Source: an uncultured Nitrososphaerales archaeon (GTDB lineage Archaea > Thermoproteota > Nitrososphaeria > Nitrososphaerales > Nitrososphaeraceae). From it: a stretch of 64,000 nucleotides of DNA. Under the pieces are notes generated by a model. The model ran no database searches. It was given only the letters and a program-made list of their open reading frames with translations, and was not told where the DNA came from. Location: contig CAVOHZ010000008.1 of the NCBI GenBank assembly GCA_963695855.1, positions 256,001-320,000 on the forward strand, given 5' to 3'. How positions within the stretch are numbered: position 1 is the stretch's first letter; the number at the start of each line of letters is the position of its first letter. The position numbers and the translations under genes were made by a program. Below, in pieces: positions 1-64,000 of the stretch.

Positions 1-504
1 TATGCCCTTGCTTCCAAAAGGAATCTCTACTATCAGTATATTTGTTACACCTTCAGCTCGTAACATCTTTCCTAAAACAACCTGCAAGGCAATTCTAGAC
101 TCGATAATATTTTCAAAAGCAAGTTGTATTACAGAAAAGGAATCAATTACTAATCTTTTACAATCGATACTTCTACAAGTTTCAATAATTTGTTCTAGTG
201 CATCTGCTATACCTTCCTTTGTTACAGCAGAAAAGTCTAAGAATGCAAATTTATTATCTTTCTCAAAATCTCTAAAATTCATTCCAAATCGCTCAAAATT
301 ATCGTAGTATTGAGTTTTAGACTCACTGAATGAAACGTATACACTACTTTCCCTACGTGTTAACCCTTCATAAAGAAAGTGAGATCCAAGTATAGTTTTA
401 CCTGTACCTGGATTACCTGCTAATAAAACCGTAAACCCTTTTGGTATTCCACCCTCAATGAGTGTATCAAGATTACTTATACCTGACGATAGGCGTTCGA
501 CCAA
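1..504 (-). CDS. KaiC/GvpD/RAD55-family RecA-superfamily ATPase, N-terminal part (runs off the window start)
   Basis: Manual minus-strand translation from TTG at 504: LVERLSSGISNLDTLIEGGIPKGFTVLLAGNPGTGKTILGSHFLYEG (Walker A GNPGTGKT). Absent from the ORF track because it is truncated. Confidence 0.9.
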   Translation of the reverse strand, partial: MVERLSSGISNLDTLIEGGIPKGFTVLLAGNPGTGKTILGSHFLYEGLTRRESSVYVSFSESKTQYYDNFERFGMNFRDFEKDNKFAFLDFSAVTKEGIADALEQIIETCRSIDCKRLVIDSFSVIQLAFENIIESRIALQVVLGKMLRAEGVTNILIVEIPFGSKGI

Positions 505-916
505 TATTTTTTGATAAAATAACAAACTATTAAGAGTTTGTTTATCCTATATCCTAAACTGCTAAGATTATAGATATTTAATATTCGTGTATTTTAATGG
601 ATGTTGTAATAATAATATTATTTGAATTATTATTAACAGGATCCAGACCTTTTGAAGTAGCTATAATATCTTCTATAACTGCTTCTTCTATATCCTATTT
701 AGCAATAAATATAATCTCAAAACGTATCAAAATCTTCTCATCATTAAAGAAGAATACTCAAAAATGAAATTAATGCCAAAGATATCTTAGAATTAGAAAT
801 AAAAAGTTTCCAATTGTTGGAAAACTTAAACAATAAAAAAACTGTACTTAAAGAATGTGATTATGCACTAGATACTATTACATTAGTTTATATATATAGG
901 TAACTTATGCATTATT

Positions 917-985
917 ATGACAGCAAAAGAAGTTATGACAGCAAAAGAAGTTATGACAGCAAAAGAAGTTATGACAGCAAAAGAA
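917..985 (+). repeat. 18-bp tandem repeat ATGACAGCAAAAGAAGTT x3 plus a partial fourth unit
   Basis: Seen directly; each unit begins with ATG. Confidence 0.95.
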
Positions 986-1540
986 GAAAAGATAAATGAA
1001 AAAAATATAACTAAATTTAGTCCAGACAACAGTAATTTCAATGAAAGAGCAAATAGAGACTTTAATAAGACCTTAAATCAACAACAAGATATAATAAACA
1101 AGACACTCGACAACACATTACATAATATAAAGAGAACAGCTGATGAAGCTACACGAGAAATTCCAAAATATACACAACGTATTGCTGAATATCAAGAACA
1201 AACTATTCAAACTATAAAAGATATTGCCTCTGACTTTATTGAAGCAGAAAAAGAAGTAATAAACTCTTTTCATTCACAAGTAGATAAAAACAGTGGTGTG
1301 AACTTCACCGGAATATGGGACTGGTATAATCCACAGAAAATTGTTGAAAACCACGCAGTACTGGTTAATAACTTTACTAGTTATCTGTTAAATACGAGTA
1401 ATCTAATAAACAGCGCTCTAGCATCAAATATGAGCATATACAATACAGCATTAGAACAAACACGTGACAATCTAAAGACGTTGGTAAGAACAAATACTAG
1501 TTACATAAAATCAGTAGGACAATCAGTTAAACCACAATGA
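917..1540 (+). CDS. Helical Gln/Asn-rich hypothetical protein (phasin-like, inferred) with N-terminal MTAKEV repeats
   Basis: 207-aa ORF; amphipathic helical QQQDIINKTLD...EIPKYTQRIAEYQEQTIQ pattern of the kind seen in Nitrososphaeraceae paralogs. Confidence 0.6.
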   Translation: MTAKEVMTAKEVMTAKEVMTAKEEKINEKNITKFSPDNSNFNERANRDFNKTLNQQQDIINKTLDNTLHNIKRTADEATREIPKYTQRIAEYQEQTIQTIKDIASDFIEAEKEVINSFHSQVDKNSGVNFTGIWDWYNPQKIVENHAVLVNNFTSYLLNTSNLINSALASNMSIYNTALEQTRDNLKTLVRTNTSYIKSVGQSVKPQ

Positions 1541-1830
1541 TTTAGAAATCATACCAGTAAGTAAAAATGGACCATGTTAAATATCTAACATAGTCTAATA
1601 ATCTTAGGTATTTTTTAAATCGTACTATTAGATATATTTATTTTATTTTATAACCAAATTAAGAATTAAGAGGGACTATGAAAATTAGAATAATTATATG
1701 TGATTTTTTGGTAATGCTATCTTTAGGAATAAAGTCTTACATATGGTAGGATTTTAATACATTGTATTTAGTTTTTTATGAAATATCATTAAATAAATTA
1801 GTAGATAGGGATATATTACAAATTTAAAGA

Positions 1831-2460
1831 ATGAACGAAGATTATACAAAAATTATTGAATTGCAGAATAAATTTGCCAAGAAGGTTATAACTAGTGATT
1901 ATCTGAATAATAATAACATTCGTAATGTTTGCGGTATAGATGTTTCTTATAAGGATTTAAATGCTTTTTGTTCTGCTGTGATAGTTAATAAAAATACTTT
2001 AGAAATAACTGAAATAGTAAATGAAAAAAGTATTGTTAAATCTTCATACATTCCAGGACTTTTTATGTTGAGAGAAGCAAAACCTTTACTAAAGACTTTG
2101 AGATTATTAAAAAATACATATGATCTAATATTAATTGACGGTCATGGAATTCTGCATCCAAGAAAATGTGGATTAGCTTCCTACATAGGTCTTATGATTG
2201 ACAAACCAACAATAGGCGTTGCAAAGAAACTATTATGTGGATCAATAATAGAAAACAATTATGTCGAATATAATCAGACAATTCTTGGATATAGAATTAG
2301 GAAAAATAATAAAAAAAACATCTATGTCAGTGTAGGACATAAAATTAGTTTAGAAACGGCAATTGACATTATTAAAAAACTGACCAAAAAATCGGAATTT
2401 ATTCCAGAGCCTTTAAGGATTGCAGATATCAATTCAAAAATATGTAGTAATTTTAGATAG
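1831..2460 (+). CDS. nfi: Endonuclease V (deoxyinosine 3' endonuclease)
   Basis: Motifs GIDVSY, YIPGLFMLRE, LIDGHGILHPRKCGLAS, KPTIGVAK, PEPLRIAD. Confidence 0.93.
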   Translation: MNEDYTKIIELQNKFAKKVITSDYLNNNNIRNVCGIDVSYKDLNAFCSAVIVNKNTLEITEIVNEKSIVKSSYIPGLFMLREAKPLLKTLRLLKNTYDLILIDGHGILHPRKCGLASYIGLMIDKPTIGVAKKLLCGSIIENNYVEYNQTILGYRIRKNNKKNIYVSVGHKISLETAIDIIKKLTKKSEFIPEPLRIADINSKICSNFR

Positions 2461-2535
2461 TTAACTATATGATGAAATTAATGTAGTTAATGTAAATGAT
2501 GAATATTTAGTTACATTATAGTTAAGTGCTATGAA

Positions 2536-2605
2536 GTCGGGAGTAATACCGATCGCGGTACAAAAATAAGAGTCTAATGTTTTAGTATAATGGATAATAT
2601 TTAGG
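2536..2605 (+). repeat. Dispersed att-like site, partial core plus arm A
   Basis: GTCGGGAGTAATACCGATCGCGGTACAAAAATAAGAGTCTAATGT; one of about 14 arm-A copies in the window. Confidence 0.9.
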
Positions 2606-2737
2606 AATTACTTATTTTATTATAAATTGTCTATATAATAAAGAATGTAAGGATCTGTTGAAATAAAAAGTAATGAAATTATGGCATTTAAAAATTATAA
2701 GATACAGAAATACAAGAAGGTTTTCAAGAACTTTCTT

Positions 2738-3361
2738 TTATTTACTGCGATCAAAGAGAACTTTATTCTTATTTGCTGCAACTTTATCCATTACTGGTTC
2801 TCTGTCATCAAGTGTTATTTCCATCGACGATTCTTTACCTACTTTAGTGCTAGTAGTATTGTCAGAAAATGGGCTATGATCATGTTGATTTCTATCTTTT
2901 AATTCGTTCTCTACCAAATTTTTGATTTGGCCTGCAGTAACACCAACTGTTTCTGGTTCTTTTTTTGTAGTTTTCGCTTTTTGTTTAGTTGCTATTGAAG
3001 AAGATTGTTGTTGTTCTTTTTTCTTTGTTTTTCCAGTCGATTTATTTTGAACTGATTTTTTTATTTTCTTTGTTATTGATTTTGCTACGTCTCTTGCTAC
3101 TGGAAAAGAAACACCTGACCTACTTACAGTTTGAGCTAATCTATCTGTATTGAATTTCTCCTCTCTTCCACTTGACCTTTTTAAAACTATATCTTTTTTA
3201 CTTTTCAAATTCGACTTACTGGTTCTTTTAGATTTTGGTTTATTTGAAATATTTGAGTTTAATAAATTAGATTTAGTTTTTTTTAATACTTTTTTCTTTT
3301 CTTTTTTGATATCATTTTTAATTTTTCTTCCTTTACTATTTTGTTTAGATTTTTTTATCAT
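2738..3361 (-). CDS. Lys-rich protein with a stand-alone ATP-cone-like domain
   Basis: VLKRSSGREEKFNTDRLAQTVSRSG...VTAGQIKNLVENELK resembles the ATP-cone consensus, with a basic N-terminus and an internal low-complexity insert. Confidence 0.65.
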   Translation of the reverse strand: MIKKSKQNSKGRKIKNDIKKEKKKVLKKTKSNLLNSNISNKPKSKRTSKSNLKSKKDIVLKRSSGREEKFNTDRLAQTVSRSGVSFPVARDVAKSITKKIKKSVQNKSTGKTKKKEQQQSSSIATKQKAKTTKKEPETVGVTAGQIKNLVENELKDRNQHDHSPFSDNTTSTKVGKESSMEITLDDREPVMDKVAANKNKVLFDRSK

Positions 3362-4248
3362 ATTGTATTATTTCTAGAATAATAAGAATAAATACAAATT
3401 TAAATATTTTCAAAACTTTAATTAAATTCATCTAATCTATTACAAAAAATAAGTCCTTTAAGTTAGGATAAACTGATTCTTTATCTTTATAAAGAAATAA
3501 ATTATATAACATAAAATTTCTCTGAAGTATCAAATGTACCTGGAAGATTTTATCCAAAGTAAATCTATGAATATATATGTTGCCTATTCTAATTCAGTTT
3601 AGGTTTTTGTTTTTTTTAAAACATGAAAAATTCATATTTCTAAGTTATATATTTTAAAGGCAAGAGTAAATCCTAATGCAAGGGACATGTCAAATTTGTG
3701 GTGCAAATAATGAAGAATTACAAGAAAAGAACTCATGATGGTCAAGTTGAAACGTATGTTATAATTAAGGATAATTATAAAGTAAAACATAAAAAAACTA
3801 ACAATAATTTAAAATGATTATCCTCTTTTTAAAATATTAAATAAAAAAATTATAATGAGCTATATTTTGCATTTATTCATTAACTCCATCATCCCAAAAA
3901 AACTGTAGTAACATTATCCAATCGATACTGCAACAGCAAAGTAGTATTAAAAGTATCTAATACAGGATTAGAACCAACGAGGATAGCATCGAATTTCTAT
4001 ATCTAAAGAACATCTTATGATTTTTAATATTTATGATCGATCTTATCAATATAAACAACACAATCTTCATGACCATATTATAAAATGAGTTGAGTTGAAT
4101 AATTGCTTCTTCAATATATCAAATGTCTCTGTCAAGTTAAGCAGTAAAAGCTATAGCTGAGAATATTCTCTTTATGACTTCAGCTAGTTAGTTCGTAAGA
4201 GTTAATATAATATCTTGTTTCATCAGAGCAATCCCATGACTAGCAGTA

Positions 4249-4273
4249 ACGGGTTCAAATCCCATCCTCTCCA
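4249..4273 (+). other. Orphan tRNA 3'-half-like sequence (T arm plus acceptor 3' strand)
   Basis: ACGGG-TTCAAAT-CCCAT-CCTCTCC-A; no matching GGAGAGG 5' strand seen upstream. Confidence 0.55.
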
Positions 4274-4333
4274 TTGAATGTTAGGTTCTAAGGATATTAG
4301 AAGTTCACATATTGGGGATTAAAAAGCGGAAAA

Positions 4334-4539
4334 GTTTGACTTGACTAAAATAGGGGTTGAACCACCAGGGATTGTATATAATCTCCGTTGGTAAAAGCAA
4401 GGTTTGAATTTGACTAAAATAGGTTTGAAACAAAGCAATTTATACTTAATTTGGATCATGTTTCACTCCCCGTTTGAATTTGACTAAAATAGTGTAATTT
4501 TTTGACACCGTTTGAATTTGACTAAAATAGGTTTGAAAC
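4334..4539 (+). CRISPR. Orphan CRISPR mini-array, 30-bp repeat GTTTGAATTTGACTAAAATAGGTTTGAAAC
   Basis: Repeats at 4334-4363 (degenerate), 4402-4431, 4472-4492 (truncated) and 4510-4539; spacers of 38 and 40 bp plus a 17-bp remnant; canonical GTTT...GAAAC ends; no cas genes recognised in the window. Confidence 0.85.
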
Positions 4540-4800
4540 TACCACTTTTGACACACTAGCATGATTAAAATCAAAAGAAAATGCATTCTTAGATATTTGT
4601 TTGGGTTGCCTTCAATCCTAAAATAGGGCTGTATCAAGAGTCATGTAAATGCAGAGATTCACAATTATAGTAAACTACTATTTGCCTCTTTGATAATTAT
4701 TTCCTGATAGATAGAGCTTTAGCTGAGTATATAATACTATGAGAAACATGGGAGAAGGATAAGTGATATCTTACAGATAGGACTAATGAATATGATTACA

Positions 4801-5526
4801 CAACTGTTAAGTTAACGATCTAGATTTAGCTGTGAACATTCTATTTCTAATCTATATAGTATGAATATTAGATTTGAACGAAATAGAACATCCACAATTG
4901 TAGTAATGTATTCTCTTTATCTATACTTTCTTGGTCTCAGTTTACGTAATACTTCTAAAGCACTAATAATTTTCAAGGACGATAAAAGAAGTCATCTTTC
5001 TGTTTGGAATTGGATACAAAGGTTTGGTTCATTGCAGATATACAAAAGGAAAAGAGTATCTGCATTCATAATAGATGAAACTATTATTCAGATTGGTGGT
5101 CGGCATTTCTGGCTATGGTTTTGTATTGAACCAGTACACAGTTCAGTGCTTGGAATTCATATCTCTGAAGAGAGAAATATGCTTGTTGCTGAAAAATTCA
5201 TAAGGTCTCTTGTATCAAAATATGGAAAACATACTGTATATACAGATAATGGTGGTACATGGTATGATAAACCATGCAACATAATTGGATTAAAACACTA
5301 TTTGCATTCACCATTTCAGAAAAGTTTGATGGAAAGAGTTAACCAGTATTTCAAGGATAGAACTGAATCTTTTGATGACTATTATCCATGTAGACAAATG
5401 GAATGTAATTTATTTCATGTTTATAATTGGATACAATTCTTTGTATCAATGTATAATGATACAATAGCAAATAATACTTATAATTTTCAGTTAAATGAGG
5501 TGAATGTTATCTTAAATTAACAGAGG
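4801..5526 (+). mobile_element. IS6-family element with transposase ORF 4861-5520
   Basis: DDE motifs [20 protein letters not shown]; imperfect terminal inverted repeats CTGTTAAGTTAA / TTAAATTAACAG. Confidence 0.88.
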
Positions 5527-5661
5527 CTATCAAATAAAGTATTATAGATTATATGTAATTATTAAACAAGAGAAAATTACATAGACCTCAATTATTGTAT
5601 CTTCATATTGTAATGATAAAATTTTTGACAATCTCTTAATAACTATGTTGTTCAAGGTAAC

Positions 5662-5847
5662 ATGATGATGTTTTATCACCATGATGATGATAGGTTTAAA
5701 AAAATTATAGATGAATTTATCTTATCTTCATCAGGTAATGAATCCTTAAGATATGCTCTAAAAAATATCGATGTACTAGCATCAAAATTAGGAATATCAT
5801 TTTATCATATGATATTTATATTAATTAAAAAACAATATAATCAATAG
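5662..5847 (+). CDS. Small hypothetical protein
   Basis: 61-aa ORF with plausible composition between two IS copies. Confidence 0.4.
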
Positions 5848-5869
5848 CAAAAAGATTATTAAATAATGA

Positions 5870-6378
5870 TGGTGAGTGTAGATAATGTTTTAATCCAATT
5901 ATGTTGCATGGTTTATCATACCATGTACCACCATTATCTGTATATACAGTATGTTTTCCATATTTTGATACAAGAGACCTTATGAATTTTTCAGCAACAA
6001 TCATATTCCTATCTTCTGATATATAGATTCCAAGCACGGAACTGTGTACTGGTTCAATACAAAACCATAGGCAGAAATGCTGGTTACCAATCTGAATAAT
6101 GGTCTCATCTATAATAATAAAAGCAGTTACTCTTTTTCGTTTATAGATCAGACAGGATCCAAATCTCTGAATCTAATTCCAAATAGAAACATAACTTCTC
6201 TTCTGATCTCTAAATATAGTTAATGCCTTAGACGTATTTCGTAGACTGAGACCAAGAAAATATAGATAAAAAGAATATATTACTATACAGGCACATGTTT
6301 TATTTCTTTCAAATTTGATTTTCATAGAATATTTAGAACATTCTCAGCAATAGCTTTTGCTGCTTATCTGAACGGAGC
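5870..6378 (-). pseudogene. IS6-family transposase remnant, 3'-truncated, with internal stops
   Basis: Inverted homolog of 4861-5310; ORF 5825-6037 repeats [22 protein letters not shown]. Confidence 0.85.
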
Positions 6379-6430
6379 CCAAGACTCTTAGAGTCTTCAG
6401 TTGTTACCATGCATTAGACTATAATATTAA

Positions 6431-6691
6431 TTAGTTGTTTTCGATGGTAGTTTGTAATAATTCTCCCATTTCGTTATGCATTTTAAGAAAGTTTAATCCT
6501 TTTTCGGTGGTCTTGAATGTGTGAGTCCCCTCAATGTATTCTATTAGGTTGTTTTCTATCAAAACAGAAAGATATTCTTTTAATTGGGTATAACTTAGAA
6601 AAGCTTTATACATAATTTTTGTCTTTGTTGTGCCTCCATTTGCAGCGTTAAGTATATTACTCACTATTTCGGTTCTACTTCTGTATTTCAT
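6431..6691 (-). CDS. Winged-helix transcriptional regulator (ArnR1-like/HTH_45 type)
   Basis: MKYRSRTEIVSNILNAANGGTTKTKIMYKAFLSYTQLKEYL...FKTTEKG; paralog at 19016-19276. Confidence 0.85.
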   Translation of the reverse strand: MKYRSRTEIVSNILNAANGGTTKTKIMYKAFLSYTQLKEYLSVLIENNLIEYIEGTHTFKTTEKGLNFLKMHNEMGELLQTTIENN

Positions 6692-7385
6692 AGTTGTTAT
6701 ATAAGCGATTTACTTATTTTAATATTCTGGTAAAAGAAAACAAAGGAAAGTTATAATAGAATCATTGTAGATACTAGTTACAATTAGAGAAAGAGAGACA
6801 AAATTTTTCGTTTTTTAATAATTTTATGAAGGAAAATGATAAAAATATGATTATGTTGTTGGTCGCAGCATTTTCTATGCTGTTATATTACGCTATTAAA
6901 CCATCTTAATCCAGTATGTCAATTCTATCAGAACGATTTGCTATTGGTCAAGAACCCAGTTTAGATTATTCTCTAAATTTCTTATCTTCTTTTAACTATT
7001 AATTTATTAGAATACTTTGGGTTAGTAAAACCACCTAAGTGTATTGGATAAAAACTTATTGGGCTCGTGCTGCAGGGAATATCTTTCACCTTTGAAATAA
7101 TGTTGATAGAGCGTGAATTCTATTAGTAGCCAATGTTTTTTCAATGCACAATCTGATTCCACCTCAAAAAGGAAAATATACATATCTCGGAAATTTAGAT
7201 AAAAATCACTTTGTTTTTCATCCATTATTTGTTTATAAAATACACCAGTTGAATAATCGATAATTCATATATTCTATTCAAATGATCCTGTAATAGTCGT
7301 CTATTTGACTAAATGTCATATCTGTATCAATTAATCCTCATCCTCTTCTTAGAATGTAAATCTTTATAATTAAAAAAATAGCATA

Positions 7386-7799
7386 TTATTTTGGATAGAT
7401 ATGCCATATTATATGCTTTCCAGACGAGATACAATCTATTCCAACATTATCTCCATCCTCTGTAGCCAGAGAAGCATTACAAGATAATCCACTTGTACCG
7501 TTTTTAATTATCTCACTCATCTGTTCTTTTAATTGTTGAGATGGTGCTAAACTTATTTCCTCTAATAGTTCTTCCTCAATTTTAATTAAATTATTACCTA
7601 CGATAGCAGATACAATTTTAGTAGAGTTATCTATGTTCCCTATCTTGTTTTGTTCAAACAGTAAAACATACAATTTTTCATCAGTATTTTCAAGATCTTG
7701 TCCGTTAACACGTTGTAATACTGTAATGGTATTACTCATATCAATGAATAAAGACAAAGAGAATGTTACAATCAAACATATTATTGATAGAATTTTCAT
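7386..7799 (-). CDS. Secreted/membrane-anchored hypothetical protein
   Basis: Signal-like MKILSIICLIVTFSLSLFI within ORF 7386-7931; true start probably near 7799. Confidence 0.55.
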   Translation of the reverse strand: MKILSIICLIVTFSLSLFIDMSNTITVLQRVNGQDLENTDEKLYVLLFEQNKIGNIDNSTKIVSAIVGNNLIKIEEELLEEISLAPSQQLKEQMSEIIKNGTSGLSCNASLATEDGDNVGIDCISSGKHIIWHIYPK

Positions 7800-8139
7800 T
7801 TTAATTGAAAAATAAGATAATACTATAAAAGTTTTTATCATGATATCGATAGATTTACCAAGTGAATTTGGACAATTTACTTTAATCATAGATTTTTCCC
7901 ATACTAAATGATTAGACAGAATTAAATACACTATAATATTCTATTTTTAATATATGGTATTGTAAAATTTTGTTTATTATGATGAGTTATTAAGTTAATC
8001 ATTTTCCAAATAGAACTTATGTAGTAGGGTTCTAACACCTTGTATTTACATTCTTAAAGATATTCTTATATCTTTTACCACATCTTTGAATTTGATTGAT
8101 AATTAACATAAAAAATAAATTGATAATAATAAAAATACA

Positions 8140-8730
8140 TTTTAGTGTATTTATTTGATTTTAGCTTTGGTTATGTGATAGAGATCATCATCACATGATA
8201 GTATTACTACAAGTTTGTACTTCCCTTTCTTTATGTAGTCGTTATCAGGAATATTTGCACGGACTGTATCATGTCCATGTGGTGGAGAATTGTCATCATA
8301 AAACTCTATCTGTTTGCCTTCGAGTTCAACGCTTTCGTCCTCTTCACTACCTGGTTAAGTGACTTGTCCGTTCAGAAATAATGCTTTGACAAAATCCATA
8401 AATCCACATGGGTATTTATACGATATTTCAATTTCCTCTTTTGGATTAAACTTTATTTTCTTTAATTTTGCATGATCATTTGTTAAAACCTTAGGATCAT
8501 TAAAATCTTGAATATAGTCTGCATCAATCTCATATTCTTTTCCATTTTCTTTTTTTTATTTTTATTGGATCAATATCATCAAATCTATCTGCATATGCTT
8601 GTAGTGACGGTAAACTAATAAGACTTATAGAAAAAAGTAATGCTATTGTATACAATACTATAATGGCATTATATGTTTTTTTCCCATTATTTTGATTCCA
8701 TAGCATGGTAGATAAATATTCTGGCCGCAT
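8140..8730 (-). pseudogene. Frameshifted secreted hypothetical protein
   Basis: Signal-peptide ORF 8530-8730 breaks at an A-run; coding-like sequence continues in other frames to about 8140. Confidence 0.45.
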
Positions 8731-8901
8731 GATTTTATTTGTTGTATTTTCTGCTTAAAACTCTTATTTGCTTGGGACCTAATTATAAATAACAAATAAA
8801 TTTAAATATTTTGGTATCTTTATAACAGTCACAATGAATAATACCATTAAAATAGATTACAAATCGTTTGGGTTGCCATTGGGAATATTGTTATTATTAC
8901 T

Positions 8902-9201
8902 ATGATTAGCAGTGGTGTTATTGATTCTGTATATGCAAGTCATAACAAAGTAAAAGTAGGTTGTAAAGACCTTGCTCTTGCTCTTATAACCTGGGACCAA
9001 TTATTAAGTATAGGAGATCCCGATGACATAGCAGAGAATGAGCATATATTAAATGAGGAAGGTGTAGAACCAGATTTATACGAAGATATAATTGACAAAC
9101 ACCTTGAAGATTTATTAGATGAAGCTGACGATGAATGCAATAATCTTGATAATGACATAGAAAGACTACTTGATGACATAGACTGCAAGTTACCATTCTA
9201 A
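8902..9201 (+). CDS. Acidic hypothetical protein, probably secreted (5' end uncertain)
   Basis: 99-aa D/E-rich ORF with VYA signal-cleavage-like motif. Confidence 0.55.
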   Translation: MISSGVIDSVYASHNKVKVGCKDLALALITWDQLLSIGDPDDIAENEHILNEEGVEPDLYEDIIDKHLEDLLDEADDECNNLDNDIERLLDDIDCKLPF

Positions 9202-9576
9202 CTTTTTTTGCATTTTGTTAAGTATATAAAGTAATTAATTGTTGTTTCTATTAGAACTATTATCATTTAAGCATTTTAATTTACCATAATATTTTTTTAT
9301 CTTTTTCTTTCCCATTTGTTTATAAAATGGTATTTTTTCCTCTGAAGGATTTATATCAAAATTGTGCTTTTAATTAGTTGAGTCATTACAATAAATTTTA
9401 AGGGAATTAAATATGTTAGACCCTCCGTAATAAAGTAGGATTAAATCATAGATATGATCTGGATTCAATTATAACTTAATTCAATATATTAGATGATTTT
9501 TTATGTTGTACAAAGTAATTATCCCTATTTTCGAATGGAACAATAGATTGAAATTTATCTTTCATTTTGAGATATA

Positions 9577-9604
9577 AATATTTTTTCGGCGCCGAAAAAA
9601 TATT
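9577..9604. repeat. Perfect 28-bp palindrome AATATTTTTTCGGCGCCGAAAAAATATT
   Basis: Seen directly; its 18-bp centre recurs at 55457-55474. Confidence 0.9.
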
Positions 9605-9896
9605 ATTACAAATATAAAAAAATTATTTTCATACAATTATCAGCAGGATGGCTGGAATGGCTCAGATATATGCCATCCTGTTGTCAGTTACCCATCTTTG
9701 GTGTAATGATATCATTACTTCGTATTTGTATTATTTATGATATTTGGTAGTAAAAATAAAAAATATTTTTTCATCGCATTTCATATTGATTGTCGATAAT
9801 AATTTAGCGCGTATACAATCTATTTGTATATTGGTAGACGAGTTGCACTTTAGTTTATAAGAGTATACATAATATAATTTGTTTCTTAGTTAGAGT

Positions 9897-10001
9897 CTAA
9901 CACCATCTACATGTCAGGCCAATAAAAGGAATTGTTGCAATTACAGTTATCCCTACAATCATTCCTATTATGCAGATGTTGAATTTTGTTAGCTTGAACA
10001 T
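9897..10001 (-). CDS. Putative 34-aa single-TM peptide MFKLTKFNICIIGMIVGITVIATIPFIGLTCRWC
   Basis: Same-length in-frame homolog at 55746-55850 with synonymous changes. Confidence 0.5.
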   Translation of the reverse strand: MFKLTKFNICIIGMIVGITVIATIPFIGLTCRWC

Positions 10002-10288
10002 GTTCCTTTATTCTTCTTAGAATAGAAAAAGATTTTCCTCGTCTGAAAATGGAGATGGCTGTAAGAAAGAAACATAATTTTGAACATAAGAGAGTAAAGA
10101 CCAATAGAGTTATAAGGGACCATTTGGTAGTAACTTGAGTTACATAAATATGTTTAAATATATTGAAAACTATAAATTTTCGTTTAAAACATAAACTGAA
10201 AATATTATCAATAGGTCTAATGTTATAGTACAAAGAGATATTATTTAAGATTTACTTTAAATCTTAATAAAAATAAAGTTGAATTTTG

Positions 10289-11401
10289 CTACTTCAACAA
10301 TTTTTTAATGGTGTTTATTAATATCTTTCTATCAACGGGTTTTATCAATATTTGTTCCTTGGATAAACCAGGAACTATAGTTAATATTTCATCTGATATA
10401 TCTAAAACAGTTATAAAAAGAATTTTGATTGTTGGGTCTATTGATTTTATTTGTTGTTCTAATTGAAATCCATTCAAATCTTTCATTTTGATATCGAGTG
10501 TTACTAGTAGATCATTAAAATTTGGAAGATCTTTAATAAAATTCAATGCATTTGAGGAATTTGTAAAAGAAATTATTTCATAACCATCATCCTTTAAAAA
10601 TGATTCATAAGTAAAAAGTATATCTGGGTCATCATCGACTAAAATTATTCTTTTGTTATTGTTTCTTTGAAGAAGAAACGAATTGTATTTACTTTTAGTT
10701 TGTATAAAGTCGTCAGTAGAGGAACCTGACATTTGCTTCCTGAGAAAGTATGTAGTACTACTATCATCATCAAGAGACAAATTATTAACTTTTTTTATAC
10801 TATATGTAGGGTATGCAATTGTTTCGGTTATCATACATTCACCATTATTTATAAAATTATAATTGTTAGCAATATTAGAAAACGATTTTAAAATTCTATA
10901 AAAATTATCTCCAATAATTATTTGATTTGAAATAGACAGTGATGAATTTATCTTTGAACAGCGGTTTACAGTTGACCCGAATAAATCTATCTGGCTATAA
11001 TCACCAACTAAAGCTAAATCTAAAACACCAAAATCCATACTAATTTTATAGCTGAATGGGGGAAGATGCTGCTTGGACAATTCTTGATTAACAGTATGAC
11101 GGGAATCTAAGATTTTCAAGCCACATTCAATAACTTCTCTAAAAGCGTTTTCGTTTTTATTATCAGATGCTTTTGGAAAATATAATAATAAACAATCACC
11201 AATATTTTTAATAACTTTCCCACCATAATTTTTAACTATTTTAGATACTGAATTCATAAATTTAGAATAATACATTCTAATATGTTCTAAATTGTCCATT
11301 GTAATAGTATTTTTAGTCGAATCTACCAAATTAATAAAAACTACACAACTCTTCATTGAATCGCCAGAAAATCTTATTTCTTCTGAGGAAAAATTTTTCA
11401 T
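10289..11401 (-). CDS. Class III adenylate/guanylate cyclase domain fused to a C-terminal response-regulator receiver
   Basis: FINLVDSTK, KNIGDCLL, DLFGSTVNRCSKI; receiver ILVDDDPD, LDIKMKDLNGF, IKPV. Confidence 0.88.
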   Translation of the reverse strand: MKNFSSEEIRFSGDSMKSCVVFINLVDSTKNTITMDNLEHIRMYYSKFMNSVSKIVKNYGGKVIKNIGDCLLLYFPKASDNKNENAFREVIECGLKILDSRHTVNQELSKQHLPPFSYKISMDFGVLDLALVGDYSQIDLFGSTVNRCSKINSSLSISNQIIIGDNFYRILKSFSNIANNYNFINNGECMITETIAYPTYSIKKVNNLSLDDDSSTTYFLRKQMSGSSTDDFIQTKSKYNSFLLQRNNNKRIILVDDDPDILFTYESFLKDDGYEIISFTNSSNALNFIKDLPNFNDLLVTLDIKMKDLNGFQLEQQIKSIDPTIKILFITVLDISDEILTIVPGLSKEQILIKPVDRKILINTIKKLLK

Positions 11402-11889
11402 ATTATTTCACACGAAACTAAACAACTAATAATTTTTTAGAGTAGAATAAAAGGGGTAAAAAATTATTTAAAAAGCTAAAGAATTTTTGAATATTTAATG
11501 TTATATTTTCTATCAATTCTCTTTGATTGTATAAAAAATTATCTGTATCTTCTTTTATATTGTCATTTTGTTTTTTATTTACGTCTTTTAAGTTTGCCAT
11601 ATTAGTAACTAAATTTATTATAGTTTCTGCAACTTATAAACTATAGTTAAAAGTAAAAATTAGGTAAAATTATACTAAAATATATATAAAATAGATATTC
11701 TTTATTAGATTTCATATTACTAACAATTTACTTTTTTTTTTATCAAAAAAATTGAAATCATCTTTTTTCTTTATTCACGATAAGAGGGTGGGGTTTTTAG
11801 ATGACAACATACATATCCATACTGCGGTATAAGGTAGAATTTAGTTAAATTAAATATAACATTTTAACATGAAATATAATAATTAACAA

Positions 11890-12445
11890 ATGACTCATTT
11901 ATCTTTCCCAAACTTATTATGTAAATTAGTAAATTTAGGAGAACTTTCAATGGAAGATGCTAGAATTATAGTATCTTATGAGTCATGACATATCTAAATA
12001 TCTTTATGAAGTTTCACATCCCTATAAAATAGATAATGTATTAAAATTTATTAAATATAATTATGATGATTTTAGGTTACATAAATCAATAATCTTTGGT
12101 ATAAACTATAAAAACAAATCAGAACCAATTCAGTTACTAGCGAAAACTATAGGTAATAAAGATATTGGCTATGTTTACAAAAAAAGCAAATATAGGATAT
12201 TGGATTGGTAAACAATATCAAGGTAAACGCTTGACAACAAGATGTGTAAAGCTAGTTGTTAACTATGGATTTGACATATTAAAATTGATAGCAATTTCAG
12301 TTTATTTCTTTACTCAAAATAAAGCTTGCATAAGAGTTTCGGTAAAAAAATAAGTTTGTAAAGACAGAAGGGGTAAAGGAATATCATCCTCTGTCAAATA
12401 GGAACAGAAAATCTTTAGTTTATACAATAAAAAATAAGAAATGAT
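11890..12445 (+). pseudogene. RimJ/RimL-type GNAT acetyltransferase, frameshifted
   Basis: Overlapping ORFs 11978-12211 and 12165-12353; ANIGYWIGKQYQGK...VVNYGFDILKL. Confidence 0.75.
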
Positions 12446-12497
12446 AAATTCCATTGAACGTAACTTTATACCTATATCAAGACCAGTCTATCATTGA

Positions 12498-12560
12498 TAA
12501 TACCGATAGAGGTACAAAAATAAGAGTCTACTGTATGGTAATAAATAAGATAATATTTAA
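12498..12560 (+). repeat. att-like arm A copy
   Basis: TAATACCGATAGAGGTACAAAAATAAGAGTCTACTGTATGGTA. Confidence 0.85.
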
Positions 12561-12727
12561 CAATTACTTTTGAACAATTATAAAAGTTTGAATTCTCTAA
12601 ATTTAGAAATAAGAAGAAAGAAGAAAATATTAAAATTAAAATAAGAAATTAAAATTTCAGGTATTTCTTGTTTTGAATTTCTTGTTTTGAAGTCTTGACA
12701 ATTAGTTAATCCTAGGCGTGATATACA

Positions 12728-12766
12728 GGAAGTAATACTGATAGCGGTTCTAAAATAAGAGTCCAA
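12728..12766 (+). repeat. att-like arm A copy (degenerate)
   Basis: GGAAGTAATACTGATAGCGGTTCTAAAATAAGAGTCCAA. Confidence 0.8.
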
Positions 12767-13232
12767 GTTTATAGTAAAAGCGAAATGATTTAAGTTTATC
12801 TGAATTTTAAAATTAAAATTAGTGAAGTAAAAAGTATTTTTTATTGAAAACAGAATTTATTTCAGTAAACTATATTTTTTTTGAACTTCTGCTAAAACTT
12901 TTTCTACTGTAGTTCCTATTATTTTACTAAAGGTGGCTAAATGAGTAAACATTACTATGGTTTCAACCGTTTTAGGTAAAACCATCATTAATTTATGACT
13001 AGTTTACGGTACCCGTTTTATAGATTTATATTTCTAACTCAGTTCTAATCTATCTTGGTTATCTTTTTTTGGAGTTAGAACCTTCTAAAATTCAATATTT
13101 TTGGAAATAATTGTAAAAATCTTATTTTAATGCATTTTTAAATCAAATACAATTAAGGTTTATCTTTTGGGAAACATTTTATCAAATAAATTTCTCTAAA
13201 TATTTGGAATTATAATTGTTCAAAATAAAAAA

Positions 13233-13466
13233 TTAGGGTTTAATTTTATTTTTCTGTAAATCTCCATAATCTTTGAGCAAAAATACTTCTCCTCCATTAA
13301 ATCCTTCAACATCGTTTTTTGACACTTTATATTCATAGCGACCATCATGTATTGTAACAATATCTCCTTCTACACAAATGACATTTCCAACATCTTGATT
13401 ATCTTTTGAACGTACAGGTTTGAGTATTATTTTATCCCAATTGTATACTGCTGGTTCAGACGACAT
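13233..13466 (-). CDS. Small PRC-barrel/DUF2171-like hypothetical protein
   Basis: MSSEPAVYNWDKIILKPVRSKDNQDVGNV...YKVSKNDVEGFNGGEVFL. Confidence 0.55.
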   Translation of the reverse strand: MSSEPAVYNWDKIILKPVRSKDNQDVGNVICVEGDIVTIHDGRYEYKVSKNDVEGFNGGEVFLLKDYGDLQKNKIKP

Positions 13467-13623
13467 GTCAACATATATTACGTAAATCAACTATTTAAGA
13501 TTTATTAGATTTAAAATTCTTATTGTTATATGAATATTCGTTTTAATACGTTACCTCTTCTCATGTTTATTTTTATTGATTTTGTCTTATCTATAAATAA
13601 TCAATTTAATTATTATAATTTAC

Positions 13624-14636
13624 TGCCTTGTTGCACAACTCGTTCTTCCCAACACATTTAGCTAACCAATTCTAGTCATATTATGTGAACTGGAGAAATT
13701 ACAACGAGTCTCTTGTTAAACGTGGCGAGGTATTACTGGATTTTGATATTATTGATAACTGGAATACAGAATTAGAGGAGATGAATAAGGACAAGGAAGG
13801 TAGAAAATTCGTATATCCAGATTCATTGATCAAGTTATTGGGATACATGAGAGCATATTTTCACTTACCTTACAGACAAACAGAAGGCGTAGTTAGGGAA
13901 CATGCTTCAAACACACTACCATCTATTCCAGATTATAGTAACATTAGTAGAAGAATAAACAGACTAGATATCAAGATTATTGATGATGATATAACCAAAT
14001 CTAACTTGCATGATGATAATTTTGTAATTGCAATTGATGCTACTGGAATCAAAGTATCAAACACAGGAGAATGGATTAGACATAAGTGGAATGTGAAGAA
14101 AGGCTATCTAAAGATACATTTAGCAGTCGACATAAAAAAGAAGAGAATTTTATCATTACATGTAACCAGTGAACAAGTACATGATGGAAAAGTACTGCCT
14201 GATCTGGTAGATGATATAACAATAAAACAGAACAAGGAAATCGATATGACTATCGCAGACGGAGCCTATGACAATAACAATAATTTTCGATTTCTATCAT
14301 TTAAGGGAATTGAACCTGCAATCAAGGTAAGAAAGAATTCCAAGTGGAGAAAGACCAATCACTATCTCAGAAACAAGACTGTAAAGATGCAGAAAGATCA
14401 CTTTGATAAATGGAAAGATAGCGTGAGCTATGGCAAGAGATGGATTGCAGAAACTGTCTTTTCCTGTATCAAGAGGATGTTCGGAGAATATGTTACTGCT
14501 ATCAGATTCGACAACATGATAAAGGAGATAATGCTGAAAGTATCGTTGTATAACTGGTTTCAGAGCATAACTGTCAGATAAACATCATGTAAACTAGAAT
14601 AAGAAAGATTGTTTAAAACGAGTTGTGCAACAGAGC
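13624..14636 (+). mobile_element. Intact IS5-family (IS903-like) element; transposase 13685-14581
   Basis: NWRNYNESLVKRG, AIDATG, ADGAYD, RWIAETVFS; 20-bp inverted repeats matching 18/20; target duplication ATAATTTAC at 13615-13623 and 14637-14645. Confidence 0.93.
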
Positions 14637-14652
14637 ATAATTTACCCCAAGT

Positions 14653-15471
14653 ATATCCCAAAAATAGATAAGAATATAGATTATTGGTCGCTCATCATAT
14701 CTAATAATTTTTAAGAATAAAAAGTATCTTAGAACAATTATATATCTATTCCAGACGTTCTATGGAATGAAATTAAAAATATTTTACCTGATGCCAAACC
14801 AAATATACAATAGGTCGTCCAATTGTTCCATACAGAAAAGTATTTGATGGTATCATGTTTATCCTGAGAACTGGATGTCAATGGAAAATGTTACCCAAAG
14901 AATATGGATCTGGTTCTACCTGTCATAGAAGATGTCAAGAATGGAGAGAATCAGGTATATTTGATAAATTATGGAGCAGATTGTTAAAAATATATGATTT
15001 AAAGAAAGGAATAAAATGGAACTAGCAGTCACTTGATAGCATCTCTATAAAATCACCTTTAGGGGGGCGATGACAGGTCATAATCCTACTGCTAATGGAA
15101 GTAAATTAGGTAGTAAAAGACATATTTTAACAGATAAAGATGGCATTCCCCTTTCAACTGTTATAACATCTGCAAATACTCACGATGTTACTACTGTTGC
15201 AACAAATACAATTGATAATATTGTTATCAAGAGATCGTCATCAATAACAAAATACAGAAACAAGAAGAAGAAACAGAATCTATATCTTGACAGTGTATAT
15301 CATTCCAAGGAAAAAGAACAAGAAGTTATCAAAAGAGTATATATTCCACATATACAACACAGAAGAGAAGAAAAGAAATACAGCAATAGACATCCTGCAG
15401 TAAGAAGATGGGTGGTAGAGAGAACAAATTCTTGGCATAACAGATTCAGAAAATTATTTATTTCTTGTTAA
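14653..15471 (+). pseudogene. Two-ORF IS5-family element, decayed and 3'-truncated
   Basis: orfA LRTGCQWKMLPKEYGSGSTCHRR; orfB MTGHNPT...KRHILTDKDGIPLS...RWVVERTNSW. Confidence 0.85.
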
Positions 15472-15814
15472 ACTCGTAAGAATGATTTTTCTTAAAATGG
15501 ATATCTTTGTACCAAGCACAATTATTACAAACCCAAGTATTCGAACGAGAATATTATCTGGTCTATCTGACGTACCTGATTGACCTATATTATTTGGATG
15601 CGGGATTATTAATTTTTGGGACCTCATTTTTTAGTATAGAACTTGGAATAACATTCATTATAGTTTTTTGGATATTGTTGTTTTTGTTCTTCTACTCATT
15701 GTATTATTTTCTCTAACTGTTGTCATATGTTTATTCCCTCTATCTTAAGTGCCCTTGAATCAACTTTTAAATGAAATACAATGATTGATTTCAACTACAT
15801 ATAAATTCATAAAT

Positions 15815-15940
15815 TAGATGCGCCCTAGAAAACTACTGGCCCGTCGGGACTGGAATGCTCCATGTTGTAGGGTTCTATTATACTACCGTGTATTTACCTT
15901 TTATTATAGAAAATTATTTTTCAATTATTTTGAAAATTTA
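15815..15940 (+). repeat. att-like site: left arm, core and arm B
   Basis: TAGATGCGCCCTAGAAAACTACTGGCCCGTCGGGACTGGAATGCTCCATGTTGTAGGGTTCTATT... Confidence 0.85.
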
Positions 15941-16057
15941 TAATATACTAAATTAATAATCCCATATTAAGATTGTTTACTTGTAACTACATAATTATCA
16001 ATTTAATTGAAACGAATCCTTAAAATCTTAAAGACGTTATGTTATTGTCAATAACAT

Positions 16058-16870
16058 TTGCCTTCAAAAGAAAAGACTGCACATAGATTAACACTAAAAT
16101 ATTTTGTTTTCTCAATGATAATAGTTATAATAATTGCAAATGCTAATGTAATATTTTCAGAAGCATATAGTAAGCATTTTGTTTCTCTTTTGATATTAAA
16201 TATAACTGCGGCTACTGCTTCGATTTTAGGTATTATCGCTATCTGTAGATACGGATTTCATGGACTTCATGGTAAATCATATTTGTTTCTTACACTTGGT
16301 CTTATAGTGTGGTTTTCGGCTGATTTTACACTTTTATATGATTATTATGCATTGGGAATAGAAGAACAAAGATTTGTAACTATTACGGATGCTTTATGGT
16401 TTGCTGGATATGGATTTCTTGCTCTACATTTGTTTATAATATTACACTCTTTACGTATTAAAATAAAATCCAAAATTGTTATTATAGTATCAATTATTAC
16501 AATGCTCTTTATTAGTTATAATTTAGTTAATCTTCTTTCTTATGATTCTAACATTGAAAATGATTTTATAGCTCTCATCGTAACCCTTTTGTATCCTATT
16601 TTAGATTTTATATTAATTATACCTTCTTTAATAATCCTTTTAATCTTACGTAAAGATTATGAGTACAATATCCCTTGGTTTCTTTCTTCATTGTCATTAT
16701 TAGTAAATGCAATAGCGGATGATGGATATGTTAATGATTTTGTAGCAAGCAATTCAGAAAATCTTTGGTTTTGGGAACTATTCTATATAACAGATTTTAT
16801 TATAATGTCAGGGGCTTTATTTTGGTATAATAAATTCCATATTTCGAATGCTTTAAGAAATGTAAAATAG
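16058..16870 (+). CDS. Polytopic membrane protein (about 7 TM, sensor-like)
   Basis: 270 aa with multiple hydrophobic segments, DALWFAGY and YPILD motifs. Confidence 0.75.
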   Translation: MPSKEKTAHRLTLKYFVFSMIIVIIIANANVIFSEAYSKHFVSLLILNITAATASILGIIAICRYGFHGLHGKSYLFLTLGLIVWFSADFTLLYDYYALGIEEQRFVTITDALWFAGYGFLALHLFIILHSLRIKIKSKIVIIVSIITMLFISYNLVNLLSYDSNIENDFIALIVTLLYPILDFILIIPSLIILLILRKDYEYNIPWFLSSLSLLVNAIADDGYVNDFVASNSENLWFWELFYITDFIIMSGALFWYNKFHISNALRNVK

Positions 16871-17005
16871 AGTAATGATCATAAATTAAATAACTATACC
16901 TGTAAAAATATTTATTAGTATTTTTTTTATGTATTTAATCTATAGCTAATGTACCTTATACGTTCGAATGAAATAACTACAAACATGAGTATTCGCCATC
17001 AAAAT

Positions 17006-17060
17006 TAATACCGATAACTGTGCGAAAATAAGTGTCTAACGTCGTACTACTATGAATAAT
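17006..17060 (+). repeat. att-like arm A copy (degenerate)
   Basis: TAATACCGATAACTGTGCGAAAATAAGTGTCTAAC. Confidence 0.8.
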
Positions 17061-17143
17061 TCAAACTTATTTGTTACAATATAATAAGGAATGAAATTTT
17101 GGATTAAAAAAATTATGAAAGATATAGAAAGACAAGAAGGTTA

Positions 17144-17400
17144 TCAATAACTTCCTTTTTGTTTACTGGGATCATAGAGAACTTTGTTATTTACTGCAAC
17201 TTTATCCGTTACTGGTTCTCTATAATTAAGTATTATTTTCATGGATGATTCTTCATCTATAATAGTACTGGTAGTAGTATTGCCAGAAAATGATGGGCTA
17301 TGATCTTGTTGATTTCTATCCTTCAATTCATCTTCTACCAAATTTTTTATTTGAATTTCACAATCACTGTTTTGTTTAGACGTTTTTTATAATCTTATAT
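17144..17400 (-). pseudogene. Internally deleted paralog of the ATP-cone gene 2738-3361
   Basis: VEDELKDRNQQDHSP...REPVTDKVAVN matches the C-terminus of 2738-3361; both flanks also homologous. Confidence 0.8.
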
Positions 17401-17608
17401 ATATTATTATGAATAATAGTAATCCAATACAAATTTGAGTATTTTCAAAACTTTTAAATATAATATATTACTAAATATTAGTCTCCTAATTTAAAGACAA
17501 ACTGACTTTTTATTTTAAGTAATAACAGTATAATTGAAATTGTAGTAAAATCCTCTAAGAGAATATCCTGCCTGTAATTTTACTATCAAGTTCCCATACA
17601 AACAAATG

Positions 17609-18547
17609 TTATTTCGTTGTATAAACTTTGTATAGCGAATTAGTTTCCAGATCAATATATTTCCATTCGGTTTCTTTTATCTGTATTTCTTGAAATTCTG
17701 ATAGTATTGTAGGATGTAGCAATTTATATACATTATTTCCAACAGAAATTTTGTTTGGTCCTGTCAAGGATTCCTCCATCTCTGCTGCTACATTCATAGG
17801 ATATCCTATCAGATCAATAGGTGCGCTTTTATCATATCCATATTGTATAGCTAAATTCTCTCCCTCATCTATTGCTATTTTAACAGCTAATTTTGGATAA
17901 TTATCTTTATCTTTTTCTAAAATTGGATTAATACCATTTTCTATTACGTTAATCATTGATTTAGCACATTGGAATGCGGTATCACAAGATAGATACTTAT
18001 TAAATCCACTTGGAAAGAACGCAATAACTGCATCTCCTACGTACTTTAACACAAATCCATTATAACTTTCAACAACGGAAGAAAGTTCATGAGAAAAGGC
18101 TTTGATTATCTTTGCCATTCTTTCGACTGGTAAAACCATACTCATCTTTGTTGAACCTACTAAATCAGCGTACATTACAACAAGAGAAAGTTTAGAATCA
18201 ACGTGATTGAGAAGAAAGTCTTGTCCTCTCTTTATTGATGTATTGTATTGATAACGCTCATGTAAAACACTCCAAAGCCTTTCTTGTCTTTGTGATAGTA
18301 ATGTTTGTAAATCATAGATGATTCTATTTTCAATAGATGATAATGTATTTCTATTAGTATACGTGTCTGTATTGCTATTATTTCTATCAATCATTCTTTC
18401 TATTATTTTTTCTTTAATGTGCTCATCATCTTGATTATTCTCTATATCTATTGATTTTTCTTCTTTTATGTTGTCACTTTTACGTTTGGGATTAATACTA
18501 ACATCTTTTTCATGACTTTCATTTTCTTTATCTTTATCTTCTCCCAA
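17609..18547 (-). CDS. Class III adenylate/guanylate cyclase
   Basis: VMYADLVGSTK, LKYVGDAVIAFF, DLIGYPMNVAA. Confidence 0.9.
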   Translation of the reverse strand: MGEDKDKENESHEKDVSINPKRKSDNIKEEKSIDIENNQDDEHIKEKIIERMIDRNNSNTDTYTNRNTLSSIENRIIYDLQTLLSQRQERLWSVLHERYQYNTSIKRGQDFLLNHVDSKLSLVVMYADLVGSTKMSMVLPVERMAKIIKAFSHELSSVVESYNGFVLKYVGDAVIAFFPSGFNKYLSCDTAFQCAKSMINVIENGINPILEKDKDNYPKLAVKIAIDEGENLAIQYGYDKSAPIDLIGYPMNVAAEMEESLTGPNKISVGNNVYKLLHPTILSEFQEIQIKETEWKYIDLETNSLYKVYTTK

Positions 18548-19015
18548 AGACCTTAATTAAATCAGGTAATTATTTAATTTAACTATTTCGATGACAGTGA
18601 AAGAATAAGATAAGGTCTTTTTCTTTCATTTTTATAGGGATTGATATTACGTAATAGATACATTAATGGAATGAGAATACTAAGAATTGTTTACAGATAC
18701 TGAAGAATTGCTAAATTCTTTAATATGTTTCATACTTATATATTACTATGTGACTTTATATCGTGACTTGTGTTCAGATTTGGTAAAATCCTTTAAAATA
18801 TCAGAAGGATTCTCTTAATTCAAAACCCATTTTTAAAAGTCAAAGTGAATTAATCCAATTTGCTATTCCGTATTGAAGAACAACAAATCAATGGTTCTGA
18901 AACTATAGTATCATATTAACAATTGCTATATAATCTGTGTCATATTTAGTTACTGATTAGTCACCAACTATTGAAGATTCTTCAGTTGTTACCATACCTT
19001 AGATTTTAAAATTAA

Positions 19016-19276
19016 TTAGTTATTTTTGATGGTATTTTGTAATAATTCTCCCATTTCGTTATGCATTTTAAGAAAGTTTAATCCTTTTTCTGTGGTCTTG
19101 AATGTGTGAGTTCCATCAATATAATCTATTAGCTTGTATTCTATCAAAATAGAAAGATACTCTTTTAATTGAATATAACTTACAAAAGCTATGTACATAA
19201 TTTTTGTCTTGGTTGCCCCTCCATTTGCCGCATCAAGTATATTACAAACTATTTCTGTTCTGCTTCTATTTGCCAT
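19016..19276 (-). CDS. Winged-helix transcriptional regulator, paralog of 6431-6691
   Basis: MANRSRTEIVCNILDAANGGATKTKIMY... Confidence 0.85.
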   Translation of the reverse strand: MANRSRTEIVCNILDAANGGATKTKIMYIAFVSYIQLKEYLSILIEYKLIDYIDGTHTFKTTEKGLNFLKMHNEMGELLQNTIKNN

Positions 19277-19502
19277 ATTATTGATAAGGAATTTACTTAT
19301 TTTAGTATAACGTCACATGAAGAGGTAAGCTAATTACAGAAAAACATTCCACATATTATTTGCAATAAAAAAATATAAGAAATATTCATGACTTTGCTCA
19401 AAATTGTATTATGGAATAGTTATCCTATTTAAATTTGTCAACAATTCATTATATGGATTGTTTATTTTTAAATATAATTTTAGATGTATATAAAATAATA
19501 GG

Positions 19503-19690
19503 AGGTAGAGTCCTGCATATAGTATGGTTCTATTACCTTGTATTTAGCTTTTATTATTGAAAACTTATTTTAAGTTTATTTTGAAAGATTAAGGTATGTG
19601 AATTCGTTAGAAATTTGAATGAGGGAGTAATACCGATAGCGGTGCGAAAATAAGAGTCTAATCATGTAGTATAATGGATAATATTTATGA
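19503..19690 (+). repeat. Degenerate arm B (19503-19590) followed by partial core plus arm A (19623-19690)
   Basis: TAGTATGGTTCTATTACCTTGTATTTAGCTTTTATTATT; GGGAGTAATACCGATAGCGGTGCGAAAATAAGAGTCTAAT. Confidence 0.85.
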
Positions 19691-19693
19691 TTA

Positions 19694-20083
19694 TTACTCT
19701 ACACATATTCCTGGAACATGGACCTTCTTGAATAAATGTAGTGAAACTACTAAACTATCGTCATTATATTTTAAAAGTGACGACTGTGTTTCAGAACTAA
19801 ACAATATTTTGTTAACCGCTTCCTTATAATGCTCTATCGATTCCCAAAATGCATAATTAATGAATACACTACTTTTTCCAATCCCTTTGTACAATTGTGT
19901 GAAAATAAATCCTGGTTGCTGTTTAAAGTTAGTAGCATCTTCTGCCCAATCCTTTAAAAACTGTTTAACCTTATCTGGTTCTACATTGAATCTGTTTATC
20001 AGAATTACAGAGCCTTCTATTTCTTTTTCTTCAATCTGATCCTTAAATTTTGCTCTCTCGTCCATTTCAATAAATTTTACCAT
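19694..20083 (-). CDS. Antibiotic biosynthesis monooxygenase (ABM) domain protein
   Basis: ILINRFNVEPDKVKQFLKDW...QPGFIFTQLYKG...FINYAFWES. Confidence 0.85.
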   Translation of the reverse strand: MVKFIEMDERAKFKDQIEEKEIEGSVILINRFNVEPDKVKQFLKDWAEDATNFKQQPGFIFTQLYKGIGKSSVFINYAFWESIEHYKEAVNKILFSSETQSSLLKYNDDSLVVSLHLFKKVHVPGICVE

Positions 20084-20283
20084 AGCATTACAATATAGTA
20101 GTTACAAAGGGAATAAACGATTTCTTTTTTACGACGAGGACAGAAATACTATTGGGTTACTACTGAGGATAAGATAGAGGGAGTTAAAAGAAAGTCGTTT
20201 TTTTACAGAAACTAAATTATTAATCTTCGTACTATTAGATTGTACTATTAGAATTTATTAAATAAAAATATACTTATACATAT

Positions 20284-20685
20284 ATGTCGTCGTCAAATGT
20301 TAACGATAATAAAAATTCCCTTTACAATTTTACCAAAATTATATTGAATTCCCACAAGTCTATAAGATGGGTAGGAATAACTAATCATAATGGTACTATT
20401 CTAAATCAAAGAACTAGAAAAGGACTAAAACTCTTTCTTACCGAAGAAGAAAATAACGAATTTGCAAAAAATTCAATAATTAGACATAAAGCAAGATTAA
20501 AATTTGAATCAAAAATGGGTAAATTAATCTATGCATTTAGGAGATATGAAAACATGAGTAGATGCCTAATTCCAATCAATAAAAGTTATTACCTATTTTT
20601 TACTATGGATTTTGAGGAAAGTAATTTTGATAATATAATAATGGAAAAAATTATTCTTTTAATTAAGAAAGAGGGCAAATTTTAA
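20284..20685 (+). CDS. Thaumarchaeal roadblock-like protein (DUF6659-like)
   Basis: SIRWVGITNHNG...RKGLKLFLTEEE...MGKLIYAFRRYE. Confidence 0.7.
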   Translation: MSSSNVNDNKNSLYNFTKIILNSHKSIRWVGITNHNGTILNQRTRKGLKLFLTEEENNEFAKNSIIRHKARLKFESKMGKLIYAFRRYENMSRCLIPINKSYYLFFTMDFEESNFDNIIMEKIILLIKKEGKF

Positions 20686-20755
20686 AACATTTAAAAATGC
20701 TTTAAAACTACTTGGTATAGATATAATATAACTTGTTAATTGACAAATAAAATAG

Positions 20756-20778
20756 TAACTAACTAACTAACTAACTAA
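20756..20778. repeat. (TAAC)n microsatellite
   Basis: TAACTAACTAACTAACTAACTAA. Confidence 0.85.
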
Positions 20779-20813
20779 AAGAAAAAAATATACTTCTTAC
20801 TGTAATCTATCTT

Positions 20814-21040
20814 TTAAATCTCTTTTATTTGCCAGATATTACCACATTTTACATTATATTTTTCATGATGTTTAATTATTGCTTCTTCATTGGGTGCATC
20901 TACCATACAAAAAATTATCCCTGCTTCAACATTGTATAAAATTTTGTCAACTTTTATACCATATTCATCTCTAGGTAACTCTTTGGCTGTTTTTAAAATA
21001 TCTTCATCTATCTCTGTCTTTAAATGCAGATGGAAGATAA
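20814..21040 (-). pseudogene. DUF4242/SCO4226-like metal-binding protein, 5' end damaged
   Basis: Manual translation: LPRDEYGIKVDKILYNVEAGIIFCMVDAPNEEAIIKHHEKYNVKC. Confidence 0.65.
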
Positions 21041-21044
21041 ACTG

Positions 21045-21405
21045 GAATTAAACTTTCTTTATTGTCAGCAAAATATTTCAGTACATATCTTGATCTGCAA
21101 TGTTGTTTTGTCTTATCCAGTCTAGGTGACATTTTAGAAATTTTCTATGTATTTTTTTGGATAGTCTAAAAAGCTATCTTCATTAAACCAGTCATACTGT
21201 CTCTATAATTGTTTTCCTTCCAGACTTGTAGCCAAATAGAACTGTCCCCTGATGATATCCAGTAATCCTTACAATTGGTCTTCATCTTTCTTTATCCATA
21301 CTCTTACAAGAGAATCAAAGAAGAAAAATGATTCATCAGTACATACTACCGTGAATCCGTCTTGGAGATTATCCAGTATCTTTGTAGCTCTTTTTTAAAA
21401 TGTTC
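21045..21405 (-). pseudogene. IS630-family orfB fragment
   Basis: Inverted homolog of about 30640-30990. Confidence 0.75.
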
Positions 21406-21485
21406 TTATAGATTAAGATTTATGGCGAGATAAAGAATTGAATCTTTAAATATTATTAGTCATCATTAAATACTAAATTCTAAAA

Positions 21486-22607
21486 TTGCAAGAATCATCT
21501 AAAGATCCTTCTTATGATGCCGCTGATGACGATATCAATATTCCATCCTCACAGCATTCTTCAAATGAAATTGAAAACTCATTAATAGATTCTACAAATA
21601 CTTTGTCATCTTCAGCTAACCTTGTTCAGGAAGGAATTATTGTGGGTAAAAAGATAGCAAAAATATCTGTAGTAACTCTTCTAGCCATTGGGATTGTTGA
21701 GATAATAACAGGATATCTGAGTGGTAGTGTGGTAGCTACTGCTGACGGAATCGACTCTATATCTGATTCCATGATATCGTTTATTGTATTACTAGGGCTT
21801 AGAATAGCCCACAGACCCGCGGACAAGAAATTCCATTTTGGATACCATAAGGTAGAGAGTTTTGCTGCATTAATTGCTGCAATAGGAATGATAGTAATAG
21901 GAATAATAATCTTCTATAATTCATATCAATCGTTAATACATCCTCATGAGATAAAAGAGCCAGTCTTGGTAATGATTGTGTTAGCTGGTGCTAGTGCTTT
22001 ATCATTACACAGAGCATTTCAAATGCGAAAGATTGCTAATAAATATAATCTTCTTTCACTTAAAACCGATGCCCGAAACTCTATAAAAGATGGGTCGGCT
22101 TCGGTAATAGGTTTCTTTAGTATACTAATAGCAACTCAGTTCGGATTTTTACAAATGGATGCCATTGGAGGAATGATAATCGCGGGATACATATTCTCTG
22201 TATCCTATATATCGTTGAAAAGATCATCTCTTATCCTTGTAGATTCATGGCAAAATCCTGAGTTGACAGAATTGATTAAAAAGATAATTTCAGAACAGTT
22301 CGGAAATGAAATGTTCGAAGTTAAAAACGTATTACTGCGATCTTCAGGTATGATTGACCAAGCAGAGATCCATATAGAATTTAGTGGTGATGAACCTTTG
22401 TCTGATATAGAAATGTTATCACTAGGAATTGAAATGGCAATTCGCTCTAAAATTCCATCTCTTGAAAAAATATCTATTATACCCCATTCATCTTCTAATT
22501 GTGAGAAGTCTGCTTCAGTAAAGACTAATGCTTTGCGTTACATTAAATGGAGACAATCAGCATTCAGATTTGATAGACATAAACAAACAAAAGAGAAGAA
22601 AAGATAA
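21486..22607 (+). CDS. Cation diffusion facilitator (CDF) transporter
   Basis: SGSVVATADGIDSISD, PADKKFHFGYHKVE, LKTDARNSIKD. Confidence 0.92.
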   Translation: MQESSKDPSYDAADDDINIPSSQHSSNEIENSLIDSTNTLSSSANLVQEGIIVGKKIAKISVVTLLAIGIVEIITGYLSGSVVATADGIDSISDSMISFIVLLGLRIAHRPADKKFHFGYHKVESFAALIAAIGMIVIGIIIFYNSYQSLIHPHEIKEPVLVMIVLAGASALSLHRAFQMRKIANKYNLLSLKTDARNSIKDGSASVIGFFSILIATQFGFLQMDAIGGMIIAGYIFSVSYISLKRSSLILVDSWQNPELTELIKKIISEQFGNEMFEVKNVLLRSSGMIDQAEIHIEFSGDEPLSDIEMLSLGIEMAIRSKIPSLEKISIIPHSSSNCEKSASVKTNALRYIKWRQSAFRFDRHKQTKEKKR

Positions 22608-22664
22608 AATGCATAATACCTTCAACTTTAAAAAGATGTTGAAAATAATAAATGTAAGAAAATA

Positions 22665-22750
22665 GATGGGCGCTAGGAAACTGTGGGCCCGTGGGGAGTT
22701 GAACAGTTACCTTATCCATGTTCGGTAACAAAATATCACTAGAGTAATAA
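22665..22750 (+). repeat. att-like site: left arm, core and arm C (tRNA T-loop-like)
   Basis: TAGATGGGCGCTAGGAAACTGTGGGCCCGTGGGGAGTTGAACAG; reverse complement reads GTTCAACTCCCCACGGGCCCA. Confidence 0.85.
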
Positions 22751-22755
22751 ATTAA

Positions 22756-22959
22756 TTAAAAAAAATAATCTTTGACTACATGACCGCAATCACGGCACTC
22801 TAGCCAATCAAAAGAGTCGTGTGGTAGGTCACCATCAATTAATTCCTCCTTTCTTGTGAGGCGTGGACCCAATTGAACAGAAATTCCTTCTTCCAGGCAA
22901 CTAGGACACCAACTCGTATTAGGGATATTTTCTGTATTGGTTTTATCTAACATTCGCAA
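22756..22959 (-). CDS. Small CxxC...CxxC zinc-finger protein, copy 1
   Basis: WCPSCLEEG...LECRDCG; near-identical to 47059-47262. Confidence 0.75.
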   Translation of the reverse strand: MRMLDKTNTENIPNTSWCPSCLEEGISVQLGPRLTRKEELIDGDLPHDSFDWLECRDCGHVVKDYFF

Positions 22960-23071
22960 GGCAGATCACTAGACTAATAAAATTATATATGTATAATGAT
23001 ATAATCTTCAATTTCATTATACTATAACACATTAGATAGATAGAAACTCAGGAGGGTCTAAAACAAAGTAG

Positions 23072-23180
23072 TGCCCGAGGAAACTGTGGGTCAGTCGGGA
23101 GTAATACCGATAGCGGTGCAAAAATAAGAGTCTAATATCCAAGTCCTACTACTATCTTGTATTTAGCTTTTATTATTAAT
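23072..23180 (+). repeat. att-like site: left arm, core, arm A and arm-B tail
   Basis: GCCCGAGGAAACTGTGGGTCAGTCGGGAGTAATACCGATAGCGGTGCAAAAATAAGAGTCTAAT...CTACTATCTTGTATTTAGCTTTTATTATT. Confidence 0.9.
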
Positions 23181-23999
23181 AAAAAATTTGTGTAAAATTA
23201 TCCGAATTTATGATGTTGTTATTTAACTAAATTGTTGAAGTTCCGAAAATGAGTCATTACTGCTACTTAGTCTATCAAAAGTGGCGAGAAACCATTTTCC
23301 AGTTACAAATGAAAAGGCCAATATTTCAGTATGACTATTTCCATTTATATCACCAGTTAATATCTGGTGTACCTAATTTACCAGATTTTCACTTCCATAT
23401 GTATTACCTAGTTTTTCCCATCCAAGACTATTATCACAACACCTTGAATCTACTTGTCCAAAATCAATTGTTGCTCTGCAGCAATCTAACTATTTCATTA
23501 TAATAGGTTATAATAAATGAGCAATTTCTTTATCTGTAATAAGATTATTGTACCATTTCTGTCCTTTGTTTATACCTTGATTCGATTCTATCCAAATTGG
23601 TTATTTTTAAATAAAAGTTAATGGTATGATATATGATTCACTTTTAGTAGCTTCATCAATTATAAAAATTTCTTTTCGGTTAAAATAAATTTACATTTAC
23701 CTGTCCTCGGCATTGTGACATCTCTTCTTTATTTTTAACTTTAAGAATGAAGGAATAAACATTTACTATTACCAAAAAAAGAAATCTTTTAATTAATGAG
23801 ACAGAAATATAAATAAATTATATTATTTCCAATAATAACCTTGAAATTCTCTATAAAGAATATTAATTTGGAAATAATAATTAATACTCCCAATAGTTAA
23901 GTATAAACAAAGATAAACACTAGATTGAAGATCATTTATGCCAAAATTACAAAAGATGAAAAAGAGTTTCTAAACTTCCTTGTTTTTGTTTATACCTAA

Positions 24000-24421
24000 C
24001 ATCATATGAATATCATTCAAAATTATCAAATTGGTATGAATTCGATATTTTCGATATATCCCTATCGTCTTTTTCTATTTTTCTAAGATTGATTTGCATT
24101 ATTTCTGAATCCTCAAACTCCATTAATGGATAATATATGAATTGTCTAGAATCCAGTTCAGATTTTAATTCACCCATATAATCATTATTTAACAGTTCTA
24201 CGAGAATTGTTTTTCTTAGATTATCTGTAGATATAGCCTTGTCTGTATTCTCCTTATAATAAAATGCTAACTCTTTTGTAGTTACTGCAATTATCTTCTC
24301 TTCTTTCCCATCCTTTTCGTCTTTTTTATTTTTAGAGCCTATCAGTGGAAGAAATATCTCCCTATAAAATTTGATTTTGTAGGAGGGAATTCCACTAATG
24401 TTTTGAGTGATATGTAAAACT
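24000..24421 (-). pseudogene. Gene remnant cut by IS6; possibly the C-terminus of a mobile-element replication protein
   Basis: Manual translation: VLHITQNISGIPSYKIKFYREIFLP...IIAVTTKELA...RQFIYYPL; family assignment is recollection, not verified. Confidence 0.45.
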
Positions 24422-25144
24422 GGTGCTGTTAACTTAAGGAAAGAGCTATAGCTGTGAAGGTTCTATTCTAACAATATATGCTGTTAAGATTTGTCAGAAA
24501 TAGAACATCCACATGTATAGTAATGTATTCTTTGTATTTGTACTTTCTTGGTCTCAGTCTACGTAATTCATCCAAAGCATTGGAACTGTTTAAGGACCAA
24601 AAAAGAAGTTATGTTGCTGTTTGGAAATGGATTCAACGATTTGGTTCATTACAGATTTACAAGAGAAAAAGAGTATCAGCATTCATCATAGATGAAACTA
24701 TAATTCAGATTGGTAATCAACATTTCTGGTTGTGGATCTGTATTGAACCTGTTCACAGATCTGTGCTTGGGATCTACATCTCAGAAGAGAGAAACATGTT
24801 TGTAGCAGAGAATTTTATCCGATCTCTTGTATCCAAATATGGTAGACATACAGTATACACAGATGGTGGTACGTGGTATCCACAAGCATGTAACTTTTTA
24901 AATCTGAAACATCGATTACATTCACCCTTAGAGAAAAGTCTGATTGAAAGAATGATGCAGTATTTCAAGGATAGGACAGAATCTTTTGATGATTACTATC
25001 CATGTATCAACAACCAAAAGAAAAATTGTGATCTACAACATGTATACAATTGGATCAAGTTATTCATATATCTGTATAATGCAAAAATCAGAAAGAAATT
25101 TCTATTCGAAATTGGAGGTGAAATAATCTTAAGTTAACAGCACC
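24422..25144 (+). mobile_element. Intact IS6-family element; transposase 24478-25137
   Basis: Perfect 17-bp inverted repeats GGTGCTGTTAACTTAAG at 24422-24438 and 25128-25144; DDE motifs. Confidence 0.93.
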
Positions 25145-25512
25145 TCCCTTTATTTTATAGATACTGTTTTTTATTAGCAGCGTCTTTCACAACCCTCTTT
25201 TCCTTCTCTTGTTACATTCTCCAATTTTAAATAAATTCACATGGTGTATGAATTCATTGTACAGAACATATTCTATTCTGGTTATAATCTAACAATGTGT
25301 TCTTATTGTCCGTTCCTTTTCCTGTTGGTTCTGAAAATTACATGACCTTGTTTTTTCTCTATACGTCTTGTGGGACGATCCAATGTATCGGTTTAGTTCT
25401 GATCATGTATTGTAGTAAATATGTTCCTGGTTCAATACGTGTGCATATAAAGATTTTCTAAGCTGTTCATTTTCTTTGAACTGTTGTCCGTTCTTATAAT
25501 TCGGACATCAGA

Positions 25513-26610
25513 TCATCGCCTCTCTGCCGCGAATTCCTTTGATAACGCTTCAATTAATTCTCGTTCCCTTGGATTTAGCTTATCAGGAACTCTTACGTTA
25601 ATGTGGACGAGCTCATCTCCTCGGCCTTGGCCATAGTTTATTCCTTCTCCCCTCAGCCGGAGCATCGTGCCGTTTTGAGTTCCGGGAAACACTTCGATTG
25701 TCCTCTCACTTGTTAGCGTCGGAATTTTTATCCGAGCTCCCAGAGCAGCCTGAGCAAAATTGATATTGGCTTCATATACAAGGTTAAACCCTTTCCTCGT
25801 CAGATATGGATGAGGTTTGATTTCTATCGTCAAGTAAAAGTCTCCAGGAGAGCCACCGTAAGGACCGTCTTCACCCTGTCCTCGCAGGACCAAATGGTCA
25901 CCATTATCAATGCCAGGAGGTACTTTAACTTTGATCCGTGTTCTATTTTCCTCAAGTCCATTACCTCCGCATATCTTGCAAGGCTTCTCGGCTACCTCTC
26001 CTCTGCCATTGCAGCGGCTACATGAAACTATCACCTGCCCAAATCCTGACACGACTTTGTGTTCAATTCTCCCCGATCCCCTGCATTCGGGGCAGATCAT
26101 CGACTTGCTATTTAACTCAACACCTGATCCTTTACACTTACTGCATCTCTTTAGCCTAGGTAGAGTAACTTCAAATTCAGTGCCAAAAGCCGCCTGTTCT
26201 AGCGTGATTACCGTCTTGGCTTCTAGGTCACGGCCATGATGGGACTGTTGTTGTTGATCCTGTTGAAAGGTGAAACCACCTCCTCGGAAGATTCGATTAA
26301 AGAGATCATCTGCATTAAATCCAAACTCTGAAAAGATATCTCGGAATGTTCCTCGGTTGAAGATGTCTTCCTGCTTGTATTGTTGCTTTATCCCTTCAAA
26401 GCCTTGTGCATCATATTGTTTCCTCTTGTCCGGATCTGACAGAATGGCATACGCTTCAGATACTTCCTTGAATCTTTCTTCAGCGTCGGACATCTTATTT
26501 CTATCGGGGTGATATTTGAATGCGAGCTTGCGGAATGCACGCTTGATTTCGTCTTTAGACGCATCCCGTCCAACCCCCAAGACATCATAAAAATCCAGTT
26601 TGTTGGCCAA
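25513..26610 (-). CDS. dnaJ: Class A J-domain chaperone DnaJ
   Basis: HPD motif, G/F-rich linker, four CxxCxGxG repeats, C-terminal domain. Confidence 0.96.
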
Positions 26611-26660
26611 ACTAAATCATCAGGAACAAATCAAAACAGAGTAAAAAAGAGAAGAATATG

Positions 26661-28544
26661 CTATTTCTTATCCTCGTCTACGACCCTGTACTCTGCCTCG
26701 ACTGTTTTCTTTCCTTGTTGCTGTTCTTCTTGAGGTGGTGGTGGAGCTTCCTGACTTGCTTTTTCCTGTGCTCTTTGAGATGCTGCCTGTTCGTAGATTG
26801 TCGCTCCTGCCTCTTGCACTACTCTTCTAAGCTCCTCAACCTTGGAGCTGATTTCGGCCAGACCTCCGGTCTTCAGGGAACCTTTTAGCGACTGAATGGC
26901 CTCCTCTAACTTGGCCTTTTGCTCTTGTGTGAGCTTGTCACCGATCTCTCTCAGCGTCTTTTCTGACGTGTAGATCACAGAGTCGGCCGTGTTTCGAATC
27001 TCTGCCTCTTCTTTAGCACGTTTGTCTTGCTCGTTGAATTGTTCTGCCTCTCTTATCATTCGATTCTTCTCAGTTTGACCAAGCTTGGTTGAAGCTGCAA
27101 TCTTGATACCCATCTGCTTGCCGGTTGCCAAGTCTTTAGCTGAAACGTTGAGAACACCATCTGCATTAATGTCAAATGTAACGTCTACCTGAGGGACGCC
27201 TCGAGGTGCAGGCGGAATGCCTGTCAGATCAAATCTTCCCAAGCTGATATCGTCCTTCGCCATAGTGCGTTCACCTTGAAGCACGTGTATTGTGACAGCC
27301 GTTTGAGAGTCAGCAGCAGTCGTGAATGTCTGACTCTGCTTAGTTGGTATCGTCGTGTTCCGCTCGATGATCTTGGTAAAGACGCCACCAAGGGTTTCAA
27401 CCCCCAGGGAAAGAGGTGTTACATCAAGGAGCACTATATCTGTAATCTCCCCTGAAATTACAGCTCCCTGAATGGCAGCACCAATGGCGACGCACTCCAT
27501 TGGGTCGATACTTCTCTCAGGCTTTTTTCCAATTATGTCTTCGATAAATTGTTGAACAAGTGGCATCTTCGTCTGTCCGCCTATAAGGATTATCTTGTCT
27601 ATCTGCACCGGCGTCAACTTTGCGTCTGATAAAGTTTTCAAAACAGGATCCCTAATCCTTTCCACTATGGGTCTAGTTAGTTGTTCTAGTTTGGATCTAG
27701 TTAGAGTCACATGGAGGTTCTTCGGGCCTGTAGCATCAGAGGTAATGTACGGGAGCTCTATGTCTGTGGTAATTAAGGTTGACAACGCTATCTTCGCTTG
27801 TTCGGCTGCCTCTTTCAAGCGAGCTATGGCTTTCATATCACCACTGAGGTCGATTCCAGTTTCTCGCTTGAATTCAGAGATTATATAATCCATCACCGCT
27901 TGGTCCAGGTCCGTTCCCCCTGTTTTCGTGTCTCCACTTGTGGCTAAAACCTCGAAAACGCCTCCCCCAAATTCCATCACCGTGGTATCGTTTGTTCCAC
28001 CACCGAAACTGAAGACCAGAATTTTTAATTCTTGTCCTGCTTTGTCTAGACCATAAGCCAGTGCTGCTGCCGTCGGCTCATTGACAACCCTTGTTATTTT
28101 TAGGCCTGCAATCTCGCCCGCATCTATCGTTGCTTGGCGCTCATTATCATTAAAATGTGCTGGAACAGTGATTACGGCTTTAGTAACCTTCTCACCGAGA
28201 AAGGTTTCAGCATCGCGCAGAATCTTCTGTAGGATGAAACCTGAGATTTGCTGTGGTGTGTACTCTTTGCCAAAGATATTTACCTTATTGTTTGTCCCCA
28301 TCTTGCGCTTTATTTCACGTATCGTACCCTCTGGGTTAACTATGGCTTGTCTTCTTGCTGGCTCACCGACAAGCAGTTGTCCGCCTTTAGTAAGAGCTAC
28401 AACAGAGGGGAACATTTTTCCTGCCGCGGTGGGTCCTTCAGCGCTTGGAATTATGGTCGGTTTTCCCCCGATAGTTACGGCCGCAGCAGAATTTGTAGTT
28501 CCTAGGTCTATGCCTAATACTCTTTCTCTTTTTTCGCTACTCAT
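26661..28544 (-). CDS. dnaK: Hsp70 chaperone DnaK
   Basis: [47 protein letters not shown]. Confidence 0.97.
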
Positions 28545-29109
28545 TTAGCCTCCCCCTCCTTGGAACATTAGAGCTCGGAATTGAAGATACTTTTACCATG
28601 CTTGGTTTTAGCAGATTCCCTCTAAAAAGGTAGCCCTTTCTGACCTCCTCTATAACTGTCCCTTCGGGATGATCTGACGTCTCAATTTCCAGTACAGCTT
28701 CATGTAAATGTGGGTCGAAAGGTTTTCCCACAGATTCTATAGGACACAATCCTTCGTTAGTCAGCACATTCCAGAGTTTTCTCCTAACCATTTCTATCGC
28801 CTCTAAGATGTTAGTATTAGCCATTTTTCTAGCCTCTTCTACGGCGAGATCGATTTCTTCTGCGACGAGTAGGATTTGCATGATGAGCCGCTTCTTTTCC
28901 TTTGTCACAGCATCATCGATTCGTCTCTCCGTGTTCTTTTGAAGGTTTTCAAGATCAGCCCTAGCATATTTAAGCTGGGTGAGGTAAGTGTCTTCAAGTT
29001 TGCTCATACGCTTTAGTGAAGCGTCAAGTTCAGAAACTTTTCTGATGTAACTAGCTTCTTTTTCATAGTTTTCATCGTTGGCATCTCCTTCATCGGAATT
29101 CGGACACAT
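28537..29109 (-). CDS. grpE: Nucleotide exchange factor GrpE
   Basis: [34 protein letters not shown]; overlaps the dnaK start. Confidence 0.95.
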
Positions 29110-30083
29110 TTTGAACCTTATTTTCTGGTTATGTGGGCTCTATATTTTATTTTCTTTCCTAATCCTCTCTGCCTACTCGAATACCACGTATCAAATGTTA
29201 CCATTGATCAGCATAGACATAGAAAAACATCATTTGTAATAAACGAGCCTTAACTTTGTTCAACCAAATCCCAACCTAAAAATAACAGGTCCCTACAAGA
29301 AAGCAGAATTCCTTGCTATGTCTACCAATTCATATAGGATGATGAAAATGACCCTACTTTTAGACACCTTTTTGGCTTTTGAAGAGATACTTCCCTTATC
29401 ATTTAACGATTTCCGCCTTAAACCTGCCTTCCTTCATTTTCAAATCTTGTCTTTGATTCGTTCTAGCCAAGTAAATAGGTTGTATGCTTGCTATCTTATC
29501 TACATATGCAATTATCTAAACTGTATGACTATAATATCAAGTTAATGTCAGAATACGTATATTATGAGTGATTATTTGCCAATTCCACTTAACAGTGGAA
29601 TTTTCGAAGTGTTAAGAGCAGGATATATATTTTCCTTTGGTTTTAAATTGGAGGCTGTGAATATTTGCTCTCAAATATTTTATTGAATCAATATTACTAC
29701 TTTGTCCTGCCAACAGCAACAAAGATTATATTAATAGTATTTTACTTTGTCTATATCGAATTTAAATAAATGCTGAAATAGCAAATTTATAAGGAGAAAT
29801 TAGCAGGGGGCAAGAATTTAGAATTCATAAAAAAAACGGGAATCTAAATATGGTAAAAAAGAAGATAAAACCAAAGCAAGAAAAACAAATTGTTGAGAGG
29901 ATATCTATTTCCACCCTTTGTCTCTGAAACGATGATCGATCATAAATTTTTTATATCATTCTGAATTCATGAATTCAGCAGTTGCTTTTTCTGAATATCA
30001 GATAATTTCAGGATGTAAGACTTGGGCACATGTTAACAGCATTGTAATATTCCATCTAGTTATTCTTGTAAAATGATAATGAT

Positions 30084-31214
30084 TATACCAATTAATATAA
30101 TTATGCTAACATTAATTTAACATAAGGCTCATACACTTTAGACAATAATAGATTTAGCTAAGAAAGGAAGCATACAGTTTATCCATTTGATTGAGACAAT
30201 AATCTTTCTAGGAAAAGATTTGAACAAGTGTATAAACGAGAATCGGATGCAGGTGTAAAGGAAAGAATGTTGCTTGTGTTAAACGTAGTATATGACAAAA
30301 GGATCTCTGCACAGGTGGCAAGAGATCTGCACAGAAGTAGGCCATGGGCTTCTGATTGGTTAATGAGGTACAGGAAAGAAGGTATAGAAGGATTAAAAAA
30401 CAGACCAAAAAGTGGTAGACCTCCAGATATACCAGAAGAGATAGTATACAAGATAAAAACCCAACTATCATCAAGCAAACAAGGATGGACTACAAAACAG
30501 GTTTATGATATCATAATACGAGAAAGTGGTGTACAATATCATCAGATTTACATCTACACATTACTTCGAAGATGGGGATTCAAACAGAAGGTACCAAGAA
30601 AAGTACATGTAAATACTGCATCTAACGAGGAAAAAGAACGTTTTAAAAAAGAGCAAGAAAGATACTGGATAATCTCCAAGAAGGATTCACGGTAGTATCT
30701 ACTGATGAATCATTCTTTTTCTTTGACTCTCTTGTAAGAAGAGTATGGATAAAGAATGATGAACGACCTGTAGTAAGAATTACTGGATCCCATCAGGAGT
30801 CAGTCTTATTTGGTGCCACAAGCCTTGAAGGAAAACAGTTATTCAGACAGTACTACTGGTTTGATGAAGATAGCTTTTTAGACTATCCAAAAAAATACAT
30901 AGAAAGTTTCCAAAATGTTATCTGTTTCTTGATAAGGCAAAACAGCATTACAGATCAAAAAAGGTACTGAGATATTTTGCTGACAATAAAGATAGTTTAA
31001 TTCCAGTATATCTTCCAACAGCATCTCCTGAATTCATGGTACTGGAAGAGATATGGCATATAGCCAAAAACGATCTGCTTGTTCTACAATACTATTCATC
31101 CTTTACCAATTTCAGAAATAAGATATCTAAATATTTTAGAACAAAAAGATTCAATCTGGATATGAGGAACTATCTAGTTGGAGGTGAGTAAGAATATTTA
31201 TCTTAATTGGTATA
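30084..31214 (+). mobile_element. IS630-family element (orfA 30228-30695 plus orfB through slippery TTTTAAAAAAG; extra frameshift near 30890)
   Basis: HTH orfA; orfB with DESFF, FLDKA, SPEF; imperfect inverted repeats starting TATACCAATTAA. Confidence 0.88.
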
Positions 31215-32345
31215 GTTTGACAAATCAATTTTATAACAACAGCTTTAGCTAACCATCACGTCGTACATATTGTGAGGAATACCTATCTTAGAGAAATAAG
31301 TACAAAGGAAATGGATCACCTTCACTGGTTGCTCGATAACGATCCAGAATCAGGCTATCAAGCCAAAATGATCTTGCTTAGAGATGAAGGATACACAGTA
31401 CCTGAGATACGAAGAATTACAAACCATCATGATAACAACATACGTAAATGGATCCACAGATTCAATGGAAAAGGTATTGATGGTATTATATCTAGAAAAC
31501 ATGTACGTAATGCTCAAAAGATTACAGAGGATATAGAAAACAAGATTGTAGAGATAGCATCTAACGATCCTCGGAGAAAGTACAAACTGAAATTCTCTAC
31601 ATGGTCATTACGTGTACTTGCAGGATACATAATGAAAGAAAAGAAGTTGGTAGAGAGTATCAGTCATACTGAAGTAAAGAATGTGCTGGTAAAACATGGT
31701 ATTGAATGGAGGAATTCAAAGACAGTAATGGGTAAAAGCAGAGACCCTGAGTATGAATTGAAAAAAAGAGAATTGAAGAACTAAGGTACAGTACACCTTC
31801 TGATTCCATCTTGCTATATGAGGATGAGAAAGGTTCTATTGCAGCAAAGACATATGGCGGTCCATCATGGTGTTCCACACAAGCCAAGGTAGAAAAGGCA
31901 CAGAAGATAAAAGGTATTCTGAATGTATTTGGTATCTATGATCATACCAACGATACAATGTTTACTCACTGTTATAAAACTAAGACCAGTGACCAGTTTA
32001 TAGATTTTATAAAAAGAGTTGATTCCAGATATGATTCCAGTCACAATATTTGTTGTATTAGATAATGCATCTATACACAGGTCAAAAAAGACAAGAAATG
32101 CAATAACACGTTATCATCCCAGAATAGTTCCTGTATTCCTGCCAACCAGATCTCCAGAACTGAACCTGATAGAGGTAAGATGGATGTGGTTACAGAGACA
32201 GGCCATAAACAATTCTATATTTAGAAATGAATCTGATATTGGAAAAGCAGTATCTAATTGGACATGTAACTATAACACTAATCATAGAAATATAACTAGA
32301 GATAGTTTACATAATGAACTCATCTATTTATTCACATAACTGTTA
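31215..32345 (+). mobile_element. Second, different IS630-family element (ORFs 31272-31784, 31811-32065, 32019-32339), probably inactivated
   Basis: LYEDEKG, VLDNASIH, SPELNLIE; frameshift at duplicated GATTCCAG near 32021-32040. Confidence 0.85.
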
Positions 32346-32959
32346 ACGTAAGAGTACCTGAGCTAAAGCTCGTTCTATCAAAGTATCTTGATAACACTGG
32401 TACAATATTGATGAGATATGAGATACTTAGTCTGGGTATCTAATAAAACAAATTTTCAAAAAATCCTTTTTCATAAAACAATGAATTTATAATGCGACAT
32501 GTACGAATATTTCAAATGTATTTGAATTGTAGCTCGTGTAAGAAGGAGTTTAATGATTTTGTTGAAGGAGTAAAATATTCCAGCTCAGTCATGGGTATTA
32601 TATCATTTTGTTCAGATAACTGTTGTAAAGCATATCTTAATGAAAAATTGAAATAGCTAAATTTCTTAATATCATTTCATCTAAAAGAATAGGAAATATA
32701 ATATAATTTGTTGTTCCTATTGTTTAATATGAGAAATGAAGTTATTGATTTTAAGATTGGAAGTCATTTTAGTTTTTAAATTGTTATAATTTATTTTTAC
32801 AAAAAAAATTTATTTTATATATTATTCTTAAATAGTTTGATTAGATATTTTATATGCTTAGCAAAAATATATGATAACAGTGACAACCAATTGATAACAT
32901 AAAATAACAAATGATAGCAATGATGATATCATTCATTAACTGCTTTTTTATTGCAATCA

Positions 32960-33333
32960 ACAATGACTGAAATCATAAATAAATTTGGAAAAGAGAAAAA
33001 AGTTATAAATTACATTTACAAGGTAAAACTATTCCTGATATTGCTATAGAGGTTCATATTGTCATTTGGAGATATTTCAAAAAAATAAAGAATATGACAG
33101 AAAAATAAGATTAGAAACACAAAATGGTCTATCGAATGGCATCATTAATCAAATAAAAAGAATTTCAAAATGTAGTAGATCCTATGAATTATTGTTACAA
33201 GGAAAGACGCCAGTAGAAGTTGCAATTGAAATAAATTTATGTTATCACGAAATAAGAAAACATTAGAGAGAATATTTGAGACTGCGAAAAATGAATGAGT
33301 TGTATCAGATATATATTGATAATGAATATCAGC
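32960..33333 (+). pseudogene. Remnant of a tandem-HTH protein, ending at an att-like site
   Basis: QGKTIPDIAIEVH and ELLLQGKTPVEVAIEINL repeats in shifting frames. Confidence 0.55.
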
Positions 33334-33412
33334 ACGAGCCCGTCGGAAGTAACACCAATAGAGCTGCAAAAATAAGAGTCTAATGTGATAGTATAATGGA
33401 TAATATTTAAGA
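33334..33412 (+). repeat. att-like site, core plus arm A
   Basis: ACGAGCCCGTCGGAAGTAACACCAATAGAGCTGCAAAAATAAGAGTCTAATGTGATAGTATAATGGATAATATTTAA. Confidence 0.85.
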
Positions 33413-33779
33413 GATCATAGGTATTCTATCTTCAGTAAATTTGAATTCTCTAAAAACCAACTTTTTATTTATTTATTATCGTTAAACACTTATCATTATT
33501 TTGTATGTGAAAGTAATCCACCAAATGGGCGTGAAGATTCTCCATAGGTTATGATATATACTTCTTTTTTTCTCTCTGCATTAGATTGATTAAGGTTAGT
33601 GCCGCAAATATACATTATAGAGATTTTAGTGGTAATTATAATATACCATTACAGGTATTTAAGTGTTCGTATTTAAGTGTTCAAGAATGGAGAACTTTTT
33701 TGTGTTGTATTCGAATTTTGACTATAAAACGAGAATTGCAATTATTATACTTATATTCTTTAATTTCTTTTATTTATAG

Positions 33780-34270
33780 CCTATCCCAAAATTATTCTCC
33801 TGTAGATAATAATGCTACTTGCTAATTTTACAAGACCCAGATAGTTCTCATCCTTCTTTTCATATCTTGTAAATAACTTCCTCAATCTGTTATGCCATGA
33901 ATTTGTTCTCTCTCTACAACCCATCTTCTTGCTGGATGTTTTCTACGAGATATTTGTTCTTCTCTTCTGTCTCTTATATGGGAAATATATCATCGCTTGA
34001 CAATTTCTTGTTCTATTTCTTTGGAATGATATGCTTTGTCAAGGCACAGGTTCTGTTTGTGTTTATGCTTTGGTTTGGATAATGATGGTCTTTTGATAAC
34101 CATGCTGTCAACTGTATTAATTGCAACAGTGACATCATAGTGAGTTTTTGCAGATGATATACTAGCAGATAGTGGAATACCACCATCTTTATCTGTAAGA
34201 ATCTGCCTTTTGGTTCCTAATTTACTCCTATCTGTAGGATTATGACCAGTCATCGCCCCCCTAAAGGAGA
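33780..34270 (-). pseudogene. IS5-family orfB remnant fused to the integrase 3' end
   Basis: MTGHNPTDRSKLGTKR...LCLDKAY; homologous to 15055-15471. Confidence 0.85.
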
Positions 34271-35544
34271 TGATTGAATTTGTTATTCATTTCTTCTCTT
34301 ATTTGTAGAATTTCTTGAGAATGTTTTTCTTCTAATACTATTAACTTTATATCTTCTTGACCTTTAATTTCATCAAATGCTTGCGGCGTTAAAGGATAGC
34401 TACATTTGGAACAGTATTTGTTCTCTATAGCATTAACTAAATCACACCGTGGACAGTTTATGGTTGATGACCTCTTTGTTATTTCACTTGCAGAAATTAT
34501 TCCATTATGTGTTAGAATTTTCTCTTTAAGATCGTTTCCCATTCTTCTCTTTATGTATCTTGTACCCTGCCTTGAATTCATTGACCATCTTACTTTTTTC
34601 TTCAGTGCATATTCTGGCAAATAATCGCTATCAGCTGTTATAGCACTGTGTCTAATACAGTAGGGGTTCCATTTCTTTGTTTTTAACAGATATTCCAGTT
34701 TTTCGTTTTCTGCTGTATCATTAACTTCTCCATTCTTCAACAAACGAATTATTCTTTCACGTAACTGTTTCATCATTTTGTCAATATTGTCTGGAGTTAT
34801 AGGTGAACCATTGATAAGATTACAAATCAGTCTTGCATCTAGTTCATTTCTAAATGGGTGTTCATTTAACCAATCACGAACATAAGGAAACGATATAGTA
34901 AGCAAGATAGGACCTGTTCCTGTTTTAGCTTCATAGGGTATTTCACCTTCACCATAATTTTCTTTTAATCTTACATGTTTTATCTTCAAAAGTGTAATTT
35001 CATGTGGTCTTGCATCTAGGTCCCAAAGTAACGCAAGAATTGCTTTATTTCTTTTGTATGATTCATACTTGATTATGGTTAATAGATCTTCTTTTTCCCA
35101 CAACTCATTTTCAAGATAAGGGCTAATCCTTTTACTTCCTTTCCTCTTTATTCTTACAAATTCAGGTGTTCGCCAATCGGAAAATGGAACATCATCCAGA
35201 GTTTTATCCTTACAGTTGTACATCCATCTGAAAAAATATTTGATCCTGCCAAGATAGTCGTTCCATGTTGTAATCCAGCGTTTGTCTTGATCTGTCTCTA
35301 TACTTTTTATTTGTGTGTCCAAAAAGGGAAATATTTGACTTTTCTCTCTGATTTGATAAAAGGAAACAGGTGATTCAAGGAATTTACTATATGCTATGAT
35401 TGCTTTCAAATTGTTATTCTGATATCTTTCTGATGTGCCAATTCTTTTCATAAAATCATAGAACTGCAATATTAATTGCTTATTTTCTACATTGTGAACA
35501 TCCCTTTCAATATTGCTTACTGTTGTAGAGAGTTTAACTGTCAT
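34261..35544 (-). CDS. Tyrosine recombinase/integrase with C-terminal double zinc ribbon; extreme C-terminus replaced by an IS remnant
   Basis: Catalytic pattern R (DARPHE), K, YCIRH, W (VRWS), Y (TRYI); CPRC...CSKC; likely start MTVKLS at 35544 behind AAGGAGG. Confidence 0.9.
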   Translation of the reverse strand: MTVKLSTTVSNIERDVHNVENKQLILQFYDFMKRIGTSERYQNNNLKAIIAYSKFLESPVSFYQIREKSQIFPFLDTQIKSIETDQDKRWITTWNDYLGRIKYFFRWMYNCKDKTLDDVPFSDWRTPEFVRIKRKGSKRISPYLENELWEKEDLLTIIKYESYKRNKAILALLWDLDARPHEITLLKIKHVRLKENYGEGEIPYEAKTGTGPILLTISFPYVRDWLNEHPFRNELDARLICNLINGSPITPDNIDKMMKQLRERIIRLLKNGEVNDTAENEKLEYLLKTKKWNPYCIRHSAITADSDYLPEYALKKKVRWSMNSRQGTRYIKRRMGNDLKEKILTHNGIISASEITKRSSTINCPRCDLVNAIENKYCSKCSYPLTPQAFDEIKGQEDIKLIVLEEKHSQEILQIREEMNNKFNHLL

Positions 35545-35610
35545 TTCTTGAACCTCCTTTTTTGTATGTCTACTATACTGTCGATACTTGTATATGAACC
35601 CGAATACATA

Positions 35611-35656
35611 ACGGGCCCGTCGGGAGTAATACCGATAGCGGTGCAAAAATAAGAGT
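35611..35656 (+). repeat. Consensus att-like core plus arm A directly upstream of the integrase
   Basis: ACGGGCCCGTCGGGAGTAATACCGATAGCGGTGCAAAAATAAGAGT. Confidence 0.92.
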
Positions 35657-36375
35657 ATATGAATTATGACCTAGTCTCAATTAATTAGTCTATTTTTTAC
35701 AAAGAAAATAATTATATTATTATATATAGATAGAAACTCAAGACTCTTACTCCAGAGTAGGCGTATTACTATATAGAACCTAAAATATGGATAATTGTAG
35801 ACACTAATAAACTTATTTTATTTAAATACAGAATAAAAAATAAAATTTGTGTACTTGTAAAATAATTAATTAATAAAAAGTAAATTTTAAATATTAAAAA
35901 CATGATTTGATTTTTTCCCTCAGTTCTGCTCCCAACGTTCTGATCTGCTCTGTTTTCTGTGCTTCCACAAAATTAGAAATTGATTGTAGTCATATGCCCA
36001 CTTACGCAAAATGAAGCTATAATTAATGCATTCAATGTTATTTTATTCCCTATCATTTTTTCCACTATTTTCATGCTACTTTATTGAATGCTAAATTTAG
36101 TTATTAAAAATTGATAACTTTTTAACTAATAAGTAGTCACTAAATTTCTAGTATAAATTTAACTATTAAGAACAAAATCTCTTTACTATCAAAACAAATA
36201 TTGTTTATATGGATTTGATGAAGACGAGACTATTCACAATTCATTATAAGATTTTACTATAAAATTTCTTTATATCTTTTTATAGGTAACAATAGTAATT
36301 AAATATTTTATATACCTTCTACCATGCGATAACCTACAAAATATTAAAAATGATATGTACTAAATTTGACGTACG

Positions 36376-37611
36376 TTGAAGATTATCATTAATTATCGTA
36401 TAATTAATTTACTGACAGTTATAGCTTTGTTTTCAATATTGCTATTTAGTAATAACTCACTTCTAAAAACAAATGTGTACAATGAAGAAGACAATTTAAT
36501 CAACTCAATTTTTGCTCAGAATAGAAATGCCTTTGCAGTTGGGATGGATGTTGAAGATGACGAAGAGAAATCGTTTGAGTACATATTTGATCACTTTGAT
36601 TATATAGAAGATGCTGATTCTGAAAAACAATTAGATACGAATACTAACAATAATGGAGAAGATGATATCCAGTCAATAGCAGAAAATGAAGAAACTAGAC
36701 TTTCCCATGATAATAAAGAAGATGAGGATAGATCTACATTTACATCAAAATCAACGGAGAAAGAAGAATCTGACCATAAATCAGATTTCAATTTCGTAGC
36801 TGTAGGAGATTGGGACTGTAACTCTGAAACTGAAGATACTGTGGAAAACATTTTTGACCATGACCCAGAAGTGGTGCTGGCACTAGGAGATCTTTCATAT
36901 AATGGTAGAGCAGAATGTTGGCTGGATATAATTGAACCAATATCAGACAAAACTGAAATTGCAATAGGTAATCACGAAACTGATTCATCAAAAATTTTGA
37001 GGGATTATATACATTATTTTGGATTGGAAAAACAGTACTATTCTTTTAATTATAAAACTGTTCACTTTATAGCATTATCTACAGAAATTCCATATGAAGA
37101 AGGATCACAGCAATATGAATTTGTAGTTCAGGATCTTGAAAAGTATTCTAAAGATCGATCAATTGACTGGATTGTTGCATTTTATCATAGACAAGTATAC
37201 AGTTCTGGAGGTGGCCCTGAGGACGATGATGATTTTAGGGAGACTTATCATCCATTGTTTGATAAATATAGAGTAGATCTAGCTCTGCAAGGCCATTTTC
37301 ATGCCTATGAGAGATCATATCCAATTAGTTTTAATCATGATTATGGCAATGAACCTATAGTTGAGGATTATGATCCCTCATATTACATAAATCCAAAAGG
37401 AACAATTTTTATAACTGCGGGCACAGGAGGAGCACATGGTATGAAGATCTCAGAAACTAAACCCTTTTCTGCTTTTGGATTAGACGGGGAATTTGGAATA
37501 CTAAATATCTCTGTAGAGAATAACGGAATTACATTATCAGGTTCATTTATAGAGAATAATGACGAGGAGGGTGTATATGACCAGTTTCAGATTATTAAAG
37601 ATAATAAATAA
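36376..37611 (+). CDS. Secreted calcineurin-like metallophosphoesterase with acidic linker
   Basis: VGDWD, LGDLSY, IGNHE, GHFHAYER; N-terminal hydrophobic segment. Confidence 0.9.
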   Translation: MKIIINYRIINLLTVIALFSILLFSNNSLLKTNVYNEEDNLINSIFAQNRNAFAVGMDVEDDEEKSFEYIFDHFDYIEDADSEKQLDTNTNNNGEDDIQSIAENEETRLSHDNKEDEDRSTFTSKSTEKEESDHKSDFNFVAVGDWDCNSETEDTVENIFDHDPEVVLALGDLSYNGRAECWLDIIEPISDKTEIAIGNHETDSSKILRDYIHYFGLEKQYYSFNYKTVHFIALSTEIPYEEGSQQYEFVVQDLEKYSKDRSIDWIVAFYHRQVYSSGGGPEDDDDFRETYHPLFDKYRVDLALQGHFHAYERSYPISFNHDYGNEPIVEDYDPSYYINPKGTIFITAGTGGAHGMKISETKPFSAFGLDGEFGILNISVENNGITLSGSFIENNDEEGVYDQFQIIKDNK

Positions 37612-37904
37612 AAAAGAATTAAAAAAGAATTATAGTTACTTTTTCTACATCAATATTGAGCAGAAAATTTAAATTACAATGAATAAGCCGTCAACCGTAT
37701 GAAATATAGAATAAATTATTATGTTACTCTAGGTATCAAATTTATGGTATCGATATCTTGTTCTGCAGGAAACATTAGAAAACTATATACAGAAATCGCA
37801 TCAAGAAATTTTCCTTCATTCCATGGATTAGAAAGATACGGGGCAGATATTTGAATATCTCGCTCGGCTAAATCTCTTAATTGAACCAAACTCATCTTAC
37901 AAAA

Positions 37905-38110
37905 TTATATTTGTCCAATTATTGACAGTAGATTTTTTTCAGATTTGTCGAGTTGATATGTTTCCATTTTATTGAGGTATTCTTCATATCCTTTTAATTC
38001 TTGAAGCTTTTTTGATTGTTCAATTCCTATTACTGGTAATTCTTTATCAACCAATAATCCTATCTGGGCTAATAAAGAAGCTTGATCCCAATAGACGTAT
38101 TCATGCAATA
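37905..38110 (-). pseudogene. 3' fragment of a SnoaL-like/ester-cyclase gene
   Basis: HEYVYWDQASLLAQIGLL C-terminal motif; 5' part missing next to the att-like site at 38131. Confidence 0.65.
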
Positions 38111-38130
38111 AAGCGAAAATTTTCCAGGTT

Positions 38131-38230
38131 ATAGTGAACTCTAGAAAAGTACTGACCCGTCGGGAGTGGAATCTTCCATGTAGTAGGGTTCTACTACTAA
38201 TGTTAGCTTTTATTATTAGAAAATTGTTTT
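38131..38230 (+). repeat. att-like site: left arm, core and arm B
   Basis: GTGAACTCTAGAAAAGTACTGACCCGTCGGGAGTGGAATCTTCCATGTAGTAGGGTTCTACTAC. Confidence 0.88.
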
Positions 38231-38300
38231 GATTGAATTAGTAATTATTTTAGCAATTTAAACAATTAAAGTATATATATTTCGGAATGACAAAAATCTC

Positions 38301-39593
38301 GTGTTTTTTATTAATTTTTTAATATTGTTCATATCTTTATTTACCATAAGTTTTTTTTATTCTTTCAATTGTCTTCTCAATATAATACATTTCTATTCTT
38401 TCTCTGTATTGGATTTTATAGTAAACAATTCAAAGTTATTGTTATCAACTAATACAGATGACCATGATTTGTTACAAAATGTAAATGCAGAAAATAATAT
38501 TGAAGATAGAAATTATAGTAGTACCAATCAAATTATTTCAATAAATAAAAATATCACTGATAATAGTAATGTTGTTATTCTTGGTGCCTGGACCCCTATA
38601 AATAATAGTCTTATTCTTCAAAATTTGAAAGGAGAAGAGCAAAAAAATGCAATATACACTCTTCTTAACCAAGGCTTTTATGAATACTACTTTGCCATGA
38701 ATAACTTTGATCATGAATATGCAAAATTAACAGAAGAATTACTAAAATCTGCAGAGAATACTAATCTAAAAATAATAGTAATTCTCCGTCCGCCTTCAGA
38801 AGGTGATTCTAATACAAATTATGACTGGAAAGGATGGATAAAATATTTTAATTCTCTTGAAAAGAAATATCCAAAATCATTTGAAGGATTTACTATAGAC
38901 GATTTTAATTGGAAAAGTACTAGAGAGGAAACAAAATTCAAATTAAATATTGATTTTATGGAATACTCTAAGCTTATTAAAGCCCTTAAAGATAAAGACA
39001 AAGATGTTAAATTTTATCCAACAATATATTTTCAAGGTAAGCGAACTGACAAAGTAGCCAATAAATATGATGATTTTACAGATGGATTAATTGTAGCCAG
39101 TGGATGCTATTACAATGTTTCTACCTTAAAAAAAGAATTTACCATATTTAAAGAAATTTTTGAAAAGCCTATTAGATATGTTGTCTATCCTATTATAACA
39201 TATAATTATTCTAGACAAGGATATAATCCTCCGACAGACCGCCTTATACAGGCTACTTTATCCATAGCATCCAATTCTGCTGATGGACTAATTATTTGGC
39301 GCGATATAGATAAGCCAGTAATACAAGAGTATTTGGATAATCAAGATGATAAAAAATATCTAGCAAAAATATCAAAGATTGAAGAATTGCAGATTAATGA
39401 TGAAAAAATAACTACAGCTAATTCTAAAAAAAAGTTATTGAATACACCAAATGCTGAGCAATATCTTAATTGTCAAGAATGGTCTAACAGATTTAATAAG
39501 GCATATGATAAATGGAAAGATTTATCTCAACAAGAAAAAGAAGAGGACAAATGGAAAAAAGAGATATTACAAATAATAAGGAAAGATAAATAA
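38301..39593 (+). CDS. Membrane-anchored hypothetical protein, possibly a glycoside-hydrolase-like TIM barrel
   Basis: 430-aa ORF; N-terminal hydrophobic segment; GFTIDDFN and ADGLIIW motifs. Confidence 0.6.
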   Translation: MFFINFLILFISLFTISFFYSFNCLLNIIHFYSFSVLDFIVNNSKLLLSTNTDDHDLLQNVNAENNIEDRNYSSTNQIISINKNITDNSNVVILGAWTPINNSLILQNLKGEEQKNAIYTLLNQGFYEYYFAMNNFDHEYAKLTEELLKSAENTNLKIIVILRPPSEGDSNTNYDWKGWIKYFNSLEKKYPKSFEGFTIDDFNWKSTREETKFKLNIDFMEYSKLIKALKDKDKDVKFYPTIYFQGKRTDKVANKYDDFTDGLIVASGCYYNVSTLKKEFTIFKEIFEKPIRYVVYPIITYNYSRQGYNPPTDRLIQATLSIASNSADGLIIWRDIDKPVIQEYLDNQDDKKYLAKISKIEELQINDEKITTANSKKKLLNTPNAEQYLNCQEWSNRFNKAYDKWKDLSQQEKEEDKWKKEILQIIRKDK

Positions 39594-39646
39594 ATATAAT
39601 ACAGAAAACTAAAATTATCTAGATAGGAAGAATTTATAGTAGTTCT

Positions 39647-39785
39647 ATTAGTCTCTAAAGCAGATTCCGCATAAATAATATTTGTCGCACATAGTGGACC
39701 TGAGAAAAGTACGGGCCCGTCGAGAGTGGATCCTTCCATGTAGTAGGGTTCACCCAACTTGTATATAGCTTTTATCATTAGGAAC
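39647..39785 (+). repeat. att-like site: long left arm, core and arm B
   Basis: ATTAGTCTCTAAAGCAGAT...GAGAAAAGTACGGGCCCGTCGAGAGTGGATCCTTCCATGTAGTAGGGTTC. Confidence 0.88.
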
Positions 39786-39924
39786 TTAAGTAAAATAATT
39801 GTACAATAACAGACTAATCTTCATTTGGTTCGATAGAATCATCTATAAATTTCAATACAATTGTTTTTCTTTTCTATCAAATATGAAATACTGTTTTATA
39901 CAACATGTGAAATAAAGCATTTTA

Positions 39925-40110
39925 TTGGAACAGAGAAGAATAGGAATAATTTTTATGGTGTTAGGCGCTGTCATGTTGGCAATTCCGTTAATTATAACTA
40001 TAACAGAGAATTCCATTCGAATATTTGTTCCAATGATTGGTTTACTATTTTTATTGTTTGGTTTTCCAATAATATTAAGTAGTAAGAAAGGCAAGAATAT
40101 AGAAAATTAG
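39925..40110 (+). CDS. Small two-TM membrane protein
   Basis: 61 aa; two hydrophobic helices and a basic tail. Confidence 0.6.
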   Translation: MEQRRIGIIFMVLGAVMLAIPLIITITENSIRIFVPMIGLLFLLFGFPIILSSKKGKNIEN

Positions 40111-40152
40111 ATAAATACAAACAAAATCTTCTACCATGATGAATATACAGAA

Positions 40153-40220
40153 TAATATCGATAGCGGTGCGAAAATAAGAGTCTAATGTATGGTACTAAA
40201 GAAGATAATATTTAGGATTT
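40153..40220 (+). repeat. att-like arm A copy
   Basis: TAATATCGATAGCGGTGCGAAAATAAGAGTCTAATGTATGGTA. Confidence 0.85.
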
Positions 40221-40435
40221 ATTTAATCGGTATTTATTATGTTAACATCTTAATTTTATTTTATTTTGTTATTTTTCATATCTAAAAATGCAGAATTGGA
40301 TAATCTCAATTCTATTAGATTTTCCTCCAATTTTAAAAAAAGATTAGACTGTATGAATTTTTCTTACTAACTAATCATAGTAACAATTAGAAAACTTGTT
40401 ATAGGTTGTTATATCATTGTAGATGTTATATTCTT

Positions 40436-40828
40436 CTAATTCTTATATTCTAATTCGAATTTGAGAGTGCTGTCCTCATCTTTTGGTAATTCTTTAGTCT
40501 GACAGTATTTTGAATTATCATCTGATTCGTCTAAACATACTTCAACTTCATCACCTGGTTGGCCTGATATCGTTTCTTTTATTTTTTCTGTGTCATCTTT
40601 TAAGTCTACCGTTGTTTCTACCTTATCATCTTCTGTTTTGATAGAGAGATCTGCTGTAGTATCAACATTTTCTTCATTCTTGATGGATATATCAAGCTTA
40701 TAATCTTCTGCAAAAGATTTTTGAGAGATCAGGGAAGGAGAAACAAATAAAGTTGCTATCATTGATAAAGATATAATAAATGTCACGTTAATTCGTAGAC
40801 AATTTTTTTCCTTTATTATATTATCCAT
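40436..40828 (-). CDS. Secreted acidic beta-rich hypothetical protein
   Basis: Signal peptide ending SFA; paired Cys. Confidence 0.7.
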   Translation of the reverse strand: MDNIIKEKNCLRINVTFIISLSMIATLFVSPSLISQKSFAEDYKLDISIKNEENVDTTADLSIKTEDDKVETTVDLKDDTEKIKETISGQPGDEVEVCLDESDDNSKYCQTKELPKDEDSTLKFELEYKN

Positions 40829-40957
40829 ATTAGTTATTTATTATTATTATATAAAAATCTTTAAAGATATATATCTATAAAAAAAATCAGAATTAAATAT
40901 GGTATAATATTCTATTTAATTTATAATATTCTAAAATTTAGTTTATTGTGAAATGAG

Positions 40958-41682
40958 GGTCCTGTAAAGTTAAAATTATTTTACGCCCAATATTGAAAGG
41001 AATTCCTATCTAATCTTTGTATTATACAGATAAATGAATAACTTGATTCAATTATATACATGTAATATATTGCATTCTTCTCCTTCTGTTTTTCCAGATT
41101 GTTTACATGGATAATAATCATCAAAACATTCTGTCCTATCCTTGAGATACTGCATCACTCTTTCTATCAGACCTTTCTCTAAAGGTGAATGTAGATGATG
41201 TTTTAATCCAATTATATTGCATACTTCTGGATATCATGTTCCACGATCAGTATAAACTGGACGTCTTCCGTATTTCTCAACTAATGATCTAATAAATTTC
41301 TCAGCAACAAGCATATTTCTCTCTTGTAAAATATAGATTCCAAGTACAAATTTGTCAATTGGTTCAATAGAAATCCATAACCAAAAAGTAATGATTTCCT
41401 ATCTGAACAATAGTTTCCTCTATGATGAACGCTTATATTCTTTTTTTCTTGTAAATCTGCAATGAACCAAATCATTGAATCCAGTTTCATACAACAACAT
41501 AACTCCTTTTTTAATCGTTAAAAGGTTACAGTTCTTTTGACGTATTTCGTAGACTGAGATCAAATACAAATACAAAGAGTACATTACAGTGAATGCAGAT
41601 GTTCTATTTCTTTAAAATCTTAACAACATATTTTGTAGTAGAACATTCACAGATATAGTTCCTTCGTTAACTTAACAGAACC
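40958..41682 (-). pseudogene. IS6-family element, inactivated
   Basis: Both inverted repeats present; multiple frameshifts and stops; 3' two-thirds near-identical to 52745-53300. Confidence 0.85.
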
Positions 41683-41759
41683 ATCATTTACGTTCAACTA
41701 AATAGTCCAGATCAATAAAAACAGGATCACTGTAAATAAAATTAATGATAATGAGTGGC

Positions 41760-41860
41760 CCTAAATATTATTTCCTTATTACTATAACATTATACTGTTA
41801 TTTTTGCACCGCTATCGGTATTACTCCCGACTGGCCCGTACTTTTCTAGGGTTCACCTCA
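41760..41860 (-). repeat. att-like site (minus orientation): left arm, core and arm A
   Basis: TTATTTTTGCACCGCTATCGGTATTACTCCCGACTGGCCCGTACTTTTCTAGGGTTCACC. Confidence 0.9.
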
Positions 41861-42118
41861 TTTAGATATATTTAGTTAAAGGTAATTAGACGATTCATTA
41901 AGAGATCCGTTGAAATTCTTAAGTTACCATTTGAATTAATGGCTTATAAAATAAGGTTTAAACATATGTCTGTTGCTTTGGCCCAATCAAATAATAGGGT
42001 ATTATACCCCAAATTCTTCAAACATGAAAAATGCTTTTGCTTCCGTCTGATGTATAGAAGATTTTGTATTCTTTAACCACGTAGTGTTCTTAAATCTTTA
42101 ATTGAATTTTCAGGATAT

Positions 42119-42410
42119 TTGAGGATGCAGAAACAGAATCTATGTCTTGACAGGGCATATCATTCCAGAGAAGTAGAACAAGAAATTGTCAAGAGAGGAT
42201 ACATTCCACATATACGACATAGAAGAGAAGAAAAGAAACTGAACAAGAAATATCCTGCAGGAAGACGGGTACTTGAGAGAACAAACTCATGGCATAACAG
42301 ATACAGGAAATTGTTTACAAGATATGAAAAGAAGGTAGAAAACTATCTTGGTCTTGTGCAATTAGCAAATTGCATAATTGTTTATAGGATGATAATTTGG
42401 GTAGATTCTA
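42119..42410 (+). pseudogene. IS5-family orfB 3' fragment
   Basis: LCLDRAY...VLERTNSWHNRYRKLFTRYEKK; near-identical to 57834-58121. Confidence 0.85.
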
Positions 42411-42767
42411 ATTATAGTCAAAAACTTTCCCCTTGTTTATTATGATTTTTAATGTGGCATTGGTCAGAACAAAAATAATCATCACATATGTTACAATATA
42501 TTGGATAGTCTTGAATCTTCTTATAGCAGCTCGCACACGTGGTAGCCATATCCAAATTTTATTATCATACGATGTATTGTATTTCTTACTTACAAAGTTT
42601 TCTTTTTAGATTCAATATTATAGTTAAATAAATCTAGTCAATCGAAACTGGAAAAATGATTTATCTAAAATTGGTATATAGTTTTATTACAGAAGTAAAA
42701 TTTTACTTTAAATGAAAGGAAACGACTGACTAAAATACTGGAAGAGATCATCTACAAGATAATTGAT

Positions 42768-43418
42768 ATGAAAATTGGAATTATTGGAGCAGGTGATGTT
42801 GGCAGCACTCTAGGAAATAGGTGGATAAGAAAAGGAAATCAGATTTTCTTTGGAGTTAGAAACATCAATAGTTCTAAAGTTCAAAATATGTTAAAATCTC
42901 TAGGCTCCGATATTAAAGTTGGAACCATTAGCGAAGCAGCTTCGTTTGGAGATGTAGTAGTACTGTGCGTACCTTGGGAGGCAGCAAAAGAAACTATCGA
43001 AAATGCTGGAGATTTATCTGAAAAGATCTTGGTGGATCTTACTAATCCAATTAGTAAAGATCTAAAAAGTTTAGTAGTCGAACCTTCAACATCAGCTGCT
43101 GAAGAGATTGCAAGATGGTGTAAAGGTTCTAAGGTGGTGAAAGCATTTAATGCCATAGGTGCGAAGACTATGAATGACCTCCAATTTGATTCTTATAGAG
43201 CAGATACTTTTATTTGCGGAGACGATTTTAAAGCAAAATCCGTAGTAACGAAATTAGCAAAAGAAGTAGGTTTTGATGTTGTAGATGTTGGTCCTCTTAT
43301 TAATGCAAGACTGCTGGAACAATTGGCGTTATTGTGGATTGAATTGGTCATTAGACAGAAAATGGGACCAAACATTGCTTTTAAACTCTTGAAAAGAAGA
43401 CCTCGTTTGGAGATGTAG
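42768..43418 (+). CDS. F420-dependent NADP oxidoreductase family protein
   Basis: IGIIGAGDVG Rossmann motif, LVDLTNP, SAAEEIA, VVKAFN, CGDD, DVGPL. Confidence 0.9.
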   Translation: MKIGIIGAGDVGSTLGNRWIRKGNQIFFGVRNINSSKVQNMLKSLGSDIKVGTISEAASFGDVVVLCVPWEAAKETIENAGDLSEKILVDLTNPISKDLKSLVVEPSTSAAEEIARWCKGSKVVKAFNAIGAKTMNDLQFDSYRADTFICGDDFKAKSVVTKLAKEVGFDVVDVGPLINARLLEQLALLWIELVIRQKMGPNIAFKLLKRRPRLEM

Positions 43419-43861
43419 TAGTACTGTGCGTACCTTGGGAGGCAGCAAAAGAAACTATCGAAAATGCTGGAGATTTATCTGAAAAGATCTTGGTGGATCT
43501 TACTAATCCAATTAGTAAAGATCTAAAAAGTTTAGTAGTCGAACCTTCAACATCAGCTGCTGAAGAGATTGCAAGATGGTGTAAAGGTTCTAAGGTGGTG
43601 AAAGCATTTAATGCCATAGGTGCGAAGACTATGAATGACCTCCAATTTGATTCTTATAGAGCAGATACTTTTATTTGCGGAGACGATTTTAAAGCAAAAT
43701 CCGTAGTAACGAAATTAGCAAAAGAAGTAGGTTTTGATGTTGTAGATGTTGGTCCTCTTATTAATGCAAGACTGCTGGAACAATTGGCGTTATTGTGGAT
43801 TGAATTGGTCATTAGACAGAAAATGGGACCAAACATTGCTTTTAAACTCTTGAAAAGAAGA
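42942..43861 (+). repeat. Apparently exact 459-bp tandem duplication (42942-43400 and 43403-43861)
   Basis: Seen directly; the units are separated by CC. Confidence 0.92.
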
Positions 43862-43942
43862 GGTGGAATGTAATATTAATTGCATATTTTCTTGTTTTGG
43901 TCATTAATTTCAATATTATTAATCTTTGTAGATAGTTAACAG

Positions 43943-44672
43943 GGTGCTGTTAACTTAAGTTGGTTCGTCTCCTAATTTGAGGGATAGAGTTTCATTTCTC
44001 ATTCCTGAATTATAGAAATATACAAATAATTTCATGCAATTGTAAATATGTGATAGACCACAATTTTTCTTTATTGTTATTGTTCTTACAAGGATAGTAA
44101 TCATCAGAAGATTCAATTCTGTCCTTGAAATATTGCTTTACCCTTTCAATCAAACTCTTTTCTATGGTGAATGCAAGCGATGTTTCAAATGTAAGAAATG
44201 ACATGCTTGTGGATACCAAGTACCACCATCTGTATAAACTATATGTCTTCCATATTTGTCAACCAAAGAATTGATAAAATTATTTGCTACAATCATGTTT
44301 CTCTCTTCTGAAATATAGATTCCAAGTACAGATCTATGAATCGGTTCGATTACAATCCATAACAAAAAATGTTGACCACCAATCTGAATTATAGTTTCAT
44401 CTATGATGAATACAGATATTCTTCTGTGTTTGTTATATATTTGGCATGAACCAAATCGTTGAATCTACTCGCACACAGCAACATAACTTCTTTTTTTGTT
44501 CCTTAAATGGTTCCAATGCATTAGACGTATTTCGTAGACTGAGGCCAAGAAAGTATAGATAAAGAGAATACATTACCATAACTGTGGATGTTCTATTTCT
44601 AATGAATTTAATAAGCATAGATTAGAAATAATACATTAGCATCTAAATCTATTTCCTTAAATTAACAGGTAC
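43943..44672 (-). pseudogene. IS6-family element, frameshifted
   Basis: Three partial ORFs; inverted repeat GGTGCTGTTAACTTAAG at 43943. Confidence 0.85.
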
Positions 44673-44863
44673 AATTAGTGTGTAGCTTAATTCAACAATA
44701 ATAAATTTTATTCATAAACAAATTATGCTACAACAATATGAACTTGTTATATAACATTATCTTTACAGTAGTCGCCATCCTTTGCATACTAAATTTTTTT
44801 GATAGTAAATGTTCGACCAATACACGTTTTAACGATGAAAAGAGATTATATAATTTTCTCAAT

Positions 44864-45166
44864 TTATCTACTACATGTAGGAAGTAAATCTAAATGAAAT
44901 TTAGAATCCTCTTGATCGACTAATGTCCACCTTCCATACGTTATAGTATCTACTTTAAGACGAATAATCTTGCCTAATCTATCGGTAAAAATATTGACTA
45001 CGTCGTCTATTGTACTATTTCGGAGTTTCATTCTAATCTCTTCAATGGTAAATTCGATATCCGTTTCGTGCCTTTTAGGACTTGTATCATGATCATTCAT
45101 AATCACACTATGTACGTGTCCTTTTTTGTCTTTTTTGACGCATTTTATGTAAATGTTATGACTCAT
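44864..45166 (-). CDS. Hypothetical protein, DUF3892-like
   Basis: IYIKCVKKD N-terminus and LDLLPTC C-terminus resemble DUF3892. Confidence 0.5.
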   Translation of the reverse strand: MSHNIYIKCVKKDKKGHVHSVIMNDHDTSPKRHETDIEFTIEEIRMKLRNSTIDDVVNIFTDRLGKIIRLKVDTITYGRWTLVDQEDSKFHLDLLPTCSR

Positions 45167-45729
45167 GATATATACTCACCTCGCTACTAAATATATCATA
45201 TATCAAATAGAGAACGTGAAATTAAATAACCATTTCATATGTAAATGACTTTATATGTTATTTAATAATAATTCTAAATATCGTATCCTATTTTTCAACC
45301 TTCTTAGATACACAATATGAAATTACCTTCGGTTGTAATGCACTACATAAGAGGCAGAAATGCCACTCGATCCGAATGGCCCGTTTTTATCAGTGTTCGT
45401 ATACATGTGTATTTTTATAATATTTGTAATAATGAGTTACTCTCATAGTTTAAAAAATGTATGAGCAAATTGAAACCGCTGAAAGTAATTTAAATAAAAA
45501 TTTGATAGGAATTTTCAAAATATCTAGTCTCAAAAGATACAAGTGCAAATTATCAGAGAAACTGTATCAAAGTTATGTTGATGTTTGCAGATTTTTTACA
45601 GTCAAGAAAATAGGTAAGCAACTTAACAGTAGTAAATTCTTTTGATGATATTATAGCATTTTTGAATACAAGAAGAAAAAACAAAGATGAAGACTTCTAG
45701 TTCTATTATTGTCTAAAACTTATGAATCG

Positions 45730-45790
45730 CTACATTAGACTCTTATTTTCGCACCGCTATCGGTGTTACTGTCTCCTGCAGATATTTCAC
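45730..45790 (-). repeat. att-like arm A copy (minus)
   Basis: ATTAGACTCTTATTTTCGCACCGCTATCGGTGTTACT. Confidence 0.88.
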
Positions 45791-45911
45791 CTGTCTATAC
45801 TTTTAAAGTATCCAAAATCAATCTTATCAAGTTCTAATTATGACTATACTATTTTTAAAAATAATTTAATATTTTATATAGATAAACAAAAGAAGAATAT
45901 GACGATATTTA

Positions 45912-46607
45912 TCACATAACAATTAAGCGATTAACAATTCCATATACTTGCTGATTTCCAAAATGATTTCCTGTATCTTTATCATCTGGGTCAATAGTTA
46001 TTGTATTGCCTTTAGAAATGGTTATTGATACTTCTGCATGACTCCATCTAGTTATGCCATTTATTTTAATATCAGCGGTTCCATTTATTGATAAACTGTT
46101 ATTACTATTATTATCTGATGTAGATAGAATTATCACGCCTCCATCATCTTCATTTGCACTAAAGTTTGTTATTTGATGAATATGTCCCATTGAACCATCC
46201 ATAGGCGATGCCAAAAAACTTGCTTCAAAGTTTGTTACATTTCCATTATGGACATTTAAAATCCAGTCTCCAGTTAATATTACTTTGAATGCATTTGTTA
46301 TATTGAATTTATCTTCAGGAACTGTTATAACTAAAGAGCTTATTGTTCCTATAGCAGAAAAAGTTGTGCTCCTATTGCTATTACTACTACTATTTATTAC
46401 AGATTGAGTATTTAGATTCATTTTTTGATTTGTATCTTTATCTTTTTCCATTTGAGCAAATACAATAAATGATGATTCATAATCACCATAATTGTTTCTA
46501 ATCATGGCAAATGTAACTATAGATAATGATAGCACAAGGAATATTGTCGTTATAACTTTAGTTATAGTATTGAATGATGATGACGACAATACTCTTGTTG
46601 TAAACAT
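45912..46607 (-). CDS. Secreted thaumarchaeal hypothetical protein
   Basis: N-terminal TM; ILTGDW...DGSMGHIH...NHFGNQQVYG pattern. Confidence 0.75.
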   Translation of the reverse strand: MFTTRVLSSSSFNTITKVITTIFLVLSLSIVTFAMIRNNYGDYESSFIVFAQMEKDKDTNQKMNLNTQSVINSSSNSNRSTTFSAIGTISSLVITVPEDKFNITNAFKVILTGDWILNVHNGNVTNFEASFLASPMDGSMGHIHQITNFSANEDDGGVIILSTSDNNSNNSLSINGTADIKINGITRWSHAEVSITISKGNTITIDPDDKDTGNHFGNQQVYGIVNRLIVM

Positions 46608-46839
46608 TATTATCGTTATTCTTAATTCTATTATAAATATCTAAAATAATTAGCTTATTATATGGTAAACTAAAGATGTAAATTTCTATTATACTTCTTA
46701 CCGTCCTTTATATTAGACTTTACCTAAGAAAAGTTATTATCCTTCTTGTTTCCTTTCTAATAAAACATGTAATTTTTCATCATTCATTATCTTTTCAAAT
46801 AAAAAAGGAACATAGAAAACAAGAAGTGACTGATAACTG

Positions 46840-46945
46840 ATAATAAAATCTAAATACAAGATAGTAGTATCTCTACAATAAACTCTTATTTTTGCACCGC
46901 TATCGGTATTACTCCCAACGGGCCCAACGTTTCCTCGGGCACTAC
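46840..46945 (-). repeat. att-like site (minus): left arm, core, arm A and arm-B tail
   Basis: ACTCTTATTTTTGCACCGCTATCGGTATTACTCCCAACGGGCCCAACGTTTCCTCGGGCAC. Confidence 0.9.
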
Positions 46946-47058
46946 TTTGTTTTAGACCCCCTTGAGTTTCTATCTATCTATCTAATGTTGTTATAGTATA
47001 ATGAAATTGAAGATTATATCATTATACATATATAATTTTATTAGTCTAGTAATATGCC

Positions 47059-47262
47059 TTGCGAATGTTAGATAAAACCAATACAGAAAATATCCCTAAT
47101 ACGAGTTGGTGTCCTAGTTGCCTGGAAGAAGGAATTTCTGTTCAATTGGGTCCACGCCTTTACAAGAAAGAGGAATTAATTGATGGTGACCTACCACATG
47201 ATTCTTTTGATTGGCTAGAGTGCCGTGATTGCGGTCATATAGTCAAAGATTATTTTAATTAA
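47059..47262 (+). CDS. Small zinc-finger protein, copy 2
   Basis: Near-identical to 22756-22959. Confidence 0.75.
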   Translation: MRMLDKTNTENIPNTSWCPSCLEEGISVQLGPRLYKKEELIDGDLPHDSFDWLECRDCGHIVKDYFN

Positions 47263-47274
47263 TTAACTAATTTA

Positions 47275-47405
47275 TTACTCTAGTGATATTTTGTTACCGA
47301 ACATGGATAAGGTAACTGTTCAACTCCCGACTGGCCCGTAGTTTTCTACGGCCCACTATATACGATAAATATTATTTATGCATCATCTGCTTTAGAGACT
47401 AATAT
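47275..47405 (-). repeat. att-like site (minus): long left arm, core and arm C
   Basis: GTTCAACTCCCGACTGGCCCGTAGTTTTCTACGGCCCACTAT...TCTGCTTTAGAGACTAAT. Confidence 0.88.
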
Positions 47406-48091
47406 GTTTTTAGAGTTTAAAACCGATAAGATACACAAAATTCATATAATAAATGGAGATTTATAATACTGCAATATATTATTTTATAAAAACACTCCAC
47501 AATAAAAAAAATTATTATGAATAGGAGAAAGGATTTGTCTGCTAGAATTGACAATTAAAAAACATAAGCTAGTTGGTGTAGAAACTGTCTTTTCTATATC
47601 AAGAATATTTGGAAATATGTTACTCCCATTACACTCTTTTTATTCTAAGTTTACATCTGTCTAACATTTCATCTACAGTGTCAGTATCATTTTTGTTTTA
47701 TGCATTTCATTCAATTATTTTAACTAGTTTTATGCTAAATTTTTTTATCCGGTTAAAAATAAGGATAGCATCTGTTCCATCAAAAAAACAACAATAGGAA
47801 AGAAAGAAACAGATAATTCGATATGAAAAAGAAAAGGTAAGGATTACAAACTTTGATATTGTAATTACGAATGATGTAAATTTTGATTCAAGTTAGAGCA
47901 AATATGTTAAACGTTATTATAGTAATCATTAATTGTCAAGCTTCATACGATCAATATGTTATTTTAAGACTGATAAAAACACTTATGGATTATGAAACAA
48001 AAAATTTTGATTCTATAAATAATTCCAAAATTCTAATACATAGAGAATATCTTTTTACATAATTGATAAAAATAATTTGTTTGTTTGATAA

Positions 48092-49024
48092 TTATTGACA
48101 GAATTTTCTTAGTTCTTTAACAAATTCAATAGTTTTGTTTACATCATAATTTTTTTCTGCATTCATGGCAAGAATTACTCTATCTACGCCAGATCTTTCG
48201 AGCATAGATAAATCAGAACCAATTTCATCAATTGTTTCTCCAGTCATAGGAGACCGATTACTTTTTTTTTCAGAGCTACTTCCCACAAGATAAGGAAATG
48301 TTAAAATAGTTAGATCAAAATCCTTCCTTTCTCTTGTACTTTTTTTAATCGAATCATTGAACATTTTAATGGAATTTTCAAAATATTCAAATGATCCTGC
48401 TAAGGTTCCTATATAACCATCTCCATATTTTATCATACGCTCAAACGTCTTTGGCGAGAAACCCCCAAGAAAAATTTTAGGGTGAGGTTTTTGAATAGGC
48501 TTTGGATCAATTATTGACTTCGGAATTTTGTAAAAGTCTTCATTAAATTCTACAATGTCTTCTGTCCATACCTTTTTCATAGCTTTGAGAATTTCGTTTG
48601 CTCTTTCTCCTCTTTTCTCATAAGGAATATTAGCGGCAAGATACTCATCTTTTGACCATCCAATACCAAAACCACAGATTGTCCTACCTTCAGATAAAAT
48701 GTCTATTGTAGTAAACTCTTTAGCAAGTGTTATAGGATTATGAAAAATCATATCAATAATACAAGTTCCTAAATTTACCTTTGTTGTATTAGCCGCAATA
48801 AATGCTAATGTTGTTAATGGATCTAAAACATTCTTAAAAAATTCAGGCCATTCTCTTTTATCTGGAGTCCCGGGATACGGCTGTTGGGGATTGAGAGCAT
48901 ATAGCATTCTATCATATACCCAAAGTGATTCAAATCCTTCTTGTTCTGCAAGTTGAACAAATCTAATTAGATTTTCTTTAGTAGCATTTATGCCAAATTG
49001 AGGAACAGCTAATCCTACTTTCAT
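48092..49024 (-). CDS. LLM-class F420-dependent oxidoreductase
   Basis: AEQEGFESLWVYD, LDPLTTLAFIAANT, LSEGR...GIGW, PKPIQKPHP. Confidence 0.92.
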   Translation of the reverse strand: MKVGLAVPQFGINATKENLIRFVQLAEQEGFESLWVYDRMLYALNPQQPYPGTPDKREWPEFFKNVLDPLTTLAFIAANTTKVNLGTCIIDMIFHNPITLAKEFTTIDILSEGRTICGFGIGWSKDEYLAANIPYEKRGERANEILKAMKKVWTEDIVEFNEDFYKIPKSIIDPKPIQKPHPKIFLGGFSPKTFERMIKYGDGYIGTLAGSFEYFENSIKMFNDSIKKSTRERKDFDLTILTFPYLVGSSSEKKSNRSPMTGETIDEIGSDLSMLERSGVDRVILAMNAEKNYDVNKTIEFVKELRKFCQ

Positions 49025-49085
49025 ATCTATTATTAATTTTTATACTATAAAGACATAATGTAATCAATATTAGTATCTATTTTTC

Positions 49086-49526
49086 TTAATTAGAATATTT
49101 CCAACTTATAGTCTTTTGAATATCAATTATAATGCAAATGTCTCCAATTCCTACCATTTTTTTATACTGAAGATATTTTTCTGACAATAGTGAATGAGCT
49201 TTTTCTATCGTATCTCTATCTTTTAACCTATTTACTATTTTTGCTTTACCTTGGATTATTAAATAAGAAAGATTACTCCAGTCTTTATCGTCATATGTAT
49301 CAATTAGAAAAGAAATATTAGGATTTTTTTGTATATTTTTTACTCTTTTTAACTGGTTTGAATTTACCCTTTTAGGTTTGTCATCTATTGGAATGAAGAT
49401 ATTATTACCATCAAATGCAAATACCACGGGTATTAGGTAAGGTTGATTAATCTCAGGATCTACTGTTGCTAATCTGGCTATTTTTGAATTATTCAAATTT
49501 TCTAATGTTTTTCTGTTTTGCATCAA
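49086..49526 (-). CDS. PPOX-class (pyridoxamine 5'-phosphate oxidase-like) probable F420-dependent enzyme
   Basis: ARLATV, PYLIPVVFA, IDDKPK, LKRVKNIQKNP, DWSNL. Confidence 0.88.
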   Translation of the reverse strand: MMQNRKTLENLNNSKIARLATVDPEINQPYLIPVVFAFDGNNIFIPIDDKPKRVNSNQLKRVKNIQKNPNISFLIDTYDDKDWSNLSYLIIQGKAKIVNRLKDRDTIEKAHSLLSEKYLQYKKMVGIGDICIIIDIQKTISWKYSN

Positions 49527-49839
49527 TCTACTGCTATAGAAAAGATCTATAACTTAAATTTTTATACTTGTGATTTTTTATATGATAAAATCTTTTATCT
49601 ATAATTTAGATAGAACAACAAATAATATAAAAACATAATAGATGTTTTCCACTTGCTCCCATTAACTAAATGGAGTCCATACTTCCAAATAGGTATATTT
49701 AATATGTTACTAAAGTACTTTATATTATAAAGATTAAATGGGACCAGATAACTTAAATGGGTTCACTACTGTTGATCAGCTAGATTTGTGGGATTTGAAT
49801 GCTTCTATAAAGTGGGGATAGATATTTTCTAATATTAGT

Positions 49840-50889
49840 TGTTGTACTTACACAGATAGGTAACAGATTCACTTACCAACATGGGTAACACTTTTTATCT
49901 GCTTATTTGTTTTGATATTCTTACAACTATTTAATCTTCCTTTCATAAGAAACATTTCAGATGGTGTGTGACCATTGATTCCACCATGTTCTCTTGTTTC
50001 ATTGTATGCTTTGACAAACATGGAATATCTTCTCTTTCCTTCTTCTCTGTTGGAAATATTTTCTATTGCCAAAAATTCATTTTTGACTATCTTGTTATAT
50101 GCTTCAATTTTACCCTGTAGTTGTGGATATCTAGCAGGTATGGATTTATCTTTAATGTTGTTACGTTGTAGAAAACGTCTGAAGATTTTGGATGTAAGCT
50201 GTTTACCATTATCATGCATTATTTTGTGAGGTTTACCATTCTCTACTATGTAGTCTTCCAGTACCTGTAGTACATCTACACTTCGTTTTCTTTCAGACCA
50301 GTCACTTGTTACCTTTCTTGAACAGTCATCTTCACAACTGATAAAATAGTTCTTTTGAGTAGAATTCTCAAGGTAAAATGGTCCTAAAATGTCCATCTGT
50401 ACCATTTGATTGGGTTTTTCCATTGCAAATCTTTTGTATTTTCTATTTCTGATCTTGCATCTTAGTATGTTCAGTCCATGTCTTTTCAGTATCTTGTAGA
50501 TGGTTTTTGTACTGAAGGAGATATCATTCAGTCGTCTTAACCTGAACCTTATGCGATTGCAACCAAATCTTTTTGTTACACGTAAATCCAATATTTCCTG
50601 TTCTATCTCATTTGTTACTTTTCCAGGTTGTATATTATATGGTTTCCTACTTTTATCCCGTAAACCGTCTATTCCATTCTCAAGGTACCTGTTCTTCCAT
50701 TTGTAGTATGACTTTCTAGATGTATGATATCTATTACAGATATTAGTTACAGTATCTCCAGTCGACTCTTTCTCATGAATTAAATTAAATTTTGTTTGTA
50801 ATTCTATTTTTGTATACACTTCCTAGCAGATTAGGAAGTGTTACCTATCTCGGTAAATGAAATTGTAACCTATGTTGGTAAGTACAACA
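49840..50889 (-). mobile_element. Intact IS481-family element; transposase 49869-50819
   Basis: Ends TGTTGTACTTA...TAAGTACAACA; 6-bp target duplication ATTAGT at 49834-49839 and 50890-50895; HTH plus QMD/HDNG/GKIE integrase core. Confidence 0.93.
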
Positions 50890-51202
50890 ATTAGTTATTA
50901 TATTAATTCTAGTCTACTGAAGAGGATCAAATAAGAAAATGGATAAAGTGAATGAAGATGTTAATGGTGACTTAGCAGATAAACTAATTATGTTATTAGA
51001 AGACTACTAACAATACTAAGAACAAACAATATATTTTATCATATTGTCAAAGATTATAATGAAGTTTAAAAAATAATGTATGTTATTTGTACACAAAAGT
51101 ACTATTTTGCAGCAATGCTAGGACAGTAGGATCTATCCTACCAGCATCGGACATGGTGAAGTAATGAGTTGACGTGTCTGCCTATGCTCCATAGGGTTTA
51201 TT

Positions 51203-51237
51203 CTCTTATTATTGCACCGCTATCGGTGTTACTCCCG
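51203..51237 (-). repeat. att-like arm A plus partial core (minus)
   Basis: CTCTTATTATTGCACCGCTATCGGTGTTACTCCCG. Confidence 0.85.
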
Positions 51238-52115
51238 GAATAATAACAAAAACCGACATAGTCAGAGCTATAAAAGACATGAAGGAATGATCAAAGTCAT
51301 TTATAAATTTCCAATATCTCTAAATGATACATGAGCTCGTTTTCTTATCTGATTTAATTGCTTTTTCCTACTTCTGTAATTTAATAACTAGATCCCTTTT
51401 TTGAAATTTATTTAATTGCATATGTGTATTACCATCTAACTACAGTATAGTTAGTTTTGAATGGAGCCCTGTTTTCACCTTGTTCTAACTTGATTTCACA
51501 TATTGATACGATGTTTTCAATTAATACCATCTGATTTCTATTGTCTTTTGTAGTTTCAAGTCATTCGTGAAAAACGTGTAAAATGCTACTGTATTTCAAA
51601 AAAATTTTAAAAAAGTTCGTATTTGAACTAGTTTTCATCTCGTTGAAAGCACTATCATATATCAATTAGCATGAATATGCTGGCTCAATTCTATCGCCTG
51701 CTTGCACATTTTACATAAAGATAGTATAGCTAGTGCTAATAACTTGATATATCATATTTGTTGCCACAAAAGTATCAAAGACAGGATTTGAAAAAAATAT
51801 ACGACTCTGAACATGATACTAATGTAAAGTAAAATTCGGATAGAGAAATTTTCAAATATCTTGTAGCAAAAGACTCGAGTGCAAGTTATCAAAGAAACTG
51901 TACCAAAATTCTGGTAATGCTTGCAGAAATTACTAAGAAAGATAATGCTTATGCCTATCTACATAAAAACATTGATTATTTTTATGGTATAGAAATTTAT
52001 TATATGCATTCAAACTATTATTGATCTAGTATGGTAGTTATAAGACATCTATCTTAATTTAAAATTTTACATTTTGATATTATGCTTATAATAGTAGGAG
52101 AACTAAAATAGATAT

Positions 52116-52511
52116 ATGTCTATACTTTCAAAAACTCTTAGACTACGAATTCCTTCTAATATTATTTACCGCGCTTTAAAGGATACAAGATTAGAAAATC
52201 TTTTTCCTGAATTTTTTATAGGGTTAGAAAGAAAAGTTATAACTGATAAAATAAATAAGGAAGTTAGTTATAATACAATAACTCAAGGAAAACAGATTGA
52301 AATTATTGAAACATTCAAATTTAAAATTTCTAACAATAATGAAACAGTTGTAGAATATATTACAGAGATAAAAACAATAGAAGAGAACAATATAATATTA
52401 GAATCAATAGTACAGACACATGTAGCTAATATTTTATATTCACTTTTGATGCTTGAGACAGGATATATTAATGGAGTATTGGAAAAGAAAAAAATAGATA
52501 ATTCAATATGA
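52116..52511 (+). CDS. Hypothetical protein (possibly SRPBCC/START-like)
   Basis: 131-aa ORF with normal composition; fold guess is inference. Confidence 0.55.
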   Translation: MSILSKTLRLRIPSNIIYRALKDTRLENLFPEFFIGLERKVITDKINKEVSYNTITQGKQIEIIETFKFKISNNNETVVEYITEIKTIEENNIILESIVQTHVANILYSLLMLETGYINGVLEKKKIDNSI

Positions 52512-52569
52512 AAAAGGAAAGGTAAGGATTACAAACTTTGATATTGCCATTATGAATGATGTAAATTTT

Positions 52570-53300
52570 GGGCTGTGTTAATTTAAGCAAATAGTTTTAG
52601 CTGTGAACATCCTATCTCTAATAAATGCTTGTTAAATTCATTAGAAATAGAACATCCACAGTTATGGTAAATTATTCTCTTTATCTATTCTTTCTTGGTC
52701 TCAGTCTACGTAATACTTCCAAAACGTTAGTCATATTTAGAGATGAAAAAAGGAGTTATGTTGTTGTATGAAACTGGATTCAATGATTTGGTTCATTGCA
52801 GATTTACAAGAAAAAAAGAATATAAGCGTTCATCATAGAGGAAACTATTGTTCAGATAGGAAATCATTACTTTTTGGTTATGGATTTCTATTGAACCAAT
52901 TGACAAATTTGTGCTTGGAATCTATATTTTACAAGAGAGAAATATGCATGTTGCTGAGAAATTTATTAGATCATTAGTTGAGAAATACGGAAGACGTCCA
53001 GTTTATACTGATCGTGGAACATGATATCCAGAAGTATGCAATATAATTGGATTAAAACATCATCTACATTCACCTTTAGAGGAAAGTCTGATAGAAAGAG
53101 TGATGCAGTATTTCAAGGATAGGACAGAATGTTTTGATGATTATTATCCATGTAAACAATCTGGAAAAACAGAAGGAGAAGAATGCAATATATTACATGT
53201 ATATAATTGAATCAAGTTATTCATTTATCTGTATAATACAAAGATTAGATAGGAATTCCTTTCAATATTGGGCGTAAAATAATTTTAACTTTACAGGACC
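52570..53300 (+). pseudogene. IS6-family element, inactivated
   Basis: Inverted repeats at both ends; shares lesions with 40958-41682. Confidence 0.85.
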
Positions 53301-53505
53301 GTTTTTAGGTAGGTCTAACAGGTTCTTCTGCAGGATGTGACTCCTACTTTATAAAAGTCTAAAAAACCTCACTGATTTGTGGTCCTAACCCTTGTCTCTG
53401 GAAAACAATAGTCAACAACATAATAACGCGGTTGAAACTGAGTTTTAAGCAATGAGTCCTCCTTTAAATATTATTCTACCAGTTTGATTTGAAGGACAGA
53501 CATGT

Positions 53506-53925
53506 TTAGGATTGGGTTCTTAACTGTTCGGTCAATGAAATCATATCTACCAGATTCCAACGCTCTATGCATTTTGTATCATGAAAAGAAAATACTGTCA
53601 TCCCATTGACTTTGAATTGTTTATCGGTTGGCTTAAGATCCATAAATTCACCTTTGTGTGTGCCAGTTAGGTTGTATCTACATGCAACCTTATTTCCTTC
53701 GATAATGATATCATCAAACATAATTCCTATATCAGGAAATGCTTTCCATAGGAGATAAATGAACTGTTTAAAACCTTCCTTGTTCGCCAGAAGATTTGGA
53801 GGGAAACCATGAATTATCAAGGAGTCATCATAAAAATCAAAATAAGATGATTCTCTTTTCTGCGGATTGTTAAATGTGTCTGCCAATTTTCTCACAACTT
53901 CTCTTAAAGGCTCAAGTGATGACAT
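53506..53925 (-). CDS. SnoaL-like ester cyclase
   Basis: AFPDI...IEGNKVACR...GTHKGEFMDLKPT...IERW. Confidence 0.88.
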   Translation of the reverse strand: MSSLEPLREVVRKLADTFNNPQKRESSYFDFYDDSLIIHGFPPNLLANKEGFKQFIYLLWKAFPDIGIMFDDIIIEGNKVACRYNLTGTHKGEFMDLKPTDKQFKVNGMTVFSFHDTKCIERWNLVDMISLTEQLRTQS

Positions 53926-54072
53926 TATTGAGATATTTATAGCCTTTTTTATAACTTTTTCTTTACCTTCTTTATCTGATATATTGATGACATTGCACTT
54001 TACGCTTTATTATTATGATCGTCAGATTTTTGTACTCGATATTCGTTTGTTAGAAATATAGAGAAGATTATA

Positions 54073-55089
54073 ATGAGCAACATGAGTAAGAAATGCTACC
54101 AACTGGCTCCTGATTTGACAATATGTCGAATACTCAACGGCATGTGGCAGGTCGCAGGTGGACATGGATATGTCAATCCTGAATTAGCAATTGCAGGTAT
54201 GGTGAGATACCATGATGCTGGCTTTACTACTTGGGACCTCGCAGATATTTATGGCCCGGCAGAGGATTTTATTGGGGAGTTCAGGCGTAGATTATTAACG
54301 CTAAAAGGAAAAGAAGAACTCGGCAGAATTCAGTCATTAACAAAATGGGTACCAGAGCCAGGGAAAATTACACGTTCTATTGTTAATGAAAATATAGAAA
54401 GATCACTTCACAGAATGAATGTTAGCTCGTTGGATTTACTTCAATTCCATTGGTGGGATTATAATAATCCGTATTACATGGATGCTCTAAATTACCTTTC
54501 AGACCTTACGAATGAAGGACGAATTAAGCATTTAGGTCTTACAAATTTTGATACTGACCGTATGCAGATCATGACAGATTCGGGTTTACAAATTGTATCG
54601 AACCAGGTTCAATATTCGATCATAGATAGAAGGCCAGAAGTAAAGATGATACCATTTTGTATGGAGCATAACATCAGCCTTCTTGGTTATGGATGCATTT
54701 GTGGAGGGCTTTTATCAGAACGTTATGTAGGAAGAATAGAACCATCTAATGTTGAGTTAGATACATTAAGCTTACGAAAATACAAGAAGATGATAGATGC
54801 ATGGGGCGGATGGAATTTGTTCCAAGACCTTTTATTGACTTTGAAGAGAATTGCGAAAAAGTACAATGTAAGTATCGCAAATGTAGCAACCAGCTATATT
54901 CTTGCCAAGCCTGTAGTAGCAGGAGTTATTATCGGCGTTAGACTTGGAATAGTTGATCACATAAATGATAACACTCAGGTATTCAACTTTAATTTGGACA
55001 AGTCAGATCGTGATGCTATAGATGCAGTATGTGCAAAGGCAAATAACTTGTTTGAGATAATTGGAGATTGTGGTGATGAGTATAGATGA
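54073..55089 (+). CDS. Aldo/keto reductase
   Basis: WDLADIYGPAE, LDLLQFHWW, GLTNF, SNQVQYS. Confidence 0.93.
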   Translation: MSNMSKKCYQLAPDLTICRILNGMWQVAGGHGYVNPELAIAGMVRYHDAGFTTWDLADIYGPAEDFIGEFRRRLLTLKGKEELGRIQSLTKWVPEPGKITRSIVNENIERSLHRMNVSSLDLLQFHWWDYNNPYYMDALNYLSDLTNEGRIKHLGLTNFDTDRMQIMTDSGLQIVSNQVQYSIIDRRPEVKMIPFCMEHNISLLGYGCICGGLLSERYVGRIEPSNVELDTLSLRKYKKMIDAWGGWNLFQDLLLTLKRIAKKYNVSIANVATSYILAKPVVAGVIIGVRLGIVDHINDNTQVFNFNLDKSDRDAIDAVCAKANNLFEIIGDCGDEYR

Positions 55090-55745
55090 TCTGTCTTTTT
55101 GTCTCTTCTACCTATAATGCATGTAGGAAACTGGCATATGGTGATATGTACACATAATCATGAGTTTCATGGCATCTAAACGATTTCGATACTGATCAAT
55201 TCAATTACCAGTGCTATTGTAGAAAATAGTTCGACACTTAATAACATTATTTTATTATATACGGTATGATTTAAGTTAGTCAGATAGCAAAAATGGCAGT
55301 TCAAAACTAGTATTTAACGAATATTTATTCACTCTCGTTAGGGAGGTAATTCTGCAAACCTATATTTGTACTTCATTATAGGAATTTGTTGATGTTGGTA
55401 AATGAATCGTAGCTCTCGATAAATGTCCAAAATAAAAAATAAATTACCATATCAAATTTTTCGGCGCCGAAAAAATAATATTAAAAATATGAAAAAATTA
55501 CTTTCATACAATAATCAGCAGGATGGCTGGACTGGCTCAGATAGATGCCACGCTGTTGTCAGTTACCCATTTTTGGTGTAATGATATGATTACTTCGTAT
55601 TTGTATTATTTATGATATTTGGTAATAAAAAATACTTTTTCATCATGTTATAATTTATCACGTAGAATCAATCGATATTCGTAGACTTATTACTCTTGTT
55701 TATTCGGATATACATGATATGAACTTGAGTTTTCTTAGTACGGTT

Positions 55746-55850
55746 CTAATACCATCTACATGTCAGTCCAATAAAAGGCTGTGTTGCAATTAGAGTTGCT
55801 CCTACAATCATTCCTATGATGCACATGTTGAATTTTGTTAGCTCAAATAT
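55746..55850 (-). CDS. Putative small TM peptide, paralog of 9897-10001 (ATA start, or internal ATG at 55826)
   Basis: IFELTKFNMCIIGMIVGATLIATQPFIGLTCRWY. Confidence 0.42.
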   Translation of the reverse strand: MFELTKFNMCIIGMIVGATLIATQPFIGLTCRWY

Positions 55851-56093
55851 GTTCCTTTATTCTTCTTAGAATAGAAAAAGATTTTCCACGTCTGAAAACA
55901 GAGATGGCTGTAGAGAAGAAACATAATTCTGAACTTGAAAAAGAAGACCAATAGAGTTATAAGGTACTATTTTTTGTAACTTAAGATGAAGGTTCATCTG
56001 TATATTCAGCAAGTTTCTGTGAACTAAAATATTCTAAATACTACGGTTCTATTATATTGTATTAACAATATTATTTGTATGGATATTCCCTTC

Positions 56094-56107
56094 GTCGGGA
56101 GTTGACC
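56094..56107 (+). repeat. Partial att-like core with arm-C-type junction
   Basis: GTCGGGAGTTGACC. Confidence 0.5.
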
Positions 56108-56217
56108 AGACATAGTTTTAGTGCTCGATTACAAATTTATATTATAAACTAAATGTCCTTTCTCTATGATTGAAAAAAGTGGAAAGAAGAAGAGGTTGAT
56201 GATAATGATGATTAAAG

Positions 56218-56334
56218 GGCGCTGTTAACTTGATAAAGTAATAGGTATGTTCTACACTTTTATATTATGTTCTGTGCTCAATTTCAGAAGAATTTTTCAA
56301 TTTATTTCATAAATTTTCCTTAACTTACAGAGCC
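56218..56334. mobile_element. Possible IS6-derived MITE-like remnant
   Basis: GGCGCTGTTAACTT...TTAACTTACAGAGCC resemble the IS6 ends in this window; no ORF between them. Confidence 0.45.
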
Positions 56335-56876
56335 ACCTTGCATATTGCTTTTATTATCATAAACTTATTTTAAAATTGTTTTTGAAATTCAAATGAACGA
56401 AATTATCGGCTATATTTGGGCTTGGCTTAATTCTTATTATAGCAGTAGTCAATAATATAATAAAATTAGTTTTTGATTACTTAAAATTACTTAATTTCAA
56501 ATCCAATTTTAGAATTAAAATAACTACTATTAAGTATCAATTATATAATATCAAATAATATTTGCTCATCTCATTCACATAAACAAAAAAGTTTATAATT
56601 CAAAATACAAAGAGGAAGCATTATAATAACTTATACACTTCTGCTATTACCTTTTGGTTGAAGGTGTACTGTATCTAATTTGTTCCTTTAATAATACGAA
56701 TTATCGTATCTTAAATTACTAGAATTATTTTAATTTCCAACGTTATTATTAATAGTAACAAGAATTAAAAAAATTTATTAATATCAAATTATTCGTTATA
56801 GCATAAAAATGTGATTAAGAGTAAGATATTTTTTTATAACTAATTGCAATATATTAATTTATAAGATTCAAAGAGA

Positions 56877-57647
56877 TTATCTGAGAGGGTTATGACGCTG
56901 CGCCCAGTCAATTATTGAACCATCATATACTCTTACATTATGGAAGCCAGCCTGCTTTAATTGCAAGTATTTATGAGAAGCTCTAGCACCAGAGTGACAA
57001 TAGCATATAACCTCCTTGTCATTAGTAATTCCATTATGCTCAAAATCCTTTTGTAATTCTTCTTTACTTTTGAGTATAGTAATACCATTACTATCTAGTC
57101 CTTCTTCCCAACTATGTAATATAGAACCTGGAATTCTAGCCTGCATATGTTCCTGAGGAGTTCTTGAATCAACAATTACGGTCTTGGTATCATTTTGTTT
57201 CGTTTTAATCATCTCTTCATCTGCTCTGATTGTAGAATTTGGTTTAGATATAAATTGAGTATGATTAATAGGTGGAACAGCACGAGTAATTGGCAACCCT
57301 GCTTTCTGCCATGTATTGAATCCAATATCTAAGAGCTTTGTATTTGTATGACCATGATACATCAAAGTCCAGACTATTCTTGCTGCTGAAGGATCCATAT
57401 ATTCACCATAAACTACAACTGTTTTAGTGTCATCAATACCAAGATCACCAAAAATCTTTTCGGCAGTTGGACTATCTACTACCAAGTTTGCCCCGTTATT
57501 AGCAAGTGAAATTATACGCTCAACTCCAAGGACTCTTGCATTTTTAATGTGTCCAAACCTATATGACAGATTTCCCCGGCCATCTATAACTACCAATTCA
57601 GGATCATCTAGATGTGCTACGAGCCATTTATTATCTACAGTTACCAT
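56877..57647 (-). CDS. Two-domain rhodanese/sulfurtransferase
   Basis: GHIKNA, DSRT...ARIPGS, active-site CYCHSGARA, VYDGSIIDW. Confidence 0.92.
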   Translation of the reverse strand: MVTVDNKWLVAHLDDPELVVIDGRGNLSYRFGHIKNARVLGVERIISLANNGANLVVDSPTAEKIFGDLGIDDTKTVVVYGEYMDPSAARIVWTLMYHGHTNTKLLDIGFNTWQKAGLPITRAVPPINHTQFISKPNSTIRADEEMIKTKQNDTKTVIVDSRTPQEHMQARIPGSILHSWEEGLDSNGITILKSKEELQKDFEHNGITNDKEVICYCHSGARASHKYLQLKQAGFHNVRVYDGSIIDWAQRHNPLR

Positions 57648-57829
57648 ATTATATAGTATAACTATCTAATCTATATTTGATTAGTTTTCTTTAACATCAT
57701 CTTTTTTATTTTTTATAAATTTGCATAGGATCTGTACGAGATATAAAGTAGAATTCATGCTTACATCTTAGGATAGACATACTACGAAGTAGCAGAATGG
57801 TAGTGATGTTGTTAATAAGTAATTGCCTT

Positions 57830-58121
57830 AGAGCTATCTCAAAATTATCATCCTATAAACAATTATGCTATTTCCTAATTGCACAAGACCAAGATACTTT
57901 TCTACCTTCTTTTCATATCTTGTAAACAATTTCCTGTATCTGTTATGCCATGAGTTTGTTCTCTCAAGTACCCGTCTTCCTGCAGGATATTTCTTGTTCA
58001 GTTTCTTTTCTTCTCGTCTATGGCGTATATGTGGAATGTATCCTCTCTTGACAATTTCTTGTTCTACTTCTCTGGAATGATATGCCCTGTCAAGACATAG
58101 ATTCTGTTTCTGCATCCTCAA
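57830..58121 (-). pseudogene. IS5-family orfB 3' fragment
   Basis: Inverted near-identical copy of 42119-42395. Confidence 0.85.
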
Positions 58122-58380
58122 ATATCCTGAAAATTCAATTAAAGATTTAAGAACACTACGTGGTTAAAGAATACAAAATCTTCTATACATCAGACGGAAG
58201 CAAAAGCATTTTTCATGTTTGAAGAATTTGGGGTATAATACCCTATTATTTGATTGGGCCAAAGCAACAGACATATGTTTAGACCGAATTTTATAAGTCA
58301 TTAATTCAAATGCTAACTTAAGAATTTCAACGGATCTCTTAATGAATCGTCTAATTACCTTAACTAAATATATCTAAATG

Positions 58381-58482
58381 AGGTGAACCCAAGGAAAGTG
58401 CGGGCACGTCGGGAGTAATACCGATAGCGGTGCAAAAATAAGAGTCTAATGTATGGTAAAAGAGATATTATTTAAGATTTTC
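58381..58482 (+). repeat. att-like site: left arm, core and arm A
   Basis: GGTGAACCCAAGGAAAGTGCGGGCACGTCGGGAGTAATACCGATAGCGGTGCAAAAATAAGAGTCTAATGTATGG. Confidence 0.92.
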
Positions 58483-58538
58483 TTTACATCTTAATATTGA
58501 TAACAAAGTTGAATTTTACTACTTATTAATATAATATT

Positions 58539-59000
58539 TTAAGCACTTTTTGACACAGATGCATTTTCAGTACTATCTTTCCTGTTGGATTTTCCTTTTC
58601 CTTTTGTTATTTTTCCTTTTGTTATTCTTAAAAGCATTTCTCTCATTTCCTGCTTTTCTCTATCAGTTAGTTTCTCATCTATTAGATCTATGACAAAAAG
58701 CCACAGCGTTGCTCCAATTTTATTCTCTTTAAATAATGCTTCAGAATCTACCTTCAATTGATTCTTTCTATGCCAGTAGCCTATAATGATTGAAAGAGGT
58801 ATATATATAGCGAAGAATATCAAAGCAAATCCGATTATATTTCCTCCTATGAACGAATTTATGAAAGGAACCTTATCAATCAACAATTTATATTGAATAA
58901 CGATAAACTCTGAAAATGTTATCAAAAAAATAAGATATATCCCATTTCCTTGTCTAAAATCCAACCATCTTCTGCGAAAAAAATTATTATTTACTTTCAT
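58539..59000 (-). CDS. Two-TM thaumarchaeal hypothetical membrane protein
   Basis: FRRRWLDFRQG...YIPLSIIIGYWHRKNQLKVD. Confidence 0.75.
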   Translation of the reverse strand: MKVNNNFFRRRWLDFRQGNGIYLIFLITFSEFIVIQYKLLIDKVPFINSFIGGNIIGFALIFFAIYIPLSIIIGYWHRKNQLKVDSEALFKENKIGATLWLFVIDLIDEKLTDREKQEMREMLLRITKGKITKGKGKSNRKDSTENASVSKSA

Positions 59001-59075
59001 TATATTTTTAGTTCTATTTTTTAGATTAATTGTTTATTTGTATTTTGTTATATTTATTAGTTTTTTTTTACTTAG

Positions 59076-59492
59076 AGGCTATCACAAAAATAGATAAGAA
59101 TATAGTTCTTTGGTTCCTATATTACAATGATAATTGAATAACAGGTTCTTTGGTTCCTATATTACAATGATAATTGAATAACAGCAGCAAGACTAAACGT
59201 CACATTAGAACAATTATATGCATTCCAGATAATCTTTGGAACGAAATTAAATATTTTACCTGTTGAAAAATCAGACATACATAGGTCGTCCAATTGTTAT
59301 TTATCGAAAAGGATTTCATGGTATCAGATTTGTATTGAGAACCGGATGTCAATGGAAATTGTTACACAAAGAATTTGGTTATGGTTATACATCTCATAGA
59401 AGATTTCAAGAATGGACACAATCAGGTATTTTTGATACATGATGAACCAGACTACTAAAATTATACGATTTAAAGAAAGGAATCAGATGGAA
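59076..59492 (+). pseudogene. IS5-family left end and orfA remnant, containing a 40-bp tandem duplication (59105-59184)
   Basis: Homologous to 14653-15020 (LRTGCQWKLL). Confidence 0.8.
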
Positions 59493-59646
59493 AGTTACTT
59501 TATAACAGAATGAGATTGTAAGAATAATAAGGGAAAAACTGAGATCTATAAAAACATTGAGCATCAAATTGTCAACGTCGAAAAATTATAAATAAATAGT
59601 TATACATGAATAATAATGATTAAATGAGACTAAAAAAATGAAAAAA

Positions 59647-60054
59647 TTAAAATCGATGAGATTGTTGTTGTTGTCTTGATAGATCTGTTAGTCCTTGAAA
59701 CAATTCTTCTTTGTCAAGACCATCACTTAAATCAATTCTAGCGTTTTGCTTTATATTATCCAAAATAACATCAGCAAAATTGTCTAATTTGTCGATATCT
59801 TTTATAGCCGTTATTTCTGACAATTGTTTTATCAAATCATAACGGTTTACATTATCTTGTGTTGTTTTAAATTTTTGTTTCTCATTCTCATCAAATTGGT
59901 CAGTCACATCTTTTGGTAAAGCAGATAAAAGACCTGATGCAGCCTTGGGAGTAGATTTCTTAAGAAACATTTTGGTTGCACCATTAACTGCCATACTCGC
60001 TATGTTTGGATCTATACCAAATGATTGTGCCAGCATTCCTATCATGTTTTGCAT
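59647..60054 (-). CDS. Helical hypothetical protein
   Basis: 135-aa ORF with ATG start and normal composition. Confidence 0.7.
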   Translation of the reverse strand: MQNMIGMLAQSFGIDPNIASMAVNGATKMFLKKSTPKAASGLLSALPKDVTDQFDENEKQKFKTTQDNVNRYDLIKQLSEITAIKDIDKLDNFADVILDNIKQNARIDLSDGLDKEELFQGLTDLSRQQQQSHRF

Positions 60055-60399
60055 ATTTTACTATATATAATAGTCATTGTTATAGATAAATTTTCCGAAA
60101 ATTTTTAATATTATTGAACTTATTATTTAATGTAAAAATGAGATAAAATAATGGAATAATTGACATTTAGCACATAAAGTTATTTATGATAAAAATATGG
60201 AGGGTTAGAGAATATGAGTTTAAATCTGTGACAGCGATATCACTTTTACATTCTGAAAATATTGTGAACTCCAAGAAAGTATAAGAGAATAAAAAGTATT
60301 ATGTAATAGTAAATTATTTCTTAATTTTAGTACATAATACTGAAATTAGTTATAATAAATTTGTATAGTTTGGTAAAAATAATATTAATAATAGTTATT

Positions 60400-60618
60400 A
60401 TGAACGATTTAAAAAGAACAAAAGTTAAATCAAAAATAACATTAAATCTACATAATAGAATTAATAAAAAATTATTTGTTACTAAGACATTTTTATATTG
60501 CAATACTTGTGGAAAAAGTATTAAGAAAAGTCCAATATTGGGTCATATGTTCATAGAATATTTTTGTACTAAAAAATGCCTTATTCAAAAACATAAGACA
60601 TATTTGGAAAAGCCATAG
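60400..60618 (+). CDS. Small basic Cys-motif (TRASH/zinc-like) protein
   Basis: CNTCGKSI...YFCTKKCLIQKH. Confidence 0.55.
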   Translation: MNDLKRTKVKSKITLNLHNRINKKLFVTKTFLYCNTCGKSIKKSPILGHMFIEYFCTKKCLIQKHKTYLEKP

Positions 60619-61036
60619 TTCTTCTATGAAGAAAATTCAATAGACTCAGTTGGACGAAGAGGTATTTTTGCCTCTATTTTGTTACTCTTATAATAATTAA
60701 CATCAAATAAATTTCATTAACTTGAATTATCAAGGATGTAATTATATTTAGTATAAAATATGATCAAATAAAGTATCCTAGATTTATTAGCTAAATTATT
60801 TCCTAATAAAATTGCTTATTTTTCTTTTGTAAATGTGATACTCCAAATTTTTGAATCCAATTCCGTACAGATATATATATAAATCTATTTTCTTAACACA
60901 GACATTGTAAGCCTCATCTACATATAGATTATCTTTACTGCGTATAGCAGCCTCAGATGGTCAAAGAACTCTCCTTGGTATAATAACAGATTACCGATGA
61001 ATATGTTTATTTATATCATTTATTTATTAAAAATTA

Positions 61037-61606
61037 ATGACAGGTACAATACTTGTAAGTATTTTAGCTTTAGTATTTGCTGTTTTGATTTCAGCTAATT
61101 TTCTTGATAATTCACAAGAACAGATAACAGGTGATCTTTCTCTCTATAAATCAATAGAAAGAGAGGGAATTTCTCTTCATGTTCCATCTGATTGGAAAGA
61201 ATTAGCTACTGAAAATGAAAATCAGCTAATTAGAATTTCATCTTCTGATGGAAATTCTTTTATTACTATCAATAGGTATGATTCAGGACCCATAAATGAA
61301 GTTTTAACAAAAAGAGTGAATGAATTTGTAAAATATTTACCAGGAATTGAATTTTATAATATAGAAGTTAACTCAAATCCATTGGAATTTAAGACTATTC
61401 AATCTCAATATATCATACAAGCTGGCTCTATTCAAGAGGAAAATAATTCGAAACTTTTGCATTATGAAAAAGGATATATGATGCATAATAGTCCATTAAT
61501 GATTACCCTTTATTATGCTGGCTTGGATGAATCTTATTATAATAACAGTCCCATTGCTGATAGTATTATCGAATCGCTAAAGATTGATCCTCAAGCATTT
61601 GGATAA
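61037..61606 (+). CDS. Membrane-anchored PsbP/Mog1-like protein
   Basis: N-terminal TM; GISLHVPSDW...IIESLKI pattern. Confidence 0.65.
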   Translation: MTGTILVSILALVFAVLISANFLDNSQEQITGDLSLYKSIEREGISLHVPSDWKELATENENQLIRISSSDGNSFITINRYDSGPINEVLTKRVNEFVKYLPGIEFYNIEVNSNPLEFKTIQSQYIIQAGSIQEENNSKLLHYEKGYMMHNSPLMITLYYAGLDESYYNNSPIADSIIESLKIDPQAFG

Positions 61607-62401
61607 TTGAGTTACTTCACAATTAATTAAACATTTATCGTTTTTTATCTAAATTTATAAAGAACTAGGTTTATATTTTGTATTTTTTTTAAGTTTAAAA
61701 TTTTTAAAAAATGTAAATTTGTATTAATTTAAAATGTGCTGATAATATATTTTGAAAGATCCTAAAATTAAGTCATATGCATTGATTAACCTGATGTATA
61801 AAATATGAAAATTGATAGCGCATTAATCATTATAAATTAATATTATGAAACTAGAGATAAACGCATTAAAATATAATTACAAGAAATTAATTAATATCTT
61901 TCTATTTTGGTGTTTCTTTGATAACCCCACATTTCTGACATTGTTCATATTTTATGTTTTCATAGGAACCATAGTGGGACTCAAAAGTACAATCAGATTT
62001 TTTTCAGTAATTGATGATATTTCTCTAACGTTAATTATAAAATTAAGATTTGTTGAGGTTGTTAGATTGTCTTGCTTTTCTTGTGCGTAAGCATTAATGG
62101 TTGTAACAGCAATTATAAAAAAAATACTAAAGAAAATACTGATTGCTACCAGTTTAGTTACTTTCATCTAAAATTTTCAGATAATTATATCTTTTAAAGA
62201 TATTGAAAATAAACGATATACTGATTATATAGCATAGTCTAAAACTAGAAATTTAGAAAAAATTATTAAAAATAAAGAAAATGACAGAGTATAGACAATT
62301 ATTTTATAAACTCATTCTTCTGAAAATAGAAATAAGAATTAACCCCACCTGAAAGACCCTGACTGTCTCCTGTCTTACCTTCATCTATTGCCTTCAATGC
62401 A

Positions 62402-63572
62402 TATCAGTCAAGTGGCTTGGTTAATGTCATATCCTTTTAACTAACAGGTCTAAATTATTGAATAGGTAAAGCTTAAGGTATCCTGAATATCATAATTCTA
62501 TGTACCATGGTTCTACTACCAAACTCAACCTCACCACAGGACAGAAGAACAGTCTAAAGTCGTTGATGAAATATAGTACCGACAAGAAGCATTATCGCAG
62601 ATTAATGGCAATACTTCAGAAGAGCAACGGTAGAACTTTTGCAGATATAGCAAAGGAACATGGTGTCAGTATCAGGTCAGTTCAAAGATGGATATCGGCA
62701 TATCTCCAGATAGGAACAAAAGGATTGGAGATAAGGAAACCAGGTGGTACAAAATTCCGTATAACAGATGAGGATAGAGAGACTATACTTTCTGTACTTT
62801 TTAACGATCCCAATATTTTTGGTTACATCAGAAACACCTGGAGTCTGAGGTCACTGGCAAAGTGTCTTACAGAAGAACTTGACATTCCAATCAGTTTCAA
62901 ACACCTTCAAAGGATACTGAAGGACATGGGTATCAGATGTAAGAGACCCAAGCTTGAACTTGAACATGGAGCTGATTATGAAGAGGGAAAGAAACAGATA
63001 AAGAACTACAAACAAGTAGCATCAGCTCTCAAAAAAAGAAAGTGATGTTGGTCTTTGAAGATGAAACTATAGTAACACAGAAGCCATGTATAAGAAAGTC
63101 AATGAGTTTTGAAGGTGAACAACAAAAAATTAGGCATAACGGTAGTAGAAAGAAATTCTCAATGTACATATCCATGCTATGGCCTGAACAGAATCTGTTG
63201 TATGATTTCTATGACAGATCAAATTCCACCAATGCTATAAACCATTTAGAGAATCTCAAGATACATGTAATGAAAAATAATGGTTGGAAAAGAATTGTAC
63301 TGGTATGGGATAACGCTTCATTTCACCTAAGCAAGATGACAAAAAAATATATCAATGGACAGAAAAAAGACTGGCTCAGTATAATACACCTTCCAAAGAG
63401 GGCGCCATACCTTAATCCAAATGAGAGAAAAGTAAACCAGAAGATAAAATCAGATGTGTGTGCAAATAGATTCTATACCAATATAGAAGAACAAAAAGAT
63501 GCAATATCAGAATATCTGGATAAGAGATTTGGAAGATGGTGTAACGACATTCATGATGACACTTGACTTATA
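62402..63572 (+). mobile_element. IS630-family element (orfA 62500-63045, orfB 63042-63566, A-run frameshift site)
   Basis: FEDET, WDNASFH, APYLNPNE; imperfect inverted repeats TATCAGTCAAGTGGC / GACACTTGACTTATA. Confidence 0.9.
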
Positions 63573-64000
63573 AATTTACCTTCACTATCAAATTTTTGAA
63601 TATTTTGATGCGAATATTCAGCAACATATATGTTATTCATAAAATCTACATCCATACTTTCAGGTTGCAGGAATTTACCAGGACCTTTTCCTTTAGTACC
63701 CCATTTGGTGATAAATTTTCCACTGGCATCAAATTTCTGAATATTACAGTTCTCTGCATCGCTAACATACACATTATCTTCAGAATCGATGGTTATACCA
63801 TGAGCATGCAGAAACTGTCCATCATCGGATCCTACTGTACCCCAACTATCTATTAAATTTCCATCTTGATCAAATTTTTTTACAAAGTGAAAATCTGAAA
63901 AATAGGAATCAGAACTTGCATCATTACCGGAATACAAAACAGATTCAATTTGGTTATTGATACAATTCTCTTTAGTCCCCTCCTCCGAATTTTGGGTGGT
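63573..64000 (-). pseudogene. NHL-repeat beta-propeller gene interrupted by IS630; 5' part runs off the window
   Basis: Repeats GQFLHAHGITIDSEDNVYVSD...IQKFD; frame is open to 64000. Confidence 0.85.

Follow-up and report, generated by a model that had tools for sequence, protein, structure and literature searches.

Integrase-less units beside integrase-bearing elements are covered by the CIME concept, and in dif/Xer systems (IMEX arrays and pdif modules) modules bounded by short sites are acted on in trans by a recombinase encoded elsewhere. For Thaumarchaeota, passages of Krupovic et al. 2019 (PMC6563490) report that 39 (57%) of the iMGE integrations identified are in tRNA genes, that cryptic integrated elements can be as small as 2.6 kb, and that elements with tyrosine recombinases form arrays through re-use of an integration site. 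Integrons have been reported in Archaea as well (Ghaly et al., bioRxiv 10.1101/2022.02.06.479319).

The window analysed here, 64,000 nucleotides of contig CAVOHZ010000008.1, is accessory chromosomal DNA of a Nitrososphaeraceae archaeon, rich in IS elements and cut into blocks of one to three genes by genus-specific junction repeats. It resembles the arrays built by accretion at tRNA att sites in that the repeated core is a tRNA 3' end, an integrase gene adjoins the tRNA, direct core repeats flank units, and integrase-less units lie beside an integrase-bearing one. Unlike those arrays, however, it is made up mostly of single-gene units, and the joint itself is a genus-wide repeat. The core has been lost from most copies, and the arrays are remote from the tRNA-Lys gene and present also in genomes where the integrase was not found.

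In the window there are about 24 composite sites. A full junction runs from a module U through a 16-nt copy of the 3' end of tRNA-Lys(UUU), the core, to arm A, B or C and then to a tail, D1 or D2, the composite being 75-130 nt long. Sites and associated genes are as follows.

2524-2613, plus strand: junction site with a 9-nt partial core, arm A and tail D1, between the convergent nfi (endonuclease V) and ATP-cone genes (Pfam)
8018-8050, plus: partial B-D2 remnant
10215-10263, plus: D1 remnant 3' of a cyclase-receiver gene, arm A lost; kept at the matching position in G035
12497-12570, plus: A-D1 site without core
12721-12801, plus: A-D1 site with a GGAAGT core remnant
15810-15920, plus: U-core-B-D2 site
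17006-17092, plus: degenerate arm A; positional orthologue in G035 identical at 44/50 by our count
19505-19580, plus: B-D2 module of a recurring B-D2...A-D1 composite
19623-19692, plus: GGGAGT-A-D1 site, D1 abutting the stop codon of a minus-strand ABM-monooxygenase gene
22655-22900, plus: U-core-C site, arm C holding the 3' end of a small minus-strand zinc-ribbon ORF
23060-23205, plus: U-core-A-D2 site, arm A with 0 mismatches
33335-33412, plus: X-core-A-D1 site, core 14/16, the attR-like far end of the 2.3-kb integrase unit
34261-35544, minus: intact tyrosine integrase of 427 aa with a C-terminal four-Cys zinc ribbon
35595-35661, plus: U-core-A junction at the integrase 5' end, core perfect, U variant TATATGAACCCGAATACATAA
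38120-38240, plus: U-core-B-D2 site, upstream boundary of the 430-aa gene cassette
38301-39593, plus: 430-aa gene of no known family; this cassette is kept in 11 species solely between the flanking modules
39691-39787, plus: U-core-B-D2 site, downstream boundary of the same cassette
40150-40220, plus: V-A-D1 site without core
41760-41869, minus: U-core-A-D1 site in the left copy (41762-42398) of a 637-bp inverted repeat
45731-45770, minus: arm A, downstream boundary of the 231-aa gene cassette
45912-46607, minus: 231-aa gene of no known family
46840-46953, minus: U-core-A-D2 site, upstream boundary of the 231-aa cassette
47118-47360, minus: U-core-C site, 92% identical to 22655-22900
51198-51237, minus: arm A with a CCGGGAGT remnant
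56094-56140, plus: partial core (GTCGGGAGT) with an additional arm type that is distinct from C
56335-56382, plus: D2 remnant of a partial B/D2 site
58370-58490, plus: U-core-A-D1 site in the right copy (57842-58474) of the inverted repeat

Arm A, with about 38 conserved nt, has 10 matches in the window at up to three mismatches against 0 expected (100 shuffles), and relaxed matching adds copies at 12734, 17007, 33351 and 51197. The total of 14 (10 plus, 4 minus) agrees to within a few bases with the positions given in an earlier note on this DNA. The core, CGGGCCCGTCGGGAGT, likewise has 10 matches at up to two mismatches against 0 expected. The arm-B sites of that note (15815, 38131 and 39700) and its partial sites at 8018, 19503 and 56335 are all present, the last three as B/D2; two of its arm-C sites, 22665 and 47320, hold, whereas 56094 carries a partial core and a different arm. 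The module boundary falls at one identical nucleotide, directly after GGGAGT, for arms A, B and C and for the tRNA body. Most copies of arm A have neither U nor most of the core, and these are as well preserved as the core-bearing copies.

The last 16 nt of a tRNA gene on the same contig as the window (G000:C8:2734-2821), an intact gene with an intron, are the reverse complement of the core. ARAGORN labels this gene 'tRNA-Stop(tta)' and calls two homologous genes tRNA-Lys(ttt); its anticodon loop, CTTTTAT, is in our reading that of Lys(UUU). Within the window itself ARAGORN detects no tRNA genes. The core is a tRNA 3' end, and its use as an att core, as proposed in the earlier note, is supported. 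Local alignment of the arms to the tRNA body, on the other hand, was no better than for shuffles (the observed score being reached in 47-490 of 500 trials), so that of the tRNA-derived sites first proposed the core stands, as an exact tRNA 3' end, and the arms do not. Directly after the tRNA gene lies an integrase gene (2892-4172) whose product is 80% identical to the window integrase. A GGGTTCA motif is found about 8 nt downstream of the tRNA end at the real tRNA-Lys gene and at both integrase genes; the U modules keep this motif, which adjoins integrase genes of several tRNA specificities. U and the core would be expected to be the parts recognised by a tyrosine integrase that targets tRNA-Lys. 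Each of four genomes from other genera has a single copy of the tRNA end, compared with five in G012, four of them beside arm A; core copy number thus tracks the presence of arm A.

The window integrase, which the earlier note had supposed to need repair, has an intact ORF colinear with its relatives, and the cleanest junction does adjoin it as that note had claimed (35612-35661, perfect core). The gene sits in a 2.3-kb unit of the form core-U-int-...-D1-A-core, with direct A-core repeats at its flanks. The two cores, 35612-35627 (16/16) and 33335-33350 (14/16), are direct repeats of the tRNA 3' end, and since they differ at 2 of 16 positions the integration event is not recent. The U variant TATATGAACCCGAATACATAA is the integrase-proximal arm and is found too beside intact tRNA-Lys. 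An intact tRNA gene (Lys, Arg, Pro or Ala) lies immediately upstream in 26 of 58 loci of integrase relatives, supporting the assignment of the window integrase to a tRNA-targeting family. Arg179, Lys207, Arg298, His299, Trp320 and Tyr330 are invariant in 15 aligned integrase sequences, and we read them as the likely catalytic set. No Pfam model matches the protein at E ≤ 0.01, and its family matches are weak (phrog_1 integrase, 3.8e-7; XerA, 7e-5), the best in NCBIfam being XerA with 22.5 bits, where the cut-off is 220. Residues 187-218 and 294-336 are poorly modelled by AlphaFold.

Arm A is present in all 25 genomes of the genus, at 7-139 copies each, and was found in none of 78 further genomes from the order; the composite repeat has hundreds of copies across this genus of soil ammonia-oxidising archaea. 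The integrase was found in 20 of the 25 (this query, E ≤ 1e-20). The co-occurrence of sites and integrase family expected in the earlier note fails in both directions: the five genomes in which this query found no integrase keep A arrays, a finding that the note itself counted against its proposal, and arm A is missing from all four other-genus genomes with a member of the integrase family. G012, 98% complete and with no integrase match at that threshold, has a 14-site array. Arrays without any integrase nearby occur, and arm A lies upstream of the integrase in just three of the 58 integrase loci. The exact core/A joint occurs in at least 119 metagenome contigs; in the 71 joint-bearing contigs analysed, most have a U-type left flank and six carry joint and integrase together. 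There is no coupling between arm A and the integrase, and the link between sites and the window integrase holds for a subset of sites only.

The 430-aa and 231-aa genes were each compared across 11-12 species. In almost all pairs homology goes no further than the modules on either side, the sole exception being one pair of close relatives. In colinear alignments of the 430-aa gene from 11 species, with at least 1 kb of flank available on most sides, homology never extends beyond about -190 or +240, the positions of the flanking A/B-D modules. The downstream boundary of this cassette is A-D2 or A-D1 instead in nine of ten other species, and the upstream module type of the 231-aa cassette also varies by species. 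The 231-aa gene is 95-97% identical in G010, G018 and G001, in unrelated contexts, against 73-90% for the few other shared segments compared. Both blocks tested thus recur as the same site-bounded cassette in unrelated surroundings. The part of the array at 600-19700 has the same gene order in another species, G035, implying that shuffling is not rapid everywhere. A 4.1-kb indel between G000 and G035 is not exactly bounded by sites. Neighbouring sites in G000 are co-oriented in 29 of 34 pairs, as is every site seen in the arrays G010:C141 and G012:C16; genes flank the sites in both orientations, with no fixed relation to the site.

What, then, brought these segments together? The explanation we favour, to which we give an even chance of being right, is that genus-specific junction repeats were seeded by integration at a tRNA-Lys att site and now mark the points at which cassettes join and are exchanged. 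It starts from what is observed, namely the build of the junctions and the derivation of their core from a tRNA, their occurrence throughout the genus, their shared orientation and the homology breakpoints at modules; the order of events and the enzyme that acts are what we infer. Recombination at the att core of tRNA-Lys would have stacked small integrative units with arm A in tandem, an accretion of the kind known from integrated elements that share a single att site in an array. The U-core-A joint would then have become a dispersed, co-oriented repeat joining unrelated DNA segments, and it is at these joints that cassettes may since have changed place and passed from species to species. Where a site has a core, the integrase could have moved them; the alternative is homologous recombination, with the 75-130-nt repeats as its substrate.

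A bolder version, which we regard as rather unlikely, is a genus-wide archaeal system of gene-cassette exchange. The composite joints would here be true recombination sites, at which single-gene circles are excised, re-inserted and passed between species by an integrase of the tRNA-Lys type or by another recombinase acting in trans. If true, this would be a functional analogue of integrons and pdif modules, with unrelated sites and enzymes, in soil ammonia oxidisers. As in dif/Xer modules, the bounds are copies of a short site; unlike them, the sites are direct rather than alternating inverted repeats and lack the dif-like dyad (28 nt, two inverted 11-nt arms and a 6-nt spacer), the best dyads pairing 7-9 of 11.

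The earlier note had proposed an integron-like platform, still active, at which cassettes that lack an integrase of their own, with one composite att site each, are captured, excised and reshuffled by this integrase. The attP-like U-core-A composition, the GGGTTCA kept in U modules and found beside integrase genes, the bounding of single-gene blocks by co-oriented sites and the perfect site next to an intact integrase would all fit, as would the likeness to integrons in having arrays of small cassettes with a repeated separating site and one cassette in different contexts. Integrase-less arrays such as that of G012, the integrase family without arm A in all four other-genus genomes, the loss of the core from most sites and the partial synteny between species nevertheless make it quite unlikely. 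The site is conserved in sequence and not in structure: DNA folding of three site types, on both strands, gave z-scores of -0.5 to -1.9 and only local hairpins of 4-7 bp, with no attC-like fold. No integron-integrase model is among the NCBIfam models listed for the protein at E ≤ 1, no attI/Pc arrangement is present, and genes run both ways. The junction system is not an integron; co-orientation, one- to three-gene blocks and site-bounded homology speak for the proposal, and the missing attC fold, the lack of a single platform integrase and the genes in both orientations against it. The circular forms and alternative core junctions that it predicted were not found in the short metagenome contigs available (0 of 80 circular, and no reliable excision joint).

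Could arm A instead be a host cis-acting element under selection, such as an operator or upstream site, a bidirectional terminator or an insulator, the arrays arising by tandem gene duplication and the breakpoints being incidental? In G012, four of eight paralogous secreted-protein genes have it some 70 nt before their start codon, with a box TTTAAATAT roughly 25 nt ahead of the ATG, and A/B-D2 lies 100-160 nt upstream of the 430-aa gene in eight of 11 species. Arm A contains a 4-bp dyad, ACCG-ATAG-CGGT, and its reverse strand carries the oligo-T TTATTTTT; oligo-T tracts of this kind end archaeal transcripts. Uncompensated changes occur in the dyad, however, and copies cluster in accessory, IS-rich regions rather than being spread genome-wide. 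Orthologous or positionally matching copies drift like neutral DNA: the nfi sites of G000 and G014 are, as we count them, roughly 74% identical, and the 17007 site agrees with that of G035 at 44 of 50 positions. Co-orientation over tens of kilobases, whatever the direction of the genes, would be unexpected of an operator, and neither the tRNA core nor U is explained, so that we consider this reading quite improbable.

MITE-like non-autonomous transposable repeats (A-D and B-D) with a preference for ...GGAGT targets, the core being a favoured target or hitch-hiker and the integrase irrelevant, are very unlikely: the repeats are, like MITEs and REP-like repeats, short, genus-restricted, multi-copy and intergenic, with a gene 3'-end bias (27 convergent, 34 tandem and 6 divergent among the 67 of 107 sites with both neighbours called), graded conservation of GGGAGT in the left flank and a co-orientation that strand-specific single-strand transposition could yield, but their modules bound homology rather than interrupt it. 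Filled and empty sites with continuous flanks were not seen, homology ending at the modules in all but the one close pair. The MITE or IS ends that the earlier note named as a rival were looked for, with no terminal inverted repeats standing out (best dyads 7-9 of 11, in AT-rich tails) and no target duplication at the one indel junction examined. Viral contigs gave no match to the repeat. As for the partner enzymes expected of an IS200/IS605-derived repeat (PATE/REP), a 99.9%-complete genome has no Y1 transposase above the cut-off and no TnpB (PF07282); PF01797 (Y1/HUH) reaches at best 22.4 bits, below its cut-off of 23, in a single ORF (G000:C8:562.5 kb) that is remote from all A sites.

Finally, two individual sites have counterparts elsewhere: the nfi site at 2524-2613 is present in G014 in decayed form, and an arm resembling that of 56094-56140 is found at G000:C10:274158.

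The junction sites of the window are mosaics of modules, each built from a left module (usually U, less often V or X), a 16-nt core, one arm (A, B, C or a rarer type) and a tail, D1 or D2. That these repeat sites are real, as the earlier note proposed, is clear from shuffled sequences, in which no matches are expected either to the 34-nt arm A, found 10 times in the window at ≤3 mismatches, or to the core, also found 10 times, at ≤2 mismatches. Mapped by BLAST from five full-length sites, the window holds 21 composite sites, a total raised further by three remnants, read by sequence, at 8018, 56094 and 56335. Arms A, B and C share with the tRNA body the nucleotide at which the module boundary falls, immediately after GGGAGT. 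ARAGORN finds no tRNA genes within the window, and a tRNA origin of arms A, B and C was rejected after a test against the tRNA-Lys body. The window has no Rfam matches at the gathering score, and the sole match at E≤10 in 22500-23300 is a chance, snoRNA-like one; Rfam gives no support for a structured RNA. Neither a marked single-strand fold nor a dif-like dyad was found at them. On no structural count is the array an integron. A small zinc-ribbon ORF (CPSC...CRDCG; window ~22757-22960, minus strand) terminates just before an arm C, with a 6-bp hairpin (GTTACC...GGTAAC) after it; this arm C is found again at 47118-47360.

Features of the source genome (3.55 Mb, 11 contigs, ~31% G+C), in coordinates of the window (C8:256001-320000) or of its contig, C8
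C8:2734-2821, intact tRNA gene with an intron; the core, reverse-complemented, matches its final 16 nt exactly
C8:2892-17503 (L135), integrated element at tRNA-Lys, with integrase, RadA-like ATPase, ApeA-HEPN defence protein, YgjP peptidase and type I restriction-modification
Window 38301-39593, 430-aa gene, with U-core-B-D2 at both ends
Window 45912-46607, 231-aa gene, with a pattern like that of the 430-aa gene
Window 41762-42398 and 57842-58474, 637-bp inverted repeat, 96% identical, holding U-core-A-D1 and bracketing a 15.4-kb segment
Window 4804-5530, 24478-25137 and 52576-53300; 13624-14637; 49835-50900; 62403-63573, IS copies, a very high load

Judged by its anticodon loop, the tRNA that ends in the core is Lys(UUU) and its ARAGORN label is wrong; two homologous genes are called Lys(ttt) by the same program. 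An integrase gene begins ~70 nt past this tRNA-Lys, its product 80% identical to the window integrase, and the spacer TTATGTATTCGGGTTCATATAC... is common to this gap and to that between the window core at 35612-35627 and its integrase. The element at the true tRNA-Lys looks like an ordinary integrated element, and is followed by a TBP gene at C8 17731-18294. The integrase of the window, 427 aa long, is intact; its tyrosine-recombinase matches are weak but consistent, and it has no match in Pfam. Residues R179, K207, R298, H299, W320 and Y330 and four C-terminal cysteines are invariant in 15 aligned relatives; the structure model is of low confidence (mean pLDDT 65, pTM 0.38; catalytic part <50). 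Read along the minus strand, the modules and genes here run A, core, U, integrase, IS-fragment ORF, D1, A, core (14/16), X, giving a 2.3-kb integrase unit bounded by direct A-core repeats.

The integrase family is widespread in Nitrososphaeraceae; the names in its record titles are Ca. Nitrosocosmicus, Nitrososphaera and Ca. Nitrosopolaris. Among the 58 loci with sufficient DNA upstream, the integrase is directly preceded by an intact tRNA (Lys, Arg, Pro or Ala) in 26, by tRNA 3' fragments in others, and by arm A in only three. At one locus (L054) the upstream region holds a head-to-head joint, a U-like module and the first core bases followed by an inverted full core, as if recombination had passed through the palindromic GGGCCC in the acceptor stem. 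Many N-terminal fragments of the family (residues 1-60 to 1-150) are scattered over the source genome, ~12 places in a single search, several adjoining tRNA genes (e.g. C3:91202-91468, at tRNA-Met), and look like relics of older integrations.

How did the core come to be joined to these arms? Most likely the joint arose when DNA integrated at the tRNA-Lys att core, given the sharp boundary after GGGAGT, the kind of trace that an integrase leaves on crossing over at a tRNA att site, together with the integrase-type U motif and the direct A-core repeats at the integrase unit. The joint would later have spread through the genus, with the core lost from most copies and arrays outlasting the integrase; this genus-wide spread, core loss and presence of integrase-free arrays show that it now acts as a dispersed repeat where cassettes are joined.

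The distribution of arm A was scanned with a sequence-only model that covers A and 8 flanking nt at either end. All 25 genomes of the genus carry it, with 7-139 copies apiece and more than 900 in total across these 25 species. The source genome has 49 copies at ≤7 mismatches, concentrated in a few accessory regions, and ~113 module sites overall. The same model finds none in five same-family genomes of other genera, and none was found in 73 genomes from other families of the order or in four genomes from other, named genera in which the integrase family is present; viral contigs have no exact match to a 27-nt pattern from arm A. The integrase is found in 20 of the 25 genus genomes (E≤1e-20). 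One genus genome, G012 (98% complete, 20 contigs), has no integrase match at this threshold and yet holds 17 A copies, so that the sites are not tied to the integrase as the earlier note had supposed. The 17 copies lie in a run of ≥14 A/B sites, all in one orientation, beside a tRNA-Pro gene (G012:C16:288-319 kb). Each of the four other-genus genomes has a single copy of the tRNA-Lys 3' end, as against five in G012, where four of the five are joined to A; the extra cores thus go with A and not with the integrase. The exact core/A joint is present on at least 119 metagenome contigs. Eighty were fetched, and nine without arm A within 6 mismatches were excluded from the flank table; among the 71 analysed, six also carry an integrase, which in about four of them stands directly behind the U variant that neighbours the window integrase. 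In G012:C16:290-322 kb (L051-L053), eight paralogous genes alternate with A/B sites; their products, of ~170-185 aa, all have a signal-peptide-like N-terminus, and four of the genes have A ~70 nt upstream of the ATG and a TTTAAATAT box at ~-25.

Among the products encoded in the window's accessory blocks are a metal-efflux transporter, phosphatases, cyclase-receiver signalling proteins and oxidoreductases, and two cassettes were compared across species. Of ten other species with the 430-aa gene, seven have an A-D2, U-core-A-D2 or B-type module upstream of it, and nine have an A site ~150 nt past its stop; in colinear pairwise alignments, with at least 1 kb of flank present on most sides, homology stops by about -190 and +240. 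For the 231-aa gene, an A site lies 126-154 nt past the stop at 7 of 12 loci, the upstream module varies by species (U-core-A-D2, D2 only, U-degenerate core-B-D2, A-D1 or none), and homology stops at the modules in every pair except one of close relatives. Since homology ends at them, the modules are joints between unrelated segments rather than insertions into continuous flanks, and the idea of cassettes bounded by sites in differing contexts is borne out by both genes. The 231-aa gene is 95-97% identical in G010, G018 and G001, three other genomes of the genus, against 73-90% for the few other shared segments compared, which suggests its recent transfer between species.

Cassette exchange could be site-specific, or could proceed by homologous recombination between the 75-130-nt repeats. 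Window 600-19700 is colinear with G035:C63, from another genus member, save for IS elements and a few indels, so that shuffling is not rapid in every part. The 4.1-kb indel in this comparison has no site as boundary, and no att-like ends were found at the 1.6-kb and 4.1-kb indels when G000 (the source genome), G014 and G035 were compared. Orthologous or positionally matching A copies drift as neutral DNA does. The circular or alternative core junctions looked for on the strength of the earlier note were not found in short metagenome contigs, which showed no excised forms; none of 80 contigs has a terminal overlap of ≥20 nt. The 20 sequencing sets found to share words with the window are all of metagenome contigs, none of RNA, and the best has 0.54 of the sampled words. 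Joints 35653>39771, 35649>39760 and 38197>39762, in four sets (X1-X4) compared with window 31000-50999, have short sides of 27-28 letters and, rather than excisions, are best read as relatives' A-D2/B-D2 sites, weightless either way. A 461-bp tandem duplication lies at window 42942-43702 (300 nt at 100% identity), and one X1 contig has the single-copy form (joint 42941>43403, 190-letter side).

For 67 of 107 A sites an ORF is called on either side; 27 of these 67 lie between convergent genes, 34 between tandem and 6 between divergent ones, a bias towards gene 3' ends. Neighbouring sites ≤30 kb apart in the source genome are co-oriented in 29 of 34 pairs, as are all sites in arrays of G010:C141 (10 sites), G012:C16, G014:C23, G001:C39 and G035:C63. 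The window's four minus-strand A copies are confined to 41.76-58.47 kb, and every A site within the 15.4-kb segment bracketed by the 637-bp repeat is inverted. This segment is probably one inversion; because the minus-strand copies lie within the inverted-repeat span, turning it back would give all 14 copies the same orientation.

Soil ammonia-oxidising archaea have large, IS-rich genomes, and to our knowledge little is known of how their accessory genes move. With the repeat family, the joints between blocks of accessory genes have a concrete marker, defined by sequence and valid genus-wide. If the joints are recombination sites, they would represent a second, independent route to cassette arrays in Archaea, and cassette exchange could be tested with defined substrates; if they are merely old integration scars, they still chart where and how these genomes were assembled. 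The junction array resembles accretion arrays of integrated elements, which are mentioned for archaeal tyrosine-recombinase elements (Krupovic et al. 2019, PMC6563490), but differs from them in its single-gene units and genus-wide repeat family. No description of the repeat was found in the literature searched, and the att tables in the supplements of PMC6563490 may list related sites; the Nitrosocosmicus literature on insertion sequences, repeats and genomic islands yielded nothing relevant.

Protein-family searches found no Y1 transposase above the cut-off and no TnpB. A single near-cut-off ORF of 313 aa (C8:562507-563448; L134:1507-2448) has an IS200-type Y1 transposase match of 20-22 bits (cut-off 23), with no A site close by. 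Among the IS families, a 219-aa transposase has many tens of copies in the genome and a 298-aa one ~40, and two more families have many copies, 99% identical. Finally, the dnaJ-dnaK-grpE cluster (window 25513-29109, minus strand) stands at 39-46% G+C amid ~29% G+C, a composition typical of a transferred bacterial-type chaperone operon.

Follow-up and report, generated by a model that had tools for sequence, protein, structure and literature searches.

A zinc-ribbon gene cassette present twice among tRNA-Lys-derived att-like sites of a Nitrososphaerales archaeon

In a 64,000-nucleotide stretch of contig C8 from an uncultured soil ammonia-oxidising archaeon of the Nitrososphaerales (Nitrososphaeraceae), referred to here as the window, a short segment with a single gene for a small zinc-ribbon protein is found twice in opposite orientations. 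The two occurrences raise the question of whether the segment was mobilised as a cassette by site-specific recombination, or whether it was left behind and copied by other means.

Extent of the duplicated cassette and its gene

Pairwise alignment (BLASTN) of window positions 22662-23176 (copy 1) with the reverse complement of 46840-47359 (copy 2) gave a single alignment with 482/525 identical columns (92%) and 15 gap columns, which confirmed the inverted recurrence of about 500 bp reported in a preliminary description of the locus. A repeat search of the window splits the same duplicated stretch into I3 (284 nt, 94%) and I22 (119 nt, 87%). Each copy is bounded by direct repeats of a core sequence on the same strand, at 22685 and 23088 in copy 1 and at 47337 and 46925 in copy 2, with core-to-core lengths of 403 bp and 412 bp, respectively. 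Between the two cores lie arm C, the zinc-ribbon gene together with its promoter region, and a P′-type (L1) arm (Table 1).

Table 1. Positions of the cassette modules and of associated features in the window.
Feature	Position	Strand	Remark
Outer L1-type flank, copy 1 (P′-type arm of the neighbouring unit)	22662..22684	+	17/23 identical to copy 2; member of the L1 family
Putative att core, copy 1, arm-C side (GGGCCCGTGGGGAGT)	22685..22699	+	1 mismatch to the tRNA-Lys 3′ end
Arm C, copy 1 (P-type arm; hairpin GAACA..TGTTC)	22700..22729	+	22700-22731 identical between copies (32/32)
Promoter-like motif TTATTACTCTAGTGAT, downstream of the zinc-ribbon gene, towards the core	22735..22750	-	At C8:278750
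Zinc-ribbon gene, copy 1 (65 aa from ATG at 22953, stop 22756-22758)	22756..22953	-	
Conserved region upstream of the zinc-ribbon gene (promoter-like motif 22965-22980)	22954..23049	-	Common to C10 paralogues and orthologues in other species
Inner L1-type arm, copy 1 (P′ arm of the cassette)	23050..23087	+	34/38 identical between copies
Putative att core, copy 1, arm-A side (GGGTCAGTCGGGAGT)	23088..23102	+	
Arm A (23103-23136) and tail, copy 1 (P arm of the next unit)	23103..23178	+	49 arm-A copies in the genome
Putative tyrosine-recombinase-type integrase	34261..35544	-	80% identical to the one beside tRNA-Lys
attP-like site beside the integrase: L2 flank, perfect core (35613-35627), arm A	35594..35661	+	
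Second mini-cassette (arm B, small membrane-protein ORF, L5, then arm A)	39728..40187	+	3 to 4 genome copies
IS6-like copy, inverted partner of 52643-53300	40958..41611	-	I1, 565 nt, 99%
Arm A (46877-46910) and tail, copy 2	46840..46910	-	From 46920 outward orthologous to G014:C23:81494-81827
Putative att core, copy 2, arm-A side (GGGCCCGTTGGGAGT)	46911..46925	-	
Inner L1-type arm (46926-46963) and gene upstream region (46964-47064), copy 2	46926..47064	-	
Zinc-ribbon gene, copy 2 (65 aa)	47065..47262	+	
Arm C (47293-47322) and putative att core (47323-47337, GGGCCAGTCGGGAGT), copy 2	47293..47337	-	
Outer L1-extended flank, copy 2	47338..47443	-	Orthologue in G014:C69, there joined at the core to another arm and cargo
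IS6-like copy; with 40958-41611 brackets the segment holding all five minus-strand att sites	52643..53300	+	

The inner part of the cassette is identical at 376/398 positions between the copies, the cores at 13/15 and 12/15, and the arm-A tail at 33/42 (for the outer L1 see Table 1). Past the outer L1 23 of 35 columns agree, past the arm-A tail 16 of 36, and a comparison of the flanks of the two copies revealed no similarity beyond the site modules; the homology stops at the sites with differing flanks, as had been described for the arm-C side. The arm A and tail of copy 2 are nearer to C8:193510-193586 (94.8%) than to copy 1. Neither a transposase nor an IS end was found inside the cassette, the closest IS-type ORF being located at 24478-25137, and the earlier statement that IS ends are not involved was thereby borne out.

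That one of the copies is an assembly artefact of this repeat-rich region is highly improbable. In its favour, arm A occurs in many copies, with a bin depth of up to 759 in run X1, and contigs end at this point. However, the copies differ at 43/525 alignment columns and have distinct flanks, the left junction of copy 1, leading from a cation-efflux gene through L1 and the core into arm C, is bridged by contigs from three public soil runs belonging to three studies, and orthologues of the two sequences that flank copy 2 occur in G014, a genome of another species. The misassembly of a copy that had initially been considered does not hold against these data. The junction of copy 1 was stable across the three soil runs, which counts against a movement of the cassette.

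The zinc-ribbon gene is the sole ORF of at least 60 aa from core to core, and no integrase is encoded in the cassette. The small ORF with its CxxC...CxxC pattern is intact in both copies (67 aa from TTG, 65 aa from ATG), as first noted, and its product contains 13 acidic versus 6 basic residues. All Pfam zinc-ribbon matches were below threshold, the best being HVO_0758 (E 0.0013, 18.9 bits versus a cut-off of 27); no PHROG match was obtained for the protein, an Atlas search returned unnamed clusters only (0.92), and longer relatives were without a Pfam domain in 12 of 12 cases. The AlphaFold2 model is weak (pLDDT 60.6), and Foldseek against the PDB yielded nothing at E ≤ 0.001, with generic zinc ribbons only. 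A complex prediction for the integrase and the zinc-ribbon protein scored 0.00 in two runs, which is uninformative on binding, and contigs from RNA runs cover 22803-23099 at a depth of 2, which is no demonstration of transcription. Genetic code 4 was tried and rejected, as reading TGA as W gave no longer long ORFs, and table 11 was kept.

The gene adjoins arm C and a core in the window, in G014 and in L026, and a paralogue on contig C10 is located just downstream of an integrase fragment at tRNA-Ser. The TTATTACTCTAGTGAT motif, which in the cassette lies between gene and core, is found elsewhere in the genome ahead of tRNA-3′-like cores beside integrases. In L026 the gene is placed between arm A-core-L1 and an arm C-core-L2-integrase fragment; no core lies close to three of the five other loci that carry it. 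The protein is a small, acidic and conserved zinc-ribbon protein of a kind typical of these elements, and the safer reading is that it represents cargo or an accessory or regulatory gene of the element. The role of a recombination directionality factor (RDF), which had also been suggested, is not upheld: the protein is acidic, it matches no Xis-type family, and a position beside an att site alone shows no function. According to a review, characterised archaeal integrases need no RDF.

Cores, arms and integrase

Read on the opposite strand, the core GGGCCCGTCGGGAGT equals the final 15 nt of the gene for tRNA-Lys(UUU) at C8:2734-2821, which is located 253 kb upstream on the same contig. Allowing up to 3 mismatches, 11 matches were detected in the window, whereas 100 shuffles led to an expectation of 0.04. 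This tRNA (Rfam score 56.8 bits) is the sole carrier of the 3′ end ACTCCCGACGGGCCC among the 36 tRNAs listed by ARAGORN, its 3′ end is identical in four relatives, and arm C lengthens the similarity to the tRNA T-loop by TGAAC. Elements at tRNA-Lys(TTT) in Nitrososphaerales have att sites containing GGGCCCGTCGGGATT or GGGCCCGTGGGGAT, according to Table S2 of Krupovic 2019 (PMC6563490). Within the window itself ARAGORN found no tRNA, and no Rfam family reached its gathering score. An interpretation of arm C plus core as the 3′ half of a split tRNA was rejected, as a 5′ acceptor strand and an Rfam tRNA match were both lacking.

A 448-aa integrase ORF begins 71 nt past tRNA-Lys, and the ORF in the window (Table 1) is identical to it at 341/427 positions. 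The window integrase matched the phrog_1 integrase with an E-value of 3.8e-7. The matches of the tRNA-adjacent integrase and of the window copy to PF00589 are weak (E 5.6e-4 and 0.031, respectively), a paralogue 59% identical to the former clears the PF00589 cut-off, and no relative was found by sequence among solved structures. The integrase is very divergent, and we regard the tyrosine-recombinase type as a putative assignment. Integrases adjoin an att site in the array, at tRNA-Lys and at 35613 in the window, and not in the cassette.

The array in the window comprises 19 sites, 14 on the plus strand and 5 on the minus strand, which all point the same way if a single inversion bracketed by IS copies is taken into account, and the genome as a whole contains 74 arm sites in locally co-oriented clusters, with arm C present in 2 copies. 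The junction of GGGAGT with arm A was found in 25/25 genomes of the genus, at 1-69 matches per genome, while a reversed control pattern gave 0. Among the 150 matches listed, all 21 contigs with at least two sites had these co-oriented. Genes are found on both strands, and their orientation is independent of that of the sites. Directly after tRNA-Lys, L2 and the integrase are found in G000, L1 in G017 and L3 in G014 and G005; because these flanks directly follow tRNA-Lys in different species, L1, L2 and L3 are P′/B′ arms, and arms A, B and C, on the opposite side of the core, are P arms. The order arm A-core-L2-integrase was found in three species, and arm-C-like versions occur in G014 and L026. 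Conservation is higher in the arms than in the part of the core next to them, and the arms have defined outer ends beside varied cargo, which suggests selection for function.

The cores are mutated, mostly towards A/T, and within each cassette copy the two cores differ at 2 to 3 positions. These differences could block recombination if the overlap region falls there. In G014 the core linked to arm C reads GCGCCCGTGCGGAGT; co-variation with the tRNA-Lys of that genome was considered and rejected, as its 3′ end does not differ from the one described above, and the core is either decayed or derived from another target.

Because the core corresponds to the tRNA-Lys(UUU) 3′ end, a cognate integrase family is present, the arrays are co-oriented and synteny between species breaks exactly at the cores (see below), the assignment of the cores as candidate att sites is well supported, and the term att-like used in the preliminary description is retained on the same grounds. 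It is improbable that the modules are instead a MITE-like element or a tRNA-derived small RNA or regulatory family, with the zinc-finger gene merely lying between two of them. The high copy number (74 arm sites here, and the range of junction matches across the genus), the hairpins within arms, an 8-bp inverted repeat GAACCCTA/TAGGGTTC that brackets L1 and arm B, and promoter-like motifs in or near arms are all compatible with such a family. Strict local co-orientation over tens of kilobases, as seen in the multi-site contigs among the matches listed, is however unexpected for transposition, and site orientation does not track gene orientation. Moreover, the L flanks are the sequences after tRNA-Lys in other species, the sites adjoin integrase genes, no Rfam family was matched, and the units are without target-site duplications or terminal inverted repeats and end instead in direct repeats.

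Junctions in other species and the origin of the second copy

Comparison with other species located the points at which synteny is lost. Window positions 35203-35627 match G014 3920-4336, beyond which arm A follows here and an arm C-like sequence there. Positions 46920-46579 match G014:C23 with a different left partner, 47443-47315 match G014:C69 with divergence after GGGAGTTGAA, and the inter-species match of 55570-56102 ends at TCGGGAGT. At all four points synteny is lost no more than a few bases away from where core and arm meet. G014 retains the two outer flanks of copy 2, joined there to other partners exactly at the cores; these flanks are located on different contigs and hence do not represent an empty site. 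Five relatives (L019-L023) with an orthologue of the cation-efflux gene beside copy 1 show no core or arm in the available sequence, the downstream part being unrelated. For the second mini-cassette (Table 1), three left partners unrelated to one another were seen, all joined to it at one and the same position.

In G014 and L026 the zinc-ribbon gene with arm C abuts a core-L2-integrase fragment, with 265-285 nt more sequence than in the cassette. Because the same gene and arm C abut core-L2-integrase in these two other sequences, the cassette fits the P-arm end of an integrase-bearing element that would have lost all else; a full-length parent element carrying the zinc-ribbon gene was not found.

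The history of the two loci may be depicted as follows. We consider it fairly probable, judging from the sequence comparisons, that they represent an integrase-less mini-element similar to a cis-mobilizable element (CIME), moved by recombination at the att cores within the row of tRNA-Lys(UUU) sites. An integrase acting in trans would have recombined at the cores, either by excision of a circle of about 0.4 kb followed by re-insertion, or by a direct exchange of att sites, and both routes would place a second copy in another L1-core-arm A site of the same row. A later inversion between the two IS6-like copies may then have flipped copy 2. All 5 minus-strand sites, copy 2 included, fall between these two inverted IS copies, and the inverted arrangement of the two cassettes is probably secondary; since matching 8-mers that would represent target-site duplications were not found at the IS6-like pair, it is the orientation pattern that points to the inversion. 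The divergence of about 5% together with the mutated cores suggests an old event and a cassette that may have ceased to move.

A duplication without site-specific mobilisation, in which decayed tRNA-Lys integrations persisted as passive remnants and copy 2 arose by homologous recombination, gene conversion or an IS-driven rearrangement, appears rather unlikely to us but deserves weight. Conversion could have been templated by the family homology outside the cores, which covers some 23-65 nt of L1 on one side and some 75 nt of arm A with its tail on the other, and because the repeated stretch includes these outer modules, gene conversion or break repair would give the same picture. The A/T-directed decay of the cores, the 5% divergence of the copies and the IS-rich and rearranged nature of the region agree with this course of events, as does the fragmentary state of the integrase copies beside the gene in G014 and L026, and homologous recombination between tandem elements has been named as a route of module exchange (PMC8371274). 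Against passive remnants stand the four synteny breaks so close to where core and arm meet, the shared joining point of the second mini-cassette with its three left partners, the arms that are better conserved than the adjoining core and keep their outer ends beside varied cargo, and an array that holds a full-length integrase with a perfect attP-like site. The term mobilised cassette, as initially proposed, draws its support from comparison, in that the sequences flanking copy 2 have different partners at the core in another species, but the duplication as such may also have come about by homologous recombination or gene conversion between the repeated att modules.

Public sequencing runs were consulted as Logan contigs, the best of which held 43% of the words and in which circles do not show. 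In these assembled contigs, where rare forms do not show, neither copy gave a circle junction, a tandem junction or an empty site. A single contig joins 22699 to 23106, with only 31 nt on one side, and may be any L1-core-arm A site of the family.

We tentatively put forward, as a possibility, an integron-like exchange of cassettes throughout this genus of soil ammonia oxidisers, built on phage-type att sites, in which single genes with complete P and P′ arms (P arms A, B or C, about 30-85 nt) would be moved in trans among dozens of co-oriented copies of the tRNA-Lys 3′ end by a lambda-like, RDF-free integrase. The zinc-ribbon and small-membrane-protein cassettes would be the smallest units still at work, and an outward promoter in the P arm might switch on any sequence across the core, the integrase included once the two ends have been brought together. 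Elements that integrate at tRNA-Lys(TTT) in Nitrososphaerales were known before, as were tandem accretion and integrase-less derivatives in bacteria. New are the co-oriented att sites in their tens per genome, a feature of all of the 25 genomes of the genus searched, the conserved arm modules beside varied cargo, and the recurrence of single-gene units, each about 0.4 kb long, in different surroundings. If the units still move, single genes would be shuffled in an integron-like manner within islands of ammonia-oxidising archaea; if movement has ceased, serial integration is recorded in the locus in a well-preserved form, together with the later reshaping of an island by IS elements. A DnaK-DnaJ-GrpE set, transporters and redox enzymes are likewise encoded in the islands. 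As the substrates are short and a candidate enzyme has been identified, the system would be tractable for the study of an archaeal integrase with arm-type sites.

Comparison with known systems

Integrons resemble the array in function, with a co-oriented row of recombination sites, small exchangeable gene units and a tyrosine recombinase. They differ in that the sites here consist of a tRNA-derived core with lambda-like arms and not of folded attC sites (R″/L″, L′/R′ boxes), and in that the genes are found on both strands with promoters of their own, whereas integron cassettes are promoterless and placed in one orientation behind Pc. An IntI-type integrase or an attI/Pc platform was not identified.

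Stacking of tyrosine-recombinase elements at tRNA genes is also described for the tycheposons in Prochlorococcus islands, where partial tRNA copies and integrase fragments are scattered and duplication with inversion has been seen (bioRxiv 10.1101/2020.12.28.424599). The domain of the host and the integrase family are different from those reported there, as are the conserved P/P′ arm modules beside many cargos and the recurrent single-gene units with complete arms found here, and tycheposon mobility was followed by PCR and re-sequencing, whereas here we infer it. The ssrA-specific islands of Dehalococcoides are likewise stacked at the 3′ end of a small RNA gene and each bounded by its repeat, but have a tmRNA as target, a bacterial host and another recombinase (PMC3146451).

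Within the same host order, ThaMY3-E1, NitEve-E1 and NitGar-E5 share the tRNA-Lys(TTT) target and near-identical att sequences (Krupovic 2019, PMC6563490). These elements are 16-27 kb in size and carry an integrase, in contrast to the cassette, and the smallest element given in that survey is 2.6 kb. Thaumarchaeal att sites are described there as short (median 17 bp) and tandem integration is recorded; in the portions of PMC6563490 covered here neither att sites arrayed in their tens nor units below one kilobase that lack an integrase were found to be mentioned.

Comparable, too, are the CIMEs and tandem accretion at tRNA genes (ICESt1/ICESt3-type, Streptococcus; PMC5704250), with which the array shares the stacking of related elements at a target gene's 3′ end and the chimeric att sites between the units. 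The cassette has the corresponding structure, with two cores, an inner P′-type and an inner P-type arm and no recombinase. It differs from the CIMEs of that account in being archaeal, about 0.4 kb long and limited to one small gene without a conjugation module, and cis-mobilisation is here something we only infer. Where the CIMEs described have two or three att sites, dozens are present per genome in the archaeal arrays.

The duplicated cassette and its junctions

The source genome (G000) comprises 3.55 Mb in 11 contigs with approximately 31% G+C; the window corresponds to C8:256001-320000, and its genetic code is Table 11. Positions without a prefix are those of the window, whereas C8, C10 and the like denote contigs of G000. 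A preliminary description reported a mini-cassette with a small zinc-finger gene, present twice in the window and bounded by att-like sites. The recurrence was borne out by BLASTN, in which copy 1 matched the reverse complement of copy 2 at 482 of 525 positions with 15 gap columns, and a repeat search also returned the cassette, as inverted repeats I3 and I22. In both copies the ORF, with its two CxxC pairs, was intact (67 aa when counted from TTG, 65 aa when counted from ATG), and past the site modules the flanks of the copies were unrelated. Each copy was bounded by two same-strand 15-nt cores, GGGCCCGTCGGGAGT, with 1-2 mismatches; this sequence had 11 matches in the window versus 0.04 expected. 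The junction leading from a cation-efflux gene into the outer L1 flank, core and arm C of copy 1 was spanned by contigs from three public soil runs of three studies, and copy 1 is therefore no assembly artefact.

Homology between the window and G014, another species of the genus, ended at the core in four places (Table). Both outer boundaries of copy 2 were conserved elsewhere, but the intervening 402 nt were not. The two outer flanks of copy 2 lay on separate contigs in G014 and so do not constitute an empty site.

Table. Coordinates and comparisons of features in the window.
Feature	Position	Identity	Remarks
Copy 1	22662-23176
Copy 2, inverted	46840-47359
Copy 1 vs 2, inner part		376/398
Copy 1 vs 2, arm C stretch	22700-22731	32/32
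Copy 1 vs 2, cores		13/15 and 12/15
Copy 1 vs 2, outer L1		17/23
Copy 1 vs 2, arm A		32/34
Copy 1 vs 2, tail		33/42
Integrase fragment-L2-core, vs G014	35203-35627		Next: arm A here, arm-C-like in G014
Arm A-tail-ORF231, vs G014	46920-46579	91.5%	Before: cassette here, different flank in G014
Copy 2 outer flank, vs G014	47443-47315	90%	L1 and core up to GGGAGTTGAA, then different arm/cargo in G014
Fourth block, vs G014	55570-56102		Ends at TCGGGAGT
Second mini-cassette	39728-40187		~0.43 kb: arm B, small membrane-protein ORF, L5, arm A

The tail and arm A of copy 2 were nearer to C8:193510-193586 (94.8%) than to copy 1, and the similarity of its outer L1 to the site at 39727 ran on for 82 nt (85%). 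From the alignments, this divergence pattern is consistent with insertion of a unit into two distinct L1-core-arm A sites that were already present. Gene conversion templated by the L1 and arm A modules would fit the pattern as well. Of the preliminary view of a mobilised cassette, the cassette part is likely, and the unit may be mobile.

The tRNA-Lys core, its integrase and the arms

Thirty cores were found genome-wide at ≤2 mismatches, one of which continued directly into the body of a tRNA. In reverse complement, the core equals the final 15 nt of this tRNA (C8:2734-2821), which are three T-loop bases and the 3′ strands of the T stem and acceptor stem. ARAGORN called the gene 'tta' with a 14-nt intron (Rfam score 56.8 bits). 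Reading the loop as C-U-UUU-A and placing the intron behind position 37, we assign it to Lys(UUU). The same tRNA with an identical end was present in four relatives, and the core-type 3′ end was absent from the other 35 listed tRNAs of G000. In Krupovic et al. 2019 (PMC6563490), supplementary file 3 lists three Nitrososphaerales elements at tRNA-Lys(TTT), whose att sites include GGGCCCGTCGGGATT or GGGCCCGTGGGGAT; according to the paper, att sites in this phylum have a median length of 17 bp and 57% of integrations target tRNA genes.

A 448-aa ORF with a weak PF00589 match (E 5.6e-4) begins 71 nt past the tRNA-Lys. The ORF at 34261-35544 in the window was identical to it at 341 of 427 positions and matched phrog_1 'integrase' (E 3.8e-7), and a C10 paralogue adjoining tRNA-Arg (59% identical to the tRNA-adjacent integrase) scored above the Pfam cut-off. 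Next to the window integrase a perfect core has on one side the 40-nt L2, as after tRNA-Lys, and on the other arm A, an arrangement that matches the layout of attP sites and was also found in G014 and G012. With the core formed by the tRNA-Lys 3′ end and adjoined by an integrase, the att-like sites proved to be genuine att sites.

Directly after tRNA-Lys stands L2 in G000, L1 in the relative G017 and L3 in G014 and G005; these are the three main L-side flank types of G000 cores. There L1 was combined with any of arms A, B and C, L3 was joined to arm A, and L2 either to arm A or to the tRNA. GGGTTCA occurred approximately 11 nt past the tRNA end in the flanks of other tRNAs with a same-family integrase, and also in L1 and L2. 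We therefore take the L flanks to be P′ (or B′) arms, with A, B and C being the P arms. Partial-core sites always retained the arm-adjacent bases (G)GGAGT, and the crossover thus probably falls close to the core end that adjoins the arm.

In core orientation, the cassette opens with a core and the 30-nt arm C, followed by a promoter-like motif and then the gene, which lies on the opposite strand; after it come approximately 95 nt of conserved gene-upstream region, a 38-nt inner arm of L1 type and the second core. The segment running from this upstream region to approximately 35 nt past the stop codon was common to paralogues on C10 and to orthologues in G014 and the retrieved loci L010, L025 and L026. 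In G014 and the metagenome contig L026 the gene was followed by a structured repeated unit of 265-285 nt, then arm-C-like sequence, a core, L2 and a 5′ integrase fragment. Since gene and arm-C-like sequence there abut the core, L2 and integrase fragment, the window cassette would be a shortened P-arm end of an integrase-bearing element. L026 also had an arm A-core-L1 site approximately 300 nt upstream, giving a 757-bp core-to-core unit. In L026, a homologue thus lies between such sites, but no core was nearby in three of the five other gene loci examined (L010, L025 and, counted as one, the identical L027-029).

A repeat of ~130-200 nt, with the promoter-like motif at its start and a long hairpin (CCGGAGTAGAAGG...CCTTCTTCGTTCCGG) within it, was present at C10:276303, C10:1191421, C3:467101 and L024:4370-4590, and in L026 downstream of the gene. 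It had a divergent small CxxC ORF upstream and no Rfam match, and in other species it separates the zinc-ribbon gene from arm C.

The motif itself, TTATTACTCTAG[CT]GAT, had 44 genome matches at ≤2 mismatches. It occurs twice at the cassette, once upstream of the gene and once, directed towards the core, between the gene and arm C; at other places it stands ahead of a tRNA-3′-like core, P′ arm and integrase (e.g. C10:1773123 and C10:1678029). Speculatively, the motif may promote transcription through the joined att site. At C10:756848-756912 (L005:14848-14912) the motif was followed by the tRNA 3′-half-like GGGTTCAAATCCCGACGGCCCC (T arm and acceptor 3′ strand); the 5′ half was absent and no tRNA was called by ARAGORN or Rfam. 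The sequence is an att remnant left by some other element, or else something more unusual.

Arrays of att sites

G000 contained 74 arm sites (49 A, 23 B and 2 C), 28 of them with a full core, grouped into single-orientation clusters. Downstream of tRNA-Lys, which is on the plus strand, 11 minus-strand sites occupied C8:21.8-43.7 kb, and another 11 on the minus strand lay at C10:839-946 kb. The junction of GGGAGT with arm A occurred in 25 of 25 genomes of the genus in 1-69 copies (0 for the reversed control pattern), and among 150 listed of 381 matches all 21 contigs with two or more sites were co-oriented.

In the window, 14 sites were on the plus strand and five on the minus strand, independent of gene orientation. 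All five minus-strand sites, including copy 2, fell within 41523-52735, which is flanked by inverted IS6-like copies 99% identical over 565 nt. We infer a single IS-mediated inversion of this segment, and hence an original direct-repeat arrangement of the two cassettes; target duplications that would confirm the inversion were not found at the IS6-like pair.

The second mini-cassette, encoding a two-helix membrane protein of approximately 51 aa, had copies at C8:23392-22906 (89.6% of 490 nt) and C10:926020-925550 (90.9% of 471 nt) and a partial copy at C10:947096-946823, 3 to 4 in all. The left partners of the three full copies were mutually unrelated, the junction being the start of arm B.

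Several further features were observed. An arm-A pair at 12499-12734, just 235 bp apart and ORF-free between, is apparently an empty array unit. The DnaJ, DnaK and GrpE genes (25513-29109) have 39-46% G+C within a 28% G+C region and lie between att sites 23103 and 33351 with IS copies on their flanks; a mobile element may have brought them in. An inverted duplication (41787-42398 and 57842-58453, 98% identical), containing a transposase fragment and an L1-core-arm A site, has one copy within the inverted segment and its counterpart beyond that segment. Lys-type arrays at C3:68-83 kb, C6:94-110 kb and C10:839-946 kb adjoin tRNAs Met, Arg and Val, oriented as if extending from these tRNAs, whose 3′ ends differ. 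Within or adjoining an F420-dependent oxidoreductase-like gene (42768-43418), a 100% identical direct repeat (42942-43241 and 43403-43702, 461 bp apart) looks like a recent tandem duplication. Five tandem 18-nt units (897-1011) are at the start of ORF 917-1540.

The zinc-ribbon protein and known systems

The 65-aa protein has 13 acidic versus 6 basic residues, and its gene has nine paralogous loci in G000, two of them inside PriX-primase/integrase elements (L003 and L004). At C10:687822-689351 a tRNA-Ser(GGA), an integrase fragment and, just downstream, a paralogue stand in a row, a remnant element with the small gene after the integrase. Close homologues were only Nitrososphaeraceae or unnamed metagenome proteins, and a profile search against 1.84 billion representatives yielded 20 matches, some of 125-166 aa with the domain N-terminal. 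Values of pN/pS were 0.20-0.34 in all six pairs compared, and the sole frame-changing difference between the two cassette genes was a pair of compensating 1-nt indels; the gene thus evolves under purifying selection. Pfam, PHROGs, Atlas and Foldseek against PDB assigned no function. The suggested role as a recombination directionality factor found no support; characterised archaeal integrases are described in a review (PMC8371274) as needing none to integrate and excise.

No description of such arrays or sub-kilobase units was found in the accessible literature on ammonia-oxidising archaea. The closest known kinds to these cassette rows are cis-mobilizable elements (CIMEs) and tandem accretion (PMC5704250), tycheposon islands (bioRxiv 10.1101/2020.12.28.424599) and thaumarchaeal elements at tRNA-Lys(TTT) (PMC6563490).

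Follow-up and report, generated by a model that had tools for sequence, protein, structure and literature searches.

The repeated sites in the 64,000-nt stretch of archaeal DNA analysed here (the window) are quite probably joints at the attachment sites of one integrative-element family, forming a tandem-accretion array that was presumably reshuffled by an integrase at the end of a tRNA gene. The array is composed mostly of integrase-less modules gained by tandem accretion, which were later inverted and riddled with IS elements. The system is of an already known kind, seen here in an unusually fine-grained, modular form.

The repeated core matches the 3' end of a tRNA gene

When reverse-complemented, the core, ACGGGCCCGTCGGGAGT, gives the 3' end of a tRNA gene that contains an intron (C8:2734-2821); its 17 nt comprise the last 16 nt of this gene plus 1 trailer nucleotide. 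ARAGORN returned '???' or 'Stop(tta)' for this tRNA, which is 74 nt long and has a 14-nt intron. Going by an anticodon loop with a 37/38 intron, it is most likely tRNA-Lys(UUU), and its D-arm hardly differs from the one in tRNA-Lys(CUU). Among 46 core-like sites, C8:2734-2821 alone runs on into a tRNA-Lys body; the repeat is the 3' part of a tRNA gene, and one copy completes the gene. With up to 3 mismatches allowed, GGGCCCGTCGGGAGT has 11 matches in the window versus 0.04 expected (11 or more in 0/100 shuffles). The hexamer GGGAGT alone was not significantly enriched in the window (18 matches versus 10.4 expected; 18 or more in 3/100 shuffles). Most sites also have a left motif, RTGAACCC-KAG-RAAASTRC, in common, and we judge the ~20 nt to the left of the core to be a generic component of the site.

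A tyrosine recombinase homologue adjoins the core

A putative, divergent tyrosine recombinase gene (34261-35544, minus strand; 427 aa from ATG), whose product ends in a C-terminal CxxC...CxxC zinc ribbon, adjoins core S17 (35611-35627, plus strand), a 17/17 match to the tRNA 3' end. Between them lies an integrase-proximal arm (P_L; 35545-35610, plus strand), which ends in ...TATATGAACCCGAATACATA, is identical over more than 60 nt to the tRNA trailer at C8:2822+, and is kept beside integrase homologues in other genomes. On its other side S17 runs into arm A (35628-35662, plus strand), as in an attP-like or tandem-element junction. The distance of 66 nt from integrase gene to core is found in the window, beside the C8 tRNA, and in several genomes. 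An 80% identical paralogue (C8:2802-4172) directly follows the tRNA at C8:2734-2821, and other paralogues adjoin tRNA-Arg (60% identical), tRNA-Val and tRNA-Met genes. Besides the window and C8 copies, an integrase lies beside the core at 10 core-bearing loci among 80 relatives. Two counts weigh against our main reading: the other 10 of the 11 window cores have no integrase gene beside them, and only two intact Lys-type integrase copies were found in G000.

The window integrase gave weak XerA/XerC-like matches in NCBIfam (E = 4e-4 and 3e-3, with XerA far below its cut-off), 14.6 bits in Pfam against a cut-off of 27.1, and no match in a PDB search by sequence. Weak matches to Pfam Phage_integrase were obtained for 8/12 family members (best 3e-4), and the 60% identical paralogue beside tRNA-Arg scored 28.1 bits, above the cut-off; because paralogues pass this cut-off, the family can be tied to PF00589. 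R179, K207, R298-H299, W320 and Y330 are invariant across 12 integrase sequences, and we infer that R179, K207, R298, H299, W320 and Y330 form a putative catalytic R-K-H/Y-R-H/W-Y set. An SSV-type ('suicidal') integrase was considered and rejected, as the core at 35611-35627 is 66 nt upstream of the ATG at 35544; a longer TTG-started ORF covering this core is read-through of tRNA-like sequence.

Four att-type joints have the core in common

Pooled over genomes and metagenome contigs, and not within a single strain pair, the material contains all four joints that attB x attP recombination would give. The native trailer-core-tRNA joint is present in the nearest relative (G048:C64), and the integrase arm-core-arm A joint at 35611-35662 of the window, at C8:177079, and in L060, L063, L160 and others. 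The integrase arm-core-tRNA joint occurs at C8:2806, in L024, L028, L053 and L062, and at G138:C41, and the native trailer-core-arm A joint in L142, L143, L154, L195, L200 and L204. Between attB-type and attP-type partners, the 17-nt core is the sole common sequence. The tRNA-Lys bodies of five genomes adjoin four different left arms, a fifth contig beginning at the core. In Logan contigs of soil metagenomes the joints have short sides of 20-36 nt. No excised circle or empty site was seen.

Flank swapping at the core

The first-pass annotation of the window had described three left arms that are each joined through the core to different right arms, an observation that stands for its main example and in part for the other two. 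In that example, left-arm module L1 (ATTAGTCTCT...AGAAAAGT; 39647-39710, plus strand) leads through core S19 (1 mismatch) into arm B (39711-39751, plus strand), and its counterpart L1' (47340-47405) adjoins core S22 (47323-47339), both on the minus strand. The copies at 39647-39727 (+) and 47405-47323 (-) have the core and 63 nt of left arm (86% identity, 47405-47340) in common, and diverge right after GGGAGT/GAGAGT into arm B (GGATCCTTCCATG...) versus arm C (TGAACAGTTACC...). Another species (G112:C69) has this left arm, with over 40 nt of additional flank, in front of yet another, third right arm. The S22 core itself resembles S19 up to position 11 and S14 from position 13.

The left arms at 15815 and 22665, which precede core S13 with arm B (15835-15875, plus strand) and core S14 with arm C (22683-22729, plus strand), agree at 20/24 nt by the core and are reciprocal nearest neighbours; the next best arm reaches 19/24, and nothing further out is alike. 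The left arm at 38131, said to recur at 58381 and 41860, agrees with these at 17/24 only, which is the generic motif and not specific, and its true relative is C8:220279 (189 nt at 80%, with the same arm B). Two of the three claimed shared left arms are thus the generic 20-nt motif only.

When left and right flanks were clustered, the arms assorted independently (18 left versus 8 right clusters). One-sided homology stops at the core in seven pair groups of G000 (S17/S28, S10/S28, S19/S22, S14/S22, S20/S24, S00,S30/S37 and S03/S08,S29). In a narrow, unbiased test of all repeat endpoints in the window, 5/111 clusters lay within 45 nt of a core versus 2.0 expected (p = 0.055, not significant). 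A wider oriented zone, set post hoc, held 12/111 endpoint clusters versus 2.6 expected (p about 1e-5). The S20/S24 pair illustrates the pattern: S24 with arm A (41788-41839, minus strand) and S20 with arm A (58400-58451, plus strand) have a left extension of 559 nt in common at 98% identity (41840-42398 and 57842-58399), and on the right only the 36 nt of arm A. The switch point of arm D lies 3 nt earlier, after GTCGGG, and arm C has 5 further nt (TGAAC) in common with the tRNA. Some swaps are not at the core: in front of the module at 45771-46876, G000 has arm A, G059 has arm B and G138 has neither arm, and homology starts only in the next module (CTTGTATTTAGC...).

Two modules show how the units are built. 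Core S18 with arm B (38151-38191, plus strand) opens a single-gene module whose cargo ORF (38301-39593, plus strand; 430 aa) is of no known family: it has no Pfam, NCBIfam or PDB match and hits only hypothetical Nitrososphaerota clusters in the Atlas. The ORF is present in 14/24 other genus genomes, where arm B or arm A precedes it. Homology to the nearest relative (94%) begins at 38160, inside GTCGGGAGT, and its right end (39649) is not at a core; L1 stands there in place of a conserved 3' tail found in the orthologues of other genomes. The second, a mini-module at 46928-47322 (minus strand), has two bounding cores, S22 and S23 (with arm A, 46876-46927, minus strand), begins with arm C, and holds a 67-aa zinc-ribbon ORF (47059-47262, plus strand). 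Its duplicate at 22700-23085, next to core S15 with arm A (23086-23137, plus strand), is 96% identical over 350 nt, and the left flanks of the two share no more than the generic motif. The att-bounded units 35628-38150, 38168-39710 and 22700-23085 contain no recombinase homologue.

Arrays are co-oriented and found throughout the genus

G000 contains 73 junctions, with 2.5 kb as the median distance between them. Of 51 neighbour pairs within 15 kb, 46 have the same orientation (binomial p = 2e-9), which fits directional integration and not transposition. Ten minus-strand sites directly follow the tRNA gene (C8:2805 to 43678), so that several same-strand att copies lie downstream of the target alongside att-bounded units without integrase, the pattern of tandem accretion; same-strand arrays are also present in other species. 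In the window, 13 plus-strand junctions are followed by 5 minus-strand ones and then 1 on the plus strand; one of the first group is core S16 (2 mismatches) with arm A (33334-33385, plus strand). The arrays of the window are 255-315 kb away from the tRNA gene and run in the opposite sense to it, which calls for additional rearrangements. In the nearest relative, adjoining modules of the window sit on different contigs at 94-95% identity. The window is also rich in other repeats and IS copies, and the genes counted here as its flexible pool encode cyclases, F420-dependent enzymes, a phosphatase and a metal efflux pump, with one additional chaperone operon.

The core followed by arm A was found in 21/21 sampled genomes of the genus (with relatives named Ca. 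Nitrosocosmicus), in 4/129 genomes of the family's other genera (0 for a reversed-pattern control), and in at least 120 metagenome contigs. Arm A alone has 44 copies in G000 and is present in 25/25 genus genomes. As 24 of these 44 copies lack the tRNA-like part and have only ...(G)AGT ahead of the arm, the arms are modules with a life of their own. Such copies lie in the window at 40154-40188 (+) and start at 2545, 12499, 12734, 17007 and 19629 (+) and at 45767 and 51230 (-).

The annotation had read the swapped flanks as the footprint of site-specific crossover. This reading is supported by the tRNA origin of the core, the adjoining tyrosine-recombinase homologue, the four att-type joints and the co-orientation of sites; it needs widening to a whole accretion array, with a generic left part of ~20 nt and arms A and B that also occur without the tRNA part.

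Proposed mechanism and alternatives

We propose that a tyrosine integrase uses the final 16 nt of the tRNA gene (most likely tRNA-Lys(UUU)), together with 1 trailer nt, as its recombination site, and that successive insertions at the att copy next to the tRNA, or at one inside the array, would build module arrays by tandem accretion. A module would open with one of the right-arm modules A, B, C/E and D and close with a left arm and a fresh core copy. Most modules would have lost, or never had, an integrase and would carry one or a few accessory genes. Because any two sites have the core in common, integrase-mediated exchange would swap flanks exactly there and so generate combinatorial left x right pairs; direct sites would lead to excision or re-insertion, and inverted sites to inversion. 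The exchange is presumably performed by an integrase of the 34261-35544 type, with integrase-less modules mobilised in trans. As a guess, the T-stem halves may be the core-type binding sites, with exchange beginning at the AGT of the T-loop.

A more far-reaching possibility, which we hold only tentatively, is that the arrays are a working integron-like gene-capture platform belonging to the genus, served in trans by a few tRNA-Lys-specific integrases and with the arms as recombination signals. Here the compound site would consist of the left motif, the tRNA-end core, GAGT and 35-40 nt of arm A or B; integrases would excise, re-insert and invert single-gene modules, and the arm modules would be cassette-borne functional counterparts of attC. 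Genus-wide conservation of the arms and the GAGT-only joints would follow if the arms are such signals. If true, ammonia-oxidising archaea would possess a second cassette system of independent evolutionary origin, whose captured items include an extra high-GC dnaK operon.

It is improbable, in our view, that these are modular intergenic repeats reshuffled by homologous or microhomology-mediated recombination and gene conversion without any role for an integrase, the tRNA-like core being merely the best conserved module. The abundance of arm A, over half of whose G000 copies lack the tRNA part, module swaps at the arm/tail-module boundary, and the repeat- and IS-rich setting would all suit such reshuffling. 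Yet the attB-type and attP-type partners have just 17 nt in common and all four joints exist nonetheless, 46/51 neighbour pairs are co-oriented, a run of 10 sites starts at the tRNA gene, and recombinase genes recur 66 nt from the core.

Two further explanations are each very unlikely. Resemblance of the core and part of arm A to tRNA sequence, the intergenic position of 44/44 arm A copies and, by our own reading, a 9/10 inverted match between the end of arm A and the start of L1 (ATTAGTCTCT) could suggest a miniature transposable element of tRNA origin, akin to a MITE or SINE, whose left arm, core and right arm insert together as a unit. The MITE class was rejected on account of the independently assorting arms, an orientation bias unexpected for transposition and the lack of inverted arm A pairs at a fixed distance; moreover, no target-site duplications were seen, and arm A follows neither of the L1 copies. 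A conserved functional RNA or regulatory signal at gene ends (a tRNA-like small RNA, terminator or promoter operator), its mosaic arising by descent, would agree with the high conservation of GAGT and arm A (about 40 nt) across the genus, the placement of arm A sites near gene ends and the TATA-like tails that we read after the arms, but it leaves the tRNA and integrase joints unexplained, no Rfam family reached its gathering score in the window, distance and strand to the next ORF are inconsistent, and folding 60 environmental sites to a consensus gave 8 pairs, 0 of them with compensatory change, and a covariation term of 0.01.

Relation to known systems

Tandem accretion at a tRNA end, our preferred reading, can be set beside several known systems. 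Integrated elements of Thaumarchaeota use tyrosine integrases at tRNA genes (57% of cases, nearly all at the 3' end), with a median att length of 17 bp, which the 17-nt core fits (Krupovic et al., 2019; PMC6563490). They resemble the present system in phylum, tRNA 3' targets including intron-bearing ones, short att sites and re-use of sites into arrays. Unlike it, the surveyed elements are single, several kb or more in size and each with its own integrase; dozens of integrase-less modules of 0.4-10 kb, with arm modules conserved genus-wide, do not appear in the survey's account of such elements, and Nitrosocosmicus has 0 occurrences in its main text.

Streptococci show tandem accretion and cis-mobilizable elements (CIMEs), including at the tRNA-Lys 3' end, and their tandems have complex excision patterns (reviewed in PMC5704250). 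As here, decayed elements keep attL/attR and newcomers integrate into an att copy; these, as reviewed, are bacterial conjugative or mobilizable elements with few units per locus (PMC5704250). The archaeal array, in contrast, counts 73 junctions and many inversions, and the window showed no transfer genes. The works cited in the review include Pavlovic 2004 and Bellanger 2011.

In Dehalococcoides, multiple ssrA-specific islands follow in tandem after a small-RNA gene that is present once, with a 20-bp direct repeat of the gene's 3' end bounding each island, and about half have no integration module and were proposed to be cis-mobilizable (McMurdie et al., 2011; PMC3146451). Strain-specific accessory cargo and conserved flanks around the repeat are alike; as that paper presents them, the islands are larger, have repeats within 100 kb in one orientation, and involve a serine recombinase (DsiB) and tmRNA (PMC3146451), versus a tyrosine recombinase, a tRNA target, much smaller units and dispersed inverted blocks here. 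In Thermococcales, another archaeal tRNA-targeting integrase, Int(pTN3), is proposed to drive large chromosomal inversions between site copies (Cossu et al., 2017; PMC5495485). It belongs to a different integrase family, in hyperthermophilic Euryarchaeota, and here it is only the orientation of the sites that points to inversions.

Archaeal integrons have been reported (bioRxiv 10.1101/2022.02.06.479319), and the outline is similar: mostly single-gene modules, a conserved site between them, and few integrases for many modules. An integron was nevertheless rejected, because no IntI-type integrase was found and the weak NCBIfam matches included no integron-integrase model. The site is not an attC-like imperfect hairpin and comes from a tRNA end; attC-type palindromes were rejected because the 60-site consensus fold is a T-arm-like hairpin only. 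The ORFs, too, lie on either strand and have no common promoter.

Implications

The host belongs to a genus of soil ammonia-oxidising archaea with large genomes and few described mobile elements. If our main reading is true, much of the flexible gene pool would lie in arrays both built and reshuffled by one tRNA-anchored site-specific recombination system, which would explain why assemblies of these genomes break at core/arm sites. The core followed by arm A may serve as a sequence tag for flexible regions in metagenomes. To our knowledge the lineage has no genetic tools, and the candidate integrase with its att pair may be usable for developing them. The system would also account in concrete terms for how genes are gained, lost and inverted in these archaea.

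A repeated core matches the 3′ end of a tRNA gene

The window spans positions 256001-320000 of contig C8 in a genome of 3.55 Mb (~31% GC, 11 contigs) that carries a short repeat represented by the 15-mer GGGCCCGTCGGGAGT. The window contains 11 matches to it with at most 3 mismatches (0.04 expected; a count of 11 was reached in 0 of 100 shuffles), and with at most 2 mismatches there are 30 copies genome-wide, 17 of them on contig C8. One copy, at C8:2806 (minus strand), continues into a tRNA, which ARAGORN placed at C8:2734-2821 as a 74-nt tRNA with a 14-nt intron. The program returned its anticodon as '???' or 'Stop(tta)'; we read the gene as a probable tRNA-Lys with anticodon UUU and an intron at the canonical 37/38 position, and the tRNA-Lys(CUU) gene has an almost identical D-arm. 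Read as its reverse complement, the full 17-nt core consists of three T-loop nucleotides (ACT), the 3′ strands of the T and acceptor stems, the discriminator and a single trailer base. The hexamer GGGAGT alone was not significantly enriched in the window (18 matches versus 10.4 expected).

Most sites also carry a generic motif on the left, RTGAACCC-KAG-RAAASTRC. This motif (e.g. window 38131-38150 and 58380-58399) contains TGAACCCGAGA, which repeats, in direct orientation, the T-loop/T-stem segment found beyond the core in the tRNA gene itself; where such an arm is joined to an intact tRNA, the core is thus flanked by this 11-mer on either side.

Left and right arms are re-paired at the core

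Throughout, left denotes the tRNA trailer side of the core and right the tRNA body side. We collected 46 core-like sites with at most 4 mismatches to the 17-mer in the genome and kept 37; nine (S04, S05, S09, S21, S25, S41, S42, S43 and S45) proved to be other tRNAs, chance matches or backward readings of the palindrome and were dropped. Single-linkage clustering of the flanks by global identity merged nearly all sites, owing to the AT-rich DNA, and anchored blastn was used instead. This gave 18 left-arm clusters and 8 right-arm clusters, the latter comprising arm A (22 sites), arm B (6 sites), arm C (3 sites), arm D (2 sites), the tRNA body (1 site) and three clusters of one site each.

Clustered separately, the two flanks were incongruent. 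One left arm is common to S17, S10 and S36, which continue into arm A, and to S28, which continues into the tRNA body; another is shared by S19 (arm B) and S22 (arm C), a third by S01 and S32 (arm A) and S31 (arm D), and more than 10 left clusters have arm A as a partner. In several pairs, long one-sided homology ends at the core. S17 and S28 share at least 300 nt on the left at 87% identity and nothing on the right; S20 and S24 share 559 nt (98%) on the left and 36 nt, arm A only, on the right; S00 and S30 share 644 nt (94-95%) with S37 on the left and 35 nt on the right; and S03 shares 660 nt (98%) with S08 and S29 on the left and 11 nt on the right. S14 and S22 show the converse, with 16 nt on the left and 350 nt (96%) on the right. 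At the few positions involved, the core of S22 equals that of S19 up to position 11 and that of S14 from position 13, as a crossover inside the core would give.

The first-pass annotation had described arms exchanged precisely at the core and read them as the footprint of site-specific crossover, and this observation was partly confirmed. Its leading example was borne out: 39647-39727 (plus) and 47405-47323 (minus) share a left arm of ~64 nt (63 aligned at 86%) followed by a near-identical 17-mer, and directly past GGGAGT/GAGAGT the sequences are unrelated, with arm B from 39728 and arm C from 47322. The left arms at 15815 and 22665 match at 20 of 24 nt at the core and are reciprocal nearest neighbours, but the runner-up already matches at 19 of 24. 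The left arm at 38131, also said to recur at 58381 and 41860, matches these at only 17 of 24 nt, the level of the generic motif. Homology in the pairs named here ends at the core as proposed. The picture is less clear for all repeat endpoints in the window, most of whose repeats are insertion sequence (IS) copies with ends of their own: 5 of 111 endpoint clusters lie within 45 nt of a core, versus 2.0 expected (p = 0.055). An oriented zone allowing for generic arms, picked post hoc, held 12 of the 111 versus 2.6 expected (p ~1e-5).

All four joint types are present

An integrase-proximal left arm (...TATATGAACCCGAATACATAAC) continues through the core into the tRNA-Lys body at C8:2806, at L024, L028, L053 and L062 (L-numbers denote relatives' loci or metagenome contigs) and on contig C41 of genome G138. 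The same arm continues into arm A at window position 35627, C8:177079, L060, L063, L160, L163, L170, L187, L202, L208 and L215. Another left arm (...ATAAATAGAGGCATATTTGCWAC) precedes an intact tRNA-Lys on contig C64 of G048, runs into arm A in six metagenome contigs (L142, L143, L154, L195, L200 and L204), and is also found where contig C8 ends, the assembly stopping inside the core. Taken across genomes and metagenome contigs, the joints constitute a full attB/attP/attL/attR set. Together with the incongruent clusters and the one-sided homology ending at the core, they support the reading of the arm swaps as a site-specific-crossover footprint. Across tRNA-Lys bodies from five genomes we found four different left arms; a fifth contig starts at the core.

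Assemblies tend to break at the core or at arm modules, as on short contigs such as G048:C30 (2840 nt), and array regions in draft genomes are therefore probably under-assembled. The end of C8 (~601321) lies inside a core behind a candidate native tRNA-Lys trailer, and G012:C15 starts at the core of a tRNA-Lys. Logan contigs from soil and cave metagenomes hold parts of the window (best word share 0.57) and, against 33001-49000, show joints between module positions, including 35632>38175, 38197>39762 and 35653>39771. We did not count these, as their short sides span 20-36 nt each and they may come from other strains or repeats.

Several module boundaries recombine

Some features depart from a simple att scheme. 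The conserved block of arm A begins at GAGT and is ~40 nt long, and 24 of its 44 copies in the genome have no tRNA-like part in front. In other genomes, orthologues of a 430-aa gene have a conserved 3′ tail leading into (G)GAGT and arm A without the GGGCCC part, while in the window's gene this tail is cut and the 64-nt left-arm module of 39647/47405 stands in its place. Arm A heads the module at 45771-46876 in this genome and arm B heads it in G059, and G138 has neither arm there; homology among the three begins only at the following tail module. Arm B is also found after a different ~120-nt left arm ending in GGTCGGGAGT. The tail replacement, the varying heads, the second left arm of arm B and the arm A copies lacking a tRNA part indicate that several module boundaries recombine; the core is the best supported of them, and the arms may themselves act as recombination signals.

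C-type right arms (C10:756898, C10:930955 and window 22700-22760) have a common distal motif, ATATCRCTAGAGTAATAAATT, ~45-55 nt from the core. The first 11 nt of the one at C10:756898 are tRNA body, and a decayed tRNA copy may therefore be the origin of arm C.

Other roles for the sites fared poorly. A function of arm A as the next gene's promoter was rejected because neither the spacing nor the strand of the following ORF is consistent. For 60 environmental sites, the consensus fold contained only a T-arm-like hairpin (GTCGG/CCGAT) and showed no compensatory change, the site alignment showed no covariation and the window has no Rfam family, so that a structured RNA is not supported. A viral origin was likewise rejected, since viral_contigs has no exact match to arm A, with or without the core.

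A tyrosine-recombinase-like integrase family adjoins the core and tRNA genes

A putative integrase ORF at 34261-35544 (minus strand; 427 aa from its ATG) adjoins the window core at 35611-35627. The ATG is 66 nt downstream of this core, which rules out an SSV-type integrase interrupted by its own att site. An 80% identical paralogue starts directly after the tRNA at C8:2.8 kb, and more paralogues adjoin tRNA-Arg, tRNA-Val and tRNA-Met genes. The window protein matches NCBIfam XerA at E = 4e-4, far below the model cut-off. Pfam Phage_integrase matches weakly in 8 of 12 aligned family members (best 3e-4), and in a whole-genome PF00589 search the tRNA-Arg-linked paralogue (60% identical) passes the curated cut-off with 28.1 bits. 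The family alignment has invariant R179, K207, R298-H299, W320 and Y330, and a double CxxC at the C-terminus. A profile search against PDB sequences gave no match. Nearly all of the 80 relatives found are in Nitrososphaeraceae-named records, many of them Ca. Nitrosocosmicus.

Junctions form same-strand arrays with varied cargo

Pooling cores, arm A and arm B gave 73 junctions in the genome, 37 of them on C8, with a median spacing of 2.5 kb (quartiles 1.1 and 4.9 kb). Neighbours within 15 kb have the same orientation in 46 of 51 cases (binomial p = 2e-9). Ten same-strand sites extend from the tRNA-Lys gene (2.8 kb) out to 43.7 kb, and the window junctions run as 13 '+' (2545 to 40154), five '-' (41822 to 51230) and one '+' (58417). 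A mini-module with cores at both ends occurs in two different contexts (22700-23085 and 47322-46928). Other species have same-strand arrays spaced at 1.1-12 kb; on G012:C16, the last 18.8 kb lack sites, so that this array stops short of the contig end and is not linkable to the tRNA-Lys that opens C15.

The intervals between junctions contain one or a few ORFs, on either strand, as well as IS copies. Window cargo includes two adenylate/guanylate cyclases, a cation efflux protein, an ABM monooxygenase, a purple-acid-phosphatase-like protein, a 67-aa zinc-ribbon protein and the 430-aa protein (38301-39593), for which family searches matched no family. Of 24 other genus genomes, 14 have the latter, often as multiple copies, and in the window's genome a decayed copy with 16 in-frame stops lies at C6:191304-192575.

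The array also encloses a dnaJ-dnaK-grpE operon (25513-29109, minus strand) with IS copies on either side and 43-47% GC (GC3 41-44%) versus ~31% for the genome; with a second dnaK at C10:1577485-1579230 (59% identical), it looks like an extra chaperone operon of recent acquisition. An NADPH-dependent F420 reductase (npdG-like) gene contains, at 42942-43861, a perfect 461-bp tandem duplication (42942-43241 = 43403-43702) that leaves two ORFs (42768-43418 and 43490-43873), and one soil-metagenome contig (run X1, record 7) joins 42941>43403 without it. An IS6-like element with a 219-aa DDE_Tnp_IS240 ORF is present in many copies and fragments (4854-6332, 24470-25140, 40958-41563, 44166-44667 and 52561-53300), among them a back-to-back inverted pair (4854-5314/5869-6332) and a 99% identical inverted pair (40958-41522/52736-53300). 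Other IS genes in the window are IS4/5, IS481-like (rve) and IS630-like. IS copies may account for some inversions.

The sites are conserved across the genus

Core plus arm A (at most 3 mismatches) was found in all 21 sampled genus genomes, at 1-27 copies each, versus 4 of 129 genomes from other genera of the family; a reversed-pattern control gave 0. Arm A by itself is present in 25 of 25 genus genomes (3-110 copies each), and at least 120 metagenome contigs have an exact 24-mer spanning the core/arm A junction. Modules adjacent to each other in the window are located on separate contigs in the nearest relative, G048, at 94-95% identity, and the homology block for the 430-aa module begins at 38160, within GTCGGGAGT.

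A proposed model of tRNA-anchored accretion

The two halves of the tRNA's T stem make an inverted repeat with the 7-nt T-loop between them, and arm A has a similar inverted repeat (TCGG...CCGA) around GAGTAATA; identity between partners stops after the AGT of the loop. We propose that the integrase would bind the compound site of left motif, core and arm, with strand exchange within the 17-nt identity, possibly starting at the AGT edge of the loop, which fits where identity ends. Integration at the tRNA-proximal or an internal core would add modules, exchange between direct sites would remove or move them, and exchange between inverted sites would flip blocks. Decay of integrase genes would leave cis-mobilizable units.

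Our literature searches found no description of such arrays in Nitrosocosmicus; the supplements of PMC6563490 may list related elements. None of the defining integron features that were tested was found in the array; a bolder, integron-like reading is less likely than not. Published accounts describe thaumarchaeal integrated elements whose short att sites lie in tRNA 3′ ends and can be re-used (PMC6563490), tandem accretion with cis-mobilizable elements as established in bacteria (PMC5704250), and Dehalococcoides ssrA islands, which have 20-bp repeats of the tmRNA end and in many cases no integration module (PMC3146451). As described there, the ssrA islands are a close analogue. Compared with these systems, the array is finer and has more units (73 junctions, median 2.5 kb) with few integrases, its arm modules are interchangeable and conserved genus-wide, and its blocks are dispersed and inverted. 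tRNA-anchored tandem accretion is a known kind of organization, and the system in this archaeon is a variant of it.

Follow-up and report, generated by a model that had tools for sequence, protein, structure and literature searches.

The window, that is, the whole stretch of 64,000 nucleotides analysed here, contains a short block of DNA bounded by two direct copies of a GC-rich core sequence. This mini-cassette carries a single small gene, and a second copy of it lies inverted elsewhere in the window. The features of the two copies are as follows.

46912..46926, plus strand: left core of the mini-cassette, CTCCCAACGGGCCCA, 2 mismatches; arm A (46894-46912) precedes it
46927..47323, plus strand: body of the mini-cassette between the direct cores, whose starts are 412 bp apart
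47059..47262, plus strand: open reading frame (ORF) of 67 aa with two CxxC pairs (zinc ribbon), the cargo
47293..47323, plus strand: arm C, an inverted repeat GTTACC(12 nt)GGTAAC, then TGTTCAA
47318..47338, plus strand: attR-type junction of arm C, core and R1-type flank, the right boundary of the mini-cassette
22699..23100, minus strand: second, inverted copy of the mini-cassette, with its ORF at 22756-22959 and its arm A-side core, 3 mismatches, at 23086-23100
22684..22704, minus strand: twin of the junction at 47318, again arm C, core and R1-type flank; its reverse complement matches the 3′ end of tRNA-Lys(UUU) at 19 of 21 bases

The arms 22746-23029 and 46989-47272 are 94% complementary. 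Between their cores the two copies are 94-97% alike, and the ORF is open in both, a change of frame having been compensated. The arm A sequences next to them differ from each other at -30 to -18. Arm C occurs in this genome only here and in the twin, and has no match in 24 other genomes of the genus.

The boundary at 47318-47338 reads GTTCAACTCCCGACTGGCCCG on the plus strand. Twenty of its 21 bases are those of the 3′ end of tRNA-Lys(UUU), from G53 to the discriminator G73, and the sole mismatch is a T for G at tRNA position 67. Exactly one tRNA ending in GGTTCAACTCCCGACGGGCCCG is present in the 3.55-Mb genome, at C8:2734-2821 (ARAGORN, introns allowed). This gene is intron-bearing, is the sole one of its kind in the genome, lies 253 kb upstream of the window and scores 56.8 bits with the Rfam tRNA model (cut-off 29). 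Because its anticodon loop contains CUUUUA followed by a 15-nt insert, it can be identified as tRNA-Lys(UUU) with discriminator G. ARAGORN itself reports the gene as 'Stop(tta)', the intron having been misplaced by the program.

The initial annotation, made from the window alone, had read the repeat as a tRNA 3′ end and proposed a search for a host tRNA ending in this way. The gene at C8:2734-2821 is such a tRNA, and compared with it the parse was correct throughout: G53, T-loop TTCAACT, T-stem 3′ strand CCCGA, acceptor 3′ strand CGGGCCC, discriminator G. From the discriminator the annotation had guessed arginine or lysine, and it is lysine. Its statement that the window holds no complete tRNA also agrees with ARAGORN (0 genes) and with Rfam (0 matches at gathering score); around 46700-47500 Rfam gives only sub-threshold snoRNA and sRNA noise.

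Other copies of the core can be found throughout the window. The copy at 35612-35626 (minus strand) is shorter, its sharing being limited to ACTCCCGACGGGCCCG. With up to 3 mismatches, the consensus 21-mer matches the window 4 times (22684, 35612, 39712 and 47318), versus 0 matches in 100 dinucleotide shuffles. Of the 15-nt core CTCCCGACGGGCCCG, with up to 2 mismatches, the window contains 10 copies and the whole genome 29, the tRNA among them. The motif is thus more widespread than first annotated.

Regardless of position, these copies share one pattern. When the 28 copies outside the tRNA gene are compared with it, identity is 0.86 or more at A58-G73, falls to 0.14-0.36 at positions 55-57 and is high again at 52-54. 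The copies might instead be left over from duplicated tRNA-Lys genes, as 3′ pseudogene fragments with no relation to site-specific recombination. Such fragments would also be restricted to the 3′ part of the tRNA, and the GGT at positions 52-54 is widely kept. However, none of the copies contains tRNA sequence before position 52, where a few recurrent non-tRNA arms are found instead. Neither Rfam nor ARAGORN detects a tRNA-like fold at any copy in the window, and copies adjoin integrase genes in this and other genomes. An origin as pseudogene fragments is hardly credible.

The sequences joined to the core belong to a small recurring set, with arms A, B and C on its left and R1, R2 and R3 on its right. 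The remaining cores of the window, the integrase gene and the arm A copies are the following.

35612..35626, minus strand: perfect 15-nt core, attP-like, in the order arm A, core, R2, then integrase
34261..35544, minus strand: Int1, a divergent candidate tyrosine recombinase of 427 aa with a C-terminal 4-Cys zinc ribbon
33335..33349, minus strand: core with 2 mismatches, in the order arm A, CTTCCGACGGGCTCG, degenerate R3
38152..38166, minus strand: core with 2 mismatches, in the order arm B, core, R1
39712..39726, minus strand: core with 1 mismatch, in the order arm B, core, R1
15836..15850, minus strand: core with 2 mismatches, in the order arm B, core, R1
41824..41838, plus strand: core with 1 mismatch, in the order arm A, core, R1, then an IS5-like copy
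58401..58415, minus strand: core with 1 mismatch, in the order arm A, core, R1; inverted partner of 41824
2543..58433, both strands: span with 14 copies of the arm A 19-mer
2543, 12497, 12732, 17005, 19627, 23101, 33349, 35626, 40152 and 58415, minus strand: arm A 19-mer
41806, 45751, 46894 and 51214, plus strand: arm A 19-mer

Some of these cores bracket recognizable units. Those at 33335 and 35612 enclose 2.3 kb with the integrase and an insertion sequence (IS) fragment, and the direct repeats at 38152 and 39712 enclose a one-gene cassette of 1560 bp with an ORF of 430 aa (38301-39593). This ORF was considered as a relative of the integrase and rejected, the two being unrelated by comparison. 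It belongs to no Pfam or NCBIfam family, and its Atlas matches are unnamed Nitrososphaerota clusters alone. The cores at 41824 and 58401 are adjoined by 520-nt IS arms that are 98% complementary.

Arm A is a conserved block of 42 nt with 50 copies genome-wide. It contains a hairpin, CACCG-CTAT-CGGTG, and has a sharp 3′ edge at ...GGTATTAC. The tRNA core follows in 21 of 50 copies; the other 29 have fewer than 11 of 14 core bases. The core-less copies were compared with the 3′ ends of other tRNAs called by ARAGORN, but the match is no better than with random 20-mers, and this candidate was rejected. A simple att model leaves these copies, about half of the total, unexplained. R1 is less suited to such counts, as the short R1 pattern has 120 genome matches, most of them without a core, and is too degenerate for genome-wide counting.

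The edge and the hairpin of arm A would also suit the end of a transposon- or MITE-like repeat that inserts beside a GC-rich target, the match to the tRNA being incidental. The other sequence after 29 copies, with a few flanks recurring 2-5 times, points the same way. Yet no transposase consistently adjoins arm A, a terminal inverted partner at constant spacing is lacking, and the tRNA core follows the remaining 21 copies. Moreover, arms B and C, as well as arm D in relatives, carry the same core, and the layout of arm A, core, R2 and integrase recurs in two relatives (L080 and L083). A transposon end is therefore quite improbable.

Site-specific recombination between attP and attB sites is expected to produce four types of junction, and all four are present.

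C8:2807: attL, tRNA followed by R2 and the integrase
C8:43680: attR, in the order arm A, core, R1
35612 of the window, C8:177064, and relatives L080 and L083: attP-like, in the order arm A, core, R2
relatives L012 and L017: attB-like, tRNA followed by R1

The attL and attR junctions are direct core repeats flanking 41 kb, just as such repeats flank 412 bp at 46912/47324 and 1560 bp at 38152/39712. The 41-kb island beside the tRNA contains Int1, type I restriction-modification (R-M) genes, an ApeA-HEPN gene, Fic and IS elements, together with six arm A copies in one orientation.

The initial annotation had expected the flank T(A)CTTTTCTAG downstream of the host tRNA. This does not hold for the genome's own tRNA, which is followed by TTATGTATTCGGG (arm R2, then the integrase). 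The flank does stand directly after the tRNA in L012 and L017, and it closes the island at C8:43680. Because the DNA downstream of the tRNA in those two relatives has no match to the DNA after C8:43694, and synteny thus does not extend beyond R1, R1 is only presumably the native flank. The flanks upstream of the tRNA in relatives match C8:47-2733 in one case only (L006).

The integrase is linked to the same sites. An intact copy of Int1 at C8:2892-4172, 80% identical to the window copy (tblastn), starts 71 nt after tRNA-Lys, and the window copy starts 68 nt after the core at 35612. A third copy, 61% identical, starts at C10:1147482, where a tRNA-Arg(UCG) ends at 1147426. Among related loci, 60 of 80 have a match starting near the N-terminus and were taken for a survey; 26 of the 60 are preceded, at no more than 400 nt, by a tRNA for Lys, Arg, Pro or Ala, and the same core is present at 9. 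Fragments of Int1 occur at C8:124585-127337, C8:205459 and C8:548245. A second integrase, Int2, is unrelated to Int1 and is found behind arm R3 in relatives; the same core is used by two unrelated integrase families.

Int1 would be a distant member of the tyrosine recombinases. Its best NCBIfam matches, XerA (E = 4e-4, 20 bits versus a cut-off of 220) and XerC (E = 2.8e-3), fall below curated cut-offs, as does Pfam Phage_integrase (PF00589), which matches 9 of 13 aligned family members with a best E of 3.1e-4. The 13 sequences share R179, K207, Y295-x-x-R298, R319-W320 and Y330 as invariant positions, and these are the candidate catalytic residues. For the structural model of the catalytic domain, which is poor (mean pLDDT 65.7), the top Foldseek matches are all tyrosine recombinases, namely XerA, IntI, Brujita Int, Cre and lambda Int, with a best E of 5e-3 and none reaching 1e-3. 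Against PDB sequences, a profile of the 13 integrases retrieves only the ribosomal L37e zinc ribbon (E = 0.55), and the single Int1 sequence retrieves nothing useful.

Taken from sequence comparison, the most convincing explanation is that the 21-mer is an att core, a copy of the tRNA-Lys(UUU) 3′ end that elements carry and recombine with, and that the arrays grew by Int1-driven accretion. This is very probably correct. The identities, the junction combinations, the linkage to integrase genes and the distribution in relatives are observations, from which we infer the strand exchange, its position and the order of events described below.

In the proposed mechanism, Int1 would exchange strands inside the shared 16 nt, ACTCCCGACGGGCCCG, which correspond to tRNA positions 58-73. 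One partner would be the element site, consisting of left arm, core and right arm, and the other the tRNA gene. The Int1 gene is located 68-71 nt after the core, behind R2, and Int2 is behind R3 in relatives. Integration would rebuild the tRNA at one end and leave a junction of element arm, core and R1 at the far end. Since core plus R1 resembles the tRNA 3′ end with its downstream flank, later elements could enter at such junctions and not solely at the tRNA. Over many rounds of insertion, arrays of short gene blocks would form; most blocks would lack an integrase and could move, if at all, only in trans.

The site at 47318 would then be the right-hand junction of a 412-bp block inserted beside an arm A-core junction, and the inverted copy at 22684-23100 would be the same cassette. 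IS elements are the probable reason why parts of the array are now inverted and scattered. The array of the window was not simply extended outward from the tRNA gene, since that gene is 253 kb away.

The position of the exchange can be narrowed only in part. It had been placed in or next to the T-loop, and the last three T-loop bases are indeed possible. The T-stem 3′ strand and the acceptor strand are equally within A58-G73, and the identity profile of the 28 copies confines the crossover to this interval with no finer placement. The related claim that arms A and B replace the sequence from inside the T-loop is refined for arm B, which keeps most of the loop (GATTCCAC here and GATTCAAC in relatives).

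The same cores could also be read as nothing but scars. In that case they would be relics of ancient integration, no recombination would take place now, and the layout would result from IS-mediated and homologous rearrangement. Nine of the 10 window cores have 1-2 mismatches, which fit relics as well as active sites. In addition, the window contains IS fragments of several families and inverted IS copies that are 98-99% identical, an IS fragment adjoins the window integrase, and the R3 arms found here are truncated, with no neighbouring integrase.

Other observations speak against scars alone. Two Int1 genes still encode the full 427 aa, with every candidate catalytic residue in place, and the genome has 10 cores outside the tRNA that match the 15-mer without a mismatch. 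Over 22 copies of arm A with a core, identity to the consensus is 0.909 in the core and 0.882 in arm A, so the two are about equally conserved. That mutations are concentrated in the core when compared with arm A was considered and rejected genome-wide; it holds for the twin mini-cassette only. Finally, the mini-cassette occupies two array positions, and the similarity of its copies falls off at the cores. Scars alone are somewhat less likely than not.

Metagenomes were consulted for the mini-cassette. Logan contigs from four soil runs of four studies were compared with 45000-49500, the best run containing 0.49 of the sampled words, and one contig (X5, 449 nt) spans 46910-47348. No joint was reported at any core over this interval, but contigs are unable to show rare circles or empty sites, and the result is thus uninformative on activity. 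An exact search for the arm C/core junction gave 7 metagenome matches. These were rejected as chance, because the contigs are unrelated, have 41-65% G+C and show no similar flanks.

Multiple cores in one genome, and likewise the 42-nt arm A, are for the most part a feature of this genus, whose relatives are named Ca. Nitrosocosmicus. With at most 1 mismatch, the core occurs 17 times here, 5-9 times in each of 5 sampled genomes of the genus, and 0-5 times (mostly once) in 55 genomes of other genera. In the same comparison, arm A has 42 copies here and 9-18 in the 5 genomes of the genus, and is found in 1 of the 55 others. Arrays in one orientation exist in G012:C16 and G075:C58.

The arrays resemble those of sedentary chromosomal integrons, which have species-specific attC repeats (Vibrio cholerae repeats) and a tyrosine recombinase beside the primary site. 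Here, too, short gene blocks in arrays each end in a repeat that is conserved and specific to the lineage, and a candidate tyrosine recombinase lies by the primary site. An integron-like platform would take arm A plus the 16-nt core as the cassette site, analogous to attC, and the tRNA-Lys 3′ end as the primary site, analogous to attI. One or both integrase families would shuffle integrase-less cassettes of one to three genes in trans, as a standing means of gene capture by the genus. Single genes would be packaged, duplicated, inverted and swapped between arrays that make up several per cent of the genome.

Several findings are in line with this reading. Arm A stands at most block boundaries, is nearly confined to the genus and divides 2543..58433 into small blocks (0.24-10 kb) that mostly lack an integrase, while two unrelated integrase families share the core. 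The block with the 430-aa ORF has differing arm combinations at its ends in different genomes. The gene module at 46971-47290, with the zinc-ribbon gene, is present without any core or arm in two relatives (G075 and G014), and the cassette adds to it a 44-nt R1-type start and the 33-nt arm C; this would be one packaged gene.

In contrast to integrons, however, the ORFs between sites lie on both strands and are not co-oriented, the site is derived from a tRNA, and the recombinase is not of the IntI type, scoring far below the cut-off of the XerA/integron-integrase model and matching no Pfam family at gathering score. An attC-like hairpin is also missing. Single-strand folds were calculated for both strands of the sites at 41824 and 47324 and for the minus strand of 39712 and 35612. 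Only the minus strand of 47324 beats shuffles (z = -3.6, a short hairpin of core and R1); the other five range from -0.1 to -1.8. Many blocks, furthermore, are IS elements or their fragments, and about half of the arm A copies have no core. An integron-like platform is rather unlikely.

The accretion favoured here belongs to a type of feature that is already known, namely att sites at tRNA 3′ ends with tandem accretion. In the model of ICESt1 and ICESt3, integrase-less blocks flanked by att sites (CIMEs) lie in tandem with an element that has an integrase, and can in principle be moved in trans. The window has integrase-less att-flanked blocks of the same kind. CIMEs differ in being bacterial and linked to conjugation, and no conjugation genes were seen in the window.

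Archaeal tyrosine integrases that target tRNA genes provide the closest parallel. In thaumarchaea, according to the portions of the surveys consulted, att sites have a median length of 17 bp, 57% of integrations are in tRNA genes, and one site can be re-used in tandem (PMC6563490; PMC8371274). As in those systems, insofar as these sources describe them, the core here is a tRNA 3′ end and the integrase lies by attL, the identity being 16-22 nt (PMC6563490; PMC8371274). What sets this genome apart is an integrase family below Pfam and NCBIfam cut-offs with a C-terminal zinc ribbon, and 29 core copies with a few recurrent arms and two unrelated integrase families. The name Nitrosocosmicus does not occur in the available text of the 2019 survey (Krupovic et al. 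2019, PMC6563490).

Tycheposons of Prochlorococcus, in the available part of their description, integrate at a few tRNA genes, and newcomers push older elements inward. Their islands contain scattered partial tRNAs and broken integrases, and carry adaptive or defensive cargo (bioRxiv 10.1101/2020.12.28.424599). To that extent, the tRNA-anchored island with its scattered partial tRNAs and Int1 fragments is tycheposon-like. The bacterial elements differ in usually carrying replication modules plus an integrase, and no boundary arm of about 42 nt is mentioned in that part of the source (bioRxiv 10.1101/2020.12.28.424599). 'Suicidal' integrases of the SSV type are archaeal and tRNA-targeting as well, but their att site is part of the integrase gene itself, so that integration splits the gene (PMC7253208), whereas the core here is 68-71 nt upstream of an intact 427-aa gene.

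The analysis traces the GC-rich core repeats of an AT-rich genome to one source, the 3′ end of tRNA-Lys(UUU), and, under the accretion model, to one enzyme family. The repeat family thereby becomes a map of integration junctions, which can be used to delimit imported DNA in this genus. Its many core copies separate small blocks of imported genes; the scar type is familiar, and here it is found in a little-studied group of soil archaea. The finding may also account for the breaks in relatives' draft assemblies at tRNA-Lys(UUU); contigs of four relatives end at the 3′ end of this tRNA. If the cassette reading is true, the arrays would correspond, in an archaeal nitrifier of agricultural importance, to integrons and tycheposons. 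If the integron-like reading is true, they would represent a gene-capture system of soil ammonia-oxidising archaea, with two integrase families acting in trans.

On sequence grounds, the 21-mer at 47318-47338 is an att core that derives from tRNA-Lys(UUU), which bears out the initial annotation's reading of it as the end of a tRNA gene. Cores derived from tRNAs are an already known kind of feature, of which this is a new instance. Three copies can be read directly from the sequence:

47318-47338, plus strand: the 21-mer, GTTCAACTCCCGACTGGCCCG
22684-22704, minus strand: its reverse-complement twin
35612-35626, minus strand: a shorter copy of the core

The consensus 21-mer has 4 matches in the window at up to 3 mismatches, versus 0 in 100 dinucleotide shuffles.

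The 64-kb window holds no complete tRNA, as the initial annotation had said (ARAGORN 0; Rfam 0 at gathering score), and the tRNA that it predicted to carry this 3' end exists as one gene elsewhere. With introns allowed, ARAGORN finds 36 tRNA genes in the genome (3.55 Mb, 11 contigs, about 31% G+C), exactly one of which, C8:2734-2821 on the contig whose positions 256001-320000 are the window, ends in ...GGTTCAACTCCCGACGGGCCCG. ARAGORN outputs it as 'Stop(tta)' with the intron misplaced. Because the Rfam tRNA model gives it 56.8 bits, where the cut-off is 29, and aligns an anticodon loop CUUUUA with a 15-nt insert after it, it is read as tRNA-Lys(UUU) with an intron at the canonical position and discriminator G. 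The guess of Arg or Lys from the discriminator thus comes down to Lys. Beginning at G53, the gene also bears out the proposed parse into T-loop, T-stem 3' strand, acceptor 3' strand and discriminator. The 47318 copy departs from it only at position 67, where T replaces G. The 253 kb between window and gene fits the att reading less neatly.

Contig C8 begins only 2.7 kb before tRNA-Lys, and an IS630-like copy (C8:1159-2323) sits inside the conserved DNA upstream of the gene, relative to relative G014 (locus L006). A tRNA-like T-arm and acceptor end at C10:756899-756913 (...CTCGGGTTCAAATCCCGACGGCCCCG), where ARAGORN calls no gene, could represent a tRNA whose intron is unusual, or else a further att relic.

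At up to 2 mismatches, the genome has 29 copies of the 15-nt core CTCCCGACGGGCCCG, the tRNA counted, and the window has 10, of which 9 are mismatched. Recurrent arms adjoin it:

Arm A, left: ...TTAGACTCTTATTTTTGCACCGCTATCGGTATTA
Arm B, left: GTAGTAGAACCCTACTACATGGAAGATTCCA
Arm C, left, only at 47324 and 22684: GTTACCGAACATGGATAAGGTAACTGTTCAA
R1, right: TACTTTTCTAGGGTTCACC
R2, right, directly downstream of tRNA-Lys: TTATGTATTCGGGTTCATATAC
R3, right, approximately an inverted arm A: TGCTGATATAAGTGCTAAAAT

R1 and R2 share a loose pattern downstream of the core, T..T.T..T.GGG..CA. When the 28 non-tRNA copies are compared with the tRNA, identity is at least 0.86 at positions 58-73, falls to 0.14-0.36 at 55-57 and is 0.79-0.89 at 52-54. 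By this profile, any exchange joining the arms would have to lie inside A58-G73. Recombination between attP (the element site) and attB (the unoccupied host site) should yield four junction types, and each of them is present:

attL, C8:2807: tRNA, then R2 and the integrase gene
attR, C8:43680: arm A, core, R1
attP-like, window 35612 and C8:177064: arm A, core, R2
attB-like, loci L012 and L017 in relatives: tRNA, then R1

The island between attL and attR measures 41 kb. Genes there include the integrase Int1, a Rad51-like gene, ApeA-HEPN, a type I restriction-modification operon, a TBP paralogue and Fic, alongside IS elements and six arm A copies in a single orientation.

Int1 is encoded by a 427-aa ORF that starts 71 nt past the end of tRNA-Lys, behind R2. 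An uninterrupted copy in the window (34261-35544, minus strand) is 80% identical to it. Upstream of this copy R2 recurs, together with a perfect core at 35612, and arm A replaces the tRNA body. Family matches are weak: no Pfam match to Int1 at E = 0.01, a weak NCBIfam match to XerA (E = 4e-4; 20 bits, where the cut-off is 220) and a weak one to XerC. Among 13 aligned homologues, 9 match PF00589 weakly (best E = 3.1e-4) and a few match SAM-like N-terminal domains. All 13 keep R179, K207, Y295-x-x-R298, R319-W320, Y330 and four C-terminal cysteines. In the AlphaFold model (mean pLDDT 65.7) the N-terminal domain alone is good. The best Foldseek matches are all tyrosine recombinases, led by XerA 5hxy (E = 5e-3, none reaching 1e-3) and followed by IntI, Brujita Int, Cre and lambda Int. 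Int1 is taken as a putative, divergent tyrosine recombinase.

Residues 360-427 (window 34261-34465, minus strand) form a C-terminal four-cysteine zinc ribbon (C364, C367, C378 and C381, invariant in 13 sequences) and then a long predicted helix; no structural match in the Foldseek list aligns there.

Across Nitrososphaeraceae the Int1 family has 80 loci, in relatives titled Ca. Nitrosocosmicus, Nitrososphaera and Ca. Nitrosopolaris. With 20 truncated loci excluded, 60 remain, in which the match begins close to the N-terminus. Of these, 26 have a tRNA upstream at no more than 400 nt (Lys-UUU, Lys-CUU, Arg, Pro or Ala), and 9 have the same core. To the left of that core is tRNA-Lys in four loci (L044, L048, L073 and L082), arm A in two (L080 and L083) and other sequence in three (L021, L022 and L067).

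A second integrase-like ORF, Int2, is found behind R3 in six relatives' loci, starting 51 nt past the tRNA-Lys core. By BLASTP it is unrelated to Int1. Int2 is full length (429 aa) in L002:163-1449 (minus strand), and interrupted or cut by contig ends in L006, L009, L011, L016 and L018. None of its homologues in this genome (C5:25889, C8:107545, C8:155828, C3:367959) adjoins R3.

Within the window, the arm A 19-mer has 14 copies; the strongly conserved block of the arm is 42 nt, ACATTAGACTCTTATTTTTGCACCGCTATCGGTATTACTCCC. Arms and cores delimit blocks of 0.24-10 kb with genes on both strands: adenylate cyclases, a cation-efflux gene, ABM and SnoaL genes, grpE-dnaK-dnaJ, a metallophosphatase, oxidoreductases, a rhodanese and many IS copies. 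Sites point to the minus strand from 2543 to 40152, to the plus strand from 41806 to 51214 and to the minus strand again at 58401. Inverted IS copies 98-99% identical lie at 40958/52736 and 41879/57842, and IS-mediated inversion is a plausible source of the mixed orientation. The pairs are IS6-like (40958-41522 / 52736-53300, 565 nt, 99%) and IS5-like (41879-42398 / 57842-58361, 520 nt, 98%), and might flip the 11-15 kb between them.

The grpE-dnaK-dnaJ operon (25513-29109, minus strand) lies inside the array between arm A sites 23101 and 33349, with IS6-like and IS630-like copies on its flanks. Adenylate/guanylate cyclase-domain genes at 10289-11401 and 17609-18547 (both minus strand) occupy separate arm A-delimited blocks, and one is fused with a response-regulator receiver. 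Two identical 300-nt direct copies (family D4; 42942-43241 and 43403-43702, 461 nt apart) overlap an F420-dependent NADP oxidoreductase ORF (42768-43418) and the next ORF; this pair looks like a very recent tandem duplication.

The 47318 copy bounds a 412-bp cassette:

46912-46926: core, arm A side
47059-47262: 67-aa ORF with two CxxC pairs
47324-47338: direct repeat of the core, 412 bp away, arm C side

A second, inverted copy lies at 22684-23100. The segments 22746-23029 and 46989-47272 are 94% complementary, and the ORF stays open through a compensated frame change. Likeness drops just beyond both cores, with differences between the arm A neighbours at -30 to -18. The gene module (46971-47290) recurs at 89-93% identity in relatives G075 and G014, where no core lies within 1.5 kb, and arms are absent beside its paralogues on contig C10. 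Since the module is free of arms there, the cassette is best described as this module with two additions, a 44-nt R1-type start and the 33-nt arm C. A contig of 449 nt from soil-metagenome run X5 spans 46910-47348, core to core. Just past the ORF's stop codon, a motif of about 37 nt, TAATTAATTAACTAATTTATTACTCTAGTGATATTTT (47254-47290; also 22728-22760), recurs in many places in most of 25 genus genomes searched (85-100% over 22-48 nt); possible identities are a common terminator, promoter or small repeat.

Some points fit poorly, among them the mismatches in 9 of the 10 window cores. After 29 of 50 arm A copies the sequence has fewer than 11 of 14 core bases. A tRNA 3' end following these core-less copies was considered and rejected, its matches being no better than those of random 20-mers. 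Single-strand folds of the core sites contain no attC-like structure; a short core/R1 hairpin at 47324 alone stands out (z = -3.6). An integron-like reading of the arm A-delimited arrays is considered unlikely.

At up to 1 mismatch the core occurs 17 times in this genome, 5-9 times in each of 5 sampled genus genomes and 0-5 times, mostly once, in 55 genomes of other genera. Arm A, at up to 2 mismatches, occurs 42 times here, 9-18 times in each of the 5 and in 1 of the 55; the unpublished G063, among the 55, gives a single core match and none for arm A, and no conclusion depends on it. Arrays in G012:C16 and G075:C58 keep a single orientation and contain no Int1 homologue. tRNA-Lys lies at a contig end in 4 of 15 copies examined, as would follow from repetition of the core in those genomes.

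A 1560-bp block with a 430-aa ORF (38301-39593, plus strand) recurs in 18 of 24 other genus genomes. Nine inspected loci have arm A upstream in 6, arm A or B downstream in 5 and a full core in 2. The ORF, conserved in the genus at 72-94% DNA identity and usually between arm A or arm B sites, is also found at C6:191207-192592. It has no Pfam or NCBIfam family, and Atlas gives unnamed Nitrososphaerota clusters alone.

PMC6563490 gives a median of 17 bp for thaumarchaeal att sites, places 57% of integrations in tRNA genes and describes arrays as arising by repeated use of one site; 'Nitrosocosmicus' has 0 occurrences in its text. The tycheposon preprint (bioRxiv 10.1101/2020.12.28.424599) describes islands where new elements push older ones inward, leaving behind partial tRNAs and broken integrases. 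A limited search of the Nitrosocosmicus literature on integrases and tRNAs, and on mobile elements and genomic islands, yielded no account of such arrays. Judged from the genomes compared, what may turn out to be new are the arm A-delimited arrays, which are nearly restricted to the genus and would be served by two integrase families.
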